Shown here: in pieces, positions 1 through 64,000 of the stretch
How positions within the stretch are numbered: position 1 is the stretch's first letter
Layout of the letters: each line of letters begins with the position of its first letter
UHGV virus genome: UHGV-1374678
Source of the DNA: a virus
Length of the DNA stretch: 64,000 nt
Strand: one strand, 5' to 3'
Translations under genes and position numbers: made by a program
Notes under the pieces: model-generated
Database searches by the model: none
Told to the model about the DNA's origin: nothing
What the model saw: the letters and a program-made list of their open reading frames with translations, nothing else

Positions 1-264
1 TGGAATGTTCTTGTGAGAATCAAAGGATATGAAAAGGAAAAGGTCATCAATTATAGTGATTCTAACAATCCATTCTTACAGATGTTTGAAGATACTAGCT
101 GGGTAAAATGTAGAAATGGAGAAGAACATCCTGAACCTAACTGGTGTGAATATCTCATGTGGAATCGAGGTAAGAACACAGATATGCCAGCATTATTAGC
201 ATATAAGTATTACGAAGATGAAGAAAATGACAAATATGTGGAATCAATTTTGAAAGGAGAATAA
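1..264 (+). CDS. hypothetical protein (possibly 5'-partial; open to window edge)
   Basis: ORF in frame 1 with no upstream stop before the window start. Ends in GE* inside a GGAGAATAA junction motif. Confidence 0.4.
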   Translation, partial: WNVLVRIKGYEKEKVINYSDSNNPFLQMFEDTSWVKCRNGEEHPEPNWCEYLMWNRGKNTDMPALLAYKYYEDEENDKYVESILKGE

Positions 265-269
265 AAGAC

Positions 270-569
270 ATGCGGAAATATTTTAATACTCAGTTCGACA
301 TTGGTGATGCTGTTTGGACAGTAGAGCTTGGAAGTCATTCCGGAAGATATCATGTATGTAAAAGATATGTGGAATATTTCAAGCTGGTCACAGGCGATGT
401 GCTTTATGGATTTACTTACAATATTGAAGTTTCAAAATGTCAGTGTTTTCATACAGAAGAAATGGCAGAGCATTGTGCTGAAGTTTGGAATAAGAAGTTA
501 GAAAAGATCGAAGAACAACACAATTCGGAGAATAAAGACTTGGAAGAAAGGAGTGGCTGTTATGCCTGA
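270..569 (+). CDS. hypothetical small Cys-rich protein
   Basis: ORF track. AAGACATG RBS-like spacing. Tight packing with neighbours. Confidence 0.45.
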   Translation: MRKYFNTQFDIGDAVWTVELGSHSGRYHVCKRYVEYFKLVTGDVLYGFTYNIEVSKCQCFHTEEMAEHCAEVWNKKLEKIEEQHNSENKDLEERSGCYA

Positions 570-786
570 TATTACAATGTGTTTATGTACAGAATGCAAA
601 ATGAAAGCTACTTGCTACAGAGCAAGGGCTAATCCAGATTTCTTCTATCAGAGCTATGCGGATTTTACGGAGTTCTGCAAGAGGGAAGAATATAAATACT
701 ACATAGAAGATCGTAAAAAAGAAACAAGCTGTTGGAGTGTTGTGAAGAAATCGATCTTTCATAAAACGGAAAAGAAGGTGAATTAA
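553..786 (+). CDS. hypothetical Cys-rich protein
   Basis: ORF with CxxC motifs (CLCTECKMKATC). Overlaps the upstream stop. Confidence 0.4.
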   Translation: MAVMPDITMCLCTECKMKATCYRARANPDFFYQSYADFTEFCKREEYKYYIEDRKKETSCWSVVKKSIFHKTEKKVN

Positions 787-798
787 TTAAGTGATTGG

Positions 799-1065
799 AT
801 GCTAATTTTATTGATTACATACGCTATGATCAGTCTTTGCTTGTCACTTTGTTGGCTCATTCTCCATGGAGGAGAATTCATTTCTTTTATCAAGAGTTGG
901 ACGAGTAATAAAAATTGGTTTGGCAAGTTATACATGACACCTATAATTATTTTCTGTCTTCCGGCAATTATTTTGACATTTTTATTTGAAATAATTGTAC
1001 TGATTGTAGCAGAAATTGCTTTACTCGGAATAAAGAAAGAATATAGGAATGATAAAAAAGGGTGA
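799..1065 (+). CDS. small membrane protein (WFG-motif family)
   Basis: Hydrophobic translation with two predicted TM segments and an NKNWFGKL motif. The same motif occurs in 1074..1238 and 2749..3006. Confidence 0.4.
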   Translation: MLILLITYAMISLCLSLCWLILHGGEFISFIKSWTSNKNWFGKLYMTPIIIFCLPAIILTFLFEIIVLIVAEIALLGIKKEYRNDKKG

Positions 1066-1073
1066 TGAAAACA

Positions 1074-1238
1074 ATGATTCAAACGAAAATTTTACAGGCG
1101 GTGCTGTATGCACTTACAACAATTTTTAGTGTAATATTCATGATTAGAACAAAAGAGAAGGAAAATAAATATATTTGGTTTGGCATGGCTTTATGTTGGA
1201 TCGGAGCATTTATTGGAAAGATTGGAGAAATAATCTAG
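1074..1238 (+). CDS. small membrane peptide (54 aa, WFG-motif family)
   Basis: ATG at 1074 preceded by GGGTGATGAAAACA. Hydrophobic 54-aa ORF containing YIWFGMAL. Not in the ORF track because it is under 60 aa. Confidence 0.35.
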   Translation: MIQTKILQAVLYALTTIFSVIFMIRTKEKENKYIWFGMALCWIGAFIGKIGEII

Positions 1239-1283
1239 ATTAAAGCAAGCAAATTAGCCAATTAGAAGAAAGTCACATTTCAA

Positions 1284-1688
1284 ATGAGAAAGGAGAATAA
1301 AATAATGGCAACATTGAAAAATTATTACGCAGTAGCAGAAACAGTACAGAGATACGGAGGTAGGTATTATTACGCAATTTACAATGATGGTAATACATAT
1401 ACAGTAGGAGATAAGGTGATTGTGTCTGGAGCTTGTGATGATGTTCTTGAGATTACTAATATTCTTACACCAGAAGAAATTTCAAGAAATATCACAGCCG
1501 AAGGAATCTGTAAAGTCGATACGTCAGCTTATGATGCCCGTGTTCAGAGACGTAAAAAAGCAGATAAGCTTAAGAAAGAAATGGACAAAATGATCAAGGC
1601 AATGGATGAATCTAAGAAATACGAAATGTATGCAGAAGAGAGCCCTGCTTTAGCGGAGAAGCTGAATGAATATAAGACACTTGTGTAA
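1284..1688 (+). CDS. hypothetical protein
   Basis: ORF with AAGGAGAATAA RBS/junction motif upstream. Confidence 0.5.
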   Translation: MRKENKIMATLKNYYAVAETVQRYGGRYYYAIYNDGNTYTVGDKVIVSGACDDVLEITNILTPEEISRNITAEGICKVDTSAYDARVQRRKKADKLKKEMDKMIKAMDESKKYEMYAEESPALAEKLNEYKTLV

Positions 1689-1702
1689 GGAGAATATTAT
1701 AT

Positions 1703-2647
1703 ATGAAGTATAAAGTTGGAGATAAAGTTAGAGTCAGAAGCGATTTGACAGAAGGTAAAGAATATGGTGGAGTTTTTGTTATTTCGGATATGTCTGAATT
1801 GCGTGGAAAAATAGTAACCATTGCACGAATATTATATGATGATTGTACGCCTTTAAAGTCGTGCTATACAATTAAAGAAATGGAATGTTGTTGGACAGAT
1901 GACATGTTTGAACCTGTGCCTTATGATGGCATAATGGATGCTATTAGATATAGTGAAGATATACAGAAAATGATCGATGATATGCATAAATTCTTTTTTC
2001 ATAGCGTAATTAAAGATTTGACAAATGAGATAAAAGGAGAGGGCAAAAATAAAATGAACGACAAGAAGACGAATAATAAGAAAAAGAAGATGACACAGAG
2101 AGAAAGACTTGAAATGAAACTTGAAGAGTGTAGAAATAAATCTATTGTACATTCAGTGGAAGTTGTCGTGCCAGACAAAGTTGTAAAGGTTGCAATTGAA
2201 AGATGGTATGAATTGGAAGAATATAAACTTGTATGTGATCCACAGGACACATTTAGTGTTGAAAGAGCTGTAATCCTTGCTTTAGTAAAAAACGATAATT
2301 CAGATCTTACGGCTGAAGGTATTGAGCATGAAGCTGATCAGTTTAAATTCTACAAGAGTAAGATGGAAGTTCTTAAAAATGCAATGAAAGTATATAAAGC
2401 ACAGCTTGCCATTAAAGAATATGATGAAAAAGAAAAAGTCGAGAGGGAAAGAATCCGAGAGAATAAGAAAAAAAATAAAATTGCTCAGAAGAAGAGAAGA
2501 GCTGAAAGACTTGCGGAAGAAAAACTGAAAGAAACAAAGGAAGCAGCGAAGATTTATGCTGAAGCACTGAAATCAGCTTTGTGTGGTTATGAAATTTCAG
2601 AAGATACGGTTGAGAACATGGCAAAAGATATGAATATAAGAGTGTAA
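1703..2647 (+). CDS. hypothetical Lys/Glu-rich coiled-coil protein
   Basis: 314-aa ORF with RBS AAGGAGAATATTATATATG. Followed by a hairpin terminator. Confidence 0.55.
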   Translation: MKYKVGDKVRVRSDLTEGKEYGGVFVISDMSELRGKIVTIARILYDDCTPLKSCYTIKEMECCWTDDMFEPVPYDGIMDAIRYSEDIQKMIDDMHKFFFHSVIKDLTNEIKGEGKNKMNDKKTNNKKKKMTQRERLEMKLEECRNKSIVHSVEVVVPDKVVKVAIERWYELEEYKLVCDPQDTFSVERAVILALVKNDNSDLTAEGIEHEADQFKFYKSKMEVLKNAMKVYKAQLAIKEYDEKEKVERERIRENKKKNKIAQKKRRAERLAEEKLKETKEAAKIYAEALKSALCGYEISEDTVENMAKDMNIRV

Positions 2648-2654
2648 GTGGTAG

Positions 2655-2704
2655 CAGGTGCGTAGAGAATAAGTAATATACAACTCTGCGCACCTGTGTA
2701 AAAA
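2655..2704 (+). terminator. rho-independent terminator-like hairpin
   Basis: CAGGTGCG...CGCACCTG stem of 8+ bp with a 25-nt loop, followed by an A/T-rich tail. Confidence 0.45.
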
Positions 2705-2748
2705 TGGATGTATTAATTATAGCATGTATTACAGCAGAAAGGAAGTAG

Positions 2749-3006
2749 GTGATTACTATAGAATTCGTTTATGTTTTGATTATTTTGGCATATATTTGTG
2801 TCATTATGATTAGCTTCGTGGACTTTATGAATTGTAATTTCACATACTTTAGTTATAAGGCAAATTATGAAAGATGGAATAAACTAAATTGGTTTGGCAT
2901 CGTATTTATAACTTCTGTGATTTGTATTTTGTTCTTTCCGTTGTCGATCGGATATGGTATTTGCAGATTTATTCGTTGGGTTTTCACGGTTGGAAGGAAA
3001 GATTAA
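2749..3006 (+). CDS. small membrane protein (WFG-motif family)
   Basis: Hydrophobic ORF with an NKLNWFGIVFIT motif. Confidence 0.4.
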   Translation: MITIEFVYVLIILAYICVIMISFVDFMNCNFTYFSYKANYERWNKLNWFGIVFITSVICILFFPLSIGYGICRFIRWVFTVGRKD

Positions 3007-3007
3007 T

Positions 3008-3221
3008 TATGAAAATCAAATTCTCAAATGGAAGTAGTTTGGAATCAATCGAATCAACAGATAGTAAAAGAAGTAAACGTGCAGAAAAGATTTTGTATTA
3101 CAAAAAGAATCCATATAAATTAATAAAATATTTATACGGAGAGAACTTACATTTATATCAAAAGTTATGGATAAAATTTATTATACTTGCAGAGAAATGG
3201 AGACAATTATGGAAAATGTAG
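3008..3221 (+). CDS. hypothetical protein
   Basis: Internal ATG at 3008 (MKIKFSNG) following the stop of the previous gene. The longer ORF from 2889 overlaps the upstream gene. Confidence 0.35.
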
Positions 3222-3469
3222 AAGAGAAGACTGTAGAAGTAAAAAGAAAAATTCATAAATTCTATTGCGATAAATGTGGAGAATATTTAGGTGAGAGTGA
3301 AGAGTTTGATGATGAATATTATGAGGAAATCGGATATGTTACTCAACGTGTTGTTGTAAATGGAAAACAATACATCTATAAAAGACATCTGTGTAGCAAA
3401 TGTAAAGAAAATTTCTATAAAGATCTAGGCAATGTTTTGGAAATTGTTGGTTTTGTAAATGTTGGATAA
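3167..3469 (+). CDS. zinc-ribbon protein
   Basis: Two CxxC pairs (CDKCGE ... CSKCKE). Confidence 0.45.
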   Translation: MDKIYYTCREMETIMENVEEKTVEVKRKIHKFYCDKCGEYLGESEEFDDEYYEEIGYVTQRVVVNGKQYIYKRHLCSKCKENFYKDLGNVLEIVGFVNVG

Positions 3470-3471
3470 TT

Positions 3472-3780
3472 ATGCAGATTATTAGTATGCCAAGATGTTC
3501 TGGAAAAACAATGCTTGCAATTAAGAGGACGAGAGATATGAAAAGAAGAGAAAGGATACAGTTGACCAAATGGGCAGATAAATTGTCTGATAAAGACTTG
3601 GAAGATGCATATTATGATGCAGTTTATGACTGTTTAGGAAGTGAAACAGAAGAAATGTATGAACTAGGTTATGATCCAATAGATATTGCAGAACAAGAAA
3701 AATGTGAAAAGTATCTTAGCGAAAAGGCTGATGTGTTGGAAGAACTATGTGAAAGACGAGGAATTAAGTTATGGGAATAA
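3472..3780 (+). CDS. hypothetical acidic protein
   Basis: ORF track only. Confidence 0.4.
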   Translation: MQIISMPRCSGKTMLAIKRTRDMKRRERIQLTKWADKLSDKDLEDAYYDAVYDCLGSETEEMYELGYDPIDIAEQEKCEKYLSEKADVLEELCERRGIKLWE

Positions 3781-3801
3781 AGAATAAAGGAGTATAGACC
3801 A

Positions 3802-4362
3802 ATGGGAACTAAAGATAATACTTATGCAAACACAGGAAAGAGATTATATTTTCTATCAGACGATGTAGATAATGAATCAATTGGACAACTTACATGGAAC
3901 ATATTGCATCAGCTTGCAGAAGATGATGAGAAAGATAAGAAAGAAAAGGATTATAAACGTGAACCAATTAAAATCTACATCAATTCGTATGGTGGAGTAG
4001 TTTATGACATGTGGGGATTGATTGACATTATTGTAAATAGCAAAACACCAATTTATACATATTGTACCGGTTATGCCATGAGTGCAGCTTTCAAGATTTT
4101 CTTAGCAGGGCATAAGCGATATTGTTACAAGCACTCCACATTCATGATTCATCAACCTGTTTGTTGGATTAGTGGAAAATATACAGATATTAAAGAAAAC
4201 ATGGCAGAACATGATCGAATGAATGAATATATTATCCAGTATATTCTTGATAGAACATATTTTAAAAAAGAAGAACTGGATAATATTTGGGAAAAGAAAC
4301 AAGACTTTTATATTAATTCAGAAGATGCTGAGAAATATGGAATTGTTAATGAAGTTTTGTAA
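3802..4362 (+). CDS. clpP: ClpP-family serine protease
   Basis: YINSYGGVVYDMWGLIDII ... TYCTGYAMSAAF ... FMIHQP aligns with the ClpP core (YINSPGG, GQAASMG catalytic Ser, MIHQP catalytic His). Confidence 0.8.
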   Translation: MGTKDNTYANTGKRLYFLSDDVDNESIGQLTWNILHQLAEDDEKDKKEKDYKREPIKIYINSYGGVVYDMWGLIDIIVNSKTPIYTYCTGYAMSAAFKIFLAGHKRYCYKHSTFMIHQPVCWISGKYTDIKENMAEHDRMNEYIIQYILDRTYFKKEELDNIWEKKQDFYINSEDAEKYGIVNEVL

Positions 4363-4380
4363 AACGAATGTGGTGATTAA

Positions 4381-5511
4381 ATGAGAGTATATAAAGATAA
4401 ACAATTTCTTGTCTTTGATTTTGAAGACGGAAGAAATGTTAAGTATGATTTTGCGACCAAGACAGCGATCGGAATCAAAGGAAAACCTGTAAAAGATTTG
4501 CGAAGTCAGTTAAGTGGAATTTCAATGAACCGAGTAATTGAAAATTGTGACGATAAGAAGTATGCAAAATTCTTGAATTTTGTAATGAGAGCAGAATCTT
4601 CATATCATGAAATTTGGAATATCGGAACTGTACTTGATAGAGTTCCATTTTATTCAAGATTTGAGCAATTATTTTCTGCTGGTATAGATGATATTGTTGA
4701 CGTAAGAGAACAAAACTTGAAAAGTTTTAAATATTCTATTGAAGACATTCCAAAATCACTTCTTAAAATATGTAGAAAATATTCTATAAAAATTTCCAAC
4801 GACACTATTAGATTTTATAAAGAAAACCCAAACGCATATTGTATTGCCTATAAGTTAGATTATTTAAGTTTGGATTATTACGACATCTATAAAATATGGA
4901 AAACATCAGAAAACATGTATGATGCAAACGCAAAATCATATTTTAACATCCTTGTAAATGAGTACGGATATAATGCAAAAGATTTATGGCTATACATAGA
5001 TAGAATAAAGACATTTGAAGCAATTGAAGATATGGCTTTTCTTATTCGTGAATTATGTGATTATGCGGACATGATGAGGCAGCTTAGTAATAAGTACGAC
5101 AAGTATCCAAGACATTTTCTTACAACTCATAAAATTGCATGTAGAAATTATGACAGAATGAAGAAAGAATTTTCAGAAGAGTTATTTAGAAAAAGAATTA
5201 AAAAAGAATATGAATGTTCATTTGGAGAATATGTATTTATTTATCCTAAGTCTACTCAAGATATCAAGGATGAGGCAGCCTGCCAAAGTAATTGTGTTAG
5301 TTCTTATATAGATAAGGTTATTGATGGATACTGTCATATATTATTCTTGAGAAAAAAGAACAGTCCAAAAGAAAGTCTTGTAACAATAGAGGTTAGAAAT
5401 GATCAGATTGTCCAGGCTAAAAGAAGATTCAACGATGATGTAACAGAAGAACAGAAAGAAGTAATTGATAAGTTCAATAAGAAATTTGGAAAGGAGATTA
5501 AGGCAGCATGA
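4381..5511 (+). CDS. hypothetical protein (376 aa)
   Basis: Long ORF with an RBS. No confident family assignment from sequence alone. Confidence 0.5.
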   Translation: MRVYKDKQFLVFDFEDGRNVKYDFATKTAIGIKGKPVKDLRSQLSGISMNRVIENCDDKKYAKFLNFVMRAESSYHEIWNIGTVLDRVPFYSRFEQLFSAGIDDIVDVREQNLKSFKYSIEDIPKSLLKICRKYSIKISNDTIRFYKENPNAYCIAYKLDYLSLDYYDIYKIWKTSENMYDANAKSYFNILVNEYGYNAKDLWLYIDRIKTFEAIEDMAFLIRELCDYADMMRQLSNKYDKYPRHFLTTHKIACRNYDRMKKEFSEELFRKRIKKEYECSFGEYVFIYPKSTQDIKDEAACQSNCVSSYIDKVIDGYCHILFLRKKNSPKESLVTIEVRNDQIVQAKRRFNDDVTEEQKEVIDKFNKKFGKEIKAA

Positions 5512-5963
5512 TTAAGGGTGATAAGATAAGACTTAAAGCAAAAATGGGTGTGTTTGATAACATCGGAGAAATCTGTGAAGTAATAGATATAAGTGATGGT
5601 GGAGTGATTTGTTTTAAATTTGGTAATGGAAGTCATCTTGGTTGTATGTCATTCGATGAATACGAGAAGTATTTTGAATTGGTTGAGGAAGAAAAAGAAC
5701 CAGTAAAAAGAGTTTGGAGTAAGTGGAAGCTTGGTTATATTACTTTTTATAACCAAACTGGAGAATGTATTGAAGAGGATATTTATTATAGAGAAAACAG
5801 AAAACGTGTGCAAGTAAAACTAAAAGATGGAAGTTTAAGAGCGAATGCATCTTGTTGTAAAGAAGACGAGTTCGATTTTTCCAAGGGAAGAGAATTAGCG
5901 GAAAAACGACTGATTATGAAATATCTTGCCAGAGAAGTAAAGGAATATGCAGATTCATTGTAG
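5508..5963 (+). CDS. hypothetical protein
   Basis: ORF whose start overlaps the upstream stop (ATGA). Confidence 0.45.
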   Translation: MIKGDKIRLKAKMGVFDNIGEICEVIDISDGGVICFKFGNGSHLGCMSFDEYEKYFELVEEEKEPVKRVWSKWKLGYITFYNQTGECIEEDIYYRENRKRVQVKLKDGSLRANASCCKEDEFDFSKGRELAEKRLIMKYLAREVKEYADSL

Positions 5964-5983
5964 AAGATAGGAGAATAAAATAA

Positions 5984-6445
5984 ATGATTATATTACTTAT
6001 TATAATTTCAATCATAGGATTTATTATAGCTTATGTAATTGATGAAGATTTTGCTGGTTTTTTCTCAGTATGTTTCTGTGTATTACTTGTCATTGGTATG
6101 TTTTTAGGGATTTCTGTAAGTAATGGAAAAACCATAGACGAAAAAATTGTAATGTACCAAGAAGAGAATAACAAAATAGAGAAACAAATCGACACATTGG
6201 TTTCTAATTATATGAACTATGAATCTGATACATATGAAAAAATAAAATCAGAAAGTTCTATTACATTAGTTTCTATGTATCCAGAACTGAAATCAGATAA
6301 ATTAGTAGAAGAACAAATTTCCGTATATGAAGAAAACAATAAAAAGATCAGAGAATTCAAGGAAGATAAGATCAACCTGAAAGTTAAGAAGTGGTGGTTG
6401 TATTTTGGAGGTCGAATGAAATCGAACTTTCATAATGGAGAATAA
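5984..6445 (+). CDS. membrane-anchored coiled-coil protein
   Basis: N-terminal TM segments followed by a coiled-coil region. GGAGAATAAAATAAATG junction motif. Confidence 0.45.
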   Translation: MIILLIIISIIGFIIAYVIDEDFAGFFSVCFCVLLVIGMFLGISVSNGKTIDEKIVMYQEENNKIEKQIDTLVSNYMNYESDTYEKIKSESSITLVSMYPELKSDKLVEEQISVYEENNKKIREFKEDKINLKVKKWWLYFGGRMKSNFHNGE

Positions 6446-6447
6446 CT

Positions 6448-6777
6448 ATGTGTAAGTATTGTGATGAAAATTCATACGAATGCGAAGTCTTTCGTGGAGA
6501 TAATGGCTATTACCTGGATGTAGAAACGTTGGAATGGGATAATTACTATGATGAAATTGTACATATCAGGTTGGATATAAACTATTGTCCGTACTGTGGA
6601 AGAAAGTTGGATGAAGAAGATGTAAAACCAATTATTCTGGATCAATCAAACGGAGATATCGAATATGAGTGTCCTATGTGTGGAATACAGGTTGTATCTA
6701 ATATTGGAACTAAAAGTAACTGTTGTGGCGAATGCGGTTGTAAATTTGATTGGAGTGAGATTGATGAGACCAATTGA
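6448..6777 (+). CDS. zinc-ribbon protein
   Basis: Multiple CxxC motifs (CPYCG, CPMCG, CCGECGC). Confidence 0.45.
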   Translation: MCKYCDENSYECEVFRGDNGYYLDVETLEWDNYYDEIVHIRLDINYCPYCGRKLDEEDVKPIILDQSNGDIEYECPMCGIQVVSNIGTKSNCCGECGCKFDWSEIDETN

Positions 6778-7051
6778 TGCAGATTTATTAATGGAAAATT
6801 TAGGTTTTGATGATACAGAAGAAGAAAGAGAAGAAAATGTCGGAGAAATCATCACATGGGAAGGTGTTGATAGTCTGCCGACAGCGTTTGACGTGGAGCA
6901 AGTTGTAAGAGAGCTTAAAGAATTAAAAATGCGTTACTATATGACAATAGCAAACACAGGTGATGCGGATAAAGATTGTGCTTATCTCAATACTGCAAAT
7001 GCTATTGATAAAGCTATTGAAATTGTTAAGAGAGGTGGAAGAGAATGTTAG
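6762..7051 (+). CDS. hypothetical protein
   Basis: Internal ATG at 6762 (MRPIDADLL) overlaps the upstream stop. Ends in RGGREC via the shared GGTGGAAGAGA RBS. Confidence 0.4.
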
Positions 7052-7533
7052 TTCCGGCAATTTTATACAAAGAGCAAATCCAAAAAGAATTTCAAAAATA
7101 TTACTACACAACAGATATGATGTACGAGACAGGCTGCTTAGACAATTGGAGTCCAAACATAGAAGAAAACCCAGATGAACAAACATACCAATATGCAATT
7201 ATAGGAAATGATAATAAGTTGATTGGCTTTCTTGCTTTCAGAATAGATTGGTATTGCTCACGTGTTTATAATTTTGGCTTGTTTTCATTCGACAGAGGAA
7301 ATGCATTGATTGGAAGAGAAGTCTTTAAAAAATTAGATAAACTTGTTAATAGATTTCATAGAGTGGAGTGGAGAGCTGTTAGCGGTAATCCTGCTTGCAA
7401 AAGTTACGACAGTTTTATAGAAAAATATGATGGAAATAAGCACGTTCTTAAAGATGCAATTAGAGATAGAGCTGGTAATTATCACGATGATATTATTTAT
7501 GAGATTGTGAAGCGAGGCGGAAGAGATGAATGA
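7045..7533 (+). CDS. hypothetical protein
   Basis: ORF track. Same GGCGGAAGAGATG junction at its 3' end. Confidence 0.45.
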   Translation: MLVPAILYKEQIQKEFQKYYYTTDMMYETGCLDNWSPNIEENPDEQTYQYAIIGNDNKLIGFLAFRIDWYCSRVYNFGLFSFDRGNALIGREVFKKLDKLVNRFHRVEWRAVSGNPACKSYDSFIEKYDGNKHVLKDAIRDRAGNYHDDIIYEIVKRGGRDE

Positions 7534-7747
7534 AAAAGAGTTATGTCTAATGTGCGAAAGTTACCAAGAAGACACAAAATGTGAACAACGTGATAACTGT
7601 AAGCTCATGGCAATACTACAAGAAAACATAGAACTAAAGAAAAAAGTAAGTCGATTAAAACATCAATTGGACGAATCGGAATTAAAACGATCATATATGA
7701 TAGATCCGAATGCAATTGGTGATAGACACGAAATGGGTTGCTGGTAG
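7526..7747 (+). CDS. hypothetical Cys-rich protein
   Basis: ORF track. Confidence 0.4.
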   Translation: MNEKELCLMCESYQEDTKCEQRDNCKLMAILQENIELKKKVSRLKHQLDESELKRSYMIDPNAIGDRHEMGCW

Positions 7748-7760
7748 AGGGGTGGAAGAG

Positions 7761-7910
7761 ATGAGGAATAAACTGGATGATGTGTTAAGCCGAATACAGT
7801 TATATTCATACTTGTTGCCAACAGTAAAAATTGGAAATGCGATCATGGATTTCAGAGAAAAGTATACACTTCTGGATTGTAAGAAAGAGAGATGTCGAAG
7901 AGATGATTGA
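7761..7910 (+). CDS. hypothetical small protein
   Basis: ATG at 7761 immediately after the GGGTGGAAGAG RBS. Confidence 0.3.
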   Translation: MRNKLDDVLSRIQLYSYLLPTVKIGNAIMDFREKYTLLDCKKERCRRDD

Positions 7911-8187
7911 AATTGTAAAAAACATTTTAATAGTGGTTGGGATGGTAACAATCGCTTGTGTAATTATATGTTTTGCAATTGAATTTAAAGAAAAATTCAA
8001 GAGTTGGAGAAAAAATGGCTGTAAGATTAAGTTCCTATGCAGGCATGAATATGATGTTGAATTTACAAGCAGTTTATTTGGCGAAATATCATTGAAATGC
8101 AGAAAATGCGGAAAGAAAAAAATAATCAAGAATTTGAGTAGTGAATTGGTAGATAAACTTTGGTGGGGTGGAAGAGATGAAGAATAA
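7904..8187 (+). CDS. membrane-anchored zinc-ribbon protein
   Basis: ATG at 7904 after GTCGAAGAGATG. TM segment followed by CxxC...CxxC. Confidence 0.4.
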
Positions 8188-8638
8188 AGAGAAGTACGCA
8201 AGTGAGATTGTTGAAATTGCTTGTAATGGTGATAGCATTGCAATAACAAGCGATGGTGGTAAGTTGGTGCAGTGTAATCATATTAGCTGTTGTGAATGCT
8301 TGTTTGAGAATAGTAAAGATTGCCATGAGAAAGTAAAAAAATGGGCAGAATCCGAATACATAGAAAAGCCAGTGATTTCTAAAAAAGATAAAGCTTTTTT
8401 GGAGTATATCAAAGAAGAGTTTAAGTATATTGCAAGGGATGGTAGAAATGAGAATTTGTTTGCGTGGAGTGCAAAGCCCGAAAGAGGACTTACCATAAAC
8501 GAATGGCTGGATACGGGAAGTGATGCGATAGGACTTTACGGATTTAACCTAGACCTCCCAATGGTTAAATGGTCAGACTCCGAACCGTGGCTTATCGAGG
8601 ACTTGAAGAAGTTGGAGGTAGTGGACAGTTATGAGTAA
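8177..8638 (+). CDS. hypothetical protein
   Basis: ATG at 8177 after GGGTGGAAGAGATG. Confidence 0.45.
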   Translation: MKNKEKYASEIVEIACNGDSIAITSDGGKLVQCNHISCCECLFENSKDCHEKVKKWAESEYIEKPVISKKDKAFLEYIKEEFKYIARDGRNENLFAWSAKPERGLTINEWLDTGSDAIGLYGFNLDLPMVKWSDSEPWLIEDLKKLEVVDSYE

Positions 8639-8909
8639 AATTCCAAAAGAAATAGTAGACAAAATTGAGCAAAGAAATAAACTCAACGAAGAAATAGAGG
8701 CATGGTGCAAAGAAAACCTTGATATGGATGGAATGTGCTCGGACTGTGCCGATATCACAGACCATCACACCGGCAAGGAGCAAGGAAATGATGAATGCAA
8801 AGAATGGTGCGAGCAGTGGACAGGATATTGTGAAGATGACTATTACGGTCATTATTACTGGGAAACAGAGTATCCAGAAAAGTATTTGCATATGGATTTT
8901 TGGGTTTAA
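8631..8909 (+). CDS. hypothetical Cys-rich protein
   Basis: ORF track. Confidence 0.4.
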   Translation: MSKIPKEIVDKIEQRNKLNEEIEAWCKENLDMDGMCSDCADITDHHTGKEQGNDECKEWCEQWTGYCEDDYYGHYYWETEYPEKYLHMDFWV

Positions 8910-8930
8910 AGGTGGAGGAATCATAGAAGC

Positions 8931-9434
8931 ATGAATAGAGAAATACTTTTTAGAGGGAAACGTGTAGATAATGGCAAGTGGATAGATGGATATTTGTTTG
9001 ACGATGGCTACCCAAAACCTAGGCACGTTTTTGTAGGTGGTTTGGTGATTAATGAATACAAAGGAACGGCTTGTGATGAATGGGATATTAATGCAATTGA
9101 TTTTGCGGATGTTAAACCGGATACGATTTGCCAGTACACAGGATTAACCGACAAGAACGGAAAGAAAATCTTTGAGGGAGATATATTAAGAGGATTTCAA
9201 TATCCATTCTGTCATGATGAAGAATACAACTATTACGCAGAGATTATTTTTGTGAATTGTTCTTTTATGACTTATACACACAAAAATCCATCATCTTGTG
9301 TTAGAGGAATATCTGATGGGAATACAGAATTGATGGAGTGTTGGGTAAGTGAGGATTGGGAAGTTATTGGCAACATCTATGACGATCCTGAACTGTTAGA
9401 AGATAAGGAGAATAGCAATGGCAAAGATATTTAA
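8931..9434 (+). CDS. YopX-family phage protein
   Basis: N-terminal ILFRGKRVDNGKWIDGY and CQYTGLTDKNGKKIFEGDIL match the YopX hallmark (QYTGLKDKNGKEIYEGDI). Confidence 0.6.
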   Translation: MNREILFRGKRVDNGKWIDGYLFDDGYPKPRHVFVGGLVINEYKGTACDEWDINAIDFADVKPDTICQYTGLTDKNGKKIFEGDILRGFQYPFCHDEEYNYYAEIIFVNCSFMTYTHKNPSSCVRGISDGNTELMECWVSEDWEVIGNIYDDPELLEDKENSNGKDI

Positions 9435-9597
9435 AGTAAGCGGATATTTTGTGGATACAAATGGTAATTACTCAACGGAAGCTATCTATAATTTGATTTT
9501 TAATGGATGGGCAGAGCTTGAACTACGGCATGGACATACAGAACTGGAAGAAATATCCGATAGCTAAGCAAGTCGCAAGAATCGAATCAATAAGTCA

Positions 9598-9852
9598 ATG
9601 TATGATAAGACAAATGTTCCGAATCCATTTCAGGACACATTAAGATATGGAACGCTTGATTTGAAAGATTTATATGTTCGATGTGCTACGGATGTGATGA
9701 ATTTTGGAGACAAGAAATCAATTGCTATAACACACTGTAATGAATACAAAATTGATGTTAAGGAACTGGAAAATATCTTTGAAGGATGGAATATTTATTA
9801 TTCTAACGGAGAAACGCACGATGATATGAGGGAGGGTGATATATGGAATTAA
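9598..9852 (+). CDS. hypothetical protein
   Basis: ORF track. Confidence 0.4.
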   Translation: MYDKTNVPNPFQDTLRYGTLDLKDLYVRCATDVMNFGDKKSIAITHCNEYKIDVKELENIFEGWNIYYSNGETHDDMREGDIWN

Positions 9853-9952
9853 ATCAGGTAGTGTATGGTCTACGATTCGCAAAGTGCAGAAAGCCGGGAA
9901 GCAGATTATTTATGTGTATAAAAATAGAGAATAAATATTGGAGGATAAAAAA

Positions 9953-10246
9953 ATGAAATTATATGTGATGTCAGGAGCAGTTAATGGAATAGATAGTATT
10001 GATGGAATGTATTATCTTATAGCAGAAACAGGTGAATGCTTGGCAAGTCATTTTTGTTCCTGTAAATATTTTGCAAAAGGTGATTTATACGAAAGAAGAC
10101 CAGAAAGAATTGAAGAATTTACAAAAAGATTTGGCGACATCGAAGTGTTATATCTTGGAGAAGATGATATGACCGTTGATAAACTTCTGAATCTTAATAA
10201 AAAATGGGCTATAGAAAACGGTCTTTGCGAAGAAGATGGAGAATAA
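9953..10246 (+). CDS. hypothetical protein
   Basis: ATG at 9953 preceded by GGAGGATAAAAAAATG. Confidence 0.45.
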   Translation: MKLYVMSGAVNGIDSIDGMYYLIAETGECLASHFCSCKYFAKGDLYERRPERIEEFTKRFGDIEVLYLGEDDMTVDKLLNLNKKWAIENGLCEEDGE

Positions 10247-10250
10247 TAAT

Positions 10251-10482
10251 TATGAAAAACGAAGAAATTATTGACTATCTAATGTCAACTAGGTTATATG
10301 AAAATACAGACGTTGATATGTTTTATGAAAAGAAAATGCTTGACGAAAATAAAACAGTCCCAATCAGAGATTTAATAGAGAGATTTGTTGATGTAGATAA
10401 AGAATTTCATGGAGAACCTTGGAACATTAGACAAATTCTAACGAACATAGATATGATTATTCCGGTAGAGGATAGAAATTAA
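10251..10482 (+). CDS. hypothetical protein
   Basis: ATG at 10251 after the GGAGAATAATAATT junction. Confidence 0.4.
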
Positions 10483-10506
10483 ACAGATGAAAGCCGTGTT
10501 TCATTA

Positions 10507-10791
10507 GTGGAGGTGATAGGCGTGGATCAGCTAAATAAAATAGATTACATGATTAAGTCATTATATCTTGCGAAAGATGAGATTAAGTATGCACAAGAAT
10601 ATAACTTGCGAAAAGAAAATGATAAAACAATGGGACGTGATTTCTATTCAAGTTATGTGGATAATCATAGAACTCCGAATGGAACTATTATCAGAGAGTC
10701 ATTGAGAATGGTATCAAGACTTGCTGCACAGGTTGCAAATGAATGCACGTTGAGTGTGTATTGTGATGAGGTATTCAGAGAAAAGGGTTAA
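10507..10791 (+). CDS. hypothetical protein
   Basis: ORF track. Confidence 0.4.
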   Translation: MEVIGVDQLNKIDYMIKSLYLAKDEIKYAQEYNLRKENDKTMGRDFYSSYVDNHRTPNGTIIRESLRMVSRLAAQVANECTLSVYCDEVFREKG

Positions 10792-10793
10792 AT

Positions 10794-11039
10794 ATGGGTA
10801 AATCAGTATTAGTTATTAACACGCCAGATAAATGTATACATTGTCTATTATTAAATAGTGAAGATGAATGTATGGTACAAGATGACGATGCAAATTTCAA
10901 TGCTAATGATTCGTGGGATGAGTTAATGAAAGGGTGTCCATTAAAAGAAGTTCCAGAAAGAAGAAAATATGGCGAAGAATTTTTCAATGGAGATGTAAAA
11001 GGTTGGAATGACTGTTTAAAAACAATTTTAGGAGAATAA
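10794..11039 (+). CDS. hypothetical protein
   Basis: ORF track. Confidence 0.4.
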   Translation: MGKSVLVINTPDKCIHCLLLNSEDECMVQDDDANFNANDSWDELMKGCPLKEVPERRKYGEEFFNGDVKGWNDCLKTILGE

Positions 11040-11041
11040 AG

Positions 11042-11647
11042 ATGTATAGATATATTGCAGATTTACATATTGGCTGCACAAACTCTTTTGAACATCGTAC
11101 TTTAGAGTATGATGAGATTCTTATTAAGAACTGGAACTCTGTAGTTAAGAATAATGATACAACATTCATTCTAGGTGATATTGGTAGATGTGGCAATAAT
11201 AAAGATAATGAATATTTGTGTTCTGTTATTTCAAGACTCAAATCTAAGAAAATTTTAGTGGTCGGAAACCATGATGAAGTTGGTCTAAAAGATTACAGGG
11301 TGAAACAACTATTTGAAACTGTGGTTGATTATTTTGAACTTACTGATAATTACAATGGAATCAGTCAAAAACTTGTGCTTTCGCATTATCCTATCTTTTC
11401 ATGGAATGGTTGTTACAAAGATACAGTTCTTCTCTATGGTCATACACATGGCAACTTCGATGATGTCATCTATCAGGAATCCCTGGAAAAACTCAGATAT
11501 AAGGTAAGACAATTAAATACGGAGAATAAAGAAGTGAAGAAGTTTAAGAATCTTCCTTATGCTTATAATGTTGGTGCAATGATGGATTGGATTAATTATT
11601 GTCCGAGAACGTGGGAAGAGATTAAGGATATTTATATTTTGAGGTAG
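11042..11647 (+). CDS. calcineurin-like metallophosphoesterase
   Basis: All canonical metallophosphatase motifs are present: DLHIG (DxH), LGDIG (GD), VVGNHDE (GNHD/E) and GHTHG (GHxH). Confidence 0.8.
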   Translation: MYRYIADLHIGCTNSFEHRTLEYDEILIKNWNSVVKNNDTTFILGDIGRCGNNKDNEYLCSVISRLKSKKILVVGNHDEVGLKDYRVKQLFETVVDYFELTDNYNGISQKLVLSHYPIFSWNGCYKDTVLLYGHTHGNFDDVIYQESLEKLRYKVRQLNTENKEVKKFKNLPYAYNVGAMMDWINYCPRTWEEIKDIYILR

Positions 11648-11654
11648 GAGAATT

Positions 11655-11879
11655 ATGTTTGAGAGAATTATAAAATCAGAACCATTCAAGAGTGCAGCTA
11701 GAAAAACTGGTAATGTGGTCAAAGTAACATTATTAGTATATTTTGTTCCTATTATTATATCTGTTGCGCTGATTCCGGTGATACACGAATGGTTCTTTAT
11801 CTTAGCGATTGTTATGTTGTTTTCGACTTATCCATTTTCGAGATGGTTAATTAAGTTGCTAGAAGATGGGAGATTGTAA
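11655..11879 (+). CDS. small membrane protein
   Basis: Two hydrophobic TM segments. Confidence 0.4.
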   Translation: MFERIIKSEPFKSAARKTGNVVKVTLLVYFVPIIISVALIPVIHEWFFILAIVMLFSTYPFSRWLIKLLEDGRL

Positions 11880-11885
11880 CGTTCT

Positions 11886-12251
11886 ATGAAAATTGAGAAG
11901 TATCATTTTGCTAAAGGTGAAGCTCTAGTTGTTAATGGAAGTATCCATTTTGATTATAATTTTGCATTTTGTGGAAGACCCTATATTCATTTGAATGCTT
12001 ATTGTGGACGGAAATATCAAATTGGTGTAGGAATTCGTGACAATGATGACTTTGATATTGGTTGTATCTACACAGCAGAAAATGAAGAACAGTTTTTCAA
12101 TGTTCTACATGAGTTGATCAATTGGATGAATGACTTAGAACATGGTGTATGTTTTTGGGAAGAATTTATAGACGATATTAAAGGATTCTTTCCAGAGTTA
12201 GGATGTGAAAAAAGATATCAGTTTGGAGTGAAAAAGAGATGGAAAGGGTAA
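11886..12251 (+). CDS. hypothetical protein
   Basis: ORF track. Confidence 0.4.
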   Translation: MKIEKYHFAKGEALVVNGSIHFDYNFAFCGRPYIHLNAYCGRKYQIGVGIRDNDDFDIGCIYTAENEEQFFNVLHELINWMNDLEHGVCFWEEFIDDIKGFFPELGCEKRYQFGVKKRWKG

Positions 12252-12409
12252 AGAGTAAAAGCAATTCTCCGGGAAACGTTGTTGGTTATGGTGACAAAGT
12301 TCATGATGGCATAGATTTTGATTGGATTAAAAAATTATCAGATAAAATGCAAAAGACAGTTAATGAACTCGCAGAAGCTATCGAATTAGCTAGTAATGGA
12401 GAATAAAAT

Positions 12410-12802
12410 ATGTTAGTTAGTTTTAGCAAAAACATCTTTTTGCAGTTGTATTGCAGAATTGAAAATAAAATCATAAACATAGACGGTAAAAGATGGAGAA
12501 ATGGCAGACATAAATGTAGATGTCATGTATGTGGCAAGGTTTTGGATTCTAAGAAAGACAAGTATAGTCCAAAAGAATGCGGTTGGATGAGATTAAAAGA
12601 CAGGAAAATTTACGATCCGTGGATTTGTCATTCATGTTTGGAACATTACAAACATGGCAAATGGAATGTTTTAGATAATTGTAGTAATGCTGGTGTATAT
12701 TGTTCTGAATGCGGAAAGAAAGTGTACAGGTCTGATTATGCAAATCAGAAAGTAAAATCAAACTTCTGTCCGAATTGTGGAGCAAAAATGGATGTGAATT
12801 GA
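12410..12802 (+). CDS. multi-zinc-ribbon protein
   Basis: Several CxxC pairs (CHVCGK, CHSCLE, CSECGK, CPNCGA). Confidence 0.45.
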   Translation: MLVSFSKNIFLQLYCRIENKIINIDGKRWRNGRHKCRCHVCGKVLDSKKDKYSPKECGWMRLKDRKIYDPWICHSCLEHYKHGKWNVLDNCSNAGVYCSECGKKVYRSDYANQKVKSNFCPNCGAKMDVN

Positions 12803-12871
12803 TTGGAGGAATAACGATGGAGATCAAAGAGACAATTAGTCTTCTTAAGGGCATTCAAAAAAGAGCTGCAA

Positions 12872-14210
12872 GGAATCCCATTAGCTTTAGCTGATAGATA
12901 AAGAGCTGTACAAAACAGCGAATATACAAATGAAAGTGAGGTGATAAGTAAATGTTAAAAGCTTACAAATATAGATTACATCCTAATAAACAACAGGAAA
13001 TTCAAATACAAAAAACTTTCGGATGTTGTAGGTTTGTTTACAATTATATGCTTAATTATAAACAGGAGTTGTATGAAACGAAGAAAGAATTTATGAGTAA
13101 GTTTGATTGTAATAATTATGTGAATCGTGTTCTTAAGAAAGAATATGAATGGTTAAAAAATGTAGACAAATTCGCTCTTACAAATGCAATTTATAATATG
13201 GATTCAGCTTATCAGAAATTTTTCAAAGAACATACTGGTTATCCAAGATTTAAAAGTAAAAAAGATAATAAAAAGTCTTATAAAACAAATAACAATGTAA
13301 ATAAGGGAATAGCAACTATTCGTATTGAAAAGAATAGATTAAGACTTCCTAAAATTGGAATGGTAAGAATTGTTTATTCAAGAGAAATAACAGAAAGGAT
13401 AAAATCTGCAACTATTTCACAAGATCCATCTGGAAAATATTTTGCATCAATATTATTTGAAGCAGAATACGAATATTTACCAAAGAGCAATAATTCAGTC
13501 GGTGTTGATTTAGGAATTAAGGATTTACTTATCACTTCGGATGGTGAGAAAATTAAAAACATTCTTACTACAAAGAAATATGAAAATAAATTAACAAAAG
13601 AGCAAAGAAAACTTGCTAAGAAACAAAGAGGTAGTGTCAACTATGGGAAACAGAGAATAAAAGTAGCTAAAATATATGAAAAAATTCGTAATATCAGACT
13701 ATATAATTTACATCAAATTTCTCACAAACTTATAATCGAAAACCAAGTGATAGTGAGTGAGAATTTAAATATAGAAAGTATGCGACAGAATCATAATCTT
13801 GCAAAATCTGTATCTGGTTGTAGTTGGTACGAATTAACTAGACAGTTATTTTATAAGGCTGAATGGTATGGAAGAGAATATATAAAAATAGATAGATTTT
13901 TTGCAAGTAGTCAGTTATGTAATTGTTGTGGTTATCAAAACAAAGAGGTTAAAGATTTATCTGTTAGAGAATGGATATGTCCGGAATGTGGAACTGTTCA
14001 TGATAGAGATGTAAACGCTGCGATTAATATTCTTAATGAAGGATTGAGATTGCTAGAAGTAGCTTAAATATAAAACATACGGCAATATCTGTCGGAATTT
14101 ACGCCTGTGGAGATAGTAGGTTACGAGGTTTATGAAGCAGGAAGGTTTATAAAAACCAGATAAAAACAATATTTCAAGTGGAGAATAAATAATATGTAGC
14201 ATATATAAAG
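12872..14210 (+). mobile_element. IS200/IS605-family (IS1341-like) insertion element, tnpB only, with an ωRNA expected at the 3' end
   Basis: Left-end block AATCCCATTAGCTTTAGCTGAT ... GAATATACAAATGAAAGTGAGGTGAT lies immediately upstream of tnpB. It is conserved with the second copy at 19701. No tnpA is present. The right boundary is approximate. Confidence 0.6.
12952..14067 (+). CDS. tnpB: TnpB (IS605 OrfB family, RuvC-like, RNA-guided nuclease family)
   Basis: N-terminal [15 protein letters not shown] is the OrfB hallmark. C-terminal zinc finger CNCCG...CPECG. RuvC-III-like [11 protein letters not shown]. Confidence 0.85.
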
Positions 14211-14222
14211 GGAGGTAGTTTT

Positions 14223-15080
14223 ATGGATAGAAGTGATCTCGCAGAAAGAATGAAAGGCTATGAAAAAAGGAATAGATATTATCTTCAGCGAAGGATGCCA
14301 GTAATTTTGAGGCTAGACATGAGAGCTGGACATAGCTTCACAAAAGGATTTGAAAGACCGTTTGATGAAGTTTTTATTAAAGCAATACAAGAAACGGCAA
14401 AATATTTATGCGAAAATGTTCAAAATTGTAAGTTATCTTATCAACAAAGTGACGAAATTACATTATTACTTGTTGATTATGAAAAAATAAATACAGATTG
14501 TTTCTTTGAATATAGAGTAGATAAACTTTGTAGTATTGCAGCAAGTATGGCTACGATGAAATTTAATCAAGTTTTTAAAGAATTATCTTATAGAGAGTCA
14601 GAAAATTTGGAAATTATTTGTAGAAAAAATCCATATTTAGAAAACAGAGATTGTTTAACTAAAATTCCTAATGTACATACCAATTCAGCAGATAAAGGTG
14701 CAATGTTCGATTGCAGATGTTTCAATATTCCAAAGGAAGAAGTAACTAATAGCATTTATTGGCGACAACTTGACGCTACACGAAACTCTATTCAGATGGT
14801 AGGACAAGCTAATTTTTCGCACAAAGAATTGCAGAACAAGTCTTGCAACGATATTCAGGATATGCTTATGACTCAGAAAGGTATTAATTGGAATGATTTG
14901 CCGCTATATCAAAAACGTGGATCTTGTTGTATTAGAAATCATATGATTTCACTACCATATGGCGATTACCTGCTAGATGAAACCGCAGGTGAAAACGAAT
15001 GGATTATTGATAAAGATATTCCAATCTTCAAAGGTGAAGGTAGAAAATATATTGATAATCTTGTTTTCGTAGGAGAATAA
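14223..15080 (+). CDS. Thg1-like protein (tRNA-His guanylyltransferase family 3'-5' nucleotidyltransferase)
   Basis: [24 protein letters not shown] aligns with Thg1 [36 protein letters not shown] aligns with AYGQSDEYSFVF. The catalytic Asp residues (LD.., SDE) are conserved. Confidence 0.75.
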   Translation: [285 protein letters not shown]

Positions 15081-15085
15081 ATGTA

Positions 15086-15493
15086 ATGGATATTTTAAGG
15101 CGAGAAATTAAAAAGCAAATCGAATATTGCATAAAATTTGACAGATACAAAGCAGGATTTTTTGTTTCAGATGTGTCAAAGATTAACAAGATAAAAGAAA
15201 TCTTAGACGGAGTAAATAAAATAGTTGGGCAAATGATGCATGTTGTCAAATTAAAAGAGAATGAGTTGTATGTGGAGTTTTGGAATGGTAGTAGTATGAA
15301 AGTATTTGTACCTTCTGATAATTGTCGAGGATATAAGATCAATGGTTGTCTTATAGATGAAAATATAGCACAAGATGTAAAAGATTGTATTATATATCCA
15401 CGGATTATGCAGAGATATGTTGAAGTTGATGGCGTTCTTAAATTTGAAGATAGACTCGAAACAAATAAACGTATCGTGGAAGTAGAAATATAG
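15086..15493 (+). CDS. hypothetical protein
   Basis: ORF with GGAGAATAAATGTAATG junction. Confidence 0.45.
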   Translation: MDILRREIKKQIEYCIKFDRYKAGFFVSDVSKINKIKEILDGVNKIVGQMMHVVKLKENELYVEFWNGSSMKVFVPSDNCRGYKINGCLIDENIAQDVKDCIIYPRIMQRYVEVDGVLKFEDRLETNKRIVEVEI

Positions 15494-15505
15494 GGGAATA
15501 AACAG

Positions 15506-15781
15506 ATGAGTGTATACGAATTACAACAGCATGACGTTATTTCTTACAAGCCTCCACAGCCACATAAACAAAAGTATAAGATTGGAAAATATATTTCTGT
15601 TTACGAATTAGTTGAAGCAACATCTGGTTCACCTGCTTTAAGGTTGGAAAGAGATAAAAATGAAGACAAAATGCTTAGAGTTAATGGAATAAAATATGTA
15701 AAATTCCCGTGGTGGAAGTTTTGGAAGAAAAGAAAATATGTTGCTAAATATTATCTAGAGGTTATGTGGGGAAATAGATGA
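15506..15781 (+). CDS. hypothetical basic protein
   Basis: ORF track. Confidence 0.4.
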   Translation: MSVYELQQHDVISYKPPQPHKQKYKIGKYISVYELVEATSGSPALRLERDKNEDKMLRVNGIKYVKFPWWKFWKKRKYVAKYYLEVMWGNR

Positions 15782-16128
15782 ATAAAGAAAATTTAATTCC
15801 GAATGTTACATATTCTTCCGAAGATGTTGGAAAAGCATTAAAACTAATTGTAAGAAGACTGAATGAAAGAAAAAATGAAAAAATAAAAATTTCGCACATA
15901 TGTAGTACGTGTAAACACAGATGTACAGAAACGTATTTGACGCAGGATTGGATGGTTGAAAAAGTTTGGCATAATTGGTGTGGTCTTAATAAAAAATATA
16001 TGGAAACAGAATATGGTCATGGCAATAACAAACATTTTTTAGAACCTTGCGAATATTGGGAAATGTCAGATTATTATAAAGATAAGGAAGATAGATATGA
16101 ACAATCGACAGAAAAAGAAATTTATTAA
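15778..16128 (+). CDS. hypothetical Cys/Trp-rich protein
   Basis: ORF track. Start overlaps the upstream stop. Confidence 0.4.
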   Translation: MNKENLIPNVTYSSEDVGKALKLIVRRLNERKNEKIKISHICSTCKHRCTETYLTQDWMVEKVWHNWCGLNKKYMETEYGHGNNKHFLEPCEYWEMSDYYKDKEDRYEQSTEKEIY

Positions 16129-16381
16129 TAAAAACATGATTAAGCTGAAAAAGATTCATCCAGATGAAGGCGATGTAGTTATTATTCAGTTTGATCCTGG
16201 CAATGAATATATGAGTATTGGTACTGTTCTTGAGTTCTACGAAGCATGGGAAGGTGCTGGGATTTTTGATAACTGTAGAGTTGCTATTGTTCCATGCAAT
16301 GTAAAAGTTTTGGGCAAAGAAGCTGCACAAAAATGTTGTGATGCTTTGCAAGAAGTAATTAATGAGATGGATGACGATTGA
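16097..16381 (+). CDS. hypothetical protein (MNNRQKKK N-terminus, paralog of 25253)
   Basis: Shares the N-terminal MNNRQ(K/R)KK motif with ORF 25253..25657. Confidence 0.4.
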   Translation: MNNRQKKKFINKNMIKLKKIHPDEGDVVIIQFDPGNEYMSIGTVLEFYEAWEGAGIFDNCRVAIVPCNVKVLGKEAAQKCCDALQEVINEMDDD

Positions 16382-16401
16382 TGAAAATGGATGGATAAAA
16401 A

Positions 16402-16681
16402 ATGATTAAAGAATATTGTGATATTTGTGGTAAAGAAGTTGTAACAGATAAATATTTTCTTCCGGTTATGAAAGACAGTTATGTAAGAGCAAACATGGCA
16501 TTCCTATGGTTGCAACAAAAGTAATGTCGTCTGAAAGAAAAGATGTGTGTCAAGACTGTGCAAGAAAAATACAATTTCTAATTGATTGCATTTTACTTGA
16601 TAAAGATATTTCAATAACATTTGAATCATCAGAAGCAGGTAAGTCATGTCGCATTGAGTATGTAGGAGACAAGTTATGATA
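16402..16681 (+). pseudogene. zinc-ribbon protein gene split by an apparent frameshift
   Basis: A 40-aa ORF (MIKEYCDICGKEV...) and a 54-aa ORF (MVATKVMSSERKDVCQDCARK...) lie in adjacent frames. Together they make one CxxC...CxxC ribbon. Confidence 0.3.
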
Positions 16682-16867
16682 ATTGACGGTTTAGTGTACG
16701 GACTTGTAAGTGCGATGATATTATCAATATTCGGAGTAGATGATATTTTTATAGATTCATTACAACCATTTGTACATGGTATTAAATTAACTTCGGATCA
16801 TTTCTATCTCGCATTTGCATGTCTTGGGGCGATAGGAGCTATCTTAAAAGAGCTTGTAAGTTTATGA
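16676..16867 (+). CDS. small membrane protein
   Basis: Hydrophobic ORF. Confidence 0.35.
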   Translation: MIIDGLVYGLVSAMILSIFGVDDIFIDSLQPFVHGIKLTSDHFYLAFACLGAIGAILKELVSL

Positions 16868-17077
16868 AAGTTTTGTTTCATTAGGAGGATAAAAAAATAA
16901 ATAATGACTACAAAAGAAAAAGAACTTAAAGAAAAATACGAAAAATTCATACAAACAAAAGAAGGTAAGGAATGGATAAATCATTGGCAGAAAATAATTG
17001 GTTCTGATACTGGCGGAGACTTTGGAGATTATTTATATGATTTCTATCCTGAAATGATTTCTTAGAAGGTAAATATT

Positions 17078-17584
17078 ATGAAGAAAACAAAAATTATTAG
17101 TGCATTTCCTGCTTGTGGCAAGACATATGCTTTTAAAAAATTAAACGAAAAAGGTTATAAGATTCTCGATAGCGATAGCAGTCAGTTCAGTTGGTGTTAT
17201 GATTATGATCCAACCAATTCAGATAAAATTGAAAAGTATCGTAATCCAGAATTTCCAAGTAATTATATTCAGCACATTAAGGAGAATATTGGAAAAGCTG
17301 ATTATATTTTTGTAAGCAGCCACAAAGAAGTAAGAGATGCTTTAATTGAAAATGGAATCTCTTTTACATTGGTTTATCCTGACAGAAGTATGAAAGCTGA
17401 GTGGATCGGTAGAATTTTCTTGCGTGGAAGCGGAGAAAAATTCTGTCAGCTCATTGCAAATAATTGGGATAGTTGGATTGATGAGATGGAAGAAATTGAG
17501 TGCGACAAATGGATTCTTGGAGATAAAGAATCAATTGACAAATACTATTACATTGGCGAATTGATAGAGAATAAATTGATTTGA
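17078..17584 (+). CDS. P-loop kinase/NTPase
   Basis: Walker A SAFPACGKTY at the N-terminus. A 168-aa size suits a small nucleotide or polynucleotide kinase. The N-terminus resembles the T4 Pnk kinase start (MKKIILTIGCPGSGKST). Confidence 0.45.
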   Translation: MKKTKIISAFPACGKTYAFKKLNEKGYKILDSDSSQFSWCYDYDPTNSDKIEKYRNPEFPSNYIQHIKENIGKADYIFVSSHKEVRDALIENGISFTLVYPDRSMKAEWIGRIFLRGSGEKFCQLIANNWDSWIDEMEEIECDKWILGDKESIDKYYYIGELIENKLI

Positions 17585-17599
17585 TAGGATGTGAAGATT

Positions 17600-18031
17600 A
17601 TGTATCAAAATTGTTGTAAAAAGTGTGGAGGTGCATCATTACATACAGAAGTAAAAGGAAGTAATACAGGATTATATTGTGATGATTGTGGAGCATGGCA
17701 ACGTTGGCTTGGGAAAGACGAATTGAGAGCGTTTGAATATTCGATGAGAGAAGCAACAAAAGAAGAAAAAGACTCTGTAAATAAATACATTGAAAGTATT
17801 TCTAAGCCAACAGGTGTAAATTTCTATGATAAAGAAGATGACGTTGCAAAAATTATTTATGATAATCTGAACTATATGTACTGTGACAACTGTAGATGTA
17901 ATAGTGAAATCAAAAAAGACAGTGATGAATGTGGTTGTGAAGATTGCCACAGAAAATATAATGGCTGGGGAATTTCTATGCAGACAAGTAAGCGTATTGC
18001 AAAAGAGATTCTTGAGAGTATTGGAGAATAA
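17600..18031 (+). CDS. multi-zinc-ribbon protein
   Basis: CCKKCG, CDDCG, CDNCRC, CGCEDC motifs. Confidence 0.4.
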   Translation: MYQNCCKKCGGASLHTEVKGSNTGLYCDDCGAWQRWLGKDELRAFEYSMREATKEEKDSVNKYIESISKPTGVNFYDKEDDVAKIIYDNLNYMYCDNCRCNSEIKKDSDECGCEDCHRKYNGWGISMQTSKRIAKEILESIGE

Positions 18032-18033
18032 AT

Positions 18034-18249
18034 ATGTGTAAGTTACCTAAGACAAGTTGCGATATTCCGATGCCAGAAGTTGTAACAGTTAGCAAACCAA
18101 AAACAATTGCAAGAATTAAACTATGCGGTGGAGCGATGACTCTCACTGTCACAGATTACACGTCATGGGAAAAACCAACGGAAGAACAGATTAAAAATCT
18201 GCATGAGATGTTGTGTATTGATGTTGAAATTTTGGAAGATGGAGAATAA
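18034..18249 (+). CDS. hypothetical protein
   Basis: ORF track. Confidence 0.35.
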   Translation: MCKLPKTSCDIPMPEVVTVSKPKTIARIKLCGGAMTLTVTDYTSWEKPTEEQIKNLHEMLCIDVEILEDGE

Positions 18250-18254
18250 GTATT

Positions 18255-18533
18255 ATGCGTATATGTAATATGGGATATGAAGTCGAAGAAGATTTAATAC
18301 CACCTGAAAGATGTCATTCTGATGGTCGCCCAGATTCTTGCAAAGAATGTCGTAATTATAACAGAGAATATGATCTTATAGAACAAGCTATTGAGTCTGC
18401 TAAATGCCGTATATATCGGTTAAAAGCTAATCCTGGCAGTACAGAAGCACATCAAAAGAAAGCAGAAAATCAGCAGGAATTAATGGAGATTACAATTAGA
18501 GCGTTGGAGTTTTATAGAGATGAGTACGAATAA
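18255..18533 (+). CDS. hypothetical protein
   Basis: ORF track. Confidence 0.4.
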   Translation: MRICNMGYEVEEDLIPPERCHSDGRPDSCKECRNYNREYDLIEQAIESAKCRIYRLKANPGSTEAHQKKAENQQELMEITIRALEFYRDEYE

Positions 18534-18711
18534 TATTAAAAAAGATTCGAGAGGACTTAGGGCGGAGTTGAAATTTTACGACGATTTCATGTTTGACAAA
18601 GAAGAACTCGACAATGTTATAGAGATATTTGCGAACATACCTGAGAAGTATATTGTACCATGTGAAACATTGTTATATGCGAGTTCTGCATGGAAAGAGG
18701 GTGAAGAATAA
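18520..18711 (+). CDS. hypothetical protein
   Basis: ORF track. Confidence 0.35.
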   Translation: MSTNNIKKDSRGLRAELKFYDDFMFDKEELDNVIEIFANIPEKYIVPCETLLYASSAWKEGEE

Positions 18712-19143
18712 ATGGAAGTATTAGCAAACACGGAGTATCAAGATGTTTATAGAATTGTAGATGGTGTGCTGCTTATTGTAAATAAATTTTTGTATAAGGA
18801 CTATTCTAAGAAAACAAATCGGACTGTGCATGTTCGTGATAGAGGAAGAGACTATTGTAAAACCTATCATAAAGGCTGTCAAAAATGGTTAAAAGAATTG
18901 AAGAAAGATTATCTCGACACATCTGCTACAGTTACAATTCCTAAAGGTACAGTTCTGTATCATGGTTATCCAGTAGAACCTACAAATAAACCAGAGAATT
19001 ACATTTACGAGATCAAAACCACAGGTGATGCATTTAGTGGTGATTATAATGAAGTAATGGATATGATTAAGAATATCCGTGAAGTTATGGATGGTAATAA
19101 TTTTGCAGATGATTCTTGTATGAGAGGTGAAAATAATGTCTGA
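18712..19143 (+). CDS. hypothetical protein
   Basis: ORF track. Confidence 0.4.
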   Translation: MEVLANTEYQDVYRIVDGVLLIVNKFLYKDYSKKTNRTVHVRDRGRDYCKTYHKGCQKWLKELKKDYLDTSATVTIPKGTVLYHGYPVEPTNKPENYIYEIKTTGDAFSGDYNEVMDMIKNIREVMDGNNFADDSCMRGENNV

Positions 19144-19687
19144 TTTATATGTCTACTTAATTCGTTCAAGAAACAAAGACAACAAGGATGTTCCTAATTT
19201 CAAAGAACGAGCAAAGACTATCTTAGAATACAAAGAAAATGAAGAAAAAGTATTTGATGAATTTTATAAATTTGCAGCAGATGGAGTTCCTGGCGAACAG
19301 ACAAGATTGTATCGGTCTGTAAATTCTAGGAATGAAGAAAAGATAAGAGAAGAACTTATTATTAGATTGCTTAGAAATAAACCAAGTATGACAAAGCTGA
19401 ATCGTATATTGGCTTCAGTTACGCAGCAGGTGGAAAATCGTGATGAGGGTAAATGGTTATTTGATTTTGATGTGGATGATGAGATTATCGCAGATGATTT
19501 TATTGATGACATTTTTATCCAAACAGATATGGATTATCCAATAGAAAAAATTAAACGTTATAAAACTCCGCATGGTTATGCAATTGTAGTTCCACATGGA
19601 TTTGACACTAGAAAACTCATGGAGAAGTGGAAAGATTACGATATCACATTAAAGAAAGATGGATTGTTATTTTTGGATATGATTTAA
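19127..19687 (+). CDS. hypothetical protein
   Basis: ORF track. Confidence 0.45.
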   Translation: MKIMSDLYVYLIRSRNKDNKDVPNFKERAKTILEYKENEEKVFDEFYKFAADGVPGEQTRLYRSVNSRNEEKIREELIIRLLRNKPSMTKLNRILASVTQQVENRDEGKWLFDFDVDDEIIADDFIDDIFIQTDMDYPIEKIKRYKTPHGYAIVVPHGFDTRKLMEKWKDYDITLKKDGLLFLDMI

Positions 19688-19700
19688 AGGGTTTTGTCAG

Positions 19701-20995
19701 AAATTCCATTAACTTTAGCTGATGGGATGAATGACAGAGAATAACTGTATATGAGTAATAATTAGAAATCTAAAAAACAGAGAATATACAAATGAAAGGA
19801 AGTGATTGTAGATGTTAGTAGCATATAAATATAGATTATATCCAAACAAAGAACAGCAAGCATACTTTGCGAAGTGTTTTGGATGTGTACGATTCATCTA
19901 CAATCGTATGCTTTCAGATAAGATTGATTATTATAAAGAAACAAAACAGAAATTAAACAATACACCAGCTCAATATAAGAAAGAATTTGAATGGTTAAAA
20001 GAGGTTGACTCTCTTGCATTGGCAAATGCACAGATGAATCTACAGGCAGCTTACAATAATTTTTTCAAAAGACCAGAAGTGGGCTTTCCTAAATTTAAAA
20101 GTAAGAAAAGTCATAAATTTTCTTATACAACTAATAATCAAGGTGGAAATATTTATGTATCTGATAGGTATATAAAACTTCCTAAAATTGGTTTGGTTAG
20201 AGTAAAGAAACATAGAGATTTTGATGGATTAATTAAGTCTGTTACTGTTTCTCAAAACCCTTCTGGTAAATATTATGTCTCTGTTTTGGTTAGCCAAGAA
20301 GACAAAGAAAAACTACCTATTAACAATAACGAAATAGGAATTGATCTTGGTATTAAAGAATTTGCAATTACTTCTGATGGAGAAATGATTGAGAATCCAA
20401 AATATCTTAGAAAGTCTGAAAAGAAATTAAGAAAATTACAAAAGAATTTATCTCGTTGCAAAAAAGGAAGTAAAAACAGAGAAAAATGTAGAATTGAAGT
20501 TGCAAAACAACATGAAAAGATTACAAATCAAAGAAAAGATTTTTTACATAAATTAGCTACGAGAATTATTCGTGAAAATCAAACAATAGTTCTTGAAGAT
20601 TTAAAAGTAAAAAATATGATGAGTAACCATAAATTAGCAAAATCAATTGCAGATGTATCTTGGAGTGAATTTGTAAGGCAATTGGAATATAAAGCTGATT
20701 GGTATGGACGAGAAATTATAAAAATTGATACTTGGTATCCATCTAGCCAGATATGTTCTAATTGTGGTCACAGAGATGGAAAGAAAGCATTGTCTATAAG
20801 AGAATGGACATGTCCTAATTGCGGAACGCATCATGAAAGAGATATTAATGCAGCAATAAATATTCTCAATGAAGGTTTGAGAATGAGAACGGCAGGAACT
20901 GTCGAGATAGCCTAAGTAAACTTATCTCATTAGAGATATTGATTAGGAAGCCCAACGAGCTTTAGCTCGTGGGTAGTTCACAGATAATATTCCAA
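19701..20995 (+). mobile_element. second IS200/IS605-family (IS1341-like) tnpB-only element
   Basis: Left end AAATTCCATTAACTTTAGCTGAT ... GAATATACAAATGAAAGGAAGTGAT is homologous to the copy at 12872. The downstream region contains GAGCTTTAGCTCGTGGG, which echoes the left-end CTTTAGCT motif. The right boundary is approximate. Confidence 0.6.
19812..20915 (+). CDS. tnpB: TnpB (IS605 OrfB family)
   Basis: [17 protein letters not shown]-terminus. CSNCGH...CPNCGT zinc finger. [12 protein letters not shown] RuvC-III motif. About 45-50% identical to the first copy by eye. Confidence 0.85.
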
Positions 20996-20997
20996 AG

Positions 20998-21234
20998 ATG
21001 CTAAAAGTAATTAGAGAATATATAGAAGAGTCTGAGTTATACAGGGAATGCATGGATAGAGTTGATAAGCTTCATTTCGACTCACAGAAAACAGCAATGA
21101 TAAACGGAGCGCACAGTCATCAAGAAAAAGCAGATGAACTGGCAGAAATTATGAATGATGGAATTAGTCCTTATGCTTGGTATTATCATGATGCTATGCA
21201 GTATGGGTATGTTGTGTATTTGGATAATATTTAA
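20998..21234 (+). CDS. hypothetical protein
   Basis: ORF track. Confidence 0.4.
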   Translation: MLKVIREYIEESELYRECMDRVDKLHFDSQKTAMINGAHSHQEKADELAEIMNDGISPYAWYYHDAMQYGYVVYLDNI

Positions 21235-21248
21235 GGAGGGAACTAATA

Positions 21249-21431
21249 ATGGCAGAAGTAACAAGATTATGTCCTGTTTGTAGGACAATTATGAAATCAG
21301 CAGCTTATAAAGTTGGAAAACAAGATGGTACTGAAAGATTAGAAAATAAGATTTTTACACCTGATGGTATTGGTATTATTGGAAAACTTTTAGTATGCCA
21401 GAAATGTGGAAATTTAGCAGTGGTGAAGTAG
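21249..21431 (+). CDS. zinc-ribbon protein
   Basis: CPVCR...CQKCG. Confidence 0.4.
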   Translation: MAEVTRLCPVCRTIMKSAAYKVGKQDGTERLENKIFTPDGIGIIGKLLVCQKCGNLAVVK

Positions 21432-21433
21432 TT

Positions 21434-21853
21434 ATGGAGAAAGTAATTAAGTATAAATGCGATGAATGTGGAGAATTATTTGACACACCTGAAATGGCAT
21501 TAGCACATGAAATAAGACACGAAAGAATTGAAAAAGCCAATGAAATGCTTAACGAAGGATGTACATTAAAACAAATAAATGATGAGTGTGAGATTTGGGC
21601 TTACGTACCAGAACATTTAGAGAATATAAATAAGGACAACTGTTTCAAAATAAGTTATTGGCAATGTTGTGACAAGCCAGCTTATCAAATTATTCGTATT
21701 TATTTCGATGGATATGTAAACGTAAGAGGATGTGGTTCGTGGAGTGGATATTATGGCAATCGGCTTAGAATAGACGATAGTGATTTAAGAAACCCAAGAC
21801 CAAAAGAAGAGTTATTTGTAGATCCGAGATATGAAGATTTATATAGATTTTAG
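21434..21853 (+). CDS. zinc-finger protein
   Basis: ATG at 21434 (MEKVIKYKCDECG...H..H). Confidence 0.4.
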   Translation: MEKVIKYKCDECGELFDTPEMALAHEIRHERIEKANEMLNEGCTLKQINDECEIWAYVPEHLENINKDNCFKISYWQCCDKPAYQIIRIYFDGYVNVRGCGSWSGYYGNRLRIDDSDLRNPRPKEELFVDPRYEDLYRF

Positions 21854-21865
21854 GAGGAAATAATT

Positions 21866-22276
21866 ATGGAATTAGTTAATATAAATTTATTCGCTGAAGG
21901 ATATTATTCAGGAAGAACATATGAAGATAATATTTGGATCAAAAAATCTTCATATGAAAAATTAATGGATATATTCCCAGAAGAAATATCATGTGGTGAA
22001 TTAGATGGAAAACACAGTGAAGTAATGGGAGAAGTTGATGTACAAGATTATTCCTATACAGATGAATATTACGCAAAGAATGCAGATATTGCGCACGATG
22101 GAGATTATCTTGAATGGTCTTTACGTGATTTGTACGAATCAAATGGACTTGATTGGGTTGAAGAACAGAATGAAATCAACGAATATTTAAGTCGTCTTGA
22201 TTTGCATGAAGAAGTAACTGTGTCAGTTCCGCATAGTAAAGTTAAAGAACTGATGAAGTTTGTTGATAATTTATAA
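21866..22276 (+). CDS. hypothetical acidic protein
   Basis: ORF with GGAGGAAATAATTATG RBS. Confidence 0.45.
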   Translation: MELVNINLFAEGYYSGRTYEDNIWIKKSSYEKLMDIFPEEISCGELDGKHSEVMGEVDVQDYSYTDEYYAKNADIAHDGDYLEWSLRDLYESNGLDWVEEQNEINEYLSRLDLHEEVTVSVPHSKVKELMKFVDNL

Positions 22277-22404
22277 TTTGAAATTTTTCTTTCATTCAGT
22301 AGTCATGAATGCTGCGTGAAAGAAGAAAATAATCAACTACATATGGAGGAAAAGTAAAGTAATTCTAGATAATATGCTTACGTAAGCCTTGAAAATAAGG
22401 CAAT

Positions 22405-23334
22405 TTGAGCAATACAAATGAAAGAAAAACTTCTACAGATGGACTTAGAGTGTTAAGTCTCTGTGGTGGTGTAGAAACTGGATTATACGCATTACAGCAA
22501 TTGGATATTCCGGTGAAAGAGTATCATACATATGAGATTCTGCCTGAAGCTATTGCAGTTTCTCAGTACCATTTTCCGTTTGTGATACATCATGGTGATT
22601 TATATGAAGCGGATTTTAATCAATTCAAAGGATTTGACTTGTTATTAGCAGGAACTTGTTGCCAAAGTTTGAGTAAAGTCAGAATAGAAAATAAACAAGT
22701 CAACAATGGTTTAGATGGCAAATCAGGTATTTTCTTTAAAGCCATCGAATGTCTTAAGGTAATTCAGCCAAAATATTTCATGTTTGAAAATGTAATACCG
22801 AGTAGAGAAGAGGATCTAAATACAATGACAGAATGCATTGGTGTTGACCCCTTGCTTATTGACTCTGCAATTTTTAGCGCACAGTCGAGAGAAAGATATT
22901 ATTGGACAAACATTCCATTGGGTGAATTACCGGAAGAATCTCCATTAGTTTTAAAAGACGTGATGGAGAATAATGTAAATGAGAAATATTTCTATAAAAA
23001 AGATTTTGAAATCATCGACATGAATAAACGTGTTTGTGCAGAGTTAAAGGTTAATACGATGGAGATGGGTAGACGTATCTATAATCCTGAGTTTAAGTGT
23101 TGTACATTAACGTGTGTTGGTGGTGGATACAACGAAAAGAAAGTTATGGATCATGACAGACCACGAAAATTAACACCTGTTGAATATGAAAGATTACAGG
23201 GACTACCGGATAGATATACGGATGTATTAATAAATGGAAGAAAAATAAGTGATACGAAACGATATTCTATGATGGGTAATGGTTGGAATGAACCGACAGT
23301 AGAGTGGATATTAAGTGGATTGAAAAAAGTGTAA
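22405..23334 (+). CDS. DNA (cytosine-5)-methyltransferase, small orphan type
   Basis: Motif I LSLCGGVETG. Motif IV GTCCQSLS, an unusual CCQ in place of PCQ. ENV (FMFENV). QSRERYYW (motif VIII). RKLTPVEYERLQGLPD (IX). MMGNGWNEPTV (X). The start codon is uncertain (TTG at 22405). Confidence 0.8.
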   Translation: MSNTNERKTSTDGLRVLSLCGGVETGLYALQQLDIPVKEYHTYEILPEAIAVSQYHFPFVIHHGDLYEADFNQFKGFDLLLAGTCCQSLSKVRIENKQVNNGLDGKSGIFFKAIECLKVIQPKYFMFENVIPSREEDLNTMTECIGVDPLLIDSAIFSAQSRERYYWTNIPLGELPEESPLVLKDVMENNVNEKYFYKKDFEIIDMNKRVCAELKVNTMEMGRRIYNPEFKCCTLTCVGGGYNEKKVMDHDRPRKLTPVEYERLQGLPDRYTDVLINGRKISDTKRYSMMGNGWNEPTVEWILSGLKKV

Positions 23335-23465
23335 GAAATTTTCTTTTTACAGGCGTTTGCAACCGCCTTGAAAGCAAGGAGTTTTTTAAAATCAAGAAAG
23401 GTGAAAACAGGTAAATTCTAGAATAAAGAGATTGCGCAATCCCCTATAGATAAAGGATTTAAATA

Positions 23466-24443
23466 ATGATAAAAAGCATAAATTCATTCGGACTAACGGT
23501 ATTAAGTTTATGTGATGGAATGTCGTGTGGACAGATAGCGTTAGAACAGGCAGGTTTTAAAGTCGATAAATACTTTGCGTCAGAGATTAAAGACATTGCA
23601 ATTAAAGTAACCAAAGAAAATTATCCAAACACAATTCATATTGGTGATGTAAATAAAATTTTCTATAAAGATGGAATATTACATACTGAAGTCGGAGATT
23701 TTGAAACAAATATTGATGTAGTTATGTTTGGAAGTCCTTGTCAAAGTTTCTCGAGAGCAATGATTAAAGAAAGAAAAATTGGTTTGGATGATCCAAAGCG
23801 TTCAGGTTTGTTTTATGAATGTAATAGAGTACTAAGAGAAGTAAATCCAAAATATTTTCTCATGGAAAATGTTGTTATGAAAAAAGAAGATGAAGAAGTT
23901 ATCAGTAAAATGATTGGAGTAAAGCCTATTAGAATCAATTCTTCTCTTGTTGTTGGTCAACTTAGAGATAGGTATTATTGGACTAATATTCCAGAAGTTA
24001 CAGTACCGGAGGATAAGAAAATAACATTGCAAAGTATTTTAAATGATGGTTATACGCCTGACAAGAAAGCAAAATGTCTTCGTAGAAATGATTCACATGG
24101 ATTTTACAACGGATGCGGTTGGACTCCGATCAAAAGATTCCATAGGTTTTACTATAAATCTTTTGGAACAATGGTATTTCCATCAAAGGAATATTTTGAA
24201 AATTGTTTGGAAGTAACTAAGAAAATATTAAATGGGAGAAAGTCGTCAGCAAAAATGTATGATGATTACAATGGTCATGATTTTGATGATGCAAGATATT
24301 TATGGAAAGAAGAAAGAGCAAGGTTGCAGGGAGTTCCTGAAGAATATGTGAAATATATGTCTGAAAAAGACGCTGCTGACGTTCTTGGAGATGGTTGGAC
24401 AGTACCAGTAATTGCTCATATCTTTAGTTTTATGAAGTTTTAA
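23466..24443 (+). CDS. DNA (cytosine-5)-methyltransferase, small orphan type
   Basis: GSPCQSFS (motif IV), FLMENV, GQLRDRYYW, ERARLQGVPEEY and LGDGWTVPV motifs. Confidence 0.85.
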   Translation: MIKSINSFGLTVLSLCDGMSCGQIALEQAGFKVDKYFASEIKDIAIKVTKENYPNTIHIGDVNKIFYKDGILHTEVGDFETNIDVVMFGSPCQSFSRAMIKERKIGLDDPKRSGLFYECNRVLREVNPKYFLMENVVMKKEDEEVISKMIGVKPIRINSSLVVGQLRDRYYWTNIPEVTVPEDKKITLQSILNDGYTPDKKAKCLRRNDSHGFYNGCGWTPIKRFHRFYYKSFGTMVFPSKEYFENCLEVTKKILNGRKSSAKMYDDYNGHDFDDARYLWKEERARLQGVPEEYVKYMSEKDAADVLGDGWTVPVIAHIFSFMKF

Positions 24444-24459
24444 GGAGAGAATAAACATT

Positions 24460-24654
24460 ATGACAATTAAATTCATCAAAGATGTTATCTTCAAAGACCA
24501 AAAAGAAGACAGTGTAAAGATTAAAAAAGGAAAAATTCTTACAGCAAATGTTATAAGAAACGAAGATGGAAAAGAAGAATATGAGATTACTCATAAGAAA
24601 AATACGTTCATGATTCCATATTCTATGAAAGATGTAATGTTTGAGATTTTGTAA
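24460..24654 (+). CDS. hypothetical protein
   Basis: ORF with GGAGAGAATAAACATTATG junction. Confidence 0.4.
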   Translation: MTIKFIKDVIFKDQKEDSVKIKKGKILTANVIRNEDGKEEYEITHKKNTFMIPYSMKDVMFEIL

Positions 24655-24716
24655 ATTTATTCAGATTCTTTTGGAGAATAAGTAAATGTACAAATAATGA
24701 TTGAGAGGTATAAACA

Positions 24717-25226
24717 ATGCTTAACGAAAAACAAAAGAATCTGGTAGAAGAAAATTATAATCTAATCTACAAATATGCAAAAGACCACAAGTTAGATATA
24801 GAAGAATTCAGTGGATTGCTTTCTATTGGTTTGTGCAAAGCTGCATTAAATTATGATTCAGATAAAACAAAGTTCTCAACATTTGCTTTCAGATGTATGG
24901 GAAATGAAGTGAGTAATTATTTGAGGAAGATTAATGCAGGTAAGTATTTAAGACATGATGAAGTGTATTCTATGGAAGCATTAAGCGAAGATAACGATAG
25001 ACCTATTAGCGAAACTACATTAATGGTTTCTTCAGAGAATATTGAGGGAGAATATATATTTAAGACTAAGTTTCAAAAAGAATATGACAAGCTGAAAGAT
25101 CAAGTAAAAAATATTATTGCTCTCAAATATCGTGGTTACACAAACAATGAAGTTGCGGAGATTCTGGACATGAAAGCGTCCACTGTAAGTATGGCGTTAA
25201 AGAAATTCAAAATGGCTTTGGTATAG
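24717..25226 (+). CDS. sigma-70 family RNA polymerase sigma factor (phage-encoded)
   Basis: Region-2-like N-terminus (NYNLIYKYAK...) and region-4 HTH (YRGYTNNEVAEILDMKASTVSMALKKF). Confidence 0.7.
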   Translation: MLNEKQKNLVEENYNLIYKYAKDHKLDIEEFSGLLSIGLCKAALNYDSDKTKFSTFAFRCMGNEVSNYLRKINAGKYLRHDEVYSMEALSEDNDRPISETTLMVSSENIEGEYIFKTKFQKEYDKLKDQVKNIIALKYRGYTNNEVAEILDMKASTVSMALKKFKMALV

Positions 25227-25252
25227 TGGAAGTATAGAAGTGGTGGTGACAA

Positions 25253-25657
25253 ATGAACAATCGACAAAGAAAGAAATGGCTGAAGAAACAGAATTCATAT
25301 GTAAATCCAAAGGAAACATGGTGCTTAGATGTTAATTTAGCCAAATATATCATTCCAAGATTGAAAAAATTCAAGAAGCTTAACAATGGTTATCCTGGCA
25401 GAGAAGAAATGGATACACCAGAAAAATGGGATGATGCATTAGATAAGATGATTCAAGCGTTTGAATACGTAATAGATTTTGATGAATATTGGTTAGATGA
25501 TCCAAGATATGACTATACGGATATTATGTTTGGCGATAACAAAGAACTTTACGAAAGTATAGTAGAGAATAAAAGAATGGAAGATATTCGCAGGCTCGAA
25601 GCAATTAATGATGGGTTACAGTTATTTGCTAAGTATTATATGAGTTTGTGGTGGTAA
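25253..25657 (+). CDS. hypothetical protein (MNNRQRKK N-terminus)
   Basis: ORF track. Paralogous N-terminus with 16097. Confidence 0.4.
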   Translation: MNNRQRKKWLKKQNSYVNPKETWCLDVNLAKYIIPRLKKFKKLNNGYPGREEMDTPEKWDDALDKMIQAFEYVIDFDEYWLDDPRYDYTDIMFGDNKELYESIVENKRMEDIRRLEAINDGLQLFAKYYMSLWW

Positions 25658-25745
25658 GAGAATAAATGGCGAGTTTCGTTGGAGAATGTTTCTTAGGAGG
25701 TAATGAAAATGTGCAAAAAAAAGTAACAAATCAAGATATAAGGGG

Positions 25746-26354
25746 TTGAGATTTAATTACAAGATAGATGGAAAAGTATTAATGGATAAATATCAAACGA
25801 TTGATGATTTTCTATCAACAGAATTTCCCAAGAACAATAATCCATTGTCTCCAATAGACGAAACAATATTGTTCAATATTAAGTGGAATAATAATCCAAT
25901 ATTATCGTGTTCTGGTGAACATAAATTAAGTGAAATAAAAAATATTTTAAAGAATTTTGATCCAAACCAACTGGAAAGAAAAGAGATTTATTCAATTGAA
26001 GAAGTTGAAGAAAAAGTAAAAGATGTGTTGTTTGAGAAAAAACGTAATTTGTCTAAAGTGGATTTTGATGGAGATATGATTAAGGGCAACAGTCAGAGGT
26101 ATCAGACATTCTTTACCAAAGGTTGTAGATGTGTAAAGTGTGGAATCGAAGGCAAGTATTTTGTAAAAGAGAAACATTTAAAAGATATAAGTTTCCATCT
26201 TAATCTATATGCCATTGATGAAAACGAAAAAGAAATCTTGATGACAAAAGACCATATTATCCCAAAATCAAAGGGTGGAACTAACGATATTAGCAATTAT
26301 CAGACAATGTGTAAAAAATGCAATGAAGCAAAAGAAAATAGATTAGAAGATTAA
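25746..26354 (+). CDS. HNH endonuclease
   Basis: CRCVKCG ... TKDHIIPKSKGGTNDISNYQTMCKKCN matches the HNH motif with its zinc ligands. The start may be ATG 25782 instead of TTG 25746. Confidence 0.8.
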   Translation: MRFNYKIDGKVLMDKYQTIDDFLSTEFPKNNNPLSPIDETILFNIKWNNNPILSCSGEHKLSEIKNILKNFDPNQLERKEIYSIEEVEEKVKDVLFEKKRNLSKVDFDGDMIKGNSQRYQTFFTKGCRCVKCGIEGKYFVKEKHLKDISFHLNLYAIDENEKEILMTKDHIIPKSKGGTNDISNYQTMCKKCNEAKENRLED

Positions 26355-26421
26355 AGAAAGGAAAAATAGAAAAGTTCCTATAGGATAAAACGTGCGTTAC
26401 TTACTACGGTAAGAGGAACTT

Positions 26422-27729
26422 ATGTATTGTGCTTATGTTACAACATTAAAAGGATTAAGAAAACATAGTAATGCAGATAGATTACAGTGTGTTGAAGTTT
26501 TTGGACAAAATGTAATTGTTGATTTGAGCTATAAAGATGGACAAAAGGTAGTTTTCTTTCCATCTGACGGACAATTATCAGAAGAGTATGCAAAAGATAA
26601 TAATCTCGTAAGAATGAAAGATGAAAATGGTAATAATATTGGCGGATATATGGACGCTGAAAAAAGAAATGTTACTGCGATTAGACTCAGAGGTGAAAAA
26701 TCAGAGGGTTTAGTATTGCCTATAGAATCACTTTCTAAGTATGTGGATGTTACAAAATTAAAAGATGGAGATCAGATTACCGTCATTGGTGGTCATGAAA
26801 TCTGTAGAAAATATATTCCAAAAAGTAGTAGAAGAAGCAACAACTCAAGAAAAAGTAGTGATAAGAAGAAAAAAGATAACTCGATTTCTTATCCATTCTT
26901 CGAAGAACACAAAGATACTGCACAGCTTGCGTATAATATGTCTGCGTTTAAACCCGGTGATACTGTATATATTACCCGTAAGCTTCACGGCACGTCAGCT
27001 CGTACCATGAAGACAATTAAAGTAACAAAGAAGAATAATGTATTTAGAAGATTTTTACATATGAAACCTAAATACGAAAAAGAAGTTTCTGTAGTTACAG
27101 GAAGTAGACGAGTTGTATTAAAAGATATGAATAGTACAGATGGTTATTATTCAGATAATACATTCAGAAAGAAATATCACGATTTGTTAAAAGACAAACT
27201 TCCGGAAGGATTTGAAATTTTCTATGAGATTGTTGGTTATGTAAACGAGACAACACCAATCATGGGAACTGTGTCAAACAGCAAAGTAAAAGATAAAGAA
27301 TTCAAGAAGAAATTTGGAGATACAACTGTATTTTCTTATGGCTGCAAACCAGGTGAAAACGAAATGTATGTGTATAGAATGACTGCAACAACAGCAGATG
27401 GTACAGTTGTGGAAATTCCTTGGGAGAATATAAAAGTATGGTGTGACAAACTTGGTGTAAAACATGTACCAGAATTGGAAAAATTTATCTATACAACGCC
27501 TGAAGACTTAAAAGAAAGAGTAAATAAGTATCTTGATGGTATGCCAGTTGATGAGATTGGTAAAACACATATTGCAGAAGGTGTAGTTGTTCGTATTGAC
27601 AATAGAGATTCATTTACTGCATATAAAGATAAAGTGTTCGAATTCAAGGTATGTGAAGGAATTATTAAAGACAATTCAGACGCACCAGACATGGAAGAAG
27701 CAGAAGAATTGCTTAAGGAGATTGTATAA
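26422..27729 (+). CDS. RNA ligase (Rnl2-like nucleotidyltransferase) with N-terminal tRNA-binding OB-fold (Myf/Trbp111-type) domain
   Basis: N-terminus KHSNADRLQCVEVFG...GQKVVFFPSDGQL...RGEKSEGLV matches the tRNA-binding consensus (HPDADKLYVCKVDVG...GQKVVVALPGAVL...RGVESEGML). Ligase motif I TRKLHGTSA (KxHGxN). Motif III-like FEIFYEIVGY. Motif IV AEGVVVR. Confidence 0.75.
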   Translation: MYCAYVTTLKGLRKHSNADRLQCVEVFGQNVIVDLSYKDGQKVVFFPSDGQLSEEYAKDNNLVRMKDENGNNIGGYMDAEKRNVTAIRLRGEKSEGLVLPIESLSKYVDVTKLKDGDQITVIGGHEICRKYIPKSSRRSNNSRKSSDKKKKDNSISYPFFEEHKDTAQLAYNMSAFKPGDTVYITRKLHGTSARTMKTIKVTKKNNVFRRFLHMKPKYEKEVSVVTGSRRVVLKDMNSTDGYYSDNTFRKKYHDLLKDKLPEGFEIFYEIVGYVNETTPIMGTVSNSKVKDKEFKKKFGDTTVFSYGCKPGENEMYVYRMTATTADGTVVEIPWENIKVWCDKLGVKHVPELEKFIYTTPEDLKERVNKYLDGMPVDEIGKTHIAEGVVVRIDNRDSFTAYKDKVFEFKVCEGIIKDNSDAPDMEEAEELLKEIV

Positions 27730-28619
27730 TGAATAAGCCAACATTATGGGTTATGGTCGGTTTGTCTGGAAGTGGTAAATCAAGTGTAGCAAAAGAAATC
27801 GCAGAGAATAATTCTAACACAATTATCGTATCATTAGACAATATTTGTGAAGAATTGACTGGTAAAGTAGAAGATCAATCTAAAAATGAAGAAGTATCTA
27901 AAGTATTTCACAAAAGAATTCGTGAGACATTGGAGAATAATACTAATGTAGTTGCTGATGCGACAAATATTACAATGAGGTCGAGACGAGCAATTATTGA
28001 AAATGTCAAAAGTATTGAATGTCATAAAATCGTTTATCTGATTCCAAAACCATTTAGACAATGCAAAATTGATAACCTGAATAGACAACATCCTGTGCCT
28101 GAAGAAGTATTAAATGGGCAGCTTAGAAAATTCCAGATTCCGTTCATGGAAGATGGTTTTGATGAAGGAATTATTTATTACATACATAATAAAAATAGAT
28201 TGGATGCGTTAAAAATGTTTGATAATATGGAAGGTTTTAATCAACAAAATCCGCATCATACTTCAACACTTGCAGACCATTGCAAGAATGCGCATGAATT
28301 GTTTTCAAGACATGGTTATCCGTCAAAATATAATTTGGCAGCGTTATTTCATGATTATGGGAAATTGTACTGTAAAGAATTAGATGATGATGGAATTGCA
28401 CGTTTTTACGGACATGATTCAATTGGTTCATATATGATTTTAGAAAATTTTGCAGAAATATTTTATAAAGATGTTGCCGATATGTGTTTTTTAATTAACT
28501 ATCACATGATGCCTTTTGATTGGACAACAGAAAAATCTAAGGAACGTTGGAAGAAAAGGTTTGGAGAATATAAATATCAGATGCTTTTGGATTTTCATGA
28601 ATGCGATAAAGCGAGGTGA
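27729..28619 (+). CDS. polynucleotide 5'-kinase (T4 Pnk-like) fused to HD-domain phosphohydrolase (Cca-type 2',3'-cyclic phosphodiesterase/phosphatase-like)
   Basis: Walker A GLSGSGKSS. VVADATNITMRSRRAI aligns with T4 Pnk VIISDTNLNPERRLAW. C-terminal HxxH...HDYGK...GHD has the HD-superfamily signature, like the HDIGK of the bacterial CCA-enzyme HD domain. Confidence 0.75.
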   Translation: MNKPTLWVMVGLSGSGKSSVAKEIAENNSNTIIVSLDNICEELTGKVEDQSKNEEVSKVFHKRIRETLENNTNVVADATNITMRSRRAIIENVKSIECHKIVYLIPKPFRQCKIDNLNRQHPVPEEVLNGQLRKFQIPFMEDGFDEGIIYYIHNKNRLDALKMFDNMEGFNQQNPHHTSTLADHCKNAHELFSRHGYPSKYNLAALFHDYGKLYCKELDDDGIARFYGHDSIGSYMILENFAEIFYKDVADMCFLINYHMMPFDWTTEKSKERWKKRFGEYKYQMLLDFHECDKAR

Positions 28620-28625
28620 GACAAA

Positions 28626-28973
28626 ATGAGATGCAATACAGATTTAGAAACTTGGCTGCATGATTTCGAAGATGATATATTTCGTATCTTAATTTACAGA
28701 AAACCTGGTCAATATACTCCATACGAGATAGAGAATAAGTTTAGTGATGAATCATTGTATGTAGATAATGAGTACAAAAAAGTATTTATTGAAGATGTAA
28801 TAGAACTACCTGACAAAGATGTTCTGATTGGATTCAGAGAAGTTCTTGATGTGAATCAAAACGAAGATGGAGAATATGAATGCGAACTTGCAGATAGCAT
28901 TGAATATTATAAGTTATCAGAAATCAAACTGGAATGTTTCAAGTGTGATCAAGTGACAGGAGGTGAGTTTTAA
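28626..28973 (+). CDS. hypothetical acidic protein
   Basis: ORF track. Confidence 0.4.
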   Translation: MRCNTDLETWLHDFEDDIFRILIYRKPGQYTPYEIENKFSDESLYVDNEYKKVFIEDVIELPDKDVLIGFREVLDVNQNEDGEYECELADSIEYYKLSEIKLECFKCDQVTGGEF

Positions 28974-28975
28974 TA

Positions 28976-29397
28976 TGGTATCAAGTCAAATTATTGATGT
29001 GATTAACGAATTATGTAGTAAGTTCGGAATTGCAATCGATTGGTCACAGAAAAACGTGCAGCCTTATTTGGAAAGTCTTGTGATAAAAGCTGTAAATTAT
29101 GAATTATATACGTCTATTATGTGGATTGTAATCGGAGCAATTCTATTCGGAATAGGTTTATTTTATTTATCAAAAGCCAACGAGTGTAAAAAGAGATATA
29201 TAAAATATAAAAGAGATTCTATGGTTGACACTGAAAGTGATTATATATGTAAAGATTTATACAGAATATTAGGTTGGTCTTTATTTATAGCTGCTATCCT
29301 TCTTATTATATACAATACAAATGATGTTATTAAATGTATTATATTTCCAGATAAAGTTGTGTTTGATATGATTTATAGTTATTTACCAACTAATTAA
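28976..29397 (+). CDS. membrane protein
   Basis: ATG at 28976 after GGAGGTGAGTTTTAATATG. Two TM segments. Confidence 0.45.
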
Positions 29398-29404
29398 ATG
29401 GAGG

Positions 29405-29671
29405 ATGAACATGGAAGTATTTCAAAATATTATGATTATTTTCTTGACTGCACTACTACTAGGAATTTTAATTGCATTTTCAATTCTATTAGAGAAGTTC
29501 ATGAAGTTATCAGATGAAGTACATAAGAAACTCTTTGAAATGTCAGTAGAGAATAATACAAATGCGGATGACGGATTCATTCTTGGAGATGAGTTCTTGA
29601 CAGAAGACGAATTGACAAATAAAAGCGATGAAGATTCAAGAGAAGAATTCGGAATTTATTCTGAACGATAA
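29405..29671 (+). CDS. small membrane protein with acidic tail
   Basis: TM segment followed by an acidic C-terminus. GGAGGATGAACATG RBS. Confidence 0.45.
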   Translation: MNMEVFQNIMIIFLTALLLGILIAFSILLEKFMKLSDEVHKKLFEMSVENNTNADDGFILGDEFLTEDELTNKSDEDSREEFGIYSER

Positions 29672-29837
29672 AAGAGTAATAGTATTATGGTTATACGTCA
29701 GATATGAGGACAAATTCTTGCCGTAATCGTTCAAGATTAACAATTGGATATTGAAAAATAAAGAACTGAATTTGCTCTTTATACATATCAAATAGTAAGC
29801 AATATATGATGTATTTTTAGATTGGTGGTGAGATTTT

Positions 29838-29981
29838 ATGTGGGTGATTTTCTTATTAAGTGCAATCGCATTTGGGCTGGTTGCAATGCTATTCACTTGG
29901 TTAGGGAATAAAATTTTTCTTAGTATGAAGAAGGATGAAGAAAAAACAAAAAGAGAATTAGAAAAGGAGAATAACAAATAG
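29838..29981 (+). CDS. small membrane peptide (47 aa)
   Basis: ATG at 29838 (MWVIFLLSAIAFGLVAML...) precedes the SPFH gene. Ends in the GGAGAATAA junction. Not in the ORF track because it is short. Confidence 0.35.
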   Translation: MWVIFLLSAIAFGLVAMLFTWLGNKIFLSMKKDEEKTKRELEKENNK

Positions 29982-30841
29982 TGAAAAAAGGATTATTTAT
30001 TGGAATCATTGCAGTCGTAGCTGTAGTTGGAGGAATTTTTACAATCAAATCTTGTAAATTGATTGATACAGGAAAGGTTGGAATTGTTTATAGCTACAAA
30101 GGTGGAGTAGAAGATAAGGTATTACAGCCAGGATTAAACTTCATTTCACCAATTAAGAAAGTAAAACAGTTCTCAACAAGCAATGAGATTCTGGTTTTAT
30201 CAAAAGACAAGCGTGATGGAAGTGAGGATGACGATTCATTCAAAGTTGCAACGTCAGATGATGCAAGTATTGCATTGAGTTTTCAGATGTCTTACAGATA
30301 TGATCCAGATACAGTCATTGACACATACAAGAAATTCCGTGGAATGGACGGAGATGATATTGTAGAAAGTCGTGTAAAAACAGTTCTCAAATCAAAGATT
30401 TCTGAAGTCACAACAAATTATTCTATGATGGATATCTATTCCGGTAACAGATCAGCAATCAACAAAGAAATTACGGATGCTCTGAATACAGAATTCCATG
30501 AAAAATATGGTATCGAAGTTCTTGATGCTTCTATTATTGATGTTCATCCAGACAAAAAACTGAAAGAATCTATTGATAATCGTGTAAAAGCACTTCAGGA
30601 AAAGCAACAGGCAGAAGCAGAACAGCAGAAAATTCAGGTTCAGAAAGAGACTGAAAAGATGCAAGCTGAAGCAGATGCACAGATTGAGATTACGAAAGCA
30701 AAGGCTGAAGCTGAGTCGAACAAAATTGTCAGTGAATCAATCACTGATGAGCTTATCAGAATGAAAGAGGCAGAAGCAAGAAACAAATTCGGATGGGTTA
30801 CTGTTCAGGGAGCAGACACGGTTGTAACAGGCAATAAGTAA
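29981..30841 (+). CDS. SPFH/band-7 (stomatin/prohibitin-like) membrane protein
   Basis: N-terminal TM anchor, then an SPFH-like core and a C-terminal coiled coil (QQAEAEQQKIQVQKETEKMQAEA...). GTG start after GGAGAATAACAAATA. Confidence 0.7.
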   Translation: MKKGLFIGIIAVVAVVGGIFTIKSCKLIDTGKVGIVYSYKGGVEDKVLQPGLNFISPIKKVKQFSTSNEILVLSKDKRDGSEDDDSFKVATSDDASIALSFQMSYRYDPDTVIDTYKKFRGMDGDDIVESRVKTVLKSKISEVTTNYSMMDIYSGNRSAINKEITDALNTEFHEKYGIEVLDASIIDVHPDKKLKESIDNRVKALQEKQQAEAEQQKIQVQKETEKMQAEADAQIEITKAKAEAESNKIVSESITDELIRMKEAEARNKFGWVTVQGADTVVTGNK

Positions 30842-30874
30842 TCCATACATATAAAATAATATACATTTAACTTT

Positions 30875-30907
30875 GCGTAGTGTCACAGCTACGCAGAGTA
30901 TTTTAAA
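30875..30907 (+). terminator. rho-independent terminator
   Basis: GCGTAG-tgtcacag-CTACGC hairpin followed by AGAGTATTTT. Confidence 0.6.
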
Positions 30908-30914
30908 AATATGA

Positions 30915-31148
30915 TTGGAGAATATGTACATGGGAAAGAGGTTTAGATGGATTGATGCAATTAGAACAATGAGTATTGAGGAACTTGCGTCATATCTCAT
31001 AAAAGAGGACTTTACATTCAAGGACGGAATTTATTGGAAATCCCCAAGTGGAGAAAAATTTGATTATTACGATCTTGCTTTAGAAGATTGTATTAAATGG
31101 TTGAATTCTAAATATGACGGGAAGGAGAAATTTAATGGGATGGTATGA
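30915..31148 (+). CDS. hypothetical protein
   Basis: ORF track. Confidence 0.4.
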   Translation: MENMYMGKRFRWIDAIRTMSIEELASYLIKEDFTFKDGIYWKSPSGEKFDYYDLALEDCIKWLNSKYDGKEKFNGMV

Positions 31149-31506
31149 GGAATACATGTCGAATACATATATAACAAATCTTGAGTCAGTTATAAAAGGT
31201 ATTAAAGAAAAAGATAAGCTAATTGATTTTTTACAAGAAGAGAATAAAAAATTGGAAAACGAACATTACAAAGACAATAAACTGAAAAAATTACAATATA
31301 AGATTGACCAGTTACAGGGTGATTGTAATAGAGGATTTCCGATTAGTTATAACGAGCAAGAAGTAATTGATGAACTTCGTGAAAAACATAAAAAGGTATG
31401 TCCTCGTTGCAGTTTTAAGTATGTGTTCGAACAATTTTCTATTGTGGAATTTGGGTATTTAAAATGCAATGTTTGCGGTGAAGAAATAAAATTTGCAGAA
31501 CGGTGA
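31137..31506 (+). CDS. coiled-coil zinc-ribbon protein
   Basis: ATG at 31137 with C-terminal CPRCS...CNVCGE. Confidence 0.4.
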
Positions 31507-31520
31507 TGGAGAATAATTAG

Positions 31521-31781
31521 ATGAAGGAACTATTGTTAGAGTATATGGATAGCATTAATGCTGAAGGAATAGACTTTGTTAGTCTTGGTTTTCCGCTTGA
31601 TGGTATTGTTTATAAGTCATACACAAGAGACGACTTTGAAAAGAATGGAATAATCCTTAAAACAAACAGAGTCATATGGAGAATAATCAATGGTGAGAAA
31701 CATTATTATTGTGGCGAGAATGATTCGGGACATGTGACGTGGAAAGATTTAGAAGGTTATAGAAAGGAATTTGCGAAATGA
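31521..31781 (+). CDS. hypothetical protein
   Basis: ORF track. Confidence 0.4.
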   Translation: MKELLLEYMDSINAEGIDFVSLGFPLDGIVYKSYTRDDFEKNGIILKTNRVIWRIINGEKHYYCGENDSGHVTWKDLEGYRKEFAK

Positions 31782-32212
31782 GATTTTCTGAAGCAATCGA
31801 ACATCTTCTTAACGGAGAATATATAAGAAGATCAGAATGGCGTAAAGATTTTTATATCAAACTTGAAGACGATGCAATTGTAGATTGTGATGGATCAGCA
31901 GAAGTGTTCTATAGCAAAGACATTTTTGCTAATGATTGGGAGATATATCAGCCTAAATTAGATGTAGGTACAGTTATTCAACATCATGACGGTACAATCG
32001 GAATTGTGCTTGATTCATGCAAATCAGATAAGGAATACACTGTTTTGAATGAGAATGGATGTGTAGAAACGCTAAATGAAACTCAGATTTCATTAATCAA
32101 TATTGACGATGGAAGAGTTAGTTTACATGTAGATTCTGCAAGTAAAAAGCTCAAAAGTTTAGTTTTATCATTACAGATGATTTCAGAGTTAGTAAATGAA
32201 GATATTTGGTAA
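31778..32212 (+). CDS. DUF2829-like phage protein
   Basis: N-terminus MRFSEAIEHLLNGEYIRRSEWRKDFYI resembles the family of 36911 ([28 protein letters not shown]). Confidence 0.4.
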   Translation: MRFSEAIEHLLNGEYIRRSEWRKDFYIKLEDDAIVDCDGSAEVFYSKDIFANDWEIYQPKLDVGTVIQHHDGTIGIVLDSCKSDKEYTVLNENGCVETLNETQISLINIDDGRVSLHVDSASKKLKSLVLSLQMISELVNEDIW

Positions 32213-32342
32213 CAGAGAATAAACAAGTAAGAGATGTCCACGATGCAAATGACATTAAACTTATTGCACAGTGCTAACAAAAGAATAGAGATGATAGTTG
32301 GTAGTGTCTACCATCTCCACTGAATTTCTTTTCCAACAACCG

Positions 32343-32441
32343 TTATTGCATTCGATTATCTAGTAACCGAAGACGAGATACCAGCTCGTACTTCTTAATA
32401 CGGTTAAGCACTTTAAGCGGTTTCAGTTCCGCTTGGTACAT
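32343..32441 (-). CDS. possible 32-aa peptide on the minus strand
   Basis: Minus-strand ATG preceded by TAAGGAC, coding MYQAELKPLKVLNRIKKYELVSRLRLLDNRMQ. Only a weak call. Confidence 0.15.
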   Translation of the reverse strand: MYQAELKPLKVLNRIKKYELVSRLRLLDNRMQ

Positions 32442-32622
32442 GTCCTTAGCTGCTTTGCTTCCATTGGGCTGGACGAATTCAAAACTGCTTTCAAAGCAAA
32501 TTCCTCCTTAGTCCATATAGGGACAGGAAGTATTATAACAGAACAAAGGACATGTATCAATAACTGATAGAGAATATATAAGTATAAAGTTTAAAGATTC
32601 AAAGATTAAAGGAGAAAAGATT

Positions 32623-33267
32623 ATGAGTACAATTGAGAAAATGACAGTTCACAAAGCACTGGCAGAGTTAAAGATTATTGATTCTAGAATAGAGAGATCA
32701 ATTGATGATGCACAGTTCTGTGTGGCAAACAAACATTCTAATGAAAAAATTAATGGTATTCCGGTTGAAGATGCTAAAAGGTTAATGGTTGGAAGTTATG
32801 ACAAAGCATCTGATCTTATTAAAAGAAGAAACGCAATCAAGAGAGCAGTTGTTCTTTCTAACGCTAAGACAATTGTTGCGATTGCAGACAGAGAATATAC
32901 AGTTGCAGAAGCTATTGAGATGAAAAATCATGGCATTGACTTTGAGGAACTTCTTTTAAATGAAATGAGATGTCAATACGCAGACGCTAATAGAACTATC
33001 TCAGCAGAAAATGGCGAAAAACTGAGCGAAAGAGCAGATAAATTTGTCATTGACATGTATGGATCAAAAGAGGGCAAAACAAATACTGCTGATTTTGAGA
33101 AAGCTAAGAAAGATTTTATCACAGCAAATTCTTATGACTTAGTTGATCCGCTTGGTATCAAGAAGAAGATTGATAAGCTAGAAGAATATATCTCAAATTT
33201 CAAGACAGAAGTAGATGCTGCATTGAGTGTTAGCAATGCTATTACAGAAATTACTGTAGAGTATTAG
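32623..33267 (+). CDS. hypothetical protein
   Basis: 214-aa ORF with RBS AAAGGAGAAAAGATTATG, after a 400-bp non-coding gap. Confidence 0.55.
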   Translation: MSTIEKMTVHKALAELKIIDSRIERSIDDAQFCVANKHSNEKINGIPVEDAKRLMVGSYDKASDLIKRRNAIKRAVVLSNAKTIVAIADREYTVAEAIEMKNHGIDFEELLLNEMRCQYADANRTISAENGEKLSERADKFVIDMYGSKEGKTNTADFEKAKKDFITANSYDLVDPLGIKKKIDKLEEYISNFKTEVDAALSVSNAITEITVEY

Positions 33268-33908
33268 AGAATATATAAATAGGAAATTATTTCACTGTTT
33301 GCTGAAAACTTAAAACTACAATCATTCAGACTTTTGCAAGTATAGCCTGAATAAAAACAATAAAGAAACTTGCAATATCCTAAAACATAAAAGGTAAGTA
33401 GAATATTAAGTAGAATATACAGATGAATGTTTAATGCACATTGTTAAACAGATAGCTGTAAAGAGTAAAGTTCAAATGTCAAGTAGTAAAACTCAAAATT
33501 CAAAGATTATGTTTTGTGTAAAGTTTAAATAGTAAATAGTAAAGATATAAAGTTTTATGAAATCTTCGATAACAGTTTTCAGTATGATTGTACTTGACTA
33601 TAAGTTGTCTGCGAAGCTGGTAAATGGTGAATTAATTATAAATGTCAACCTGCATAATAATATGCATAGTTATCGTGTGGGTTGACAAATAAGCACCCAA
33701 GGTGATGCGGTACGTTGCACCTGGCTTATATCCAGCGATTCTCCGTTCGACTCGGAGTGGGTGTACTGTATCTGAATATTCACAGAATGTGTTATTAATT
33801 TCCTTTCTTTCTATGAACATTCTAGTTCAGATACAATGTTTTTCATAACTTCCTTTTTGTTGGGTTGGCAACTTACCCTAGAGACAAAAAAGTTGCAAAT
33901 AAAAATAT

Positions 33909-34050
33909 GGTGGATGACAGCAACGGAACGAAATTTGTTGTGCATGACAAATTCTAGTATGAGTAGGAACGCTGTGGTTGTAAGTGAAGTTGTTAAGAAG
34001 ATGCACATTCGAGGCAATGAATCTTATAAAGGTGGTTCGAATCCACCATC
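33909..34050 (+). ncRNA. tRNA-like element / orphan tRNA 3' half
   Basis: Perfect T-arm GGTGG-TTCGAAT-CCACC at 34031-34047, followed by ATCCATC. That 7-mer can pair with GGTGGAT at 33909 to give a 7-bp acceptor-like helix with one G:U. The intervening 110 nt does not fold as a canonical tRNA. Confidence 0.3.
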
Positions 34051-34445
34051 CATCTTTTAATTTCAAAACCTGTCGTTCAGCCTGTATGGTGAGCAAATTA
34101 TAAAATTGGAACACAAGCCTTAAATGAACGTAAAACAAAAGGAATCGAAGTACAAGATTCTGGAGTAGACCTAGACACAGTACCGTTATAAGATAGCTCA
34201 TAAACTGAAAAGATATATGTTTTTGAGTGAAAAAAGTAAGTAAAGAATGAAATACTGAAAATTCTTATGAAACAGAAATAGAAATCGCTCAAATTGCCAC
34301 GATGTTATGAAAGGTCATTGTGGAAATTCAATGGGCTGTGGTGAATAAGTAAACACATAGAGCTTTGACCTCTACATTAATGGGAGCGTTACCCATCAGC
34401 CTAGCTTGTGAGATTTTGGAACATCTCACAAATAAAATTCTTTCA

Positions 34446-34481
34446 TGGTATAAGTTTTTAAAGATGTGCAGAAATGCACAT
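34446..34481 (+). promoter_or_regulatory. possible extended -10 promoter and hairpin upstream of tRNA-Leu
   Basis: TGGTATAAG (TGnTATAAG-like extended -10), then the inverted repeat TGTGCA-GAAA-TGCACA directly 5' of the tRNA. Confidence 0.3.
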
Positions 34482-34484
34482 CGA

Positions 34485-34567
34485 GCTGGCATGGCGGAAT
34501 GGTAGACGCAATGGACTTAAAATCCATCGGTGGAAACACCATACGAGTTCAAGTCTCGTTGCCAGTA
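34485..34567 (+). tRNA. tRNA-Leu (anticodon UAA)
   Basis: Hand fold: acceptor GCTGGCA/TGCCAGT, D-arm GCG..CGC, anticodon stem ATGGA/TCCAT with loop CTTAAAA (anticodon TAA), long variable arm GGTG-GAAA-CACC, T-arm ACGAG-TTCAAGT-CTCGT, discriminator A. No CCA encoded. Confidence 0.85.
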
Positions 34568-34726
34568 TTAGTCATATGAGACATTTTATTCCTTGAGCAA
34601 GAATGATGAAGTCGGTACAAGAGATTGCTCATTCTCTGTATTTTTCATTTGTGTGTTATGCGAGCAGCACGAATGACATATGGCATTACCCCCAACATAG
34701 GATATTTACATTTTACAAAAATGGTT

Positions 34727-34796
34727 TGGCTGTTAGCTCAGTTGGAAGAGCATCTATTGCAAGAGAGGGTCACAGGTTCGATTCCTGCACAGTCAA
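34727..34796 (+). tRNA. degenerate tRNA-like gene (pseudo-tRNA?)
   Basis: Canonical 5' half TGGCTGT-TA-GCTC-AGTTGGAA-GAGC, T-loop GGTTCGATTCC and a pairing acceptor 3' strand ACAGTCA. The anticodon-arm region is 2-3 nt too short to fold canonically and the T-stem has an A:C mismatch. Overlapping ORFs 34603..34884 are probably spurious. Confidence 0.4.
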
Positions 34797-35071
34797 CTCG
34801 ACGCAGAAAACATTTGATTTTTGCATTCATGTTTTGCACGCCTCCTTTCTTAAAGTGCAAAGTAGGTTGTTAGTTTATTGGTAGAATATCTTATTGAAAA
34901 ATAATGTAATCCTGTTCTTTTCGCTTTCTTAACGATGTGACACATTATAATAAGAAGAAACACGTTCGATCCGTGTACAATCTATCAGTCTTGGTTGACT
35001 TTCCCACTTTCAAACGAAGACTCTAAATTCGGTAGTAAAGTGGAGAATATAATCATAGGTGGTGAAAAATT

Positions 35072-35293
35072 ATGAGATGTCCGTATTGTGACAAAGAAAT
35101 GATTAAGAAGTACAAAATTAAGCACTTCTGTAATTTCGATGATCCAAGAGATTCATGGGAGAAAGAGATACATATCTGTAATAAGTGTGGTATCAAGAAA
35201 GTAGTGGTAAATGGAAGATTCTACATAAGTATAGAAGACCATCAACCAATCAGATTCGCAGATGCAAGACTTTGGCTAAGATATATGACATAG
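35072..35293 (+). CDS. zinc-ribbon protein
   Basis: CPYCDK...CNKCG. Confidence 0.4.
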   Translation: MRCPYCDKEMIKKYKIKHFCNFDDPRDSWEKEIHICNKCGIKKVVVNGRFYISIEDHQPIRFADARLWLRYMT

Positions 35294-35430
35294 ATTTTGA
35301 GCCACTTCTTGCCAGACAGTGCAAGAGATTCATCACGAGAATGCTTAACAGATTACATAATCAGGATCATTGTTGCGATGAAGAACTCCATATCATTGGA
35401 GAGAATAAATAAGAAAAGGAGATAAGCAAC

Positions 35431-35670
35431 ATGACAAGAGAAGAAAGAATGCAGAAAAGAAGAGACGCAGGTAAGGTTTACACTTACAAGAAGAATCCTT
35501 ATGAAAAAGGAACTAAAGAATGGGTTAAGGAAGAATGTGTGAGAGCAGAGAAAAGAAAATCTAAGAAACCACATTACGCTAAGATGACTTCTGTATTTGC
35601 TAAGTTGGACAATGAGCTTGCAAAAGCTGAACTTGCTGCAAAGAAGAAGTCCAAGAAAGAGAATAAATAA
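35431..35670 (+). CDS. small highly basic (Lys-rich) protein
   Basis: 79 aa, about 30% K/R. Possible nucleic-acid-binding protein. RBS AAAGGAGATAAGCAACATG. Confidence 0.45.
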   Translation: MTREERMQKRRDAGKVYTYKKNPYEKGTKEWVKEECVRAEKRKSKKPHYAKMTSVFAKLDNELAKAELAAKKKSKKENK

Positions 35671-35862
35671 ATGAAAGAACCTTTCTTGAAAATTATTGGT
35701 ATTATCGGAATCTTCATTGTACTTCTTAGTTGGATTGTTACATGTGGATTTATAAAACTGATTACAATTTGCTTTGGGTGGACATTCAAATGGTCAATTG
35801 CAACTGGAATTTGGTTAATATTGTTATTGCTAGAAGCAACATTAAAACCTGAATCAAAATAG
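35671..35862 (+). CDS. small membrane protein
   Basis: Two TM segments. Confidence 0.4.
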   Translation: MKEPFLKIIGIIGIFIVLLSWIVTCGFIKLITICFGWTFKWSIATGIWLILLLLEATLKPESK

Positions 35863-35874
35863 GAGAATAAGCCA

Positions 35875-36150
35875 ATGATAGAAATTATAGAAACTAATCT
35901 TGCTATAGATGAGAATAAAGATATTAGAGATCATCAGTCGAGAGTAGTTCTTGCAGATGATTGGGAATCTTATTGTGAAGCATACGAAAAGTATGACGGA
36001 TCAAGGGTGATATTCCCATCAAAGAATCCTGGTGCTAGTATCTATGAAGATAGAAATATAGAGGACTTGGAGCATGATGAGTATCATTTGTATTGCAGAA
36101 TAGTCAATGAGCATTTTACAGATACGAGACTTGCATACAAAATCAGTTGA
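35875..36150 (+). CDS. hypothetical protein
   Basis: ORF track. Confidence 0.4.
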   Translation: MIEIIETNLAIDENKDIRDHQSRVVLADDWESYCEAYEKYDGSRVIFPSKNPGASIYEDRNIEDLEHDEYHLYCRIVNEHFTDTRLAYKIS

Positions 36151-36182
36151 TGAAAACAAAGTTTCATTTGGAGAATAATATT

Positions 36183-36455
36183 ATGAAAAAGAAAATCGCA
36201 ATAATTATTGTTGCACTATCAATATGTGTTGGAATGGCAGGATGTTCTGGAAAAGCCAGAGATGGTAATTGTAATTTTACATATGTAGATAATGAGTATA
36301 TACATTTGATTACTGTTTGTGACAGAGATGATGGAAATATTATAGCTTATGATGAAAATACAAAAGTATTGTACTTATGTGTTTACGGATATTCTACAAT
36401 GGGAATTACGCCAATTTATAACTCAGACGGTTCTTTAAAACTGTATGAGAAATAA
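36183..36455 (+). CDS. lipoprotein
   Basis: Signal peptide MKKKIAIIIVALSICVGMAGC with a lipobox (MAGC). GGAGAATAATATTATG RBS. Confidence 0.55.
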   Translation: MKKKIAIIIVALSICVGMAGCSGKARDGNCNFTYVDNEYIHLITVCDRDDGNIIAYDENTKVLYLCVYGYSTMGITPIYNSDGSLKLYEK

Positions 36456-36568
36456 TAAAATATGAGAATATCTTGTGTAAAAATGATAAGTGCATTTGCA
36501 AAACTGAGCATTAAAAACTGCAATGTAAAAGAAAAATAACAAAGATAAAAATAAGGAGAATAAACAAT

Positions 36569-36898
36569 ATGGACGTAATGACAAAAATGATGCTTGAAGA
36601 AGTACTCTCAGGAGAATCAGAAGACAATTCATTTGACGATATTATCAAAGGGTATATTAAAAAATATAAACCAACTGTATATATGGCATTCGATGAATTA
36701 GTTAAAGTTATGAAGGACTTCGTAAAGTATGATGACTATTACAAAGTAGTCGCAGAGAATAAAAGAAATATGTATGATGCATATGTGAAAATAGGATTCT
36801 CAGAAGATCAGGCAATGGCATTAATTCTTAACGACAATCTTCAGCTTATGAAATCTGTTCAGAAGATTAAAACAACAGCCAATTCAAGAAACAAATAA
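36569..36898 (+). CDS. hypothetical protein
   Basis: ORF with GGAGAATAAACAATATG. Confidence 0.45.
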   Translation: MDVMTKMMLEEVLSGESEDNSFDDIIKGYIKKYKPTVYMAFDELVKVMKDFVKYDDYYKVVAENKRNMYDAYVKIGFSEDQAMALILNDNLQLMKSVQKIKTTANSRNK

Positions 36899-36910
36899 AG
36901 GAGATAAAAT

Positions 36911-37156
36911 ATGAATTTCGGTAAAGCTATTGAAGCATTAAAAGACGGTAAGAAGGTAACTCGTAAAGGTTGGAATGGGAAAGGAATGTATTTATTCCTG
37001 TGTTTTCCTGCATCAATTGAACCAAAAGCCGAGAATGTAGAGATTTATTCTGCCAGACAAAGTATTGCAATTCGAACAGTAGATAGTTCTATTGTTTTTG
37101 GGTGGAATCCTTCTCAGGAAGATATGCTTGCGGAAGATTGGGGTATTGTAGAATAA
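36911..37156 (+). CDS. DUF2829-like phage protein
   Basis: MNFGKAIEALKDGKKVTRKGWNGKGMYL N-terminal signature. Confidence 0.45.
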   Translation: MNFGKAIEALKDGKKVTRKGWNGKGMYLFLCFPASIEPKAENVEIYSARQSIAIRTVDSSIVFGWNPSQEDMLAEDWGIVE

Positions 37157-37416
37157 AATAATTTACTTCTGTTTATATAAATAAAAATATCAAAGAACCA
37201 AATCGGTTCACAATTCCAAATTAATCAAAATTAAATAGAGAATAAATATTTAGAGGTCGTACAGCGTGCCTTTGGTTTCTTGCACCATGAAATCGCTGTT
37301 TCATATAGATTCTTTACATAAATTTATTTTTGTGTTCCGTCCGGTTGGGCGTTTAGATAGATTGTTTTATTAACAATATTTACATAAATTTTTATTTTTA
37401 AGGAGGTCAAAATTTT

Positions 37417-38634
37417 ATGAATTTTGAAATGACAGGAAAATTAAGCATCGGTAAAGAGACAGAAAAATTCCATCCTTATACTGAGAAGACTTATCCATCA
37501 GGTTGGGTAAGAAAGCAGTTACTCTTTAATGTAACATGCGGAGATAACAGACACATGTTGACTGTTACAGCAGGTGCATTCTCCGATGGACACGGTGATA
37601 TCTATTCATTTACCAAAGGTGGAGTAGATGAGAATGGTAACAAAGTAAAAGGTGAATCTATTCAGATTCCATTTAAAGAAAGACTTACATCTCCTAAACT
37701 TGCCGAAATTGCAGAGTTTAAGAAATTCATCATTGATCTTGAGCAGCCAGGAAGAAGATATAAGCTTCAGAACATGGCGGACAAACTTCATGAGGGTAAA
37801 GAACTTACAGATGAAGAACTTAAAGAAGTTAGTCTTGAGTCAAAAGATGATGTTACAGCAGCTCTTGAGAAGAGCAATAAGAAGAGACATGAGTTTATTT
37901 CAGAATGGGACTACATCGACTTCATTAAGAAAGTAATTGATTCTGAGAAATATAAAGACAAGTTGTTCTTTATTCGTGGCAATGGTGAATATCAGTATTC
38001 AGATAACCAGCAGAAAGTATATGAGTCTTATATTCCTACAAGAATCTATCTTGCAGCAGATGACGCAGAACCGTCTTCAACAGCAACAATTAACATTATC
38101 TTCAATAGTGAAAGCCTTGATGAGATGAGCGTAGAGGAAAAAGGTAAGTATTATGTGAATGGTCATATGATGGAATACGATCAGAATCGTAAGGCTAATA
38201 TCCCTGTTCCAGTTACAATTGTAATTCCTGTTCCAGAAGATGATGAAAAAGGAAAGAAGAAAGCAGAAGCGTTTAAGCACAAATTTATGGTAGATGACGA
38301 TACTTATAAAGAGTATGGTGCGATTGTTAATATGCTTAATGGAGCGCAGAAAACAGAAATAACAGAGGATATGCTCACTGACGAGCAGCGAAAAGATTTG
38401 GATTTAGGGATTATTACAATGGATGATATTCGAGCCGAGATTGGTGGAAACGTATATGGTGATAGAATTCGTGAATATCAGCTTGTTAAACCTGCTCGTG
38501 GATTTACTAAAGGAAGACAGGATACGGTTTGGACTGACGAAGATATGATTATTAAACCTATCGAGGAAGCAATCCCAGATTCAGAAGACCTGTTTGAAGA
38601 TGAAGTTGTCGATGATGATGATGACATTCTGTAA
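37417..38634 (+). CDS. hypothetical protein with acidic C-terminal tail (candidate ssDNA-binding protein)
   Basis: 405 aa, first gene of the replication module. C-terminus EDEVVDDDDDIL resembles SSB acidic tails. No other motif recognised. Confidence 0.3.
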   Translation: MNFEMTGKLSIGKETEKFHPYTEKTYPSGWVRKQLLFNVTCGDNRHMLTVTAGAFSDGHGDIYSFTKGGVDENGNKVKGESIQIPFKERLTSPKLAEIAEFKKFIIDLEQPGRRYKLQNMADKLHEGKELTDEELKEVSLESKDDVTAALEKSNKKRHEFISEWDYIDFIKKVIDSEKYKDKLFFIRGNGEYQYSDNQQKVYESYIPTRIYLAADDAEPSSTATINIIFNSESLDEMSVEEKGKYYVNGHMMEYDQNRKANIPVPVTIVIPVPEDDEKGKKKAEAFKHKFMVDDDTYKEYGAIVNMLNGAQKTEITEDMLTDEQRKDLDLGIITMDDIRAEIGGNVYGDRIREYQLVKPARGFTKGRQDTVWTDEDMIIKPIEEAIPDSEDLFEDEVVDDDDDIL

Positions 38635-38705
38635 GTATGAGGGCTATATGCCCTTTTACGATTAAATATGACAACAAAAATATAATTTTAAAGGAGAATA
38701 TCCAT

Positions 38706-39839
38706 ATGGCATTTAAAAAACCTACAGTAAACGTAATTAAACCTGATATCAAAAATCTTTCAATCTATCTTAGAAGTACAAAGAAGTTTGGAAAATCAAC
38801 ACTTTTTAGAGATGTTATTCTTGCAAAATATGGAGATCCATCAAGAGGTCTTCTTGTAGGATGCGGCAATGAAATTGGATATAAAATGCTTGATAATCTG
38901 AACGTAACTCAGGTTGCTTCATACAAAGACATGGTAGAGCTTGAAAAATGGCTTATTGAAAAGAAAGGAATTGAACATAATATTGAGATTGTTGCATTCG
39001 ATACAGGAGATGAACTTGCACTTCTTGCAGATGCAGAAACTATCCGTCAATCAAATGTAGAGAATCCACAGAAAAAATGTAAATCAATTAAGGCAGCATT
39101 CGGAGGCTATACGGCAGGTGAAAAATATTCAGCAAACGACATTATTAAACCATATATGTCAAAACTTCAGGCTGCTGGATTTGGAGTATGGGTAATCGCA
39201 CATACCAAATTTAAGACAATCAAAGAAAAAGGTGGGCTTGATGAGGATGGTTATATGCAGTTATCTTCCAATATGGGAGCAGATTATGAAGCTGCTTTTG
39301 GAGATATCTTTGATGTAACACTTACTGGTGTTATTGATCGTGATTTAGAGGAAAAGAAAGTCGGAGATAAGACTAAGAAATATGCCACAGATGAAGTCAG
39401 AAAGCTTTATTTCCGTGGAACTACACTTATTGATGCAGGTGGAAGATTTGCAGACGGAGCAGTTCCAGAATATATGGTATTTGATAAGCCGGATATGGGA
39501 GCAGAGTTTGTAAGAGTTGTAGAGGAAGGTATGGAGAAATCCAAGACAGAACTTAGTAAAAGACCAAAGGCTACAACACCTGTAAACCCACCAACTCCGA
39601 CTGCACAGGAAGAAGAAGTTCCTTTTGCGGAAGACGATATTGATGACATCGACACGCCTACAACAGAAGAAGCATCTAGTGATTATCCAGAAGATCTTGA
39701 TGGAGTAATCAGAACAATGTTTAAAGAGTGTAAAGATGCAGACCTCAAAGCAAAGGTTAAGGCTGTAATTGCAGAGTATGGAAAACTTAATGATGTTGAC
39801 GAAGATGGTCTGAAAAAGATTTATGACATGATGAAATAG
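38706..39839 (+). CDS. RecA/AAA-like ATPase (recombinase or helicase-loader candidate)
   Basis: Walker A-like STKKFGKSTLF and Walker B-like IEIVAFDTGDE. ATG at 38706 after AAAGGAGAATATCCATATG. Confidence 0.4.
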   Translation: MAFKKPTVNVIKPDIKNLSIYLRSTKKFGKSTLFRDVILAKYGDPSRGLLVGCGNEIGYKMLDNLNVTQVASYKDMVELEKWLIEKKGIEHNIEIVAFDTGDELALLADAETIRQSNVENPQKKCKSIKAAFGGYTAGEKYSANDIIKPYMSKLQAAGFGVWVIAHTKFKTIKEKGGLDEDGYMQLSSNMGADYEAAFGDIFDVTLTGVIDRDLEEKKVGDKTKKYATDEVRKLYFRGTTLIDAGGRFADGAVPEYMVFDKPDMGAEFVRVVEEGMEKSKTELSKRPKATTPVNPPTPTAQEEEVPFAEDDIDDIDTPTTEEASSDYPEDLDGVIRTMFKECKDADLKAKVKAVIAEYGKLNDVDEDGLKKIYDMMK

Positions 39840-39853
39840 GAGAATAAGTATTT

Positions 39854-40339
39854 ATGGCAAGAAAAGTTAAATGCCGTAAATGTGGTTCTCAAATAGATCA
39901 AAATACAGCTTTCAAAGTAGTAGTAGGTAAGGTTAATACCTACTACTGCAATGAAAAAGAATATGATTTAGTCCTTGCTGAAAGAAAAGTAAAGGATGAT
40001 ACATATGAATGCATTAATAAGATATTTGGATACATTATAACAAATACGGCTATATATAAAGAAATAAATGCTCTTGTAAAGGTGTACGGTTATGAACTTA
40101 TCCTGTCATATTTGCAGGAGAATTTTGACTATTTACATAATTTGATGAGTAGGGATTTTGAGAAAGAATACGGAAGAATCAGGTATTTTTCTGTTGTTCT
40201 AAGTAATAACCTTGCTGATTATAAGAAAGCTCAAGAAGTCAATGTGGAAGAGTCTGCTATCAGAGAAGTCGTAGTTGATATGCCAGAAATCCATTATAAA
40301 CGAAAAAATAAGCGCAGAGCATTAGACGAAATAGAATAG
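39854..40339 (+). CDS. hypothetical protein with N-terminal zinc ribbon
   Basis: CRKCGS...YYCNEK. Confidence 0.4.
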   Translation: MARKVKCRKCGSQIDQNTAFKVVVGKVNTYYCNEKEYDLVLAERKVKDDTYECINKIFGYIITNTAIYKEINALVKVYGYELILSYLQENFDYLHNLMSRDFEKEYGRIRYFSVVLSNNLADYKKAQEVNVEESAIREVVVDMPEIHYKRKNKRRALDEIE

Positions 40340-40353
40340 GCGGTACGATAGAT

Positions 40354-41904
40354 ATGGCAGAATATATATCAGGAGTTAAAGAAAAATATCCATCTCAGTT
40401 GTTAAAGAACAGGATCGAAGTTGAGGGAAATGTAATTAGTTGTTTCTTTAAAGATATGTTATTACTTGACGATACATGTTTTGAGAGAAGCGACTTTATA
40501 ACAAGTGATGGAAGATTTTATTTTGCAATGCTTAATCAGCTTAGGATTAAAGGGTTTTACTCTTTGGATGAAGTAACAATTCTTTCCAATCTTCCAGAAG
40601 AAACGATTGAAATTTACGAAGATATGGGTGGTTGGGAAACCATTCAACATCAGATTGATATTATCAATACACAGAATTTTGATACTTATATTGATATTTT
40701 GTATCGTGAAAATATTATTCTTAAATTACATGATGATGGTTTTAACCTACTCAAAGAGATTGAAAGCAATGGTAAAAAGATTATTCCTCTAAAGATGTTT
40801 AGAAAAATGACATCAGAAGAAGTTACCGATTGGTATGAGGCAAGAATAAGTTCTTATGGAACTGGATATTCTAGCAAGATTCTTGAGGAAGAAGAGATTG
40901 ACTTTGATGATGAATTCATTGATTCTTGTGCAGACGGAGAAGAAAATGGAGTTCCGTTTGATATTGCCGGATATGATGTGAATGGCGAAGAAATGAATTG
41001 TTTTCCTTTTTTGTCACGTCAGGTAATGGGATTACTTGAAGGAACTACAACTATGATGGGTGGTTACAGTTCTGCTGGTAAATCGACATGGTGGGTAACT
41101 GTATTAATGGCTCTTTTGCATTACGATAGAAAAATTCTAATCATTTCGAATGAAGAGAATATCAAGAAGTTCAAAATCAAATTTATGGTTTGGTTACTTG
41201 GAAAACGTAATAGATATTTTAAGTTGACAAAAAAGAAAATGTCTTCCGGTGATATTAATAAAGAAAACAGACAACAGCTTGCAGACGTGCAGAAGTTTTG
41301 GAGAGAAAATTATAAAGGTCGTGTCAAGTTTATCTCTATCGTAGATGCAGATATGACTGTTGTTAAGAAGAAAATCAGAGAAAATGTATTAAGACATGGA
41401 TACGATGTTGTTTTGTATGACACATTTAAAATCCAGGGCGGTGATGTAGCACAAGCAAGACAAGACCTTTCGTTAGTTATGGACGGTCGAGAACTTGATA
41501 AAATGGCAAAGAAATACAATATCATAATGCTTGCATCTGTTCAGTTGGCAGAATATACAAAGGGCAAATTATTCTTGGATGCAAGTGTACTGAGTAATGC
41601 CAAGCAGATCAAAGAGCAGCTCGAAAATTTGTTCTTAATGAGAACCGTTTACACAGAAGAACTTGATCCAAAAAGTAAGTATTATTGTCATCCGTTTAGA
41701 TTAAAAAAGGTTAATGACAAATGGATTGAGGAAGAATATAATCCTGATCCTAATGCGGTTTGGAGGGCAATCTTTACAGAGAAATGCAGATCTGGTGCAA
41801 ACTCAAGTGATAATGGCGTTGGATATCTTTTACGCTATGATGGTGATCATTGCATCTTTAGAGAAGTAGCACAGGCAAGATTCAAACACGGAGAAATTAG
41901 ATAA
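40354..41904 (+). CDS. DnaB-family replicative DNA helicase
   Basis: 516 aa with Walker A GGYSSAGKSTWWV in the C-terminal RecA-like domain. N-terminal helical domain. Confidence 0.75.
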   Translation: MAEYISGVKEKYPSQLLKNRIEVEGNVISCFFKDMLLLDDTCFERSDFITSDGRFYFAMLNQLRIKGFYSLDEVTILSNLPEETIEIYEDMGGWETIQHQIDIINTQNFDTYIDILYRENIILKLHDDGFNLLKEIESNGKKIIPLKMFRKMTSEEVTDWYEARISSYGTGYSSKILEEEEIDFDDEFIDSCADGEENGVPFDIAGYDVNGEEMNCFPFLSRQVMGLLEGTTTMMGGYSSAGKSTWWVTVLMALLHYDRKILIISNEENIKKFKIKFMVWLLGKRNRYFKLTKKKMSSGDINKENRQQLADVQKFWRENYKGRVKFISIVDADMTVVKKKIRENVLRHGYDVVLYDTFKIQGGDVAQARQDLSLVMDGRELDKMAKKYNIIMLASVQLAEYTKGKLFLDASVLSNAKQIKEQLENLFLMRTVYTEELDPKSKYYCHPFRLKKVNDKWIEEEYNPDPNAVWRAIFTEKCRSGANSSDNGVGYLLRYDGDHCIFREVAQARFKHGEIR

Positions 41905-41932
41905 TAAAAAAGTAAATGAGGTACTAGGTGAT

Positions 41933-42961
41933 ATGCTTGAAGATGTTAAGAAAGAATTATTAAATCACCCTGATAAACTCAAAGAAGTATTAGAGCATTT
42001 CGGCTATTGTAATATTGTTATTCGAGACAGATATATGCAATTCGGAAGAGATGAAGTCTCATCAAAGAAATCAATTGTAATCAATTTAAAAGAAAATAGG
42101 TTCTTATATGTACATGATTATGCGAGAAATATTCAAGCAGATTTGTTCTCTTATATTATTTCACAGCGTCATGTTGAATTTAAAGAAGTATTAAATGAAG
42201 TTAAACATGTTCTTGGAATTACAGATTATTTTGATTTCTTTGGCAAGAGAGGAATCTTTGGAGGGTTTTATGAGAGGGTAAGAAAAAGACGAACAGCAAG
42301 TGAGTCTAAGATTTATGATGAATCGATTTTAAATCAGTTTTCTCAATGTGGAAACATGAGATTTCTTAAAGACAACATATCACTTAGAACTCAAAGGTTC
42401 TTTGAGATAGGTTATGACGTAGAATCTCAAGGAATAACAATACCAATTAGAAATCAGTTTGGTCAGCTAATGGGTGTAAAAGAAAGATTCAACTACGATG
42501 TAGAAGATGGCGAAATAAAGTATTTTTATCAGAGTCCGTGTTTAATGAGCAATACATTATATGGATATTCGCAAAATTATGAATTCTTAACTGGTGGCGA
42601 AGTGTTGATATTCGAAGCAGAAAAATCAACAATGCAATGCCATTCGTATGGAATTAGAAATTGTGTTTCTCTTGGTAGTGGAAGTATAAGCAAAAAACAG
42701 ATACAGATATTGCTTGAGCTTAATCCTAAGAAAGTAATATTCATGCACGATGCAGGATATAAGATGGAATACATTATGAGAAATATTGATTTTTTGAAAG
42801 GTTATTCAAGGTTTTCTGAATTACAGATTGGTTATTGGGATTACTTTGATAAAGGATACACTGACAAAGTTTCTCCATCTGATATGGGTAAAGAAAAATT
42901 AGAGTACATATTAAACAATGAGATAAAAATGATCGGAGATGATGATGACGAAGAATTATAA
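41933..42961 (+). CDS. DNA primase (TOPRIM domain, DnaG-like)
   Basis: TOPRIM-like LIFEAEKST (catalytic Glu) and FMHDAGY (DxD-like), located just downstream of the helicase. Confidence 0.5.
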   Translation: MLEDVKKELLNHPDKLKEVLEHFGYCNIVIRDRYMQFGRDEVSSKKSIVINLKENRFLYVHDYARNIQADLFSYIISQRHVEFKEVLNEVKHVLGITDYFDFFGKRGIFGGFYERVRKRRTASESKIYDESILNQFSQCGNMRFLKDNISLRTQRFFEIGYDVESQGITIPIRNQFGQLMGVKERFNYDVEDGEIKYFYQSPCLMSNTLYGYSQNYEFLTGGEVLIFEAEKSTMQCHSYGIRNCVSLGSGSISKKQIQILLELNPKKVIFMHDAGYKMEYIMRNIDFLKGYSRFSELQIGYWDYFDKGYTDKVSPSDMGKEKLEYILNNEIKMIGDDDDEEL

Positions 42962-44549
42962 TATCTTAAATGATTGCAGAGGTATGTATGAGGAAGAAAT
43001 TTTTAATACAATTCTTGAACAAAGAGGTATTGATGATATTGAAGAGTTTCTTCGTCCTACAGAAAAAAATCTATTACCATTAGATAGCTTGGTTAATATA
43101 GACTATGCTGCAAGAAGAGTTGAATTAGCTATCGAAAATAAAGAAAAAGTTGCCGTGTTAGTAGATACAGACACGGACGGAATATCATCAGGGACTATTA
43201 TAACAAGGTATTTAAACAATTTCCTGTTTACGCCAGCAGTACCATTTATTGATGAGGGTAAGAAGCATGGTCTTAAAGGACAAGATTTAAAGAAATTTAT
43301 GTCATTTGATTTACTTATTATTGTGGATAGCTTGGATAATAGCGAAAAACAATATAAAGAATTAAGTGATAATGGCGTAGATGTTATCATTCTTGATCAC
43401 CATGCAATTAACTCAAAGATTCCGTATGATGATTATGTAATCTTGGTATCGTCTCAGAGGTCATATGATAATCCACATCTTTCAGGTTCTGGTGTAGTAT
43501 GGAAGTTCTGTAAATATCTTGATAGCAAGTTTGGTACTTATTATGCAGACGAATTAATGGACTTAGCAGCGTGCGGTTTGGTATCCGACATGATGGATAT
43601 GACTGTTATGGAGAATAGATATATTGTATATCAAGGACTACAACAGATTCGTAATCCTGCAATTAAAAAGATTGTAGGAAGTTTTCCATTTAATAGTACA
43701 GCAATTTCTTTTAGTATTGCGCCAATTATTAATGCTGCGAATAGAATGGGTAAAAATGAAGTTGCTGTAAAAGCCTTTCTTGCAGACGAAAATAAGACGG
43801 TTCTTAAATACATTAAAGAATTAAAAGGCTGTAAAGAAGCTCAGAATGAAGAAGTAGATAGATTACTTCCTGATGTGATTGAGCAATGTGAACAACAATT
43901 ACATAAAAAAATGATTACAGTTTTAATTGATACTCCATATGGGGTAGCAGGATTACTTGGAAATAAATTACTAGAAAAATACAAACGACCAATCATTGTA
44001 TTAAAGGATGTTGGTAATAAATATGCTGGTTCTATGAGAGCTATTGGAGTCGATGATTTTAGAAAAATATGCAACGACAGTCACTTAGCCAAAGTTGATG
44101 GACATGAACTTGCAGCAGGAATTCAAATTAAGAAAAACGATTTCGAACAATTCTTATCTTATATCGAGAACAATCTTCACGAATTAAAATTTGATACAAC
44201 GGTTACTGTAGATGTTCAGATTGATGTATCTGACATTACAAGAAAACTAATTGACTACATTAAGCAGATTGACTTGGTGTCTGGCGAAAACTTTAAATCT
44301 GTACGATTCTTTGTTGATGGAATTACAGATTATGAGATTGGTCAGATGAGCAATTATAAGCATCTTGTAGTTAAACCGAATGACTATTTACAGATTATTA
44401 AGTGGAACTTCAATGGATCTTTTGATGAATATGAAGACCATAGCATGATGAATGATGAGCTAGAAGTTGTTTGCAGCCTGGATTCAGGTTTCCTTGGTAG
44501 AAAGTTTGTGTTGAAAGCAGTGTGTGATGAAATTGGAGAGACTTGTTAA
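42939..44549 (+). CDS. DHH-family phosphoesterase (RecJ-like)
   Basis: Motif I LVDTDTDGISSG. Motif III VIILDHHAIN (DHH). Glycine-rich GSG motif. Confidence 0.75.
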   Translation: MMMTKNYNILNDCRGMYEEEIFNTILEQRGIDDIEEFLRPTEKNLLPLDSLVNIDYAARRVELAIENKEKVAVLVDTDTDGISSGTIITRYLNNFLFTPAVPFIDEGKKHGLKGQDLKKFMSFDLLIIVDSLDNSEKQYKELSDNGVDVIILDHHAINSKIPYDDYVILVSSQRSYDNPHLSGSGVVWKFCKYLDSKFGTYYADELMDLAACGLVSDMMDMTVMENRYIVYQGLQQIRNPAIKKIVGSFPFNSTAISFSIAPIINAANRMGKNEVAVKAFLADENKTVLKYIKELKGCKEAQNEEVDRLLPDVIEQCEQQLHKKMITVLIDTPYGVAGLLGNKLLEKYKRPIIVLKDVGNKYAGSMRAIGVDDFRKICNDSHLAKVDGHELAAGIQIKKNDFEQFLSYIENNLHELKFDTTVTVDVQIDVSDITRKLIDYIKQIDLVSGENFKSVRFFVDGITDYEIGQMSNYKHLVVKPNDYLQIIKWNFNGSFDEYEDHSMMNDELEVVCSLDSGFLGRKFVLKAVCDEIGETC

Positions 44550-47500
44550 TGAGAAGAAATAAGTTAATTGAAGAAATAATTCCTACATTAAACTTTAAAT
44601 TTCCATATGAGATAAATGATTATTGTGAAAATCTATACTTTGAAAACTATCATTGCCATAAGGATTTTAGTAATCCAACTATTGCAGACAGTGGTGAATC
44701 TATTGAGAATTACGCTGATAGATGTCATGAGTTGAAAGCAAAATGTTTATTTTCTGGTGAACACGGCAATCAAGGGAATCATTTTCATGTATACACCGTA
44801 GCAGAAAAAGAAAAATTAAAATATAGACATTCAACTGAAGCTTATTGGGTTAAAGATAGACATGAAAAAGATAGGACAAACTGTCATATTGTTTTAGTTG
44901 CAAAAAATGCAGAAGGAAGACGAGATATCAATTACGCCTTATCTATGGCAAATATTGACGGATATTATTACAGACCACGTATTGACTTGGAATTATTAAT
45001 GAATATTCCAAAAGATAATGTAATTGTTACGTCTGCATGTATTGCCGGATGGTGGTATGATGACGCTTCTGATGTTTGGCTAAAGATACATGAACATTTT
45101 CAAGACAATTTTTTCTTTGAAGTACAAACAAATAATACTGATCCGCAGAAAAGATTGAATGAAAGAATTCTCAGATTGTCTGAAAAAAATGGAATAGATA
45201 TAATAGCAGGACTAGATAGTCATTATATCAATGATGTCGGAGAAGTAAAAAGAGACCAGATTTTAAAATATAAAAAAGTAACATATCCTGAAGAGCAAGG
45301 ATGGTTCATGGATTATCCAGATATGTTAACGGGTCTTGAAAGATTCGCAAATCAAAATGTATTGGATGAAAAATTGGCATTAAGAGCGTTTATGAACACT
45401 AATGTTTTTGTAAATGAATGCGAAGAAATAGTATTAGATAGAAGTTTTAAAATTCCTAGTATGTATAAGGATAAGACATATAAAGAAAAATGTAAGATTT
45501 ATATGAATGACCTTAATAAAGCATATTCAAAAGAAAAAATCAAATCAAAAGACAGAGCAGATGGAATTAGATACGAAGCAAAAGAAGTAATGAATTCTGG
45601 TGTTGTAGACTATTTCTTGACAAGTAAAAAAATAGTAGAAGATGCGATCAATAATGAGGGTGGTATTCTTACTACAACATCAAGAGGAAGTGCTGCTTCA
45701 TATATCACTAATAAATTAATCGGTCTTACAACTGTCGATAGATTCAATTCTGATATCCCAATTTATCCTGAAAGATTCCTTACAAAAGAACGTGTAGATG
45801 CTGGAATGATGCCAGATATTGACTTAAATATTTCAGACCAAGAACCATTTATTACAGCTACAAAAAAATTACTTGGAGAATATGGTTGTATGCCACTTAT
45901 GGCAGTAGAAAAACTTAAGAAAAAAGCAGCATGGCAATTATACGCAGGTGCAAATGATGTAGAACCTGCTATGGCAACTCAGATTTCTAAATACATAGAT
46001 GAGTATGAAGATGCATTGAAATATGCAGAAGAAGAAGAGAAAGAATTTATCAATGTAGAAGATTACATTCCTGAGAAGTATATTGATCTATTTAGAAAGA
46101 GTAACGATTATCAAGGAATTACAATTAATTTAAAAGTACATGCTTGTGGAAACTTAATTTTCGATGGAGATATTAGAAGAGAAGTTGGTCTCATAACTGC
46201 AATCTCTAAAACCACTGGGAAACGTACACTGTGCGCTTGTGTAGAGGGTGGAGTATTAGATGATTTTGGTTATGTTAAAGAAGATTTTCTTATTGTAGAC
46301 AGTGTATCTTTGATTCATAAATGTTTTAAAGCAATTGGAAGAGAAGTACCATCTTTCGAAGAACTCAGGGAAATGATTAAAGATGATAAACCGACATGGG
46401 ATATCTACGAAAAGGGTATTACTTGTTGTGTAAATCAGTGCGAGAAAGCATCTACTACAAATAAAGTTAAAAAATATAAGCCTAAGACATTAGCTGAATT
46501 ATCTGCATTTATTGCTGCAATTAGACCAGGATTTGCTTCTCTTCTAAACAGATTTCTCAATCGATCCGAATATACAACAGGAGAAGAAAAGATTGATGAG
46601 TTATTGAATGATACGGCACATTTCATGTTATATCAGGAATCAATTATGAAAGTTCTTTCGTTTTTAGGAATGAAAATGGGAGATACATATGGTGTTATTA
46701 AATCTATTTCTAAGAAGAAATTAAAAGGTGAAAAAAAAGAAAAGCTTCTTATTGAATTGAAAAAAGATTGGGAAAATGAATTTGGTAACTTAGATAATTT
46801 TTCAAATGTATGGAGCGTAATTGAGGATTCAGCTCGTTACGCATTTAATTCCCCTCATGCGTATTCGATGGCTGGCGACTCTGCATATATAGCATGGTTT
46901 AAAGCACATTATACATCAACATTTTATGAAGTCGCAATAAATCATTATCAACAAAAGAATAAAAAAGATAAGATAAATGCTCTTATTGAAGAGTCCATCA
47001 AATTTTATGGATATAAATTAGGTGATTATAAGTTTGGCAATGATAATAGAACTGTTACGGTAGATGAGAAAAATAAATTGATTTATCCAAATTTATCAAG
47101 TGTAAAAGGATTTGGAGAGGGTGTTGTAAATACATTGTATGAATTAGGACTAAAGGAATATAGTTCTTTCATTGACGTTTTAATAGCTCTTACTTCCAAC
47201 TCAATCAATAAAACAATTATCAATAAATTGATCAGAATCAACTATTTTGACAATTATGGAGACGTAAATACTTTATTACAAATTACTACGTATTTTGATT
47301 TAATAAATGGAATTAAGCAGATATCAAAAGAAAAAGCAATAAAAAATAATATTCCTTTTGAATGTTTGAAGGAATATGGACACGAAACTGAAAAGCAATT
47401 CAATAAAATAGATTCTGTTGGATTATTAAACGAATTAGTTTCAAATATTGAATATAAAGAACTTTCTTTAAAGGAAAAGATTGACAATCAACATGAAATT

Positions 47501-47836
47501 CTTGGAATTATAAATATTGTAGATCCTGAAACAAACAAACGAATGTATTACGTGTCTGAGCTAGAAGAGTTAAAAACTGTCACAAACATTACTCTTTATG
47601 AAATCTATAGCGGTAAAACACGTCAAGTAAAAATGTGGACTAATCAATATAATAAAGAACCTTTTGATGAAACTGATATCTTATACACTATTTCCCTTGA
47701 GAAAAAGAATAAAAAAGAACCTACTGGTGAAATTAATCCGGAAACAGGTAAAAAAATCTATGCCGATGTACCAGATAAATTTGAATATTGGCTCAAGAAA
47801 TTCATAGTAAAGGAAAGTTTAGAAGATGATAGATAA
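44543..47836 (+). CDS. dnaE: DNA polymerase III alpha subunit-type replicative polymerase (PHP + polymerase core)
   Basis: 1097 aa. N-terminal PHP-like NYHCHKDFSN (HxH) and MPDIDLNISDQE (PDID catalytic aspartates). Confidence 0.75.
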   Translation: MLMRRNKLIEEIIPTLNFKFPYEINDYCENLYFENYHCHKDFSNPTIADSGESIENYADRCHELKAKCLFSGEHGNQGNHFHVYTVAEKEKLKYRHSTEAYWVKDRHEKDRTNCHIVLVAKNAEGRRDINYALSMANIDGYYYRPRIDLELLMNIPKDNVIVTSACIAGWWYDDASDVWLKIHEHFQDNFFFEVQTNNTDPQKRLNERILRLSEKNGIDIIAGLDSHYINDVGEVKRDQILKYKKVTYPEEQGWFMDYPDMLTGLERFANQNVLDEKLALRAFMNTNVFVNECEEIVLDRSFKIPSMYKDKTYKEKCKIYMNDLNKAYSKEKIKSKDRADGIRYEAKEVMNSGVVDYFLTSKKIVEDAINNEGGILTTTSRGSAASYITNKLIGLTTVDRFNSDIPIYPERFLTKERVDAGMMPDIDLNISDQEPFITATKKLLGEYGCMPLMAVEKLKKKAAWQLYAGANDVEPAMATQISKYIDEYEDALKYAEEEEKEFINVEDYIPEKYIDLFRKSNDYQGITINLKVHACGNLIFDGDIRREVGLITAISKTTGKRTLCACVEGGVLDDFGYVKEDFLIVDSVSLIHKCFKAIGREVPSFEELREMIKDDKPTWDIYEKGITCCVNQCEKASTTNKVKKYKPKTLAELSAFIAAIRPGFASLLNRFLNRSEYTTGEEKIDELLNDTAHFMLYQESIMKVLSFLGMKMGDTYGVIKSISKKKLKGEKKEKLLIELKKDWENEFGNLDNFSNVWSVIEDSARYAFNSPHAYSMAGDSAYIAWFKAHYTSTFYEVAINHYQQKNKKDKINALIEESIKFYGYKLGDYKFGNDNRTVTVDEKNKLIYPNLSSVKGFGEGVVNTLYELGLKEYSSFIDVLIALTSNSINKTIINKLIRINYFDNYGDVNTLLQITTYFDLINGIKQISKEKAIKNNIPFECLKEYGHETEKQFNKIDSVGLLNELVSNIEYKELSLKEKIDNQHEILGIINIVDPETNKRMYYVSELEELKTVTNITLYEIYSGKTRQVKMWTNQYNKEPFDETDILYTISLEKKNKKEPTGEINPETGKKIYADVPDKFEYWLKKFIVKESLEDDR

Positions 47837-48362
47837 TTTTAAGTATACAGATAAAGAAGTTAATGAATTGATTTCTTCTATGGTTATTCTTGTAGACACG
47901 AGGGAACAAAAGTGCGACCACATTTTAGATTATTTCGATAAGAAAAAGATTAATTACAAGAAGAAAGCTCTTGATTATGGGGATTACAGTTTTGTTATCC
48001 CCAAGAATGAAAATCTGTCAATACCAAGAGACTTGTATTTCAATCGAAAAGTTTGCATTGAAAGAAAAGGAAGTCTTGAAGAAATCAGTGGAAACTTCAC
48101 AAATGGTAGAGATCGATTCGAAAAAGAGTTGAGTCTTGCACCAAAAACAAAGGTATTACTGATAGAGAATGCTGATTATAGTGATGTTGCATGTGGTAAT
48201 TACAATACACAGTACAACAAAAAATCATTCATAGGTTCTCTTCATAGCTTTTGGTTTAAATATAACATACCTGTATTTTTCATGAAGGAGAATAAATATT
48301 CAGGAGTATTTATCAGAATGTACTTTGAATATTACTTCAAAAATTATTTGAAAGGGAATTAG
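47826..48362 (+). CDS. ERCC4-type (XPF/Mus81/Hef-like) nuclease
   Basis: VILVDTREQK ... LDYGDY ... CIERKGSLEEI matches the ERCC4 signature (D..E, GDY, ERK). Confidence 0.6.
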   Translation: MIDNFKYTDKEVNELISSMVILVDTREQKCDHILDYFDKKKINYKKKALDYGDYSFVIPKNENLSIPRDLYFNRKVCIERKGSLEEISGNFTNGRDRFEKELSLAPKTKVLLIENADYSDVACGNYNTQYNKKSFIGSLHSFWFKYNIPVFFMKENKYSGVFIRMYFEYYFKNYLKGN

Positions 48363-48364
48363 GT

Positions 48365-48634
48365 ATGAATTACGAGACTCAATATTACAAAGGGATTCCA
48401 TTAAATCTGATAAAAAGAAAATATGGAAACAGAAATGCGAAACGATTTGTAATTAATCATACAAATCAAAACGTATGGATTCCGAATAAACATCTTGAAG
48501 AAGATGGAACAATTAAATTTATGGAAGATATAGATTATGTATTTAGAAAATCGATACGACAATTAGAATTGGCTGGAATTACTCAACCAATTATAGGTAT
48601 TAAAAGACGAACAATAATGAGAATAAATGAATAA
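48365..48634 (+). CDS. hypothetical protein
   Basis: ORF track. Confidence 0.4.
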   Translation: MNYETQYYKGIPLNLIKRKYGNRNAKRFVINHTNQNVWIPNKHLEEDGTIKFMEDIDYVFRKSIRQLELAGITQPIIGIKRRTIMRINE

Positions 48635-49382
48635 AGTAAAAGTTTTCGAAGAACTTCTAACAAAGTTTGAAACAGAAGAGATTAAGAATTATTGCGAAGA
48701 TATGATTAATGATATTCCAGATTATATCTTCATGATTCCAAGTAGCACATCACTTAAATATCATAACGCAACACAGTGTAAGACACACGGACAGCTAATG
48801 CATATTCTTATGTTTGCTGAGATTATGAATTACATACTTGACTTGGAATATGTTAAAGAAAAGACTAATGAAAGACAGAGAGATTGTCTAAGATGTACAC
48901 CAATTTTTCACGATGCTATTAAGTGTGGGACAAATGGATCTCAGTATACTGTGCATGATCATCCGTTGCTTGCTGGTAAATGGATCAGAGATACAGTCGT
49001 TGAACACGATATTGACAAGGAGACAAAAGAATATATTGCAAGATTATGTGAAAGCCATTCTGGACAGTGGATTTCGAATAAACGAAGCAGTGTTATATTA
49101 CCTAAACCAGAAAACGATGAGCAGTTTTTGGTTCATCTGTGTGATTACTTATCAAGCAGATCAAATATTGATATGACATATTCCGATGAAGTATATGATG
49201 CGCTTGGCGGTATTGAAGTTACAAAAGAAGATCTTCCAGATATTAATGAATACAAATTAACTTTTGGTAAACATGCTGGCATGACATTGCCGGAAATTCA
49301 GGATATTGCTCCTGGATATATTAGATGGGCAAAAGAGAATATTACTAGAGAACCTGTAAGAAGTTTATTGGCTCAAATGTAA
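48627..49382 (+). CDS. HD-domain phosphohydrolase-like protein
   Basis: KYHNATQ...H...IFHDAIK...HDHP is an H..HD..D pattern. C-terminal KLTFGKHAGMTLPEIQ...YIRWAKEN module. Confidence 0.45.
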   Translation: MNKVKVFEELLTKFETEEIKNYCEDMINDIPDYIFMIPSSTSLKYHNATQCKTHGQLMHILMFAEIMNYILDLEYVKEKTNERQRDCLRCTPIFHDAIKCGTNGSQYTVHDHPLLAGKWIRDTVVEHDIDKETKEYIARLCESHSGQWISNKRSSVILPKPENDEQFLVHLCDYLSSRSNIDMTYSDEVYDALGGIEVTKEDLPDINEYKLTFGKHAGMTLPEIQDIAPGYIRWAKENITREPVRSLLAQM

Positions 49383-49476
49383 AAAGTCAAAAACCATGCC
49401 CAAAATTTCCCTTAAAAATTGAGATTTTTTGAACGTGATTTTCGGATGAAAGGTCGATTTCATTGGAGGTAATAAA

Positions 49477-49923
49477 ATGTGTAAAAAACAAAATATAGAA
49501 GAAAAAACAAATAAAATAAAAGTAACTAGCCTTGATATCATAGTAAACATGCATAGAGATAATCCATACTATGAAATTAAGTACAAAGAGGTAGGAGAGA
49601 ATTTTTATCATATTGGCTATAGCTCTTATGATTTAAACATTGTACTTGGTTATAAGGAAGAGTGTTTTGAGTTACTTGAATGTGAAAATAATTATGACGT
49701 TAATCCGTGGATCATTTGTAAGGAAGGACAAATGCCTGAAGATTTTAATTACAAAAATAATAAAGTTTTAAATGTATTAGTAACAACGGCAACGGGGAAA
49801 GTAACAAAAGTTCAAAGAATACTAGAACCTTATGGAACTAAAAGCTTTTGGAGATGGGGAAGAGTTTATGGTAAATGTAAGGCTTGGATGCCGTTACCAG
49901 AACCGTATAAAGTTGTTAAATAG
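49477..49923 (+). CDS. hypothetical protein
   Basis: ORF track. Confidence 0.4.
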   Translation: MCKKQNIEEKTNKIKVTSLDIIVNMHRDNPYYEIKYKEVGENFYHIGYSSYDLNIVLGYKEECFELLECENNYDVNPWIICKEGQMPEDFNYKNNKVLNVLVTTATGKVTKVQRILEPYGTKSFWRWGRVYGKCKAWMPLPEPYKVVK

Positions 49924-49947
49924 CCAAAATAAATGGAGAGATAACAA

Positions 49948-50250
49948 ATGTTTAAAATAATATTAGAATTAATAATTTTTATACTTTCTTTTGTAGGAAC
50001 AATAACACTTATCTTTGAATTTATAAAAGAATATGAGGATATAAAAAGTAAATTTCTTGATTGGCGAGATAGAGAATGTAAAATCAAATGTTTATGTAAT
50101 CATTCATATTCCATTAATTATCTATGGTATAGAGATAAAGAAGTATGTTTGAAATGTCCTAAATGTAATAAAGTAAAAAGAATCCAATTAGACGACAAAA
50201 CATTTGAAACATTCTGTGAAGTATGGAAAGAGGAATGTAAGAATAGATGA
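49948..50250 (+). CDS. membrane-anchored zinc-ribbon protein
   Basis: TM segment followed by CLCNHS...CLKCPKCN. Confidence 0.4.
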   Translation: MFKIILELIIFILSFVGTITLIFEFIKEYEDIKSKFLDWRDRECKIKCLCNHSYSINYLWYRDKEVCLKCPKCNKVKRIQLDDKTFETFCEVWKEECKNR

Positions 50251-50407
50251 GTAACGTAAAAATATACACAGTCGATGATGAAGAACCAAATTGTAACAGA
50301 TGTGATCATGTATGTGATTCCGATATAGTGTGTCAACAGTATTGTGGAAACGAACATTATTGGAATGGATATTCACGAACTGAATTTATTGAAGATAGGA
50401 GAACCAA

Positions 50408-51217
50408 ATGATTAAAATTTCATGTAAAGAATACGCAGCTAATCTAAAAGAAGAATTAAAAGAGTTATGTGAAAAATCACTAAGACAGCGTTGCCTTACA
50501 GTAATTCAGATTGGGAATGACGCAGCAAGTAACTCTTATGTAAATGGCAAACGAAAAGATTGTGAGTATGTTGGTGTCAAGTTTAATCATGTACATATTA
50601 AAGATTATGAAAACCTTGATGAATCAGATCTATGCCAAATTATTAAAGAACTTGATAATTCAAAGGAAGTTGATGGAATCATTATTCAGCTTCCTATTCC
50701 AGACAAATACAACGTAAAAACATTACAGCAATTCATCAGTCCTGAAAAAGATGTTGATGGCTTCAGAAAGGATTCACTTTACAATCCATGCACTCCGCAG
50801 GGAATTATGGATTGGCTCGAAGCTAATGACATTGATTTAAGAGGTAAGTTAGTAACTGTATTAGGAAGAAGTGAGATAGTAGGTAAGCCACTTGTAAACA
50901 TGTTGATTGATAAGGGTGCAACAGTTATTAATTGCAATAGTAAGACACCAAAAGATTATATGGGAAGCTTTATGGCAATGTCAGACATTGTTGTTTCTGC
51001 TATTGGAAAGCCTAAGAATTTTGATTATACCTGGTTCGATGATGAGACTATTATCATAGATGTTGGAATCAACAGGGACGAAGATGGAAAACTGTGCGGA
51101 GATATAGATAAAGAAGATGTTGATGGTTTTTTCGGTGAATTATGCTACGTAACACCTGTTCCTGGTGGTGTTGGTCTGTTAACAAGGGTTACATTACTGA
51201 AAAATGTGATGAGATAA
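50408..51217 (+). CDS. folD: bifunctional 5,10-methylene-tetrahydrofolate dehydrogenase/cyclohydrolase
   Basis: GRSEIVGKPLVNMLIDKGATVINCNSKT ... IDVGINR ... YVTPVPGGVGLLT aligns with FolD (GASNIVGRPM...GCTTTVTHRFT...IDVGINR...ITPVPGGVGPMT). Confidence 0.85.
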   Translation: MIKISCKEYAANLKEELKELCEKSLRQRCLTVIQIGNDAASNSYVNGKRKDCEYVGVKFNHVHIKDYENLDESDLCQIIKELDNSKEVDGIIIQLPIPDKYNVKTLQQFISPEKDVDGFRKDSLYNPCTPQGIMDWLEANDIDLRGKLVTVLGRSEIVGKPLVNMLIDKGATVINCNSKTPKDYMGSFMAMSDIVVSAIGKPKNFDYTWFDDETIIIDVGINRDEDGKLCGDIDKEDVDGFFGELCYVTPVPGGVGLLTRVTLLKNVMR

Positions 51218-51250
51218 GCAGATGAAAGAATCGTTTCATTAGGAGGAAAT

Positions 51251-51517
51251 ATGGAGACACTATGTATTTTAATGATTATTGCCTGCGTTGTTGTTTCAAT
51301 TCTCTTTGTTGTAGACCTAGTTCTATGCGACACAAAAGAAGTTGTTTGGAAAAGGAAAAGGTTTACAGCAGATAAGGCTAGAAAGATATCTAATGATTAT
51401 TCTGAAGACATTGACTTTATTGAGAAAGAAATCAGACAGGCTGCTAAACAAAACAAAACTTCTGTAGAACTGACTATTGACAGTGAAAAAAGTAGTAAAA
51501 CATTTCGAGAACGCTAA
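51251..51517 (+). CDS. small membrane protein
   Basis: N-terminal TM segment. GGAGGAAATATG RBS. Confidence 0.45.
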   Translation: METLCILMIIACVVVSILFVVDLVLCDTKEVVWKRKRFTADKARKISNDYSEDIDFIEKEIRQAAKQNKTSVELTIDSEKSSKTFRER

Positions 51518-51531
51518 ATTTGTTGTAACAC

Positions 51532-51717
51532 ATGTTGATAAACGTATTTACAACATTGATTGGAACAATGATAAAAAAAATAAAAGATATTAGAGAATAT
51601 TCAATAGAGAAAATAATTGATCCTATAACATTAGAACTTCGAGTCAGCATTGAAGATTTCAGACGCTGGCTTGGAGTTGATGAAAAGAAGATTTGGTTAC
51701 ACACTGGAGGAAAATAA
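51532..51717 (+). CDS. hypothetical small protein
   Basis: 61-aa ORF filling the gap between neighbours. RBS is weak. Confidence 0.25.
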   Translation: MLINVFTTLIGTMIKKIKDIREYSIEKIIDPITLELRVSIEDFRRWLGVDEKKIWLHTGGK

Positions 51718-51719
51718 AA

Positions 51720-52412
51720 ATGGGAACAGTAATAATCACAAAAGACACAACAAAATATCCTATCACAATGATTGGACGATATGCAGGTGTATGTTGGGGA
51801 GCAAATACATCTGACAATGAGAAAAATTATAAACGTGGTTTAGATTGTATCGAAAGTGAACACGGAAGAACATGGGAATTTCCAGACGTATATGCAATTA
51901 TTGATGGATATTCAGCAAAGGTTTTACGTGAATGGTATACACATGTAGGAGGTTTACCAACTAGATTACAAGCATCTACAAGATATATTAATTATTCTAA
52001 GGGTGAAGGGTTCAAATATGTAACTCCACCTACAATTGCAAATAATAAGGATGCCTTGGCAGAATGGTCATTGATGATGAGTAATATTAATGACATGATT
52101 AGCAAATTTATTAATGTGTATAATATTCCGGTCGAAGATGCGACTATGGCATTACCTATAGCATATCAAAGTAAAATGGTAGAAAAACGTAATTTCAGAA
52201 ACGTTGTTGATATGTCATTTCAGAGAACTTGCACAAGAGCATATTGGGAATATAGAAATCAGTTAATGAAGGATTATCTTAATGCATTAAGAGAATATTC
52301 AGAAGAATGGAAGACATTGATTGATATGACATGCAAGCCAAAATGCGAGAAGACTGGATTCTGTACAGAAAAGAAGACATGTGGAAGAAAACCAAGAAAA
52401 GACGAAAAATAG
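51720..52412 (+). CDS. ThyX-like (flavin-dependent thymidylate synthase family) protein with divergent nucleotide-binding motif
   Basis: EHGRTWEF...AKVLREWYTHVGGLPTRLQASTRY aligns with ThyX HETPFEH...[20 protein letters not shown]. The Ser-x-Arg-Tyr is kept, but RHR is replaced by THV. ATG at 51720 after GGAGGAAAATAAAAATG. Confidence 0.55.
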   Translation: MGTVIITKDTTKYPITMIGRYAGVCWGANTSDNEKNYKRGLDCIESEHGRTWEFPDVYAIIDGYSAKVLREWYTHVGGLPTRLQASTRYINYSKGEGFKYVTPPTIANNKDALAEWSLMMSNINDMISKFINVYNIPVEDATMALPIAYQSKMVEKRNFRNVVDMSFQRTCTRAYWEYRNQLMKDYLNALREYSEEWKTLIDMTCKPKCEKTGFCTEKKTCGRKPRKDEK

Positions 52413-52425
52413 GAGGATATCCATT

Positions 52426-52605
52426 ATGAACAAAAATATCGAAAAAGTAATTTTAAATAATCAGAAAATAATCATGAGGGCATTACGCACAATTGTGTCA
52501 GAAAAATACAATAATGACGATAATTCCAAGTTGGATTGTGACCTGCTTGGATACAGAATTGAGAAAACAGGCGAACTTTTAAGAACATTGGAAGGTGAAA
52601 ATTAA
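52426..52605 (+). CDS. hypothetical small protein
   Basis: ATG at 52426 after AGGAGGATATCCATTATG. Confidence 0.35.
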   Translation: MNKNIEKVILNNQKIIMRALRTIVSEKYNNDDNSKLDCDLLGYRIEKTGELLRTLEGEN

Positions 52606-52811
52606 TGAGGGATCCGAATAGAACATACCCATTTTGCAGAGAACTAGCAATCATTTGGAGTGATAAATATCCTGATATGAGATTTGGTCAGCTTATGTAT
52701 AACTTTATTGTTTGGTGTAGCAATACAAAGAAACGTGATATTTTCTTTCCAGAAGAAAAAGAATTTATGGAACTATTTAAAGAGTTTTGTGGAGTGAAAG
52801 ATGATGAATAA
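52605..52811 (+). CDS. hypothetical protein
   Basis: ORF track. Confidence 0.35.
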   Translation: MRDPNRTYPFCRELAIIWSDKYPDMRFGQLMYNFIVWCSNTKKRDIFFPEEKEFMELFKEFCGVKDDE

Positions 52812-54768
52812 AGTAGATAGAATTAAAGAATTGATTTCAACACTTAACAAAGCGTCAGATGCTTACTATAACAGTGGTGATCCTATTATGACAGACTATG
52901 AATGGGATAATTTGTATGATGAGCTTGTAAAATTGGAAGAAGAAACTGGCGTTGTTTATCCTAATAGTCCTACGCAGCAGGTTGGATATACTATAGTAGA
53001 CAAAATCAACGAAGTAGAACATAACCATCCAATGCTTTCTCTTAATAAAACCAAATCTTCTGGTGAATTAATCAGGTTTGCAGGAAAAAAGGATTGTGTA
53101 TTATCAGTAAAATGCGATGGTTTAACATGCAGTTTAGGTTATAAAAATGGCAAGCTGATCAGCGCAGAGACAAGAGGAAACGGAGTAAGTGGATGCGATG
53201 TATTAATCAATGTTCTCACAATTGCAAACGTGCCACATGAGATTCCGTATAAAGAAGACTTAATTATTGACGGAGAAGTTGTTATTGATTGGAATACATT
53301 TAATAAAATCAACGAAAATCTTCCAGAAGATAAGAAGTATAAACATCCTAGAAACCTTGTATCTGGAAGTCTTACATTACTTGATAGCAAAGAGGCATCT
53401 AATAGAAATATGAGATTCATTGCTTGGAGAGTAATTAAAGGTTTTTCACATAAATCTATGTTTTTTGATTTAAAAGAAGCCGAGAAGAATGGATTTGAAG
53501 TTGTTCCAATGTTTACATATTCAAACAATTCAACTGACAAGGAAAACATTGATGCAATATTAGAAAGAATCAGAGATATGGCTGATGAAGAAAGCATCCC
53601 TTATGACGGAGCAGTTATGGCTGTTGATGATTATAGAATTGCTGAATCAATGGGTCGCACAAATAAGTTCTTCAGACATTCCTATGCTTATAAATATGAA
53701 GATTCTTTATATGAAACAGTTTTAACTGATATTGAATGGAACACATCTAAGACAGGCTTGATTAATCCTGTAGCAATCTTCCAACCAGTCGATTTGTCAG
53801 GTGCTATTACTTCAAGAGCAACGCTTCATAATATTACTTACATTAAGAACATGATGCTTGGTATCGGTGATCGAATTCGTATTTATCGTTCAAATATGGT
53901 AATTCCAAAAGTGCATGATAGCATTGATAAGTCTGGTAATTTCACAATCCCGTCAACCTGTCCTATCTGTGGAAAACCTACAAAGATTGTAAAAGATAAC
54001 AATTCGGAAGTTCTTATGTGTACGAATGATAACTGTGCAGGTAAACTTCTTGGCAAACTTTGTCATGCAGTCTCGAAGAACGCACTGAATATCGAAGGGT
54101 TATCAGAAGCAACAATTCAGAAATTCATTGACCTTGGCTGGTTAAAATCAATCAGAGATATCTATTACTTACATCTTCATAAGATGGACATGTATAAACT
54201 TGAAGGTTTTGGAAGAAAATCAGTAGACAAGCTGCTCAGTTCTATTGAAGATAGCAGAAATAGTGATTTAGTTAGATACATTTATGCACAGTCAATTCCT
54301 TTAATTGGACATACAGCAAGTAAAGCTATCTCAAAAATGTGTGATGGTGACTTAAATACATTTATTGAATATATGTCAAAAGGTGCAAAAGCATTCGGAA
54401 AGATTGATGGTGTTGGTTCTGAAATGGTTAAATCTCTTAGTAAATGGTGGGATATCAACTACTTAGAATTTGTAGATACATCAACAGTATTTACATTTAA
54501 GAAGAAAGAGACAGTAAATGTATCAGGATTAGACTTGACTGGAAAAGTATTTGTAATTACAGGAAGTCTTACTCAATTCAAGAATCGTGATGAAATGAAA
54601 GAAAGAATTGAGAGTCTTGGTGGAAAAGTATCTGGAAGCGTATCTGCTAAGACAACCGCATTGATTAATAATGATATTGAATCTACTAGCAGCAAGAATA
54701 AGAAAGCAAAGAGTCTGAACGTTCCTATCCTCACGGAGAATATGTTTGTTGAAAAATATTTACAGTAA
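52801..54768 (+). CDS. ligA: NAD-dependent DNA ligase
   Basis: N-terminal Ia domain (YYNSGDPIMTDYEWDNLYDEL), adenylation KxDG (VKCDGLTCSL), zinc finger CPICGK...C..C, and C-terminal BRCT (GKVFVITGSL). Confidence 0.85.
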   Translation: MMNKVDRIKELISTLNKASDAYYNSGDPIMTDYEWDNLYDELVKLEEETGVVYPNSPTQQVGYTIVDKINEVEHNHPMLSLNKTKSSGELIRFAGKKDCVLSVKCDGLTCSLGYKNGKLISAETRGNGVSGCDVLINVLTIANVPHEIPYKEDLIIDGEVVIDWNTFNKINENLPEDKKYKHPRNLVSGSLTLLDSKEASNRNMRFIAWRVIKGFSHKSMFFDLKEAEKNGFEVVPMFTYSNNSTDKENIDAILERIRDMADEESIPYDGAVMAVDDYRIAESMGRTNKFFRHSYAYKYEDSLYETVLTDIEWNTSKTGLINPVAIFQPVDLSGAITSRATLHNITYIKNMMLGIGDRIRIYRSNMVIPKVHDSIDKSGNFTIPSTCPICGKPTKIVKDNNSEVLMCTNDNCAGKLLGKLCHAVSKNALNIEGLSEATIQKFIDLGWLKSIRDIYYLHLHKMDMYKLEGFGRKSVDKLLSSIEDSRNSDLVRYIYAQSIPLIGHTASKAISKMCDGDLNTFIEYMSKGAKAFGKIDGVGSEMVKSLSKWWDINYLEFVDTSTVFTFKKKETVNVSGLDLTGKVFVITGSLTQFKNRDEMKERIESLGGKVSGSVSAKTTALINNDIESTSSKNKKAKSLNVPILTENMFVEKYLQ

Positions 54769-54781
54769 GGAGATATAGAGA

Positions 54782-55345
54782 ATGATTTATGTAATTATTG
54801 GACGCACAGCTAGTGGAAAAGACACGATTGTATCAAAACTAATCAAATCTGGCTGCAAACGTATTGTAACTTACACAAGCAGACCAATGCGTAAGAAAGA
54901 AAAGAATGGTGAGACTTACCACTTTGTAACAAAAGAAGAATTTGAAGCGTTAATTCAGAGTGGATTCTTCGCAGAGTGGAGGTCTTACGACACAGTAGAT
55001 GGTGTTTGGTATTATGGATCATCAATAGATAGCTATGATACAGACGAAGATAGAATCATCATTTTAAATCCGGATGGATTTTCAAAAATCAAAAATATCT
55101 TAGAACCTGAAAAGGTCAAATCAATTTATGTATATTCAAACATAAAAACAATCAGAAACAGATTAAAAAAACGTGGAGATAAGAAAGAAGAAGCTGAAAG
55201 ACGCATTGAGCATGACTTAATTGACTTCAAAGGGCTTGAAAATGAAGTAGATAAGATTGTGTACAACAACGAAGATAATGACATTGACGATGTAGTTCAG
55301 AAAATTCTTTCTTATATAACAGAGAATAAACAAGTGGAGGAATAG
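54782..55345 (+). CDS. guanylate-kinase-family nucleoside monophosphate kinase
   Basis: P-loop GRTASGKDT, YTSRPMRKKEKNGETYHFV (TTRPxRxGExDGxDYxFV-like) and FAEW (FLEW-like). Confidence 0.6.
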   Translation: MIYVIIGRTASGKDTIVSKLIKSGCKRIVTYTSRPMRKKEKNGETYHFVTKEEFEALIQSGFFAEWRSYDTVDGVWYYGSSIDSYDTDEDRIIILNPDGFSKIKNILEPEKVKSIYVYSNIKTIRNRLKKRGDKKEEAERRIEHDLIDFKGLENEVDKIVYNNEDNDIDDVVQKILSYITENKQVEE

Positions 55346-55349
55346 TTAA

Positions 55350-55544
55350 TTGGTATCAACGACAGCACAATTGGCTAGAGGCTTGCACAACTTAGGGGAT
55401 AATTTTGTAATTGCTGTGGATGAAGATGGTGTGGAATACATCATCGATTCCATTGGCAAAGTGTGTAGACATTATGATAACCCATACGAATATTGTTCAG
55501 CACTTAAGTTAAAGAGAGCAAGTTCTGGCTGTATTAAAAGATAG
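55350..55544 (+). CDS. hypothetical protein
   Basis: ORF track. Confidence 0.3.
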   Translation: MVSTTAQLARGLHNLGDNFVIAVDEDGVEYIIDSIGKVCRHYDNPYEYCSALKLKRASSGCIKR

Positions 55545-55556
55545 GAGAATATAGAA

Positions 55557-55790
55557 ATGTATATTAATTTTGCAACAGTTAATGACGTGGCATTGTTCAC
55601 AACAACGTGTGATAAGTACGATGAAGATATAGATATTTACTTTGGTCACATGTGTTTTGATGCAAAATCGCTCGGAGCTAATATGAATCTTATTGGCAAA
55701 GATGCAAAAGTTGTTATTCATACGGATGATGAGTCTGTGAAGAATAAATTTAAAGAGGATGTAAATTTGTGGATTGTAAAGAAAGGGTGA
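55557..55790 (+). CDS. HPr-like domain protein (no phospho-acceptor His)
   Basis: EDIDIYFGHMCFDAKSLGANMNLIGKDAKVVIHTDDES aligns with HPr [41 protein letters not shown]. The active-site His15 region is not conserved. Confidence 0.5.
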   Translation: MYINFATVNDVALFTTTCDKYDEDIDIYFGHMCFDAKSLGANMNLIGKDAKVVIHTDDESVKNKFKEDVNLWIVKKG

Positions 55791-55799
55791 TTAAAAATG

Positions 55800-56034
55800 T
55801 GGATTCTATTAAATGATACCACAGAGTTGGTTGCATTTAGAAATGGTGCAAGATTCTTTGACGGAACAATCGAAGTGCAGCAGGGCAGATATATTATAGA
55901 TGCCAAGAGTACACTTGCCTGTTTAGTCTTGATCTTTCTAAACCTGTAGATGTGACTATTGCATGTGACAGTGAGAGAGTAAAGGATAATTTCTATGATT
56001 ATGTCAAGAAGTGGAGTGTAGAAGATGTCATTTA
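55800..56034 (+). pseudogene. second HPr-like copy, no start codon and frameshifted
   Basis: GILLNDTTELVAF...YIIDAKSTLACL stops at a TAG. The family-matching continuation LDLSKPVDVTIACDSERVKDNF...WSVEDVI runs in the +1 frame. The in-frame ATG at 55796 terminates after 6 codons. Confidence 0.4.
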
Positions 56035-56390
56035 GATATTCTGCATACAATACAACAATTTTCAATTGTCCATGTCCATGCTGTCTAACGTTGAAAGAAT
56101 GTAAAGCTATACCCCCATCAACATGTCAAAGGACATTAGATAGATATGTCGATTATTACGAAAACAAGAAAAAAGTAACAAATCGAATAAAGTATTCTGA
56201 AACAAAGAAATCTAAAGCTATCCGTGAAAAACTTGAGAAAGATTCAAAAGACATTGAGAAGTTAATTCTGCAATTATCAAAAGACGGATGTAAAAACGAC
56301 AATAATGAACTTGTTTTTCTCACGTCCAGATATTCATACATAAAAGAATTACTTAAAAAATATTGGAAAGATGGTGAGAAAAATGAGTAG
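56025..56390 (+). CDS. hypothetical Cys-rich protein
   Basis: NCPCPCC motif. Confidence 0.35.
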   Translation: MSFRYSAYNTTIFNCPCPCCLTLKECKAIPPSTCQRTLDRYVDYYENKKKVTNRIKYSETKKSKAIREKLEKDSKDIEKLILQLSKDGCKNDNNELVFLTSRYSYIKELLKKYWKDGEKNE

Positions 56391-56979
56391 ACCTAAATTG
56401 TTCTTAGATTTTGACAATACAATCGTAGATACAATTGCAGCAGTTGTGTCTCTATACAATGAAGATTACGCATCTCATGAAGATTTTGTTCAGGTTGATC
56501 CTAAAGATGTCACAAGCTGGGAATTTATTGAATGTAACCTTGCTACATATGAAGAGATAGACAAGTATTTTGGTGATGAAAGATTCTTCCAAAGAGTTAA
56601 GTTGTATCCAAGCACAGGACAAGTTCTCCGTTCATTATCTCACAGGTATGATATTACTATTGTTTCACATGGGTATGCTAATAATTTGAAACTAAAAGAA
56701 GAATGGGTAAAAGATAAACTATTCAAAGAAATCTTTGATAACAGTTGTAATGCTGAATTCATTGGTGTTGATTGGGAGACACATAATGACAAATCTCATG
56801 TAGACATGTCTAATTCTATTTTCGTAGATGATTCTATCAGAAATCTCGAAACAAGTAGTGCAAAATATAAAATCTTATATGGAGAATATATGGATTGGAA
56901 CAATACAAATATTGAGTTTATTCGATGCAAGAATTGGCTCGATTTGAATAATCAGATTTGTCTGATTGAAAGGTTTTAA
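56371..56979 (+). CDS. HAD-family 5'(3')-deoxyribonucleotidase
   Basis: N-terminal LFLDFDNTIVDT (DxDxT motif I) and a fold size typical of the NT5C-type dNMP nucleotidases found in phages. Confidence 0.6.
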   Translation: MVRKMSRPKLFLDFDNTIVDTIAAVVSLYNEDYASHEDFVQVDPKDVTSWEFIECNLATYEEIDKYFGDERFFQRVKLYPSTGQVLRSLSHRYDITIVSHGYANNLKLKEEWVKDKLFKEIFDNSCNAEFIGVDWETHNDKSHVDMSNSIFVDDSIRNLETSSAKYKILYGEYMDWNNTNIEFIRCKNWLDLNNQICLIERF

Positions 56980-56992
56980 GGAGGTGTGTGAA

Positions 56993-57169
56993 ATGGTAGT
57001 AACTAAATTTTTATGTTTTTTAGTTGGTGCAGTTGTTGGAGTTATAATGACATGCTTATGTAATGTTAATTATGACGATTCTCATGAAAGAGAATGGAAT
57101 GAACTGAAAAGTGACATGGAAGAATTCGAATTGGACGAAGATTTGAAAGAAACAAAGGAGGGCAAATAA
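56993..57169 (+). CDS. small membrane protein
   Basis: ATG at 56993 after AAGGAGGTGTGTGAAATG. TM segment. Confidence 0.4.
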   Translation: MVVTKFLCFLVGAVVGVIMTCLCNVNYDDSHEREWNELKSDMEEFELDEDLKETKEGK

Positions 57170-57171
57170 TA

Positions 57172-60100
57172 ATGGTAAGAGTTATTAAAAGGGATTGCTC
57201 TGAAGTTGATTTTGATAAAAATAAAATTTCAACAGCAATCTTAAAGGCTATGAAGAATGGTAGTGGAATTGTCAAACCAAAGATTGCAGAATCTATTGCT
57301 GATGAGATTGAAGAAGAGTGTAAAGATCGAGAAGAGATTGATATTTCTGAGATCGAAGCAATGGTATTTGATAAGCTGATTACCAAAAAACAAAGACTTA
57401 CGGCAAGAGCTTATGAGGGTTATAGAAGTACAAGAGAATTCCAGAGAGAGAATGAGAATACAGTTGACGAGGAAATTCTTGGAATTGTAGAAGCAAACAA
57501 CGAAGAATGGAAAGATGAAAATGCGAACAAAAACCCAGCATTAAACCCTACAATTCGTGATTATATTGCTGGATCTGTAAGCAAAGACGCAACAAAAAGA
57601 TTTTTATTATCTCCAGAAATTATTCAGAGTCATTCAGAAGGAATCATTCATTTCCATGATTCTGATTACTTTATTCAGCATATGCATAACTGCGGATTAG
57701 TAAATCTTGAAGATATGCTTCAGAATGGTACTGTTATTAGTGAAACAATGATTGAAAAGCCACATAGTTTTTCTACAGCATGTACCGTGACTACTCAGAT
57801 CATTGCTCAAGTTGCATCTAGTCAGTATGGTGGACAGAGTATTTCACTTGCACACTTAGCACCATTTGTAGATATTTCAAGACAGAAAATTAGAGAAGAA
57901 GTAGAACATGCGTTGGTTGATATTGTAGATACCGTTCTTGACGGAACAGAATTAGAAAATGTAATTGATGAGATTACAGAAGAACGCCTTAAGAAAGAGA
58001 TTACAAAAGGTGTTCAAACAATTCAATATCAGCTAATTACGTTGATGACAACCAACGGACAAGCACCATTTATCACAATTTTCATGTATTTAAATGAAGC
58101 AAAGAGTGAGAGAGAAAAAAAAGACTTGGCAATGTTGATCGAAGAAACGCTTCGTCAGAGAAAACTTGGTGTAAAAAATGAAGATGGTGTCTATATTGCA
58201 CCTGCATTTCCAAAGCTTATTTATGTTCTTGAGGATGATAATTGTGATGAATCAACTGAATATTGGTACTTAACAGAACTTGCTGCGGAATGTACGTCAA
58301 AAAGATTAGTTCCGGATTACATCTCTGAAAAAGTAATGAAAAAACTTAAGGGAGATGTGTATACGTGCATGGGATGTGTAGACGGGAAAGAAGTTGTTAC
58401 ATATACATATAACAATAATCTTTATGTTGAATCATTTGAAAGAATGTGGAATAGACTTTCTGATAGATTTGAGATTAAACACCAATATAGTGATAGTAAT
58501 CCGAATTTATATATGGATTTGAATGATGTAGAAATCTATGATACAGACAAGGGTTTTGTCAACACAGAAAGGATAATTAGAAACATATCATCAAATTGGC
58601 TTGATATTAATTTTTCAAATGGTAGAAGATTATTATGTACAGAAGACCATCCGCTTACATTGAGAGATGGAAGAACGGTTCATGCTTCAGAGTTAAAACT
58701 AAATGATAAAATCCTTATCAATTCATATCAGTATAACGAAGAAAACATTGTATTTAATGAAGATAAGGCATGGTTATTAGGCTTTATGCTTTGTGATGGA
58801 TGTTATCAAGGTTCTTTATTTTCTTCAATTGCAGCAGAAAATGAAGATGAAATTGCAGATGAATTTTCAGAAACAATGAAGAAATATTTTGATCTCGATA
58901 TTGAAAAGAAATTACAACAAAGAGGTAAGAAAGGAACATATTACGATTTGATTGCACATAGTCAGAATGAAAAAATATCTGTGTATTGTAATTATTTCGC
59001 TAAAAAATTCGAGGGTCTGAATAAGATTGATAGACATGTTCCTAATGAAGTATTTTCATGGAATTATTCGTCAAAACTTGCTTTTCTAGCTGGAATGATT
59101 GATGCAGATGGGTACATTAATAGTTCTCAGAATAAAGGATTTTCTATAGTTCAAATTGGTTCCACAAACAAAGAACTTGCATTACAGCAAATGGCACTTG
59201 CACAGTCTTTAGGTATGCCAGCAAAGCTGTACCATAACCATTACAATAAACGTAACCCAGAGTTGATTAGATACAGAGTTGAGTTTTATCCAACAGATGA
59301 ACTAATTAATTATATTGTATGTAAAAAGAAATATGATAATTATATTGATTCAAATGCATCTAGTTATAATCATGAATCTGAAGTTACTGAAATCAACAAA
59401 ATTAATAAAAAAATGTTTTCTTACGATGTAACAACAACAAGTGAACATTTTGAAATTAGCGGAATTTATAGTCATAATTGTAGATCATTTTTAACTGTTG
59501 ATAGATTTTCTGATAAAGTTGGAAACATTTCTAACGCTAAAAACTTTGATGGAAAACATAAATATTACGGAAGATTTAATCAGGGCGTTGTCACAATCAA
59601 TCTTCCAGATATTGCATTTTCATCTGATGGTGATATGGATAAGTTTTGGGGAATTTTCGAAGAAAGAACAGAATTATGCCATAAGGCTTTAAGGGCTAGA
59701 CATAATCGTTTACTTGGAACTTCTTCTGATATTGCACCAATTCTATGGCAGAACGGAGCATATGCAAGACTTAAAAAACATGAACCAATTGACAAGCTTT
59801 TATTTGATGGATATTCAACAATTTCTCTTGGATATGCAGGACTTTACGAGTGTGTGAAATATATGACAGGAAAATCCCATACAGATGGTGATGTAGGAGA
59901 AAAGTTTGGGTTAGAGGTAATGCAAGCATTAAATGATAAATGTAATCAGTGGAAAGAAGCGGAAAATATTGATTATAGTTTGTATGGAAGTCCAATCGAA
60001 AGCACTACATATAAGTTTGCAAAGTGTTTAAAGAATAGATTTGGAAATGATATTTTTATTAAACTTGATGGATTTGATAGAAATTATATTACAAACAGCT

Positions 60101-60531
60101 ATCATGTTCCTGTATTTGAAAAAATCACAGCGTTTGATAAATTTAAAATTGAGTCAAAATTTCAAAACCTCAGTCCAGGAGGTGCAATTTCCTATTGCGA
60201 AATCCCATCAATTAACGTCAATGTTCATGCGTTATTGGAAGTAATCAAATTTATTTATGACAATATCATGTATGCAGAAATCAATACGAAAGATTGTTAT
60301 TGTGAAGTGTGTGGATTTGATGGAGATATTCCACTTATTGATGATAATAATGGCAAACTTGTATGGGAATGCCCTAATTGTGGTAACACTGACAATACAA
60401 AAATGGATATCGCATTTAGGGTCTGTGGTTATGTTGGTACTGCAAAAAATGGTGGAAATCAAGGAAGATATGGCGACATTCATGATAGAGTTTACCACAT
60501 CAATGATTTCGAATACGAGGAAAACAAATAA
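57172..60531 (+). CDS. nrdD: anaerobic ribonucleoside-triphosphate reductase (class III, NrdD) interrupted by an intein
   Basis: N-terminal ATP-cone-like region. C-terminal glycyl-radical motif RVCGYVG. Zn ribbon CEVCG...CPNCG. 1119 aa, of which about 368 aa (58375..59478) is an in-frame intein. Confidence 0.85.
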   Translation: MVRVIKRDCSEVDFDKNKISTAILKAMKNGSGIVKPKIAESIADEIEEECKDREEIDISEIEAMVFDKLITKKQRLTARAYEGYRSTREFQRENENTVDEEILGIVEANNEEWKDENANKNPALNPTIRDYIAGSVSKDATKRFLLSPEIIQSHSEGIIHFHDSDYFIQHMHNCGLVNLEDMLQNGTVISETMIEKPHSFSTACTVTTQIIAQVASSQYGGQSISLAHLAPFVDISRQKIREEVEHALVDIVDTVLDGTELENVIDEITEERLKKEITKGVQTIQYQLITLMTTNGQAPFITIFMYLNEAKSEREKKDLAMLIEETLRQRKLGVKNEDGVYIAPAFPKLIYVLEDDNCDESTEYWYLTELAAECTSKRLVPDYISEKVMKKLKGDVYTCMGCVDGKEVVTYTYNNNLYVESFERMWNRLSDRFEIKHQYSDSNPNLYMDLNDVEIYDTDKGFVNTERIIRNISSNWLDINFSNGRRLLCTEDHPLTLRDGRTVHASELKLNDKILINSYQYNEENIVFNEDKAWLLGFMLCDGCYQGSLFSSIAAENEDEIADEFSETMKKYFDLDIEKKLQQRGKKGTYYDLIAHSQNEKISVYCNYFAKKFEGLNKIDRHVPNEVFSWNYSSKLAFLAGMIDADGYINSSQNKGFSIVQIGSTNKELALQQMALAQSLGMPAKLYHNHYNKRNPELIRYRVEFYPTDELINYIVCKKKYDNYIDSNASSYNHESEVTEINKINKKMFSYDVTTTSEHFEISGIYSHNCRSFLTVDRFSDKVGNISNAKNFDGKHKYYGRFNQGVVTINLPDIAFSSDGDMDKFWGIFEERTELCHKALRARHNRLLGTSSDIAPILWQNGAYARLKKHEPIDKLLFDGYSTISLGYAGLYECVKYMTGKSHTDGDVGEKFGLEVMQALNDKCNQWKEAENIDYSLYGSPIESTTYKFAKCLKNRFGNDIFIKLDGFDRNYITNSYHVPVFEKITAFDKFKIESKFQNLSPGGAISYCEIPSINVNVHALLEVIKFIYDNIMYAEINTKDCYCEVCGFDGDIPLIDDNNGKLVWECPNCGNTDNTKMDIAFRVCGYVGTAKNGGNQGRYGDIHDRVYHINDFEYEENK
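58375..59478 (+). mobile_element. intein with LAGLIDADG homing-endonuclease domain inside nrdD
   Basis: Begins at a Cys (CVDGKEVV, block A) with block B GRRLLCTEDHPL. Two LAGLIDADG motifs (LLGFMLCDGC and LAGMIDADGY). Ends YSHN, followed by extein Cys (CRSFL). Confidence 0.75.
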
Positions 60532-61076
60532 TGAATTATTCACAGATTCGCAGCATGGATATTTCCAACGGGGATGGCATAGGCGTTGCCCTCTTCGTAC
60601 AAGGCTGTAACTTTCATTGTAAAAATTGTTTCAACCAAGATACATGGGATTTTAATGGCGGTACGAAATTCACCAAAGAAACGAAAGAAACATTTCTTGA
60701 ATTGATGGACAAGCCATATATTACAAGAGTCTCATTTCTTGGCGGAGAATGTCTTGCAGGTAAAAACCTTGAAGGAATCTACGATCTTGTAAAAGACGTA
60801 AAAAAAATGCATCCGGACAAAAAGCTCTGGATGCATACAGGGTATAATTGGGAACTAATTTTTTGCCCAATTGTAACACATGATTTTAATCCCGAACGAG
60901 ATCGACTAATTGAGTTACGCCAAGAAATTGTTAAAATGCTTGATGTTTTAGTTGACGGAAAATACATTCATGAATTAAAAGATATGAATTTGAAATTCCG
61001 TGGGAGTAAAAATCAGCGTGTAATTGACGTACAGGAATCACTAAAACGGGACAAAATAGTTCTGTATCTTAATTAA
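60531..61076 (+). CDS. nrdG: anaerobic RNR activating protein (radical SAM)
   Basis: CNFHCKNC (CxxxCxxC) radical-SAM cluster motif near the N-terminus. ATGA overlap with nrdD. Confidence 0.85.
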   Translation: MNYSQIRSMDISNGDGIGVALFVQGCNFHCKNCFNQDTWDFNGGTKFTKETKETFLELMDKPYITRVSFLGGECLAGKNLEGIYDLVKDVKKMHPDKKLWMHTGYNWELIFCPIVTHDFNPERDRLIELRQEIVKMLDVLVDGKYIHELKDMNLKFRGSKNQRVIDVQESLKRDKIVLYLN

Positions 61077-61090
61077 ACAAATAATAATAA

Positions 61091-61121
61091 AGAGAACGTA
61101 TAAAATTGCGTTCTCTTATTT
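61091..61121 (+). terminator. rho-independent terminator
   Basis: AGAGAACG-tataaaattg-CGTTCTCT hairpin followed by TATTT. Confidence 0.6.
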
Positions 61122-61137
61122 AGAAGGAGAATCAAAA

Positions 61138-61356
61138 ATGGACGAAGAAAATGTACGAACTAACATTCAGCTAAAACAAAAACAACACCTGTATTACGCA
61201 CAAATTCTGCCTTCTGTTGGCACTTACAACGTACTTGAAATGACAGTTTCAACGCTTCATACTTTGCTGTCACAGAAAAACGTGATAAACATCGTTATTT
61301 GTTTAATTATACCGATATTAATAAAACGATTTTTCTGGATAGAACAAAATGTTTAA
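61138..61356 (+). CDS. hypothetical protein
   Basis: ORF after GGAGAATCAAAAATG. Confidence 0.4.
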   Translation: MDEENVRTNIQLKQKQHLYYAQILPSVGTYNVLEMTVSTLHTLLSQKNVINIVICLIIPILIKRFFWIEQNV

Positions 61357-61436
61357 AGAAGGTAAAAGACGCAGAAGCTCATGGTAAGAAAGTAAGCAAT
61401 GAAACTTATTATGAAGAAGATTAGGAGAGATAAACA

Positions 61437-62186
61437 TTGGCAAATAAATTATTAGAATACAAAGGACGCTTCAGATTGCGTGTGCCAATTTGTGAATCAA
61501 CCCATGATTTTGGACGCAAACTAAATGGGAACCTAGAGGATATTGATGTATTTATCGACTGTTTTTACGGAAATAAAATCTTCTGGTATGGAAGAGGAAA
61601 ATACGAGGCGTATATTCCGTCTTTGCAAAGAGGGCATAATATCTTAAAACAATTTTATTATGAAAATATCAACCCCAATAACATAAAAGCCGTTGAAAAT
61701 AAATTAATTAGAGACGATGGAAAGGAACTTGTAAGAATTACTTACAACATCATCGACAACGATTTATACAAAAAACAGTTACGAGATTTCTTTCCGTATA
61801 TCGTAGACACAGATTCAGAAGTAATCTTTCATTTCTTTCAAAAAGATTTCGAAAAAGTAATCCCACTATTAAAACCGAAAACATCTGGTGCAGGAATTTC
61901 GCCATTCAGCACAAAGAATTTGCCAGTACGAGAATATGAAATAAATGCAGACCAATTGATAGAATATAAGGATATAAACGACTCTGTTCCGAAAGAGGAT
62001 AAATTAAAGCTTTCAAAAATTACGGGCGATTTTATACACAATATTATGGCTAAAAAGAGACAGTATAAATCAATCGACATGTCAAAATTAATGAGAAAAC
62101 AGATGTTAAAAGGGAAAGAATTTATTCATCAACAAGGATTTTGGAACGAGTATATTAAGTATTTAAAAAAGAGTTTAAACATTTGA
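61437..62186 (+). CDS. hypothetical protein
   Basis: 249-aa ORF (TTG start per the track). Confidence 0.45.
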   Translation: MANKLLEYKGRFRLRVPICESTHDFGRKLNGNLEDIDVFIDCFYGNKIFWYGRGKYEAYIPSLQRGHNILKQFYYENINPNNIKAVENKLIRDDGKELVRITYNIIDNDLYKKQLRDFFPYIVDTDSEVIFHFFQKDFEKVIPLLKPKTSGAGISPFSTKNLPVREYEINADQLIEYKDINDSVPKEDKLKLSKITGDFIHNIMAKKRQYKSIDMSKLMRKQMLKGKEFIHQQGFWNEYIKYLKKSLNI

Positions 62187-62211
62187 TAAACTTGATTGGA
62201 GAGTGTGAAAT

Positions 62212-62553
62212 ATGAAACAATTAAGACTTGATAAAAGATGTACGCCTAAAATTTTGCAAGATTATGGGTTTGTAAAACATGGATTAAATTACAAACTTTC
62301 TATTCCATTGTATGCATATAAGAGAACTCCGGTTATCAGTGTAAATTTTCTCGTTTCAGGAACAAATGATTATATTAGATATGATGTAATAGATAATAAT
62401 TCTGACATGATTTACTCGGCTTATTATGATACAAGTCAAATCAGCGAGAACAAAGTTTTAGACAAAATTAAACGAAAACTTGATGAAGTTTTTGAAGAAA
62501 TGGTAGAGAAAAATATTTTAGAAGAGGAGAACGAAAATGCAGAAGATTGCTAA
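62212..62553 (+). CDS. hypothetical protein
   Basis: ORF track. Confidence 0.4.
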   Translation: MKQLRLDKRCTPKILQDYGFVKHGLNYKLSIPLYAYKRTPVISVNFLVSGTNDYIRYDVIDNNSDMIYSAYYDTSQISENKVLDKIKRKLDEVFEEMVEKNILEEENENAEDC

Positions 62554-63052
62554 ATTTGAAAAAGTAAGTTGGGAGCAGTTTTATAAAGATTGGACAGATA
62601 CATTTCCTTCAATCGGCACACCAGACGAAGCAAAAATTAAACAGATTTATTATGGAATTAATACTCCAAAACGTGCAACGAAAGGATCAGCCGGATATGA
62701 TTTTTATGCACCAATTGAATTTAGTTTGCAGCCTGGTGAGACGATTAAAATTCCTACTGGAATTCGATGCGAGATGAATGAAGATTGGGTTCTTATGTGT
62801 TTTCCACGCAGCGGATTAGGATTTAAGTATCGCATGAAGCTCGATAATTCAGTTGGAATAATTGATAGCGATTACGCTTTCTCTGATAATGAGGGGCATA
62901 TATTTATTAAGTTTACTAATGAAGGTAATAAAAAATTAGAAGTTTTCGAGGGTAATGGTTTTGCACAAGGAATTTTCCTTCAGTATGGAATCACAGAAGA
63001 TGATAATTGTGATGTAATTCGTAATGGTGGTTTTGGATCTACAACAAAATAA
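62537..63052 (+). CDS. dut: dUTP diphosphatase (trimeric dUTPase)
   Basis: GSAGYDFYAP (motif 1/2), RSGLGFKY (motif 3), IGIIDSDYAF (motif 4) and C-terminal RNGGFGSTTK (motif 5). Confidence 0.8.
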   Translation: MQKIAKFEKVSWEQFYKDWTDTFPSIGTPDEAKIKQIYYGINTPKRATKGSAGYDFYAPIEFSLQPGETIKIPTGIRCEMNEDWVLMCFPRSGLGFKYRMKLDNSVGIIDSDYAFSDNEGHIFIKFTNEGNKKLEVFEGNGFAQGIFLQYGITEDDNCDVIRNGGFGSTTK

Positions 63053-63067
63053 AGAATAATAAATGGA

Positions 63068-63298
63068 GTGGTTATATTGACAAATACAAATATTATAAAT
63101 AATTGTGATGAGATACTTACAGTTAAAGAAGTTTCACAATATTTAAAAGTGAACGTTCACAAAGTTTACGAGTTAATTAATGATGGATTATTACCAGCTT
63201 TTAAACTTGGTAGCTTGAAAGTAAGTAGAAAATCATTAGAAGAATTCGTAAAATCATGTGAAAATGATTTTTTCTATCCGATGAATAATATACGTTAA
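63068..63298 (+). CDS. xis: excisionase/AlpA-like HTH DNA-binding protein
   Basis: LTVKEVSQYLKVNVHKVYELINDGLLPAFKLGSLKV is a typical Xis/MerR-like winged helix. Lies adjacent to the integrase and attP-like repeats. Confidence 0.5.
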   Translation: MVILTNTNIINNCDEILTVKEVSQYLKVNVHKVYELINDGLLPAFKLGSLKVSRKSLEEFVKSCENDFFYPMNNIR

Positions 63299-63335
63299 TC
63301 ATGTATAAATATTTACGAAACATAAAAGTTTACGG

Positions 63336-63721
63336 TTGCCCACATTTTGCCCACCGTGGGCAAACCATGAAAAAACACGTATATGCATAATGTAACATAA
63401 AATGGCACGAACCATTTGTGTATAGAATGTATTTTTGTTAGAATTAGACAAAGGAAAGCATAATAAAGCACAGTATGACAAATGCCACACCAATGGGTAA
63501 CAACCCGATGGTTGGTATGACTGTAGCCGTTGCAGTAGCTGTAGAGGAAGCTGCTAAGGCTGGTAAGTTCTAAAAATAGACAAAAATAGTCAAATATAAC
63601 CAAAAAAATTAGGAGGTATTCACAAATAATTGTGTTTACCTCCTTTTTTATTCCATTGCCCACAAATCATACACGGTGCTTTGCCCACACTTTGCCCACA
63701 CAAAAACTAACTTGTGGGCAA
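63336..63721. promoter_or_regulatory. attP-like region with integrase arm-type repeats (TTGCCCAC)
   Basis: Direct copies of TTGCCCAC at 63336, 63347, 63656, 63681 and 63692, with inverted copies (GTGGGCAA) at 63356 and 63714. They sit on both sides of a ~290-bp spacer, between xis and int. Confidence 0.55.
63611..63651 (+). terminator. rho-independent terminator
   Basis: AGGAGGTA-19 nt-TACCTCCT followed by TTTTTTA. Confidence 0.55.
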
Positions 63722-63751
63722 AATATAGATGGCTATATTATCATAAATTGA

Positions 63752-64000
63752 TTATTTTTTATAAATATTCATTAATACATCTAGTCCCTCTTTTGACATA
63801 GTATCTGTCAGATGATCTGTATATACTTTCGTAGTATCAATCTTTACATGCCCAAGTCTGTCTTTGATATACAAGAAAGGTGCTTTTTGTTCCAACAACA
63901 TTGTAGCATGAGTATGTCTTAAAGAATGAAAATCAAATTCTTTAAAATCTAATTGTTTGTGAATTACAGAAGAAACATGTTGCATTGTTCTAGGAGAAAC
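63752..64000 (-). CDS. int: tyrosine recombinase/integrase (3' part; gene continues beyond the window)
   Basis: C-terminal catalytic region HSLRHTHATMLLE...LGHVKIDTTKVYTDHL carries the conserved R, H..H and the Tyr nucleophile. The ORF is open to the window end. Confidence 0.75.
   Translation of the reverse strand, partial: VSPRTMQHVSSVIHKQLDFKEFDFHSLRHTHATMLLEQKAPFLYIKDRLGHVKIDTTKVYTDHLTDTMSKEGLDVLMNIYKK

Follow-up and report, generated by a model that had tools for sequence, protein, structure and literature searches.

The phage genome UHGV-1374678, of which a stretch of 64,000 nucleotides was analysed (the window), encodes a metallophosphoesterase, a Thg1-like protein, a small P-loop protein, an RNA ligase, a Pnk-HD protein and tRNAs, which share a strand and span 23 kb of an accessory region. 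The initial annotation took these six elements for a single counter-defence module, raising the question of how much of the set is in fact linked. The window appears to be the accessory and replication region of a large low-GC phage with an anaerobic gut Firmicutes host, and it was compared with related phage contigs from human-gut anaerobes (L003-L016 and L021-23; assemblies of ~160-205 kb) and with named phages. Other genes of counter-defence type in the same region include two C5-methylases and a Tad2-like gene. The protein-coding features are:

11042-11647, plus strand: small calcineurin-type metallophosphoesterase of phrog_547 (Pfam, PHROG)
14223-15080, plus strand: Thg1-like protein of the bacterial TLP type, a predicted 3'-5' RNA polymerase (Pfam, PHROG, PDB)
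17078-17584, plus strand: small P-loop protein with no family assignment (Walker-A-like AFPACGKT)
25226-27721, plus strand: variable cassette of a 134-aa ORF, the HNH gene and the ligase (blastn against L003/L004)
25746-26354, plus strand: HNH endonuclease gene, immediately 5' of the ligase (matches to PHROG HNH families, 1e-19 at best)
26422-27729, plus strand: ATP-dependent RNA ligase, Rnl5-like (Pfam, PHROG, NCBIfam and PDB matches; invariant motif residues)
27729-28619, plus strand: predicted bifunctional end-healing enzyme, Pnk-HD (AAA_33 and HD domains)
52801-54768: NAD-dependent DNA ligase

The RNA ligase consists of an N-terminal OB domain (approximately residues 6-125), a basic linker and a nucleotidyltransferase domain (residues 181-395). 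The last of these matches Pfam RNA_ligase PF09414 with 43.6 bits (cut-off 27), the protein falls in phrog_968 'RNA ligase' (3e-68), and a protein annotated as 'RNA ligase' in Tsamsa-like Bacillus phages shares 52-54% identity with it. The predicted lysine nucleophile is K187, in RKLHGTS, and the catalytic motif residues are invariant in alignments of 11-25 homologues. Identification as a ligase thus held, but the tRNA-binding domain of the Myf/Trbp111 type first assigned to its N-terminus did not, with tRNA_bind PF01588 reaching 13.9 bits over 22 residues against a cut-off of 27. Better matches were the OB fold of PHA02142/Rnl5 (23.6 bits) and the Naegleria Rnl5 structure, and residues 12-193 match TIGR02306 DraRnl (E 5e-15). 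[quoted passage not shown]

Phage members of the Rnl5 family have been reported (PMC5397189, PMC7261155). It is in this family that the phage ligase has its best matches in NCBIfam and PDB, and the protein shares the layout of an N-terminal OB module and a C-terminal nucleotidyltransferase domain with no distinct C-terminal domain. It differs in being ~95 residues longer, with the basic linker and insertions in the nucleotidyltransferase domain, in having KLHG as motif I, as in T4 Rnl2, rather than KxDG, and in scoring below curated cut-offs (55 bits against the curated Rnl5 model, cut-off 151). Structure prediction of the ligase gave a pLDDT of only 36.

The Pnk-type kinase-HD fusion was recognised from the start: residues 6-138 match the AAA_33 kinase family (74.5 bits), and a scan restricted to the C-terminal half puts the HD domain at 22.2 bits (cut-off 22). 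The N-terminal 5'-OH polynucleotide kinase has a P-loop (GLSGSGKS), D37, D77 and R86/R87, and the C-terminal HD phosphoesterase has H177, H208-D209, H229, H259 and D293; these catalytic residues are invariant across 27 homologues. The kinase has its closest matches among kinases of RNA repair and of tRNA (CthPnkp, PSTK and KTI12). The HD half belongs to the tRNA-nucleotidyltransferase type and shares 28-31% identity with the HD region in the CCA-adding enzyme from related phages.

The ligase stop codon and Pnk-HD start codon overlap within the sequence TAATG, and a search of the 24.4-30.1 kb interval revealed no terminator-like site. The HNH gene, which probably starts at 25710, matching a 214-aa gene called in relatives, is also directly 5' of the ligase in L009-16 and L021-23 (57-99% identity). 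Adjacency of ligase and Pnk-HD is kept in at least four divergent phage lineages: the window with L013-16, L009-12 (ligase 81%, Pnk-HD 54.5% identity), L021-23 (83% and 58%), and Tsamsa-like Bacillus phages (54% and 24-27%). Because it recurs across lineages whose Pnk-HD proteins are only 24-58% identical, this adjacency is above chance. Mycobacteriophage Lumos also has a ligase of this family and, 2.8 kb upstream of it, a polynucleotide kinase encoded as a separate gene. The ligase and the overlapping 5'-kinase/HD-phosphoesterase gene are therefore a real unit of the 'healing and sealing' kind originally suggested, and HNH-ligase-Pnk-HD is the sole part of the locus that behaves as a system; recurrence of the whole 23-kb set was not found. 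We consider it probable, if well short of certain, that this translationally coupled operon, with its upstream HNH gene, mends RNase-cleaved RNA.

The pairing of an RNA ligase with a 'polynucleotide kinase' had been annotated before. Tsamsa-like Bacillus siphophages (Tsamsa, PBC2, Kirov, Thrax1-5 and vB_BcoS-136) carry these two families side by side and in this order (ligase 52-54%, kinase-HD 24-27% identical over full length), and they have a related DnaE. The host group is different from that of the human-gut anaerobe contigs, and in the gut phage group the HNH gene is always upstream. To our knowledge, the pair is biochemically uncharacterised in both groups. As far as the account in PMC6097658 goes, a bacterial counterpart exists in Runella slithyformis, where an ATP-dependent ligase ORF overlaps an HD-Pnk ORF directly downstream, and HD-Pnk (Munir & Shuman 2017, via PMC6097658) joins an HD 2',3'-phosphoesterase and a P-loop 5'-OH kinase in one enzyme. 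Measured against that account, the phage enzyme has the reverse domain order, with the kinase N-terminal and HD C-terminal, and is encoded by a phage, not a bacterium, without Tpt1 or the MTase-HIT cassette.

The T4 enzymes Pnkp and Rnl1, which act against the PrrC anticodon nuclease, are likewise phage-encoded and heal 2',3'-cyclic-phosphate/5'-OH ends before sealing. The claim that the gut phage is built differently was correct, since its phosphatase is HD rather than HAD and its ligase is Rnl5-like rather than Rnl1; the gut phage, moreover, has no known cognate host nuclease. Repair of the anticodon loop in the manner of T4 relies on Rnl1, a family distinct from Rnl5. Unlike the Clostridium thermocellum Pnkp/Hen1 system, in which Pnkp combines kinase, metallophosphoesterase and ligase in one polypeptide, the phage has separate genes, a ligase that is not Rnl4 and no Hen1.

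The operon is not uniform among close relatives. The sequences flanking the cassette match L003/L004 (24443-25225 at 90.5%, 27722-33640 at 97.7%), and the cassette itself has no blastn match there. In its place these nearest relatives carry 948 bp with unrelated ORFs of 122 and 184 aa, and they keep Pnk-HD (99% identical). Given this absence, and a Pnk-HD gene with no ligase within 10 kb in the L006-8 lineage, the ligase is dispensable or replaceable. Relatives also encode further tRNA-end enzymes 6-9 kb upstream of Pnk-HD, namely RlaP, a CCA-adding enzyme and a DHH phosphoesterase.

This dispensability bears on whether the pair could instead serve phage DNA metabolism, healing and sealing nicks with ribonucleotides on the 3'-OH side or damaged ends, for example in RNA-primed replication intermediates or after host nuclease damage. 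It would be unusual for close relatives to do without a replication function, as they do without the cassette, the phage has an NAD-dependent DNA ligase of its own, and both the affinity of the kinase to CthPnkp, PSTK and KTI12 and the tRNA-nucleotidyltransferase type of the HD domain point to RNA, which makes a role in DNA metabolism unlikely. It does find some encouragement in the replication module ~9 kb downstream of the operon, with a helicase, DnaE, a RecJ-like DHH protein and the NAD-dependent DNA ligase, and the Runella HD-Pnk studied by Munir and Shuman in 2017 reportedly heals both DNA and RNA ends. Rnl5 ligases are nick sealers whose physiological role has been called 'uncharted', and their sole known genetic phenotype concerns DNA repair after irradiation: DraRnl, which needs RNA on the 3'-OH side only, slows genome reassembly after irradiation when knocked out (PMC5397189).

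The Thg1-like enzyme was correctly named, matching Pfam Thg1 PF04446 with 95.9 bits (cut-off 29.2) and phrog_4717 (1e-83), with D32, D77 and E78 conserved. Among solved structures its best match is BtTLP, the Thg1-like protein of Bacillus thuringiensis (PDB 4kgk, E 1e-60), with which it shares the catalytic carboxylates and membership of the bacterial TLP clade (PMC3061083, PMC3701042), but it has a 39-aa insertion (121-159) and is phage-encoded. Bacterial gene linkage of Thg1, PNK and ligase was noted earlier (PMC2904730). Here the Thg1 gene is 11 kb from ligase-Pnk-HD, with two TnpB elements and two methylase genes between them. No ligase or PNK was found within 5 kb of Thg1 in Fnu1, PMBT8, Bcp1 or FADO, the distance to Pnk-HD in FADO being ~110 kb, and L004 has Thg1 and Pnk-HD without the ligase.

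The calcineurin-type phosphoesterase also proved to be what it was called (Metallophos PF00149, 30.5 bits, cut-off 21.5; phrog_547, 3e-31) and has all metal-binding motifs (DLH, GD, GNHD, H and GHTH). In L021-23, Pnk-HD is followed after 5 nt by a homologue from phrog_547 (34% identity, E 8e-28); this adjacency occurs in one related lineage and not in three others, and closer homologues are in unrelated contexts, beside unknown ORFs or NrdD/NrdG/dUTPase. Its link to RNA repair is only suggestive. The supposed second P-loop kinase at 17078-17584 had no match in Pfam, NCBIfam, PDB or PADLOC, belongs to phrog_4182 of 'unknown function', and aligns with the Pnk-HD profile in the P-loop only (hhalign probability 19%). 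Present in L016, absent from L013, L014 and L004, and placed elsewhere, beside a radical-SAM gene, in L006/L007, it is outside the ligase-Pnk-HD unit.

That all six elements are one new, complete system against tRNA-cleaving immunity is accordingly the least probable of the readings considered. Their common strand, their span of 23 kb, the neighbouring methylases and Tad2-like gene, the phosphoesterase position in L021-23, the tRNA-end enzymes of relatives and 15 matches from Lak megaphage records for both Thg1 and the ligase family speak for it. Against it stand the distant and elsewhere solitary Thg1 gene, the L004 gene content, the variable P-loop ORF without a family, the phosphoesterase contexts, and little genus overlap among phage records with Thg1 (161), the ligase (379, of which 296 are mycobacteriophages) and Pnk-HD (53). 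Nor is the combination undescribed, as had been thought. RNA-repair toolkits are reportedly covered by Burroughs and Aravind in 2016. Iyer et al. 2021 (PMC7824862, section 3.4.9) describe ligases, PNK, HAD/calcineurin/HD phosphatases, Thg1, CCA enzymes and tRNAs in jumbo phages, the same inventory including RlaP, as a counter to host attack on tRNA; that survey covered phages above ~200 kb, whereas the relatives here are ~160-205 kb.

Four tRNA or tRNA-like genes were called:

33693-33766, plus strand: non-canonical tRNA-Ile(UAU) (ARAGORN; below Rfam tRNA threshold)
34332-34405, plus strand: tRNA-Gln(UUG) with non-canonical D arm and T loop (ARAGORN; below Rfam threshold)
34485-34567, plus strand: canonical class II tRNA-Leu(UAA) (ARAGORN; Rfam 59.9 bits)
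34727-34797, plus strand: tRNA-like gene (Rfam tRNA model, 42 bits)

The phage does encode tRNAs alongside a TLP-type 3'-5' polymerase, as stated at the outset. Of the two tRNAs then listed, tRNA-Leu(UAA) stands (fold z-score -3.05; kept in relatives), and the gene at 34727 is tRNA-like rather than regular, as its anticodon stem has 3 bp and the loop 6 nt (AUUGCA); L005 and L013-15 yield the same call. The Ile and Gln genes had no Rfam tRNA model match even at E<=1, and some relatives have a Met(CAU) allele at the Ile position.

Thg1 and the tRNA genes may be housekeeping for the phage's own translation rather than counter-defence, a possibility to be taken seriously even if we would not bet on it. 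On this view the TLP would act on the 5' ends of unusual phage tRNAs, maturing or proofreading them as in mitochondrial tRNA 5'-editing, and the tRNAs would serve the A-ending codons that an AT-rich genome favours. Across 28 window ORFs, UUA ranks first among Leu codons (36%) and GCA among Ala codons (59%), but AUA makes up just 13% of Ile codons and CAA 43% of those for Gln. Several phage tRNAs depart from the canonical form, and many phages with Thg1 are large, including myoviruses of ~150-165 kb and jumbo phages such as G, XacN1, Lak and CcrColossus (260-550 kb), several of them tRNA-rich. Templated 5'-end repair and editing are established for TLPs (PMC3061083, PMC6471195). Housekeeping leaves the ligase/Pnk-HD operon unexplained, and it is compatible with RNA mending by that operon, not exclusive of it.

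The RNA-repair genes of this phage are thus known kinds of phage genes that do not behave as one linked system. The Thg1-like polymerase would be a separate, independently inherited accessory gene that rebuilds 5'-truncated tRNA acceptor stems by templated 3'-5' addition; TLPs mend 5'-truncated tRNA in vitro (PMC3061083). The tRNA genes would supplement A-ending codons and may replace cleaved tRNAs, and the metallophosphoesterase could conceivably be an auxiliary 3'-end phosphoesterase. For the operon, mending of cleaved RNA would begin with a cut by a metal-independent ribonuclease, leaving 2',3'-cyclic-phosphate or 3'-phosphate and 5'-OH ends. An anticodon nuclease may be the source of such cuts; no anticodon nuclease or other RNase defence was identified for the host, itself deduced. 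The HD domain would strip the 2',3'- or 3'-phosphate, the P-loop kinase would phosphorylate the 5'-OH, and the ligase, adenylylated on K187, would seal the 3'-OH/5'-PO4 break, most likely held in a duplex or stem such as that of a tRNA, by analogy with other Rnl5 enzymes. The operon would most likely serve to recover tRNA of the host or the phage, or structured RNA of another kind, after cutting by host RNase defences or toxins.

An RNA-repair operon in the window is a real unit, in which an RNA ligase gene is followed directly by a predicted fusion of a polynucleotide kinase and an HD phosphoesterase (Pnk-HD). The initial annotation had joined these two genes with other RNA-end enzymes and phage tRNAs into one novel counter-defence module. 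The elements concerned are as follows.

11042-11647: calcineurin-type phosphoesterase
14223-15080: Thg1-like protein (TLP)
17078-17584: ORF with a Walker A motif
26422-27729 (+): RNA ligase
27729-28619 (+): Pnk-HD
34485: tRNA-Leu(UAA)
34727-34797 (+): tRNA-like gene

The stop codon of the ligase gene overlaps the start codon of Pnk-HD in the sequence TAATG (27727-27731), and no terminator-like site was found between 24.4 and 30.1 kb. The order HNH endonuclease, ligase, Pnk-HD is kept in gut contigs identical to the window (L013-16), in loci whose flanks, with TerD, a cation ATPase and PARP, are quite unlike those of the window (L009-12; ligase 81%, Pnk-HD 54.5%, and HNH 57% identical), and in a further set of loci (L021-23; ligase 83% and Pnk-HD 58% identical). 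Tsamsa-like Bacillus phages carry the ligase-Pnk-HD pair alone, with 54% identity for the ligase and 24-27% for Pnk-HD, annotated there as 'RNA ligase' and 'polynucleotide kinase'. The pair is very common in human-gut metagenomes, where the ligase homologues scored number over 7,700 and an individual ligase sequence may be present on 30-80 contigs. A megablast search of GenBank phages with the operon DNA gave no match, and relatives there are found at the protein level only; the ligase family is present in 379 GenBank phage records, including 296 mycobacteriophages, and Pnk-HD in 53.

The kinase-HD fusion is borne out by both of its halves. The kinase half matches AAA_33 (residues 6-138), has the P-loop, the catalytic Asp after strand 2, the Walker-B-like Asp, and the Arg lid of the Pnk clade, and has a fold nearest to Pnk enzymes, with the Clostridium thermocellum Pnkp kinase as its nearest solved relative (E 2e-9). 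The second half, about residues 170-296, has the all-helical fold and the H...HD...H...H...D metal ligands of the HD phosphohydrolase superfamily, and these ligands (H177, H208-D209, H229, H259, and D293) show little or no variation across 27 homologues. This half shares 28-31% identity with the HD part of the CCA-adding enzyme that related phages carry, and profile searches returned HD for the C-terminal domain and no HAD match. The kinase-then-HD architecture has 534 representatives (50%-identity clusters, E<=1e-30), and the best 150 matches listed are nearly all full length, at about 290-330 residues. We know of no member of this architecture that has been characterized biochemically, and the same is true, to our knowledge, of phage Rnl5-like ligases.

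The identification of the adjoining gene as an RNA ligase is likewise confirmed, by a PF09414 match over residues 181-395, by phrog_968 (3e-68), and by a motif I of RK187LHGTS. Positions K187 (RKLHGTS), E269, E386-G-V-V-V-R391, and K402/K404 are invariant in both alignments of ligase homologues (A1 and A3), so that the motifs of covalent nucleotidyltransferases, including the lysine nucleophile, are present; this conservation is not specific to Rnl5, because the same motifs are common to all ATP-dependent ligases. Rnl5 enzymes are nick-sealing ligases that act on 3'-OH/5'-PO4 nicks in duplexes in which RNA provides the 3'-OH strand. They are defined by an N-terminal OB domain followed by a C-terminal nucleotidyltransferase, the reverse of the order in DNA ligases, and by having no family-specific C-terminal domain (PMC7261155). 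The window ligase has this layout, with an OB match at residues 6-101 and a nucleotidyltransferase match at 181-395 of 435, followed by some 40 acidic residues and no family-specific C-terminal domain. TIGR02306 (DraRnl) aligns to residues 12-193 (E 5e-15), and scores against the family models fall below their curated cut-offs (TIGR02306, 55.3 bits vs 151; PF21189, 23.6 vs 27), for which reason the predicted enzyme is called Rnl5-like and is not an Rnl5 equivalog. The AF2 model of the ligase, built on an alignment of 25 sequences that are 80-100% identical, has a pLDDT of 36.

The N-terminal domain had been taken for a Myf/Trbp111-type tRNA-binding module, a reading that the profile searches do not support: PF01588 gives 13.9 bits against a gathering score of 27, over 22 residues only (the RLRGEKSEGLVLPI region), and the domain instead matches the OB fold of PHA02142 (23.6 bits), TIGR02306, and structures of Naegleria Rnl5, the only relatives of the ligase in the PDB (NgrRnl, E 0.016, N-domain alone). 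In Rnl5, the OB module chiefly aids lysine adenylylation (PMC7261155), and the physiology of these enzymes has been described as 'uncharted' save for a DNA-repair phenotype in Deinococcus (PMC5397189).

Mycobacteriophage Lumos encodes a ligase of the same family and, 2.8 kb upstream of it, a polynucleotide kinase as a separate gene. Both Lumos and Tsamsa-like phages have a gene for a ClpP-like protease beside the Rnl5-like ligase or not far from it (L030, 4769-5419; L001, 8930-9520), and one is also found in the window at 3802-4362 (+), 22 kb upstream of the ligase; this proximity may be a coincidence.

By layout, the nearest analogue is the Runella cluster, in which a ligase ORF overlaps a downstream ORF for an HD-Pnk healing enzyme (PMC6097658), and the window shares with it a healing gene placed directly downstream of, and overlapping, an ATP-dependent ligase ORF. 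The Runella enzyme reportedly carries HD at the N-terminus and the kinase at the C-terminus, whereas the window protein begins with the kinase. Because the domain order is reversed, Pnk-HD is not of the Runella-type architecture and would be functionally analogous only. T4 Pnkp combines its kinase with a HAD (DxDxT) 3'-phosphatase in place of HD, and both members of the T4 Pnkp/Rnl1 pair differ from those of the window, while CthPnkp is a single polypeptide and the window splits ligase and Pnk-HD across two genes.

Going by what is known of these families, the HD domain would open and remove 2',3'-cyclic or 3'-phosphates, the kinase would phosphorylate 5'-OH ends, and the ligase, adenylylated on K187, would seal the resulting 3'-OH/5'-PO4 break. 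Since the ligase is Rnl5-like, the ends of the break would probably be kept together by a duplex or stem, of the kind found in tRNA. By analogy, the target would most plausibly be RNA cleaved by toxins or by RNase defences of the host.

Comparison with the nearest relatives (L003-5) indicates that the two halves of the operon differ in permanence. In these loci Pnk-HD is 99% identical and the DNA flanks are 90.5% and 97.7% identical, yet window positions 25226-27721, comprising a 134-aa ORF, the HNH gene, and the ligase, are replaced by 948 bp (9046-9993 in L003/L004) with two unrelated ORFs, one of 122 aa and one of 184 aa. The longer ORF shows exactly the same start/stop coupling to Pnk-HD as the ligase, and neither ORF has a match in Pfam or PHROG. 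In L006-8, no ligase was found within 10 kb of Pnk-HD. Pnk-HD is therefore the conserved anchor and the ligase an interchangeable cassette. Relatives L003 (788-5045) and L007 (1-2678) also encode RlaP and an HD-containing CCA-adding enzyme, followed by an ORF of 306-307 aa that in L003 is a DHH/DHHA1 phosphoesterase and in L007 has 307 aa; L003 has in addition a 320-aa ORF of no known function between the RlaP and CCA-enzyme genes. This cluster lies 6-9 kb upstream of Pnk-HD and is wholly missing from the window, so the accessory region is a recurring home of RNA-end enzymes as independent cassettes.

The Thg1-like protein is equally real as a protein, with 95.9 bits against Pfam PF04446 (cut-off 29.2) and phrog_4717 at 1e-83. 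It is nearer to the Bacillus thuringiensis TLP (BtTLP; 4kgk, E 1e-60) than to eukaryotic Thg1 (1e-4 to 9e-8), and D32 and D77-E78 are conserved and aligned to BtTLP, with a 39-residue insertion; on these alignments it is placed in the bacterial TLP clade. Its gene lies 11 kb upstream of the ligase-Pnk-HD pair, is accompanied by a ligase in the window and in L013/14, and occurs without one in L004. Among Fusobacterium phage Fnu1, Staphylococcus phage PMBT8, and Bacillus phages Bcp1 and FADO, whose Thg1 neighbourhoods were checked by annotation and tblastn, no ligase or PNK was found within 5 kb of Thg1, and in FADO the distance from Thg1 to Pnk-HD is about 110 kb. Thg1 is present in 161 GenBank phage records, mainly large Bacillus myoviruses and jumbo phages, and its genus-level overlap with the ligase family and Pnk-HD in GenBank phages is small. 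TLPs can restore the acceptor stems of 5'-truncated tRNAs in vitro by templated 3'-5' addition (PMC3061083), and linkage of Thg1, PNK, and ligase in bacteria was already noted in 2010 (PMC2904730). By analogy, the phage TLP may rebuild damaged tRNAs, or the phage's own odd tRNAs.

The phosphoesterase call also stands, with PF00149 at 30.5 bits (cut-off 21.5), membership of phrog_547, and a complete set of metal motifs (D7-x-H9, G45-D46, G75-N-H-D78, H115, and G133-H-x-H136); its nearest structure is the uncharacterized Aquifex aq_1665. Only 5 nt past the Pnk-HD stop codon, L021-23 have the start of a phrog_547 gene whose product shares 34% identity with that of the window (E 8e-28). The two genes are not adjacent in the window, where they are 15 kb apart, or in L024-29, and closer homologues (56-64%) have as neighbours unknown ORFs or NrdD/NrdG/dUTPase. 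Adjacency is thus confined to one lineage, with three other contexts unrelated, which hints at an auxiliary role in RNA repair without conserved linkage. The supposed second P-loop kinase shows a Walker A motif and nothing else assignable: Pfam, NCBIfam, PDB, PADLOC, and an hhalign comparison with the Pnk-HD profile gave no family, the kinase call is dropped as unsupported, and the presence of the ORF varies among near-identical relatives.

A tRNA was accepted when it formed a cloverleaf with a 7-nt anticodon loop and exceeded the RF00005 gathering score. ARAGORN called four tRNAs in the window, of which only tRNA-Leu(UAA) is canonical (Rfam RF00005, 59.9 bits); the claim of phage tRNAs holds for this gene and not in full for the second, at 34727, which reaches 42 bits and in which the anticodon stem has 3 bp and the loop 6 nt (AUUGCA). 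The same ARAGORN call is made in L005 and L013-15, and the gene is perhaps a degenerate tRNA-Ala(UGC), or else an element with a different role. Ile(UAU) at 33693 and Gln(UUG) at 34332 were called by ARAGORN only and do not reach the Rfam tRNA model; these non-canonical genes lie in a segment, 33641-34455 (+), that is variable among relatives, some of which have Met-CAU in place of Ile-UAU. A possible tRNA-like element at 33909-34057 combines an acceptor stem with a TTCGAAT T-arm and carries an insert of about 75 nt; it folds with a z-score of only -1.45 and was called by neither ARAGORN nor Rfam. L005, L014, and L015 have TnpB insertions around the tRNA cluster. Two orphan structured-RNA motifs above the Rfam gathering score, FuFi-1 at 32285-32457 (-) (66.7 bits) and RAGATH-27 at 33291-33374 (+) (85 bits), lie between a Tad2-like gene and the tRNA cluster. 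UUA makes up 36% of the Leu codons in window ORFs, and codon supplementation fits the tRNA genes at least as well as does replacement of cleaved tRNAs.

The window has 32% GC with strong GC skew, and nearly all of its ORFs are on the plus strand. The 11-35 kb accessory region consists mainly of small ORFs of no known function, and it also encodes two TnpB proteins, two C5 cytosine methylases, a sigma factor, an HNH endonuclease, an SPFH protein, and a Tad2-like protein. A reading of the region as a defence system was rejected, PADLOC having given trivial HNH and P-loop matches only. The 37-64 kb segment is a replication and nucleotide-metabolism module (AAA_24, DnaB-like helicase, RecJ-like DHH protein, DnaE, ERCC4, FolD, ThyX, NAD-dependent DNA ligase, guanylate kinase, anaerobic intein-containing NrdD, NrdG, and dUTPase). 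Further features are listed below.

12952-14067 and 19812-20915 (+): TnpB (IS605 OrfB / Cas12f-like), sharing 51% identity; no TnpA present
22405-23334 and 23466-24443 (+): adjacent C5 cytosine DNA methyltransferases
31778-32212 (+): Tad2-like (Thoeris anti-defence 2) protein, Pfam 1.7e-8
32623-33267 (+): 214-aa ORF matching phrog_1491, 'tail fiber protein' (3e-56)
36911-37156 (+): second small Tad2-like ORF, corresponding to the ORF marked in the L013 Pfam table
57172-60531 (+): NrdD (anaerobic ribonucleotide reductase), split by an intein that carries a LAGLIDADG homing endonuclease

Copies of TnpB in relatives occupy other sites, with three within 21 kb in L015, which suggests that TnpB is spreading actively within this phage lineage. 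Relatives differ in the number and type of methylases, having one, two, intein-containing (as in the C5 DNA methylase of L015, 5215-7725), or N6/N4 methylases instead. The phrog_1491 ORF stands among early/accessory genes and is remote from any structural module visible in the window. For DnaE, the nearest relatives are human-faecal phage contigs, with Clostridioides/Clostridium phages phiCD211 and c-st and Tsamsa-like Bacillus phages next, and near-identical contigs of 50-206 kb are frequent in human-gut metagenomes. Homologues of the phosphoesterase are annotated in Eubacterium ramulus and one Lachnospiraceae MAG, which suggests a Lachnospiraceae-type host.

Taken as one co-inherited toolkit, the proposed module is not borne out by the genomes compared, as only ligase-Pnk-HD(-HNH) recurs while Thg1, the phosphoesterase, and the P-loop ORF each come and go on their own. 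The initial annotation, four of whose six protein and RNA calls were right at the domain level, had found a real RNA-repair operon and a real TLP and over-read them as a single novel system. The toolkit concept itself is already in print: Iyer et al. 2021 described phages that assemble RNA ligases, PNK, and HAD/calcineurin/HD phosphatases, together with Thg1, CCA enzymes, and tRNAs, as a counter to attack on tRNA by the host (PMC7824862, section 3.4.9), and the window is an extension of that known theme. It is quite improbable that the ligase, Pnk-HD, and the 3'-5' polymerase form a phage pathway for tRNA stem and 5'-end breaks with interchangeable sealing and end-restoring modules. Such a pathway would serve, for example, acceptor-stem cuts and excision lesions filled in before sealing, unlike the anticodon-loop breaks of T4, and HNH plus ligase, the 184-aa ORF, and the RlaP/CCA/DHH cluster would then be alternative modules matched to different host RNase defences. 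On the preferred reading, of an operon with an independent accessory Thg1, no new theme is opened and a known one is extended: a further phage group joins the candidates for RNA-repair counter-defence, with genes that act as swappable cassettes in an accessory region, and the phage operon, with its clear healing partner and its naturally occurring presence/absence variants, would offer a handy system for assigning a substrate to Rnl5.

Follow-up and report, generated by a model that had tools for sequence, protein, structure and literature searches.

A transposase-less IS200/IS605 element with an intact TnpB and a predicted ωRNA in a gut phage genome: a candidate homing-type cassette

Introduction

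Is a tnpB gene that lies among phage replication genes, with no transposase beside it, still part of an intact RNA-guided system, and what could such a system do in a phage? This question is raised by a locus about 13 kb into the virus genome UHGV-1374678. The whole stretch analysed, 64,000 nucleotides, is called the window; the element at this locus is called copy 1 and a related element further downstream copy 2. Phage TnpB genes are common (tblastn gave tnpB-like matches in 427 phage records) and TnpB-only elements are a recognised group, so copy 1 belongs to a known kind. The role of phage-borne tnpB has been treated as open (bioRxiv 10.64898/2026.02.14.705889; PMC11437467).

On the sequence comparisons given below, the assignment of 12859-14164 as a transposase-less IS200/IS605 (IS1341-type) element with an intact TnpB and an ωRNA is secure. 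Our favoured reading, held with moderate confidence, is that copy 1 acts as a transposase-independent, homing-type TnpB/ωRNA cassette. Added interest comes from its coherent departures from its family and from natural pairs of occupied and empty alleles.

Materials and Methods

For the ωRNA, 36 non-identical elements were aligned over the final 20 nt of tnpB and the following sequence up to and including the right end. The consensus structure was obtained with RNAalifold plus four helices specified by hand. A covariance model, R1, was built without copy 1 of the window and without its two closest relatives. Y1 transposase (TnpA) was searched for by a three-motif scan of all six frames. The length of the guide was taken from that of ISDra2 (16 nt; PMC10097598).

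Results

Copy 1 encodes a complete TnpB in a phage replication region

The features of the locus are collected in Table 1. The copy-1 protein scored 488 bits with IS200_TnpB (NCBIfam NF038281; cut-off 425) and stayed below the cut-off of the IS607_TnpB model (178 vs 350 bits). The Pfam domains HTH_OrfB_IS605, OrfB_IS605 and Cas12f1-like_TNB were found above cut-off. In the comparison with solved structures, it aligned end to end with ISDra2 TnpB (residues 3-365 of copy 1 vs 5-373, E 4e-82). D186, E270 and D353 correspond in this alignment to ISDra2 D191, E278 and D361, and the CxxC..CxxC zinc finger at residues 323-346 aligned with its counterpart. These catalytic and zinc-finger residues were kept across eight aligned relatives. 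Thus all three RuvC residues (D/E/D) were present on alignment, and the open reading frame, the family models and the aligned residues bear out an earlier note on this DNA, which had read from it a complete 371-aa RuvC-like TnpB with a C-terminal zinc finger.

Table 1. Positions of the features of copy 1, copy 2 and the unoccupied site in the window
Feature	Coordinates	Strand	Details
Unoccupied site	6417-6445	+	GGTCGAATGAA followed across the junction by ATCGAACTTTCATAATGGAG; in L001 and L368 occupied by a 90%-identical variant element
Remnant of phage gene	12817-12894	+	25 codons, MEIKETISLLKGIQ plus read-through into the element
TTCAA pentamer	12854-12858	+	Abuts left end, at the position of the family target-adjacent motif (consensus TTGAA)
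Left end (LE)	12859-12951	+	Decayed subterminal hairpin 12877-12898 (CCCATTAGC-TTTA-GCTGATAGA); RBS GAGGTG
tnpB (copy 1)	12952-14067	+	371 aa, complete ORF; RuvC D186/E270/D353; zinc finger C323, C326/C343, C346
ωRNA scaffold	14048-14164	+	Modelled 3' 117 nt; end AGAUAAA (14158-14164)
ωRNA helix 1	14080-14085/14089-14094	+	Consensus structure
ωRNA helix 2	14104-14108/14137-14141	+	Consensus structure
ωRNA helix 3	14112-14114/14128-14130	+	Consensus structure
ωRNA short terminal hairpin	14144-14148/14153-14157	+	Consensus structure
Presumed guide	14165-14184	+	AACAATATTTCAAGTGGAGA, native phage DNA directly 3' of the right end
Second, canonical element (copy 2)	19688-20981	+	TTTAA at 19683-19687, then LE; tnpB 19812-20915 (367 aa)
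Copy-2 ωRNA	20860-20981	+	Family hairpin CCCAACGAGCTTTAGCTCGTGGG, terminus TAGTTCAC

The neighbours of copy 1 encode a DnaB-like helicase, a primase, a RecJ-like exonuclease, a DNA polymerase, an NAD ligase, NrdD and an RNA ligase, and the locus has its relatives on IMG/VR viral contigs 100-200 kb long. Together with the family models, these surroundings support the original description as an IS1341-like, tnpB-only element inside a phage genome. Among 50,697 phage records, megablast found nothing matching the region, so there was no annotated close relative to compare. The exact copy-1 protein was found in at least 63 assembly blocks of the ENA and Logan metagenomes, on contigs of up to 232 kb. 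In the contigs carrying it, the neighbours of the identical protein were constant, a zinc-ribbon gene on one side and a linker on the other. Ten contigs picked via the zinc-ribbon protein agreed to at least 99.6% from the zinc-ribbon gene up to and including the ωRNA, with no difference among the ten in the 97 nt that cover ωRNA and right end; the modules farther out on either side differed.

A diverged copy sharing the left-end block had also been seen 7 kb downstream. Its TnpB was 51% identical to that of copy 1, and the shared block was aligned as AAT(C/T)CCATTA(G/A)CTTTAGCTGAT(A/G)G (12874-12897 vs about 19702-19725). Copy 2 was likewise fixed: each of the 10 contigs shown for the 183-aa protein encoded upstream had it at this site. 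The 51% identity and a saturated dS indicate that the two copies were acquired independently, in agreement with the repeated invasion that had been suggested as one of two possibilities.

Limits of the element and the target-adjacent motif

The span first given to the element, 12872-14210, had to be revised to about 12859-14164 on the evidence of a TnpB-less relative (L106), the left ends of the family and the covariance model. The window and L106 were 97% identical up to 12859, and identity resumed at that level from about 14160; between these points L106 has 651 bp, comprising most of two small ORFs, in place of the element. The phage gene of which the window keeps a remnant is full length in L106 (about 138-150 aa). 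On the right, the boundary at 14164 was set by the geometry of the covariance model and by the point where homology with TnpB-less alleles begins, with a margin of about 5 nt, and 14165-14222 is native intergenic phage DNA that is present in TnpB-less relatives too.

Because the comparison with L106 shows a 651-bp replacement rather than a clean insertion, an extra deletion or recombination step is needed. Two copies may have recombined, or the microhomology ATT(C/TG)AAA may have been the place of the exchange. Scans of the IMG/VR and JGI metagenome collections found no intermediates that would explain the replacement. Such intermediates would read GATGAATGAA followed by the left end, and the right end followed by AGTCCTTTAC.

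The insertion flanks were compared with empty sites, as the earlier note had proposed for defining the transposon-associated motif (TAM). In the occupied/empty pairs L007/L101 (TTGAA at the junction) and L005/L045 (TTGAG at the junction), insertion was directly 3' of the motif and without duplication, giving TTGAA/TTGAG for the family. At the window locus, homology in four TnpB-less contigs starts with ATGAA, followed across the junction by AACAATATTTCAA(G/A)TG(G/A)(A/G)GAATAAAT, giving ATGAA for the empty alleles. Copy 1 has TTCAA at its left end and ATGAA at the right-end junction of its empty alleles, with TTGAA as the family motif. The TTCAA beside the left end is without the G that K73 of the protein should read.

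Other placements were considered. That ATAAAA is a mutated target ATGAAA, with the element ending in ...CCAG, was set aside because three variant elements share ATAAAA in differing contexts; moreover, in the model the hairpin is followed by 7 nt, the same as in canonical elements, and an end at ...CCAG leaves no motif common to the sites 5' of the target. The blastn likeness between the right flanks of L001 and the window (to 14207) was traced to a generic RBS-like GGAGAATAAA..ATG, which is recurrent across the window and lies outside the element. L187 and L181, tried as empty sites, were actually larger mosaic or deletion variants.

A covarying ωRNA at the 3' end of tnpB

In the alignment of the 36 elements, the four helices were paired in 97.2% of cells, compared with 84% in column shuffles and 31-52% when partners were slid. 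Double-sided changes were observed in 86 cells where 27 were expected, and compensatory changes occurred in all four helices. G-U pairs were frequent, indicating that the structure is specific to the + strand transcript. Model R1 matched the window at 14048-14164 (94.8 bits, E 4e-21) and at copy 2 (20860-20981, 46.5 bits, E 4e-9), with no further match in the window, and it matched 78/80 bacterial relatives. A single-sequence fold of 14048-14164 was no better than shuffles (z -0.98) and did not reproduce the consensus structure, so the case for the structure is made by covariation and comparison only.

The R1 match and the four covarying helices thus point to a predicted ωRNA that spans the tnpB 3' end and the right end on the same strand, as had been anticipated. 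Of the interval 14000-14210, which was expected to hold scaffold plus guide, the scaffold part holds up to 14164; about 14165-14184 is the presumed guide, and the rest is native DNA. The expectation of a structured 3' end with a conserved hairpin stood in its first half, since a structured RNA with covariation was found; the right-end hairpin, on the other hand, is degenerate and not of the conserved family form. The covariance-model search for an ωRNA succeeded with the family-built model, which matched both copies, while no Rfam family reached its gathering threshold at copy 1, copy 2 or any of 18 related loci.

Loss of transposition features

The six-frame Y1 scan found no TnpA motif in the 64 kb window, and no ORF lies between the left end and tnpB of copy 1. 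Applied to related loci, the same scan detected TnpA immediately before tnpB in more than 40 of them. The statement that no TnpA accompanies this tnpB was thereby substantiated. The bacterial relatives (59-65% identity) came mostly from Lachnospiraceae and other gut Clostridia and often had a Y1 TnpA upstream, which marks a genuine IS200/IS605 family. The hosts of the phage are likely gut Clostridia.

The canonical Lachnospiraceae/gut-phage IS605 family (TnpA plus TnpB) is represented by copy 2 and by loci L002-L070 and L278-L357. It has 59-71% protein identity with copy 1 and shares helices 1-3 and the left-end block with it. Its members have hairpins of about 9 bp with a GCTTTAGC loop at both LE and RE, an AGTTCAC end, and insertion 3' of TTGAA. 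The canonical left end reads GGCTCGCA-ATCCCATTAGCTTTAGCTGATGGG-TAAAGAGCC, and flanks diverge right after the AGTTCAC terminus. Unlike these members, copy 1, L001 and L085 have a 5-bp AT-rich RE hairpin and an AGATAAA end, and the LE hairpin of copy 1 is decayed.

DNA folding gave -2.9 kcal/mol (z +0.45) for the left end of copy 1, compared with -9.2 kcal/mol (z -2.8) for the canonical one; two base pairs of the copy-1 hairpin were lost and no hairpin was predicted. At the right end, the 5-bp AT-rich stem of copy 1 gave -3.4 kcal/mol and the canonical hairpin -8.7 kcal/mol. Subterminal hairpins alike at both ends, a feature of IS200/IS605 mobile units, were absent in copy 1; copy 2 has the RE one. 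Given the lack of TnpA in the window, the decayed left hairpin and the remodelled right hairpin and terminus, copy 1 probably no longer transposes.

A variant sub-lineage with changes in both RNA and protein

In scans of IMG/VR and JGI metagenomes, the variant right end was found only in copy 1, L001 (90% protein identity) and L085 (77%), and the variant sub-lineage occupies at least three loci. Its right end has GGTTT-ATAA-AAACC in place of the hairpin of about 9 bp and the terminus AG/CATAAA in place of AGTTCAC. The GUUCAC terminus was invariant in 75/75 bacterial matches; copy 1 reads GAUAAA. In ISDra2, the equivalent bases (-6 to -2) pair with an upstream GGNAU in a pseudoknot needed for activity, and K263 reads a G:C pair of that pseudoknot (PMC10097598). 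In copy 1, 1/3 Watson-Crick pairs of the guide-proximal pseudoknot (GUUCA-type with upstream GGAAU) were kept in the canonical register, and an alternative register, UUA:UAA, is possible. Both pseudoknot partners were invariant among the relatives, leaving no covariation signal to read. With GAUAAA in this segment, the ωRNA could be impaired unless the pairing shifts register.

The residue equivalent to K263 was K or R in all 153 aligned relatives except the variant trio, where it was Q (residue 255 in copy 1). The TAM-reading parts were compared as well. In ISDra2, K76/F77 read TAM positions G(-3) and T(-4), and the loop F122-T123-N124 reads positions -4 and -5 (PMC10097598). K76/F77 were kept as K73/F74 in copy-1 TnpB. 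The loop was FTN-like in canonical members, and NNV/NSV with a 2-aa insertion was seen only in the variant trio among the 153 relatives. Judged from the alignment, the changed -4/-5 loop would fit ATGAA rather than TTGAA. Because the three variant elements form one clade, these protein and RNA co-changes count as a single evolutionary event.

The dN/dS of tnpB was 0.15 for copy 1 vs L001, 0.15 for copy 1 vs L085 and 0.13 for L001 vs L085, with dS up to about 1. By these ratios, purifying selection acts on copy-1 TnpB. A divergent small gene stands in place of the left end in L085 and five other relatives. For the divergent gene that precedes tnpB in L085 and L010, identity as a transposase was considered and rejected; visual inspection suggests a small protein of the ribbon-helix-helix type. 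L085 adjoins a repeated intergenic element whose empty copies have no preceding ATGAA.

The presumed guide matches empty alleles in sibling phages

With up to 3 mismatches allowed, the 20-mer of the presumed guide occurs once in the window. The TnpB-less siblings have ATGAA, which differs from the family motif by one base, just before this sequence; the window has ATAAA there, supplied by the end of the element. The match at the empty allele was 20/20 in L106, and L098 had two mismatches, at positions 14 and 17. The linker of about 30 nt that carries the guide sequence has one of two kinds of module on its left and one of three kinds on its right. It is promoter/RBS-proximal and lies upstream of a Thg1-like gene.

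At the site in L001 and L368 that holds the 90%-identical variant element, the empty form reads ATGAA followed by the guide of that element; it was seen in the window and in six viral contigs. The two phages are therefore reciprocal: the window phage has the Thg1-upstream site occupied and 6417-6445 empty, and the L001 phage has the reverse, L098 representing its empty site.

Discussion

A homing-type reading of copy 1

Work by Karvelis and colleagues and by Altae-Tran and colleagues in 2021, and by Meers and colleagues in 2023, reportedly established for TnpB a flank-derived guide, TAM-dependent cleavage and repair from the carrier. If copy 1 works in this way, the cassette, which is co-oriented with the surrounding replication and nucleotide-metabolism genes, would probably be co-transcribed with them. 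TnpB would bind the scaffold, whose template overlaps the 3' end of tnpB and extends just beyond it (modelled part, 14048-14164). The transcript would run into the flank, so that about 16-20 nt of AACAATATTTCAAGTGGAGA could serve as guide. The complex would then cut DNA in which a TTGAA-like motif stands directly 5' of the guide sequence. ATGAA plus guide is the unoccupied locus in sibling phages and would hence be the target. On co-infection, cleavage of the rival genome and its repair from the carrier would copy the cassette and exclude the rival allele, which would amount to homing. The carrier itself should be immune because the motif is replaced in the window by the element end GATAAA. 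Loss of the features needed by a Y1 transposase suggests action between co-infecting phages and not after TnpA excision. For copy 1, we infer transcription, guide use, TAM identity, cleavage and homing from sequence.

The empty-site alleles lend indirect support to the homing function that the earlier note had raised as a possibility. Several observations weaken this homing reading: the GAUAAA terminus, the ATGAA that is one base off, the TTCAA at the left end and the 651-bp replacement. The empty sites of L085, which are without ATGAA, also weigh against it.

A broader proposal, which we put forward only tentatively, is that copy 1, L001 and L085 form a phage-adapted TnpB sub-lineage that has given up transposition and become an RNA-guided homing drive between co-infecting gut phages. 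It would fit the placement of the guide on a conserved module linker of about 30 nt, the remodelling of the WED loop with a TAM shift to ATGAA, and a pseudoknot rebuilt together with its contacting residue (K to Q). Given the reciprocal occupied and empty sites in siblings, each phage could convert the other.

Alternative readings

The TnpA-bearing family is abundant in Lachnospiraceae and other gut Clostridia, the likely hosts, and copy 1 could be an ordinary selfish passenger that is mobilised in trans by a host IS605 Y1 TnpA, its TnpB only re-cutting the excision joint and so restoring the copy. The canonical ends of copy 2 fit this, as does the spread of the variant sub-lineage over at least three loci, which means that it moved somehow. 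However, copy 1 is without the LE hairpin, RE hairpin and terminus of the family and sits at one position in every contig that carries it. Its excision joint, GGGCATTCAA-AACAATATTTC, would read TTCAA plus guide, without the TAM G, and the left end has been swapped for the divergent small gene in L085 and five other relatives. We therefore regard the passenger explanation as unlikely.

Still less probable is domestication as a weapon or regulator, in which a fixed guide would be directed at a target other than the empty allele, for example a host site or a rival mobile element, or in which the complex would bind without cutting. The latter is the manner of TldR-type repressors, which are nuclease-dead and bind DNA without cutting. 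Unlike them, copy 1 has an intact RuvC triad, and the sole guide matches found among phage sequences were the homologous linker in sibling phages. Long-term purifying selection, fixation in a widespread phage lineage and the position of the guide in the linker ahead of the Thg1-like gene, close to promoter and RBS, are points in favour of such a role.

The least probable explanation, which we consider very unlikely, is a decaying relic whose remodelled ωRNA terminus broke the pseudoknot, leaving an inactive RNP that hitch-hikes in a successful phage: the change of GUUCAC to GAUAAA in a near-invariant, structurally essential segment (PMC10097598) and the decayed end hairpins would agree with it, but dN/dS stays at 0.13-0.15 over a dS of about 1 among the variant members, the ORF, catalytic residues and helices 1-3 are all intact, and the change of the K263 equivalent to Q in only 3/153 relatives suggests adaptation over decay.

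Relation to known systems

In terms of the enzyme, the known system closest to copy 1 is the ISDra2 TnpB-ωRNA of Deinococcus radiodurans (IS200/IS605; PDB 8EXA, 8H1J). Both have the RuvC triad, the zinc finger and K76/F77 in common, and an ωRNA from the tnpB 3' end plus right end with a flank-derived guide is predicted for copy 1 as well. The ISDra2 TAM is TTGAT, one base apart from the TTGAA of the copy-1 family. In contrast to ISDra2, copy 1 has no TnpA, is phage-borne and encodes 371 rather than 408 aa, without the C-terminal tail; it also has the GAUAAA segment, Q for K263, and NNV plus a 2-aa insertion at the T123/N124 loop. As a small (371-aa) ISDra2-like enzyme in which guide-proximal RNA, contacting residue and TAM loop changed together, it is of interest for nuclease engineering, and the variant sub-lineage is a natural experiment on two constraints thought fixed.

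In terms of behaviour, the proposed parallel is with the free-standing homing endonucleases of T4-like phages (SegF, SegB, Mob), which carry out intronless homing and localized marker exclusion (PMC13565253). In both cases a nuclease gene between conserved phage genes would cut the co-infecting allele that is without it, and short flanking tracts would travel along with the nuclease gene. Unlike the T4-like enzymes, recognition by copy 1 would be by guide RNA plus TAM and not by protein. The matched occupied and empty alleles and the reciprocal sites in widespread sibling gut phages make RNA-guided homing and marker exclusion directly testable.

IS607 TnpB (ISFba1; PMC11061315) is, like copy 1, a nuclease of the TnpB family, and the guide RNA of IS607 TnpBs has RAGATH-18 as its core (PMC11061315). 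IS607 has the TAM AGGAG and a serine recombinase as transposase, unlike the copy-1 family. Membership of copy 1 in RAGATH-18 was considered and rejected: a relaxed match at 14104-14143 reached 22 bits against a gathering threshold of 44.9, with the closing helix alone in common, and no relative gave a match at gathering level. The closing helix and its flanking bases, CCUGUGGAG...GAUGAAGCAGGAA, recur in copy 1 at this position, with 17 nt inside the helix compared with 48 nt in RAGATH-18.

Possible regulation and recombination around the TnpB element

In six TnpB relatives (L085, L010, L014, L041, L070 and L068), a divergently transcribed gene for a product of 60-65 aa was present instead of the left end. 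The products share the pattern MA.GKDKTGVL.NM....KAKLEELA.KDGRS.TNLINKIL..Y and, judged by eye, look like ribbon-helix-helix proteins. In the relatives with this gene, a near-consensus promoter-like site (TTGACA-N18-TATAAT) was directed at tnpB. Loci of the L085/L010 type may be a regulator-plus-TnpB cassette, not a transposon. The window's tnpB itself contains a promoter-like site, which could be the source of a separate ωRNA transcript; promoter-like sites in the region around it, taken whole, showed no excess over shuffles.

The unoccupied target of the sibling element falls within the C-terminal tail of ORF 5984-6445, and this tail (..NNISNEE*) is similar to that at the window element's own site (..KSNFHNGE*). 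A conserved linker of ~30 nt connects differing left and right gene modules across the phage group, which suggests a recurrent recombination junction.

Features located in the window and in related loci (L-numbers)
Feature	Location	Strand	Remarks
Promoter-like TTTACA-18-TATAAT	13707-13736	+	11/12 matches; within tnpB, ~330 nt before the stop codon
Empty target, ATGAA followed by ATCGAACTTTCATAATGGAG	6417-6445		In other phages (L001, L368) the target of a sibling TnpB element, 90% identical to the window's
Kept linker, ATGAAAACAATATTTCAA(G/A)TG(G/A)(A/G)GAATAAAT	14160-14195		Homologous sites in L106, L098, L237, L257
Small divergent gene	L085:2462-2644	-	Replaces left end
Small divergent gene	L010:2735-2932	-	Replaces left end
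Thg1-like tRNA-His guanylyltransferase homologue	14223-15080		Directly downstream of the window element; Pfam Thg1, E 2e-27
RNA ligase	26422-27729		PHROG 968 match; 12 kb beyond the Thg1-like gene
Candidate cytosine-5 DNA methyltransferase ORFs, adjoining pair	22405-23334 and 23466-24443		Motifs ..GTCCQSLS.., ..GSPCQSFS.., ENV, read by eye
FuFi-1 RNA	32285-32457	-	Rfam, gathering level, 66.7 bits
RAGATH-27 RNA	33291-33374	+	Rfam, gathering level, 85.1 bits
tRNA	34485-34567	+	Rfam, gathering level
tRNA	34727-34796	+	Rfam, gathering level
HEARO RNA	L036:586-804		142 bits
IscB-like RRXRR + HNH protein	L167:276-1550
IscB-like RRXRR + HNH protein	L175:818-2092
IscB-like RRXRR + HNH protein	L179:839-2092

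Other elements and neighboring genes

Related phages hold further RNA-guided nuclease elements. In sibling contigs, IscB-like proteins of 417-424 aa were encoded upstream of the zinc-ribbon gene, at a distance of a few genes, and a HEARO RNA, the ωRNA associated with IscB, was found in another related locus; both were absent from the 64-kb window. An IS66-family transposase was present in L165 and L173.

The Thg1-like gene, the RNA ligase and the tRNA genes may form a phage set for tRNA repair or maintenance. In the sibling contig L179, Thg1 and an RNA-ligase-like domain form one fused protein, and a KTI12/AAA_33 kinase gene comes next. The two tRNAs are grouped with the RAGATH-27 and FuFi-1 RNAs inside ~2.5 kb of the window. 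The motifs of the adjoining ORF pair look like those of cytosine-5 DNA methyltransferases, and the counterpart in sibling contig L190 gave a Pfam DNA_methylase match.

Follow-up and report, generated by a model that had tools for sequence, protein, structure and literature searches.

A Thg1-like protein carried by a large gut phage as a putative tRNA 5'-end repair enzyme

Eukaryotic Thg1 adds a non-templated G-1 onto tRNA-His after recognition of the anticodon, and the Thg1-like proteins (TLPs) carry out templated repair of many tRNAs (PMC3701042, PMC4820378). The catalytic carboxylates are D29, D76 and E77 in hTHG1, and D30, D75 and E76 in BtTLP (PMC3701042), the TLP of Bacillus thuringiensis. 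In MaTLP of Methanosarcina acetivorans, whose tRNA-bound structures are 5AXM and 5AXN, R136 and N137 touch the tRNA 5' end and C72, and a flexible beta-hairpin with a conserved Arg, R215, binds the tRNA elbow and measures how long the acceptor stem is (PMC4820378). Phages also carry genes of this family, annotated as 'tRNA-His guanylyltransferases' (PHROG 4717). Examples are found in Bacillus phages Bc431v3, Bcp1 and G, Staphylococcus phage PMBT8 and Fusobacterium phages Fnu1 and FNU3, and the genes typically lie among the early or nucleotide-metabolism genes of large tRNA-carrying phages. A 2021 survey of jumbo phages proposed phage Thg1 as an enzyme of RNA 5'-end repair or restoration (Iyer et al., PMC7824862). 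Full-text searches of the literature brought up no experimental study of a phage TLP.

The gene studied here was found in a window of 64,000 nucleotides, which is the whole stretch of the virus genome UHGV-1374678 that was analysed. It occupies positions 14223-15080 on the plus strand, the strand of all the features given below, and with the stop codon included in these coordinates it codes for 285 amino acids. A Shine-Dalgarno-like GGGAGG (14210-14215), read directly from the sequence, precedes the ATG by 7 nt and is the same in contigs with and without the TnpB gene that lies upstream. A reading of the sequence only had called this gene a clear match to Thg1/TLP, and this match goes far beyond chance. 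Pfam Thg1 (PF04446) was matched significantly, with E=2.3e-27 and 95.9 bits where the cut-off is 29.2, over positions 2-130 of the 130 in the profile; PHROG 4717 was matched with E=1.1e-83 and PDB 4kgk (BtTLP) with E=1.2e-60. The Pfam Thg1C profile, which had also been suggested as a check, stayed below its threshold (20.2 bits vs 26.3), but the C-terminal (fingers) domain itself, residues 160-283, aligns in full with BtTLP 126-239 (8e-27). An NCBIfam profile search of the protein gave no match. An AlphaFold2 model built from a diverse alignment of 115 sequences reached a pLDDT of 94.4 and a pTM of 0.91, and it replaced an earlier model from 30 close homologues (pLDDT 54), which was discarded. 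When the model was submitted to Foldseek, 32 PDB matches were obtained at E<=0.001, every one of them a Thg1/TLP chain with the palm-like polymerase fold, and the best were 4kgm and 4kgk (BtTLP) with a target TM of 0.93-0.94. The conserved core of the protein is under strong purifying selection (omega 0.07-0.11, about 0.08, against six viral homologues). On the strength of profile searches and a predicted structure, the ORF is confirmed as an intact, phage-carried member of the Thg1 family of 3'-5' "reverse" RNA polymerases.

Both hallmark motifs that had been pointed out in the sequence are present. Motif 1 spans 11 residues (29-39; 14307-14339) and contains, by alignment and with roles taken from PMC3701042, R30, which binds the incoming NTP, the metal carboxylate D32 and H37. 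Motif 2 spans 10 residues (74-83; 14442-14471), among them S76, which serves the activation step, and two carboxylates, D77 and E78, the equivalents of BtTLP D75/E76. Loss of the catalytic carboxylates had been named as an argument against the assignment, and the alignment shows all three retained. D32, D77 and E78 are invariant in 30 close homologues, and among 115 distant relatives they are found in 111, 112 and 115 respectively, with S76 in 113. Indeed every mapped catalytic or NTP-binding residue is kept in the phage protein (E14, R30, D32, H37, S76, D77, E78, K101, R165, R187 and N188). BtTLP E12, R28, D30, D75, E76 and R131 correspond to E14, R30, D32, D77, E78 and R165, and the nucleotidyl-transfer residues R27, K96 and R133 of ScThg1 are conserved as R30, K101 and R165. 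Of the activation-step residues of ScThg1, S75 is the same (S76) and K44 shows a conservative change to R45, an arginine that 47 of the 115 relatives share. The canonical DGxxFH reads DMRAGH in the gut-phage TLP clade, M33 being found in 11 and G36 in 13 of the 115 relatives. The residues of MaTLP that touch the tRNA 5' end are present as R187 (98/115 relatives) and N188 (111/115).

It is BtTLP that the phage protein resembles most, in sequence as well as in structure, and the two share the two-domain palm/fingers organisation with about 39-46% overall identity (34-39% by Foldseek). By this likeness the phage protein would be expected to activate its substrate with ATP or GTP and then to carry out templated 3'-5' addition. 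Unlike BtTLP, which has a short loop at this place, it contains an insertion of ~40 residues (116-158) whose predicted structure is a helical arm that protrudes. It also differs from BtTLP in having DMRAGH for DGxxFH, Arg45 for the activation-step Lys and E-N-E-W for R-S-R-W at the base of the hairpin, and its gene is phage-borne whereas that of BtTLP is chromosomal. The fold is also that of MaTLP (target TM 0.82-0.85, E=1e-11), with what would be a flexible, poorly conserved beta-hairpin at the same place, although identity is only about 24% and the elbow-phosphate-binding R215 of MaTLP appears, by alignment position and not by superposition, as a Glu. With eukaryotic Thg1 (5XOX, 3WBZ, 3OTB) it shares the superfamily, the catalytic carboxylates and the two-metal 3'-5' chemistry, but the similarity is weak (16-20% identity; ScThg1 9e-8, CaThg1 2e-4, hTHG1 8e-4) and conservation does not extend to the HINNLYN segment, to which EEVTNSI is aligned. 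Judged by its sequence, the gut-phage protein is a TLP of the bacterial type and not a eukaryotic, tRNA-His-specific Thg1. Most of the annotated phage TLPs, unlike the present one, are ~238-250 aa long and are without the long insertion, and the gut-phage clade is known only from metagenomes.

The insertion is the first of two variable cassettes. Cassette 1 (residues 116-158; 14568-14696) shows as an alignment gap against 4kgk between residues 120 and 160 of the phage protein. In the model it lengthens helix 99-135 and adds a return helix, 142-158, to give the helical arm, at a pLDDT of 85-95. Thirteen unrelated types of this cassette were counted in 104 homologues that share 74% identity or more, and its DNA is only 11-40% identical between homologues vs 80-95% in the flanking gene sequence. 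The insertion had been considered as a peculiarity of the phage at hand; this was rejected, as the segment measures 6-61 residues (median 33) in the 115 more distant relatives. Cassette 2 (residues 240-259; 14940-14999) follows the sequence QKRGSCC and is taken as the equivalent of the MaTLP hairpin that binds the tRNA elbow, the alignment to MaTLP reaching to about residue 194. It occurs in three types among close homologues and is the least confident part of the model (pLDDT 59). At the base of the hairpin, R-x-K/R-W reads E257-N-E259-W260, and the position of E257, which is Arg in 60 of the 115 relatives, is by alignment the likely equivalent of the conserved MaTLP R215.

Since DMRAGH and the Glu at the hairpin base are departures at substrate contacts, tRNA binding may differ from that of MaTLP. 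These two departures, together with two cassettes exchanged in proteins whose remaining sequence is 80-95% identical and under strong purifying selection, also point to a tentative and rather doubtful reading, in which the gut-phage clade is a variant with remodelled recognition of its substrate or of a partner. If so, the remodelling would fit an arms race in which the phage repair enzyme escapes from a host inhibitor or sensor, and it would equally fit retargeting to other damaged RNAs. Plain relaxed constraint on exposed loops is the alternative explanation of the cassette variability. Swapping of the helical arm and of the elbow hairpin among otherwise near-identical homologues may be unreported, and this cassette-like variability of two surface elements is the one feature possibly worth a closer look.

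The carrier of the gene is a large low-GC gut phage of ~190-240 kb. The window, whose genes all share one strand, holds a complete phage-type replication module (helicase, primase, RecJ, DNA polymerase, NAD-ligase and NrdD). Contigs that bear homologues are named vOTU or held in IMG/VR, the homologues are labelled 'Caudoviricetes', and one contig carrying the TLP belongs to a MAG labelled Coprobacillus. No near-identical genome came up when the locus was compared by megablast with GenBank phages, and only metagenomes have so far yielded the phage. The neighbouring tnpB element that had been noticed from the sequence is indeed there: a TnpB gene (IS605 OrfB / Cas12f-like; Pfam HTH_OrfB_IS605, OrfB_IS605 and Cas12f1-like_TNB) at 12952-14067 adjoins the TLP gene and is followed by about 95 nt of right-end sequence (12952-14163 in all). 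The boundary of the element, at about 14160-14163, leaves 60 nt to the ATG of the TLP gene. As an insertion the element is polymorphic: two contigs (L004 and L005) have the same TLP without TnpB and their identity to the window resumes at ~14160-14164. An Rfam scan around the TLP gene gave no match to a TnpB guide-RNA family, and in a scan for promoters and terminators over the same region promoter-like sites were at least as frequent in shuffled sequence. Downstream, a 135-aa ORF (15086-15493) has no informative family match; it adjoins the TLP gene in only a few related loci and is therefore not counted as a partner. PADLOC assigned neither the TLP nor the other submitted proteins to a defence system.

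Two further genes of the window code for putative RNA-repair proteins. One is an RNA ligase (26422-27729) with an N-terminal OB-fold of the PHA02142 type and an RNA_ligase nucleotidyltransferase domain (PF09414, E=4.7e-11; PF21189; PHROG 968 'RNA ligase', E=3e-68). The other, at 27729-28619, is an end-healing enzyme in which a Pnk-like P-loop kinase is fused to an HD phosphohydrolase domain (Pfam AAA_33, KTI12 and HD; PHROG 505 'polynucleotide kinase'). The kinase-HD protein matches the 171-residue chains of PDB 4mde/4gp7, which we take to be the Clostridium thermocellum Pnkp kinase domain, with E=2e-9, and it also matches Pnkp1 (4xrp). The TLP gene had been described as separated from this pair, and correctly so: the pair (26422-28619) begins about 11.3 kb downstream and does not form an operon with it. 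In some contigs of the phage lineage the pair is absent or split. Among 80 viral TLP loci, viewed with 10 kb on either side, tRNA genes occur in 22, a Pnk-like gene in 16 and a homologous RNA ligase in nine.

By analogy with the described enzymes, the phage TLP probably repairs 5'-truncated tRNAs as part of a kit for RNA repair and protection of translation, and its most likely function would be the templated refilling of shortened acceptor stems. By homology it would work like BtTLP and MaTLP, probably as a tetramer. Its substrate would be a tRNA with an acceptor stem that lacks one or a few nucleotides in its 5' strand. A 5'-monophosphate end would be activated with ATP or GTP, and a 5'-triphosphate end would be used directly; nucleotides would then be added in the 3'-5' direction, Watson-Crick templated by the 3' strand, up to the full-length stem. 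The TLP would most likely be one item of this kit along with the RNA ligase, the kinase-HD enzyme and the phage tRNAs, all encoded in the same early/replication region, and together these could keep tRNAs usable during infection. We infer that the protein is enzymatically active, that tRNA is its substrate and that it serves in counter-defence, 5'-end repair against host attack being the most reasonable reading. The tRNA-targeting defences found in the literature cut anticodon loops or stems, D-loops, the acceptor 3' strand or the CCA tail, and literature searches for one that shortens tRNAs at the 5' end found none.

It had also been suggested that the enzyme matures phage tRNAs, and that the tRNA-Leu or a degenerate tRNA of the phage might need 5' nucleotide addition. 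ARAGORN finds a tRNA cluster at 33693-34797, conserved in related contigs, with tRNA-Ile(UAU) at 33693-33766, tRNA-Gln(UUG) at 34332-34405, tRNA-Leu(UAA) at 34485-34567 and, at 34727-34797, a tRNA-like RNA whose anticodon arm is short. Only the last two are matched by the Rfam tRNA family (59.9 and 42 bits). All four acceptor stems are complete at 7 bp, with G-U wobbles as the only irregularity, and a need for 5' editing was rejected for these four genes. The maturation proposal draws no support from them.

A more specific task, the addition or restoration of G-1 opposite C73 on tRNA-His of the host or the phage for charging by HisRS during infection, seems unlikely. It is in keeping with the family name in databases, 'tRNA-His guanylyltransferase', with the ability of bacterial and archaeal TLPs to add G-1 to a tRNA-His that is without it, and with the second, anticodon-dependent binding mode of MaTLP (PMC4820378). 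However, tRNA-His was found neither in the 64-kb window (of a genome of ~200 kb) nor in the clusters of tRNA genes on eight contigs related to it. A tRNA-His(GUG) does lie about 5.7 kb from the TLP gene in three of the 80 related viral loci, but there G-1 is already encoded in the genome opposite C73. This is the usual bacterial arrangement, in which RNase P does not remove the encoded G-1, and it therefore needs no addition. The replacement of the Thg1 segment HINNLYN by EEVTNSI likewise argues against this task.

A target other than tRNA is quite unlikely for the enzyme; examples would be lengthening of the 5' ends of phage transcripts or small RNAs, their cap-like activation (App-/Gpp-RNA) or, in the manner of other palm-domain enzymes, synthesis of a nucleotide product, with the arm and the hairpin recognising another partner. 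The clade has changed exactly at its substrate-contact elements, where the hairpin-base Arg has become Glu and both the hairpin and the arm are swapped; TLP chemistry yields activated A-pp-RNA intermediates (PMC8131947), and Thg1 is named in papers on minimal CRISPR polymerases. Against this, R187 and N188 keep the MaTLP contacts with the tRNA 5' end and C72, the fold and about 39-46% of residues are shared with a biochemically proven tRNA-repair TLP, and neither PADLOC nor the other data give a positive pointer to another substrate. Mobile TnpB elements beside the gene in a mosaic region, and homologues on contigs of 0.5-1.3 Mb (which must be bacterial chromosomes, where the homologues perhaps sit in prophages), might suggest a decaying or non-functional passenger, or bacterial DNA misbinned with that of a phage. 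Selection and conservation essentially refute this: the ORF is intact with all catalytic residues, and omega is about 0.08. The identical protein recurs in separate assemblies, on dozens of contigs, and the window has a complete phage-type replication module with its genes all on one strand.

The identification itself is not new, as NCBI already has the identical protein, annotated with the same name. It adds little, since the family has its own PHROG and the repair role is already in print. Relatives occur in 161 GenBank phage records, nearly full length at 39-51% identity and all below 60%, and on at least 591 IMG/VR contigs. The gut-phage TLP is no more testable than those of cultivable Bacillus, Staphylococcus and Fusobacterium phages. 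Large phages with TLPs number in the hundreds, and the damage that 5'-end repair answers could reveal a class of host attacks on tRNA 5' ends that has yet to be discovered; alternatively, phage TLPs could point to a non-tRNA role for reverse polymerases.

The ORF at 14223-15080 on the plus strand starts with ATG behind a GGGAGG ribosome-binding site (14210-14215, +) and codes for a Thg1-like protein (TLP) of 285 residues. The sequence-only reading had placed it in the Thg1/TLP family on the basis of two motifs, and this assignment was borne out. Both motifs are present (residues 29-39 and 74-83), and the protein is matched by Pfam Thg1 PF04446 (95.9 bits, E=2.3e-27; curated cut-off 29.2), by PHROG 4717 'tRNA-His guanylyltransferase' (E=1.1e-83) and by 4kgk, the solved structure of the Bacillus thuringiensis TLP (BtTLP; E=1.2e-60). 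Among the Pfam profiles which that reading had named, Thg1 was recovered and Thg1C stayed below threshold; none of the NCBIfam models matched. All of the C-terminal half of the phage protein can nonetheless be aligned with BtTLP. A first AlphaFold model, based on an alignment of 30 close homologues, came out poorly (pLDDT 54); a second, for which 115 diverse representatives were aligned, reached very high confidence (pLDDT 94.4, pTM 0.91). At E<=0.001 all 32 PDB matches of the second model are Thg1/TLP chains, with BtTLP at the top (TM 0.93-0.94 on target length). The Thg1-like identity of the ORF can be regarded as practically certain.

In sequence similarity the protein is much closer to the two characterised repair-type TLPs (E values of 1e-60 for BtTLP and 1e-11 for the Methanosarcina TLP) than to the tRNA-His-specific Thg1 enzymes of yeast, Candida and human (1e-4 to 1e-8), and the HINNLYN segment of eukaryotic Thg1 is not conserved in it. 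Residue roles have been assigned in BtTLP and ScThg1 (PMC3701042), and every such residue is present save the activation-step lysine, which is R45; arginine occupies this position in 47 of the 115 diverse relatives. By these assigned roles E14, R30 and R165 hold the incoming NTP and D32 and D77 are metal ligands; E78, S76 and K101 are also present. The catalytic carboxylates D32, D77 and E78, whose loss would have spoken against the earlier assignment, are thus kept. R187/N188 align with R136/N137 of the Methanosarcina acetivorans enzyme (MaTLP), the residues with which it holds the 5' end of the tRNA and C72 (PMC4820378). With a dN/dS of 0.07-0.11 for the conserved core (against six viral homologues) and the assigned residues in place, the gene is intact and under selection, and the idea that it is a relic can be dismissed.

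The annotation is correct and of a known kind: public databases already carry it for this gene, whose phage family is well populated. By tblastn, relatives are found in 161 GenBank phage records, all below 60% identity and most already annotated tRNA-His guanylyltransferase; the hosts include Bacillus, Prevotella, Caulobacter, Mycobacterium, Fusobacterium and Staphylococcus. At least 591 IMG/VR viral contigs carry relatives, and a search of representatives of clusters formed at 50% identity gave 5214 related clusters (E<=1e-3). A gene of this type was flagged in 2013 in the Bc431v3 genome paper (PMC3601020), and Iyer et al. 2021 listed Thg1 among the jumbo-phage RNA-repair enzymes restoring 5' nucleotides (PMC7824862). 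The repair function suggested earlier would seem reasonable and is not new; the literature searched yielded no biochemical or genetic work on a phage TLP.

All ORFs of at least 100 aa that look real in the window lie on the plus strand, and GC is ~32%. The window encodes a phage-type replication block (DnaB-like helicase, primase, RecJ-like exonuclease, DNA polymerase, NAD-dependent ligase and NrdD), two C5 methyltransferases, one sigma factor and one HNH protein. 'Caudoviricetes' is among the names of TLP homologues, and contigs with an identical TLP number in the dozens and reach 240 kb; one is a named vOTU and one lies inside a MAG labelled Coprobacillus. Upstream of ~9572, the window (1-9571) has no detectable DNA similarity to six related contigs (L001-L006) that are otherwise 96-99% identical, which points to a mosaic early region; they have a gene for an adenylosuccinate-synthetase-like protein, and the window keeps only its last 279 bp.

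The TLP gene lies, as had been noted, next to a tnpB element. This is a real IS605 OrfB-type TnpB gene (12952-14067, +), and it is a polymorphic insertion: two TnpB-free contigs, L004 and L005, carry the same TLP (99.8% DNA identity). Their homology to the window restarts at ~14160-14164, which is 60 nt short of the TLP start codon, so the ribosome-binding site and the immediate upstream sequence are untouched by TnpB. A second TnpB (19812-20915) is likewise missing from some relatives. The element spans are 12952-14163 and 19683-20981, each absent from some near-identical contigs, and a third site (34822/34972 junction), right after an odd tRNA, holds TnpB in L089, L093 and L095 and is empty in the window. 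TnpB elements appear to have been recently gained or lost in this phage lineage. Another variable segment, of 120 bp (22297-22416, within 22280-22433), lies between the 17-nt inverted repeats GAAATTTTTCTTTCATT and AATGAAAGAAAAACTTC; it is the exact reverse complement in L001, L002 and L006 (99% identity) and has the window orientation in L003. It lies directly upstream of the gene for the first C5 DNA methyltransferase (start 22405 or ~22450) and has the look of a switch by DNA inversion (phase variation) for this phage methyltransferase.

The TLP is separated by 11.3 kb from the ligase/Pnk pair, in agreement with the earlier description. This pair consists of an RNA ligase (26422-27729, +) and, directly after it, a polynucleotide-kinase-like P-loop kinase fused to an HD domain (27729-28619, +). 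The latter matches Pnkp1 and the 171-residue PDB chains 4mde and 4gp7, which we take to be the Clostridium thermocellum Pnkp kinase domain. Within the same lineage some contigs lack the pair or have it frameshifted; L090 and L096 are without the ligase, and in L092, L093 and L096 the kinase-HD gene is broken into two ORFs. A Band_7/prohibitin-like protein (29981-30841, +; PHROG 200, with Pfam Band_7 on the counterpart in related contigs) lies 15 kb from the TLP, and Fusobacterium phage FNU3 has a 'putative prohibitin' (L007 7389-8198) three genes downstream of its TLP, probably a coincidence. For a 144-aa protein (31778-32212, +) PADLOC gave no match; its counterpart at the corresponding place in related contigs has a weak precomputed Pfam match to Tad2-like PF11195, an anti-Thoeris sponge family, and some relatives have a second Tad2-like gene close by.

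By homology, the TLP would start from a tRNA whose 5' end is either a monophosphate, which it activates with ATP or GTP, or a triphosphate. It would fill in the missing 5' nucleotides of the acceptor stem with the 3' strand as template, and stop once the stem is full length. Such templated 3'-5' activity is quite probable; that it serves tRNA repair as counter-defence has perhaps an even chance. In a set of 80 related viral TLP loci (+/-10 kb, without a control set) tRNA genes occur in 22, a Pnk-like gene in 16 and a homologous RNA ligase in 9, which fits a loose association with translation-repair functions. The confidence placed in identity, activity and role takes account of several points against a simple picture: the loss or frameshift of the ligase/Pnk pair in some contigs, the intact phage tRNA stems, the lack of tRNA-His in the window and in related tRNA clusters, and the defences themselves. 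The tRNA-directed defences found in the literature cut the anticodon arm, the D-loop, the acceptor 3' strand or the CCA tail, and none among them cuts the 5' end.

It had also been proposed that the TLP could serve maturation of phage tRNAs. The tRNA genes of the window lend this no support, since the four at 33.7-34.8 kb have complete 7-bp acceptor stems with G-U wobbles as the sole irregularity, and thus need no 5' editing. Neither the window nor any of eight related tRNA clusters has a tRNA-His, and in those other viral contigs where a tRNA-His gene neighbours the TLP, the gene itself specifies G-1 opposite C73. Three different IMG/VR contigs have tRNA-His(GUG) ~5.7 kb upstream of TLP (L053 4242-4315, L059 3843-3917, L075 4267-4341), with G-1 encoded, C73 present and consecutive U.U mismatches at acceptor pairs 4:69 and 5:68 common to all three; their anticodon and T stems differ. 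In the window CCA is encoded by none of the four genes. ARAGORN placed tRNA-Ile(UAU) at 33693-33766 and tRNA-Gln(UUG) at 34332-34405, which the Rfam tRNA model did not reach even at E<=1; both are kept in related contigs, one having Met(CAU) instead of Ile(UAU). A tRNA-like RNA (34727-34797, +; ARAGORN anticodon '(gc)', Rfam tRNA 42 bits) has normal acceptor, D and T arms and an anticodon arm ~3 nt short (3-bp stem, 8-nt loop). It has counterparts in L093 (7640-7710) and L095 (8101-8171). Since stem pairs change in related contigs (D-stem C-G to U-A, A49.C65 to A-U, G3.U70 to A-U) while the odd arm stays constant, this RNA appears to be maintained. Just upstream of the cluster is a full-length Rfam match to RAGATH-27 RNA (33291-33374, +; 85.1 bits, E=2e-11, gathering score 76.1).

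The TLP of this gut-phage clade varies by segments. BtTLP is without an insertion of ~40 residues seen here at 116-158 (cassette 1), where the second model predicts a lengthened helix (99-135) and a return helix (142-158) forming a protruding helical arm (pLDDT 85-95). Among 104 homologues sharing at least 74% identity, this cassette comes in 13 versions that are 33-46 residues long and unrelated to one another; residues 240-259 (cassette 2) come in three versions and the N-terminal half in two (DMRAGH and canonical DGKAFH), in various combinations. An insertion unique to the clade can be set aside, as 115 more distant relatives carry 6-61 residues (median 33) at the same segment. Fast-evolving codons are likewise ruled out: DNA identity to the window gene is 80-95% over most of its length and falls to 11-40% solely at nt 361-450 and 721-765, so the cassettes have been replaced. 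Cassette 2, where confidence in the model is lowest (pLDDT 59), matches by position the flexible beta-hairpin with which MaTLP binds the tRNA elbow and 'measures' the acceptor stem (PMC4820378); the hairpin base is R-x-(K/R)-W in 60 of the 115 relatives and E-N-E-W in this clade. Behind the pattern may be relaxed constraint together with recombination where elements are exposed, or an exchange that diversifies a surface used for recognition. The interest of this TLP, low to moderate, lies in the question of which 5'-end damage phage TLPs would repair, and in the cassette-like variation within the gut-phage clade.
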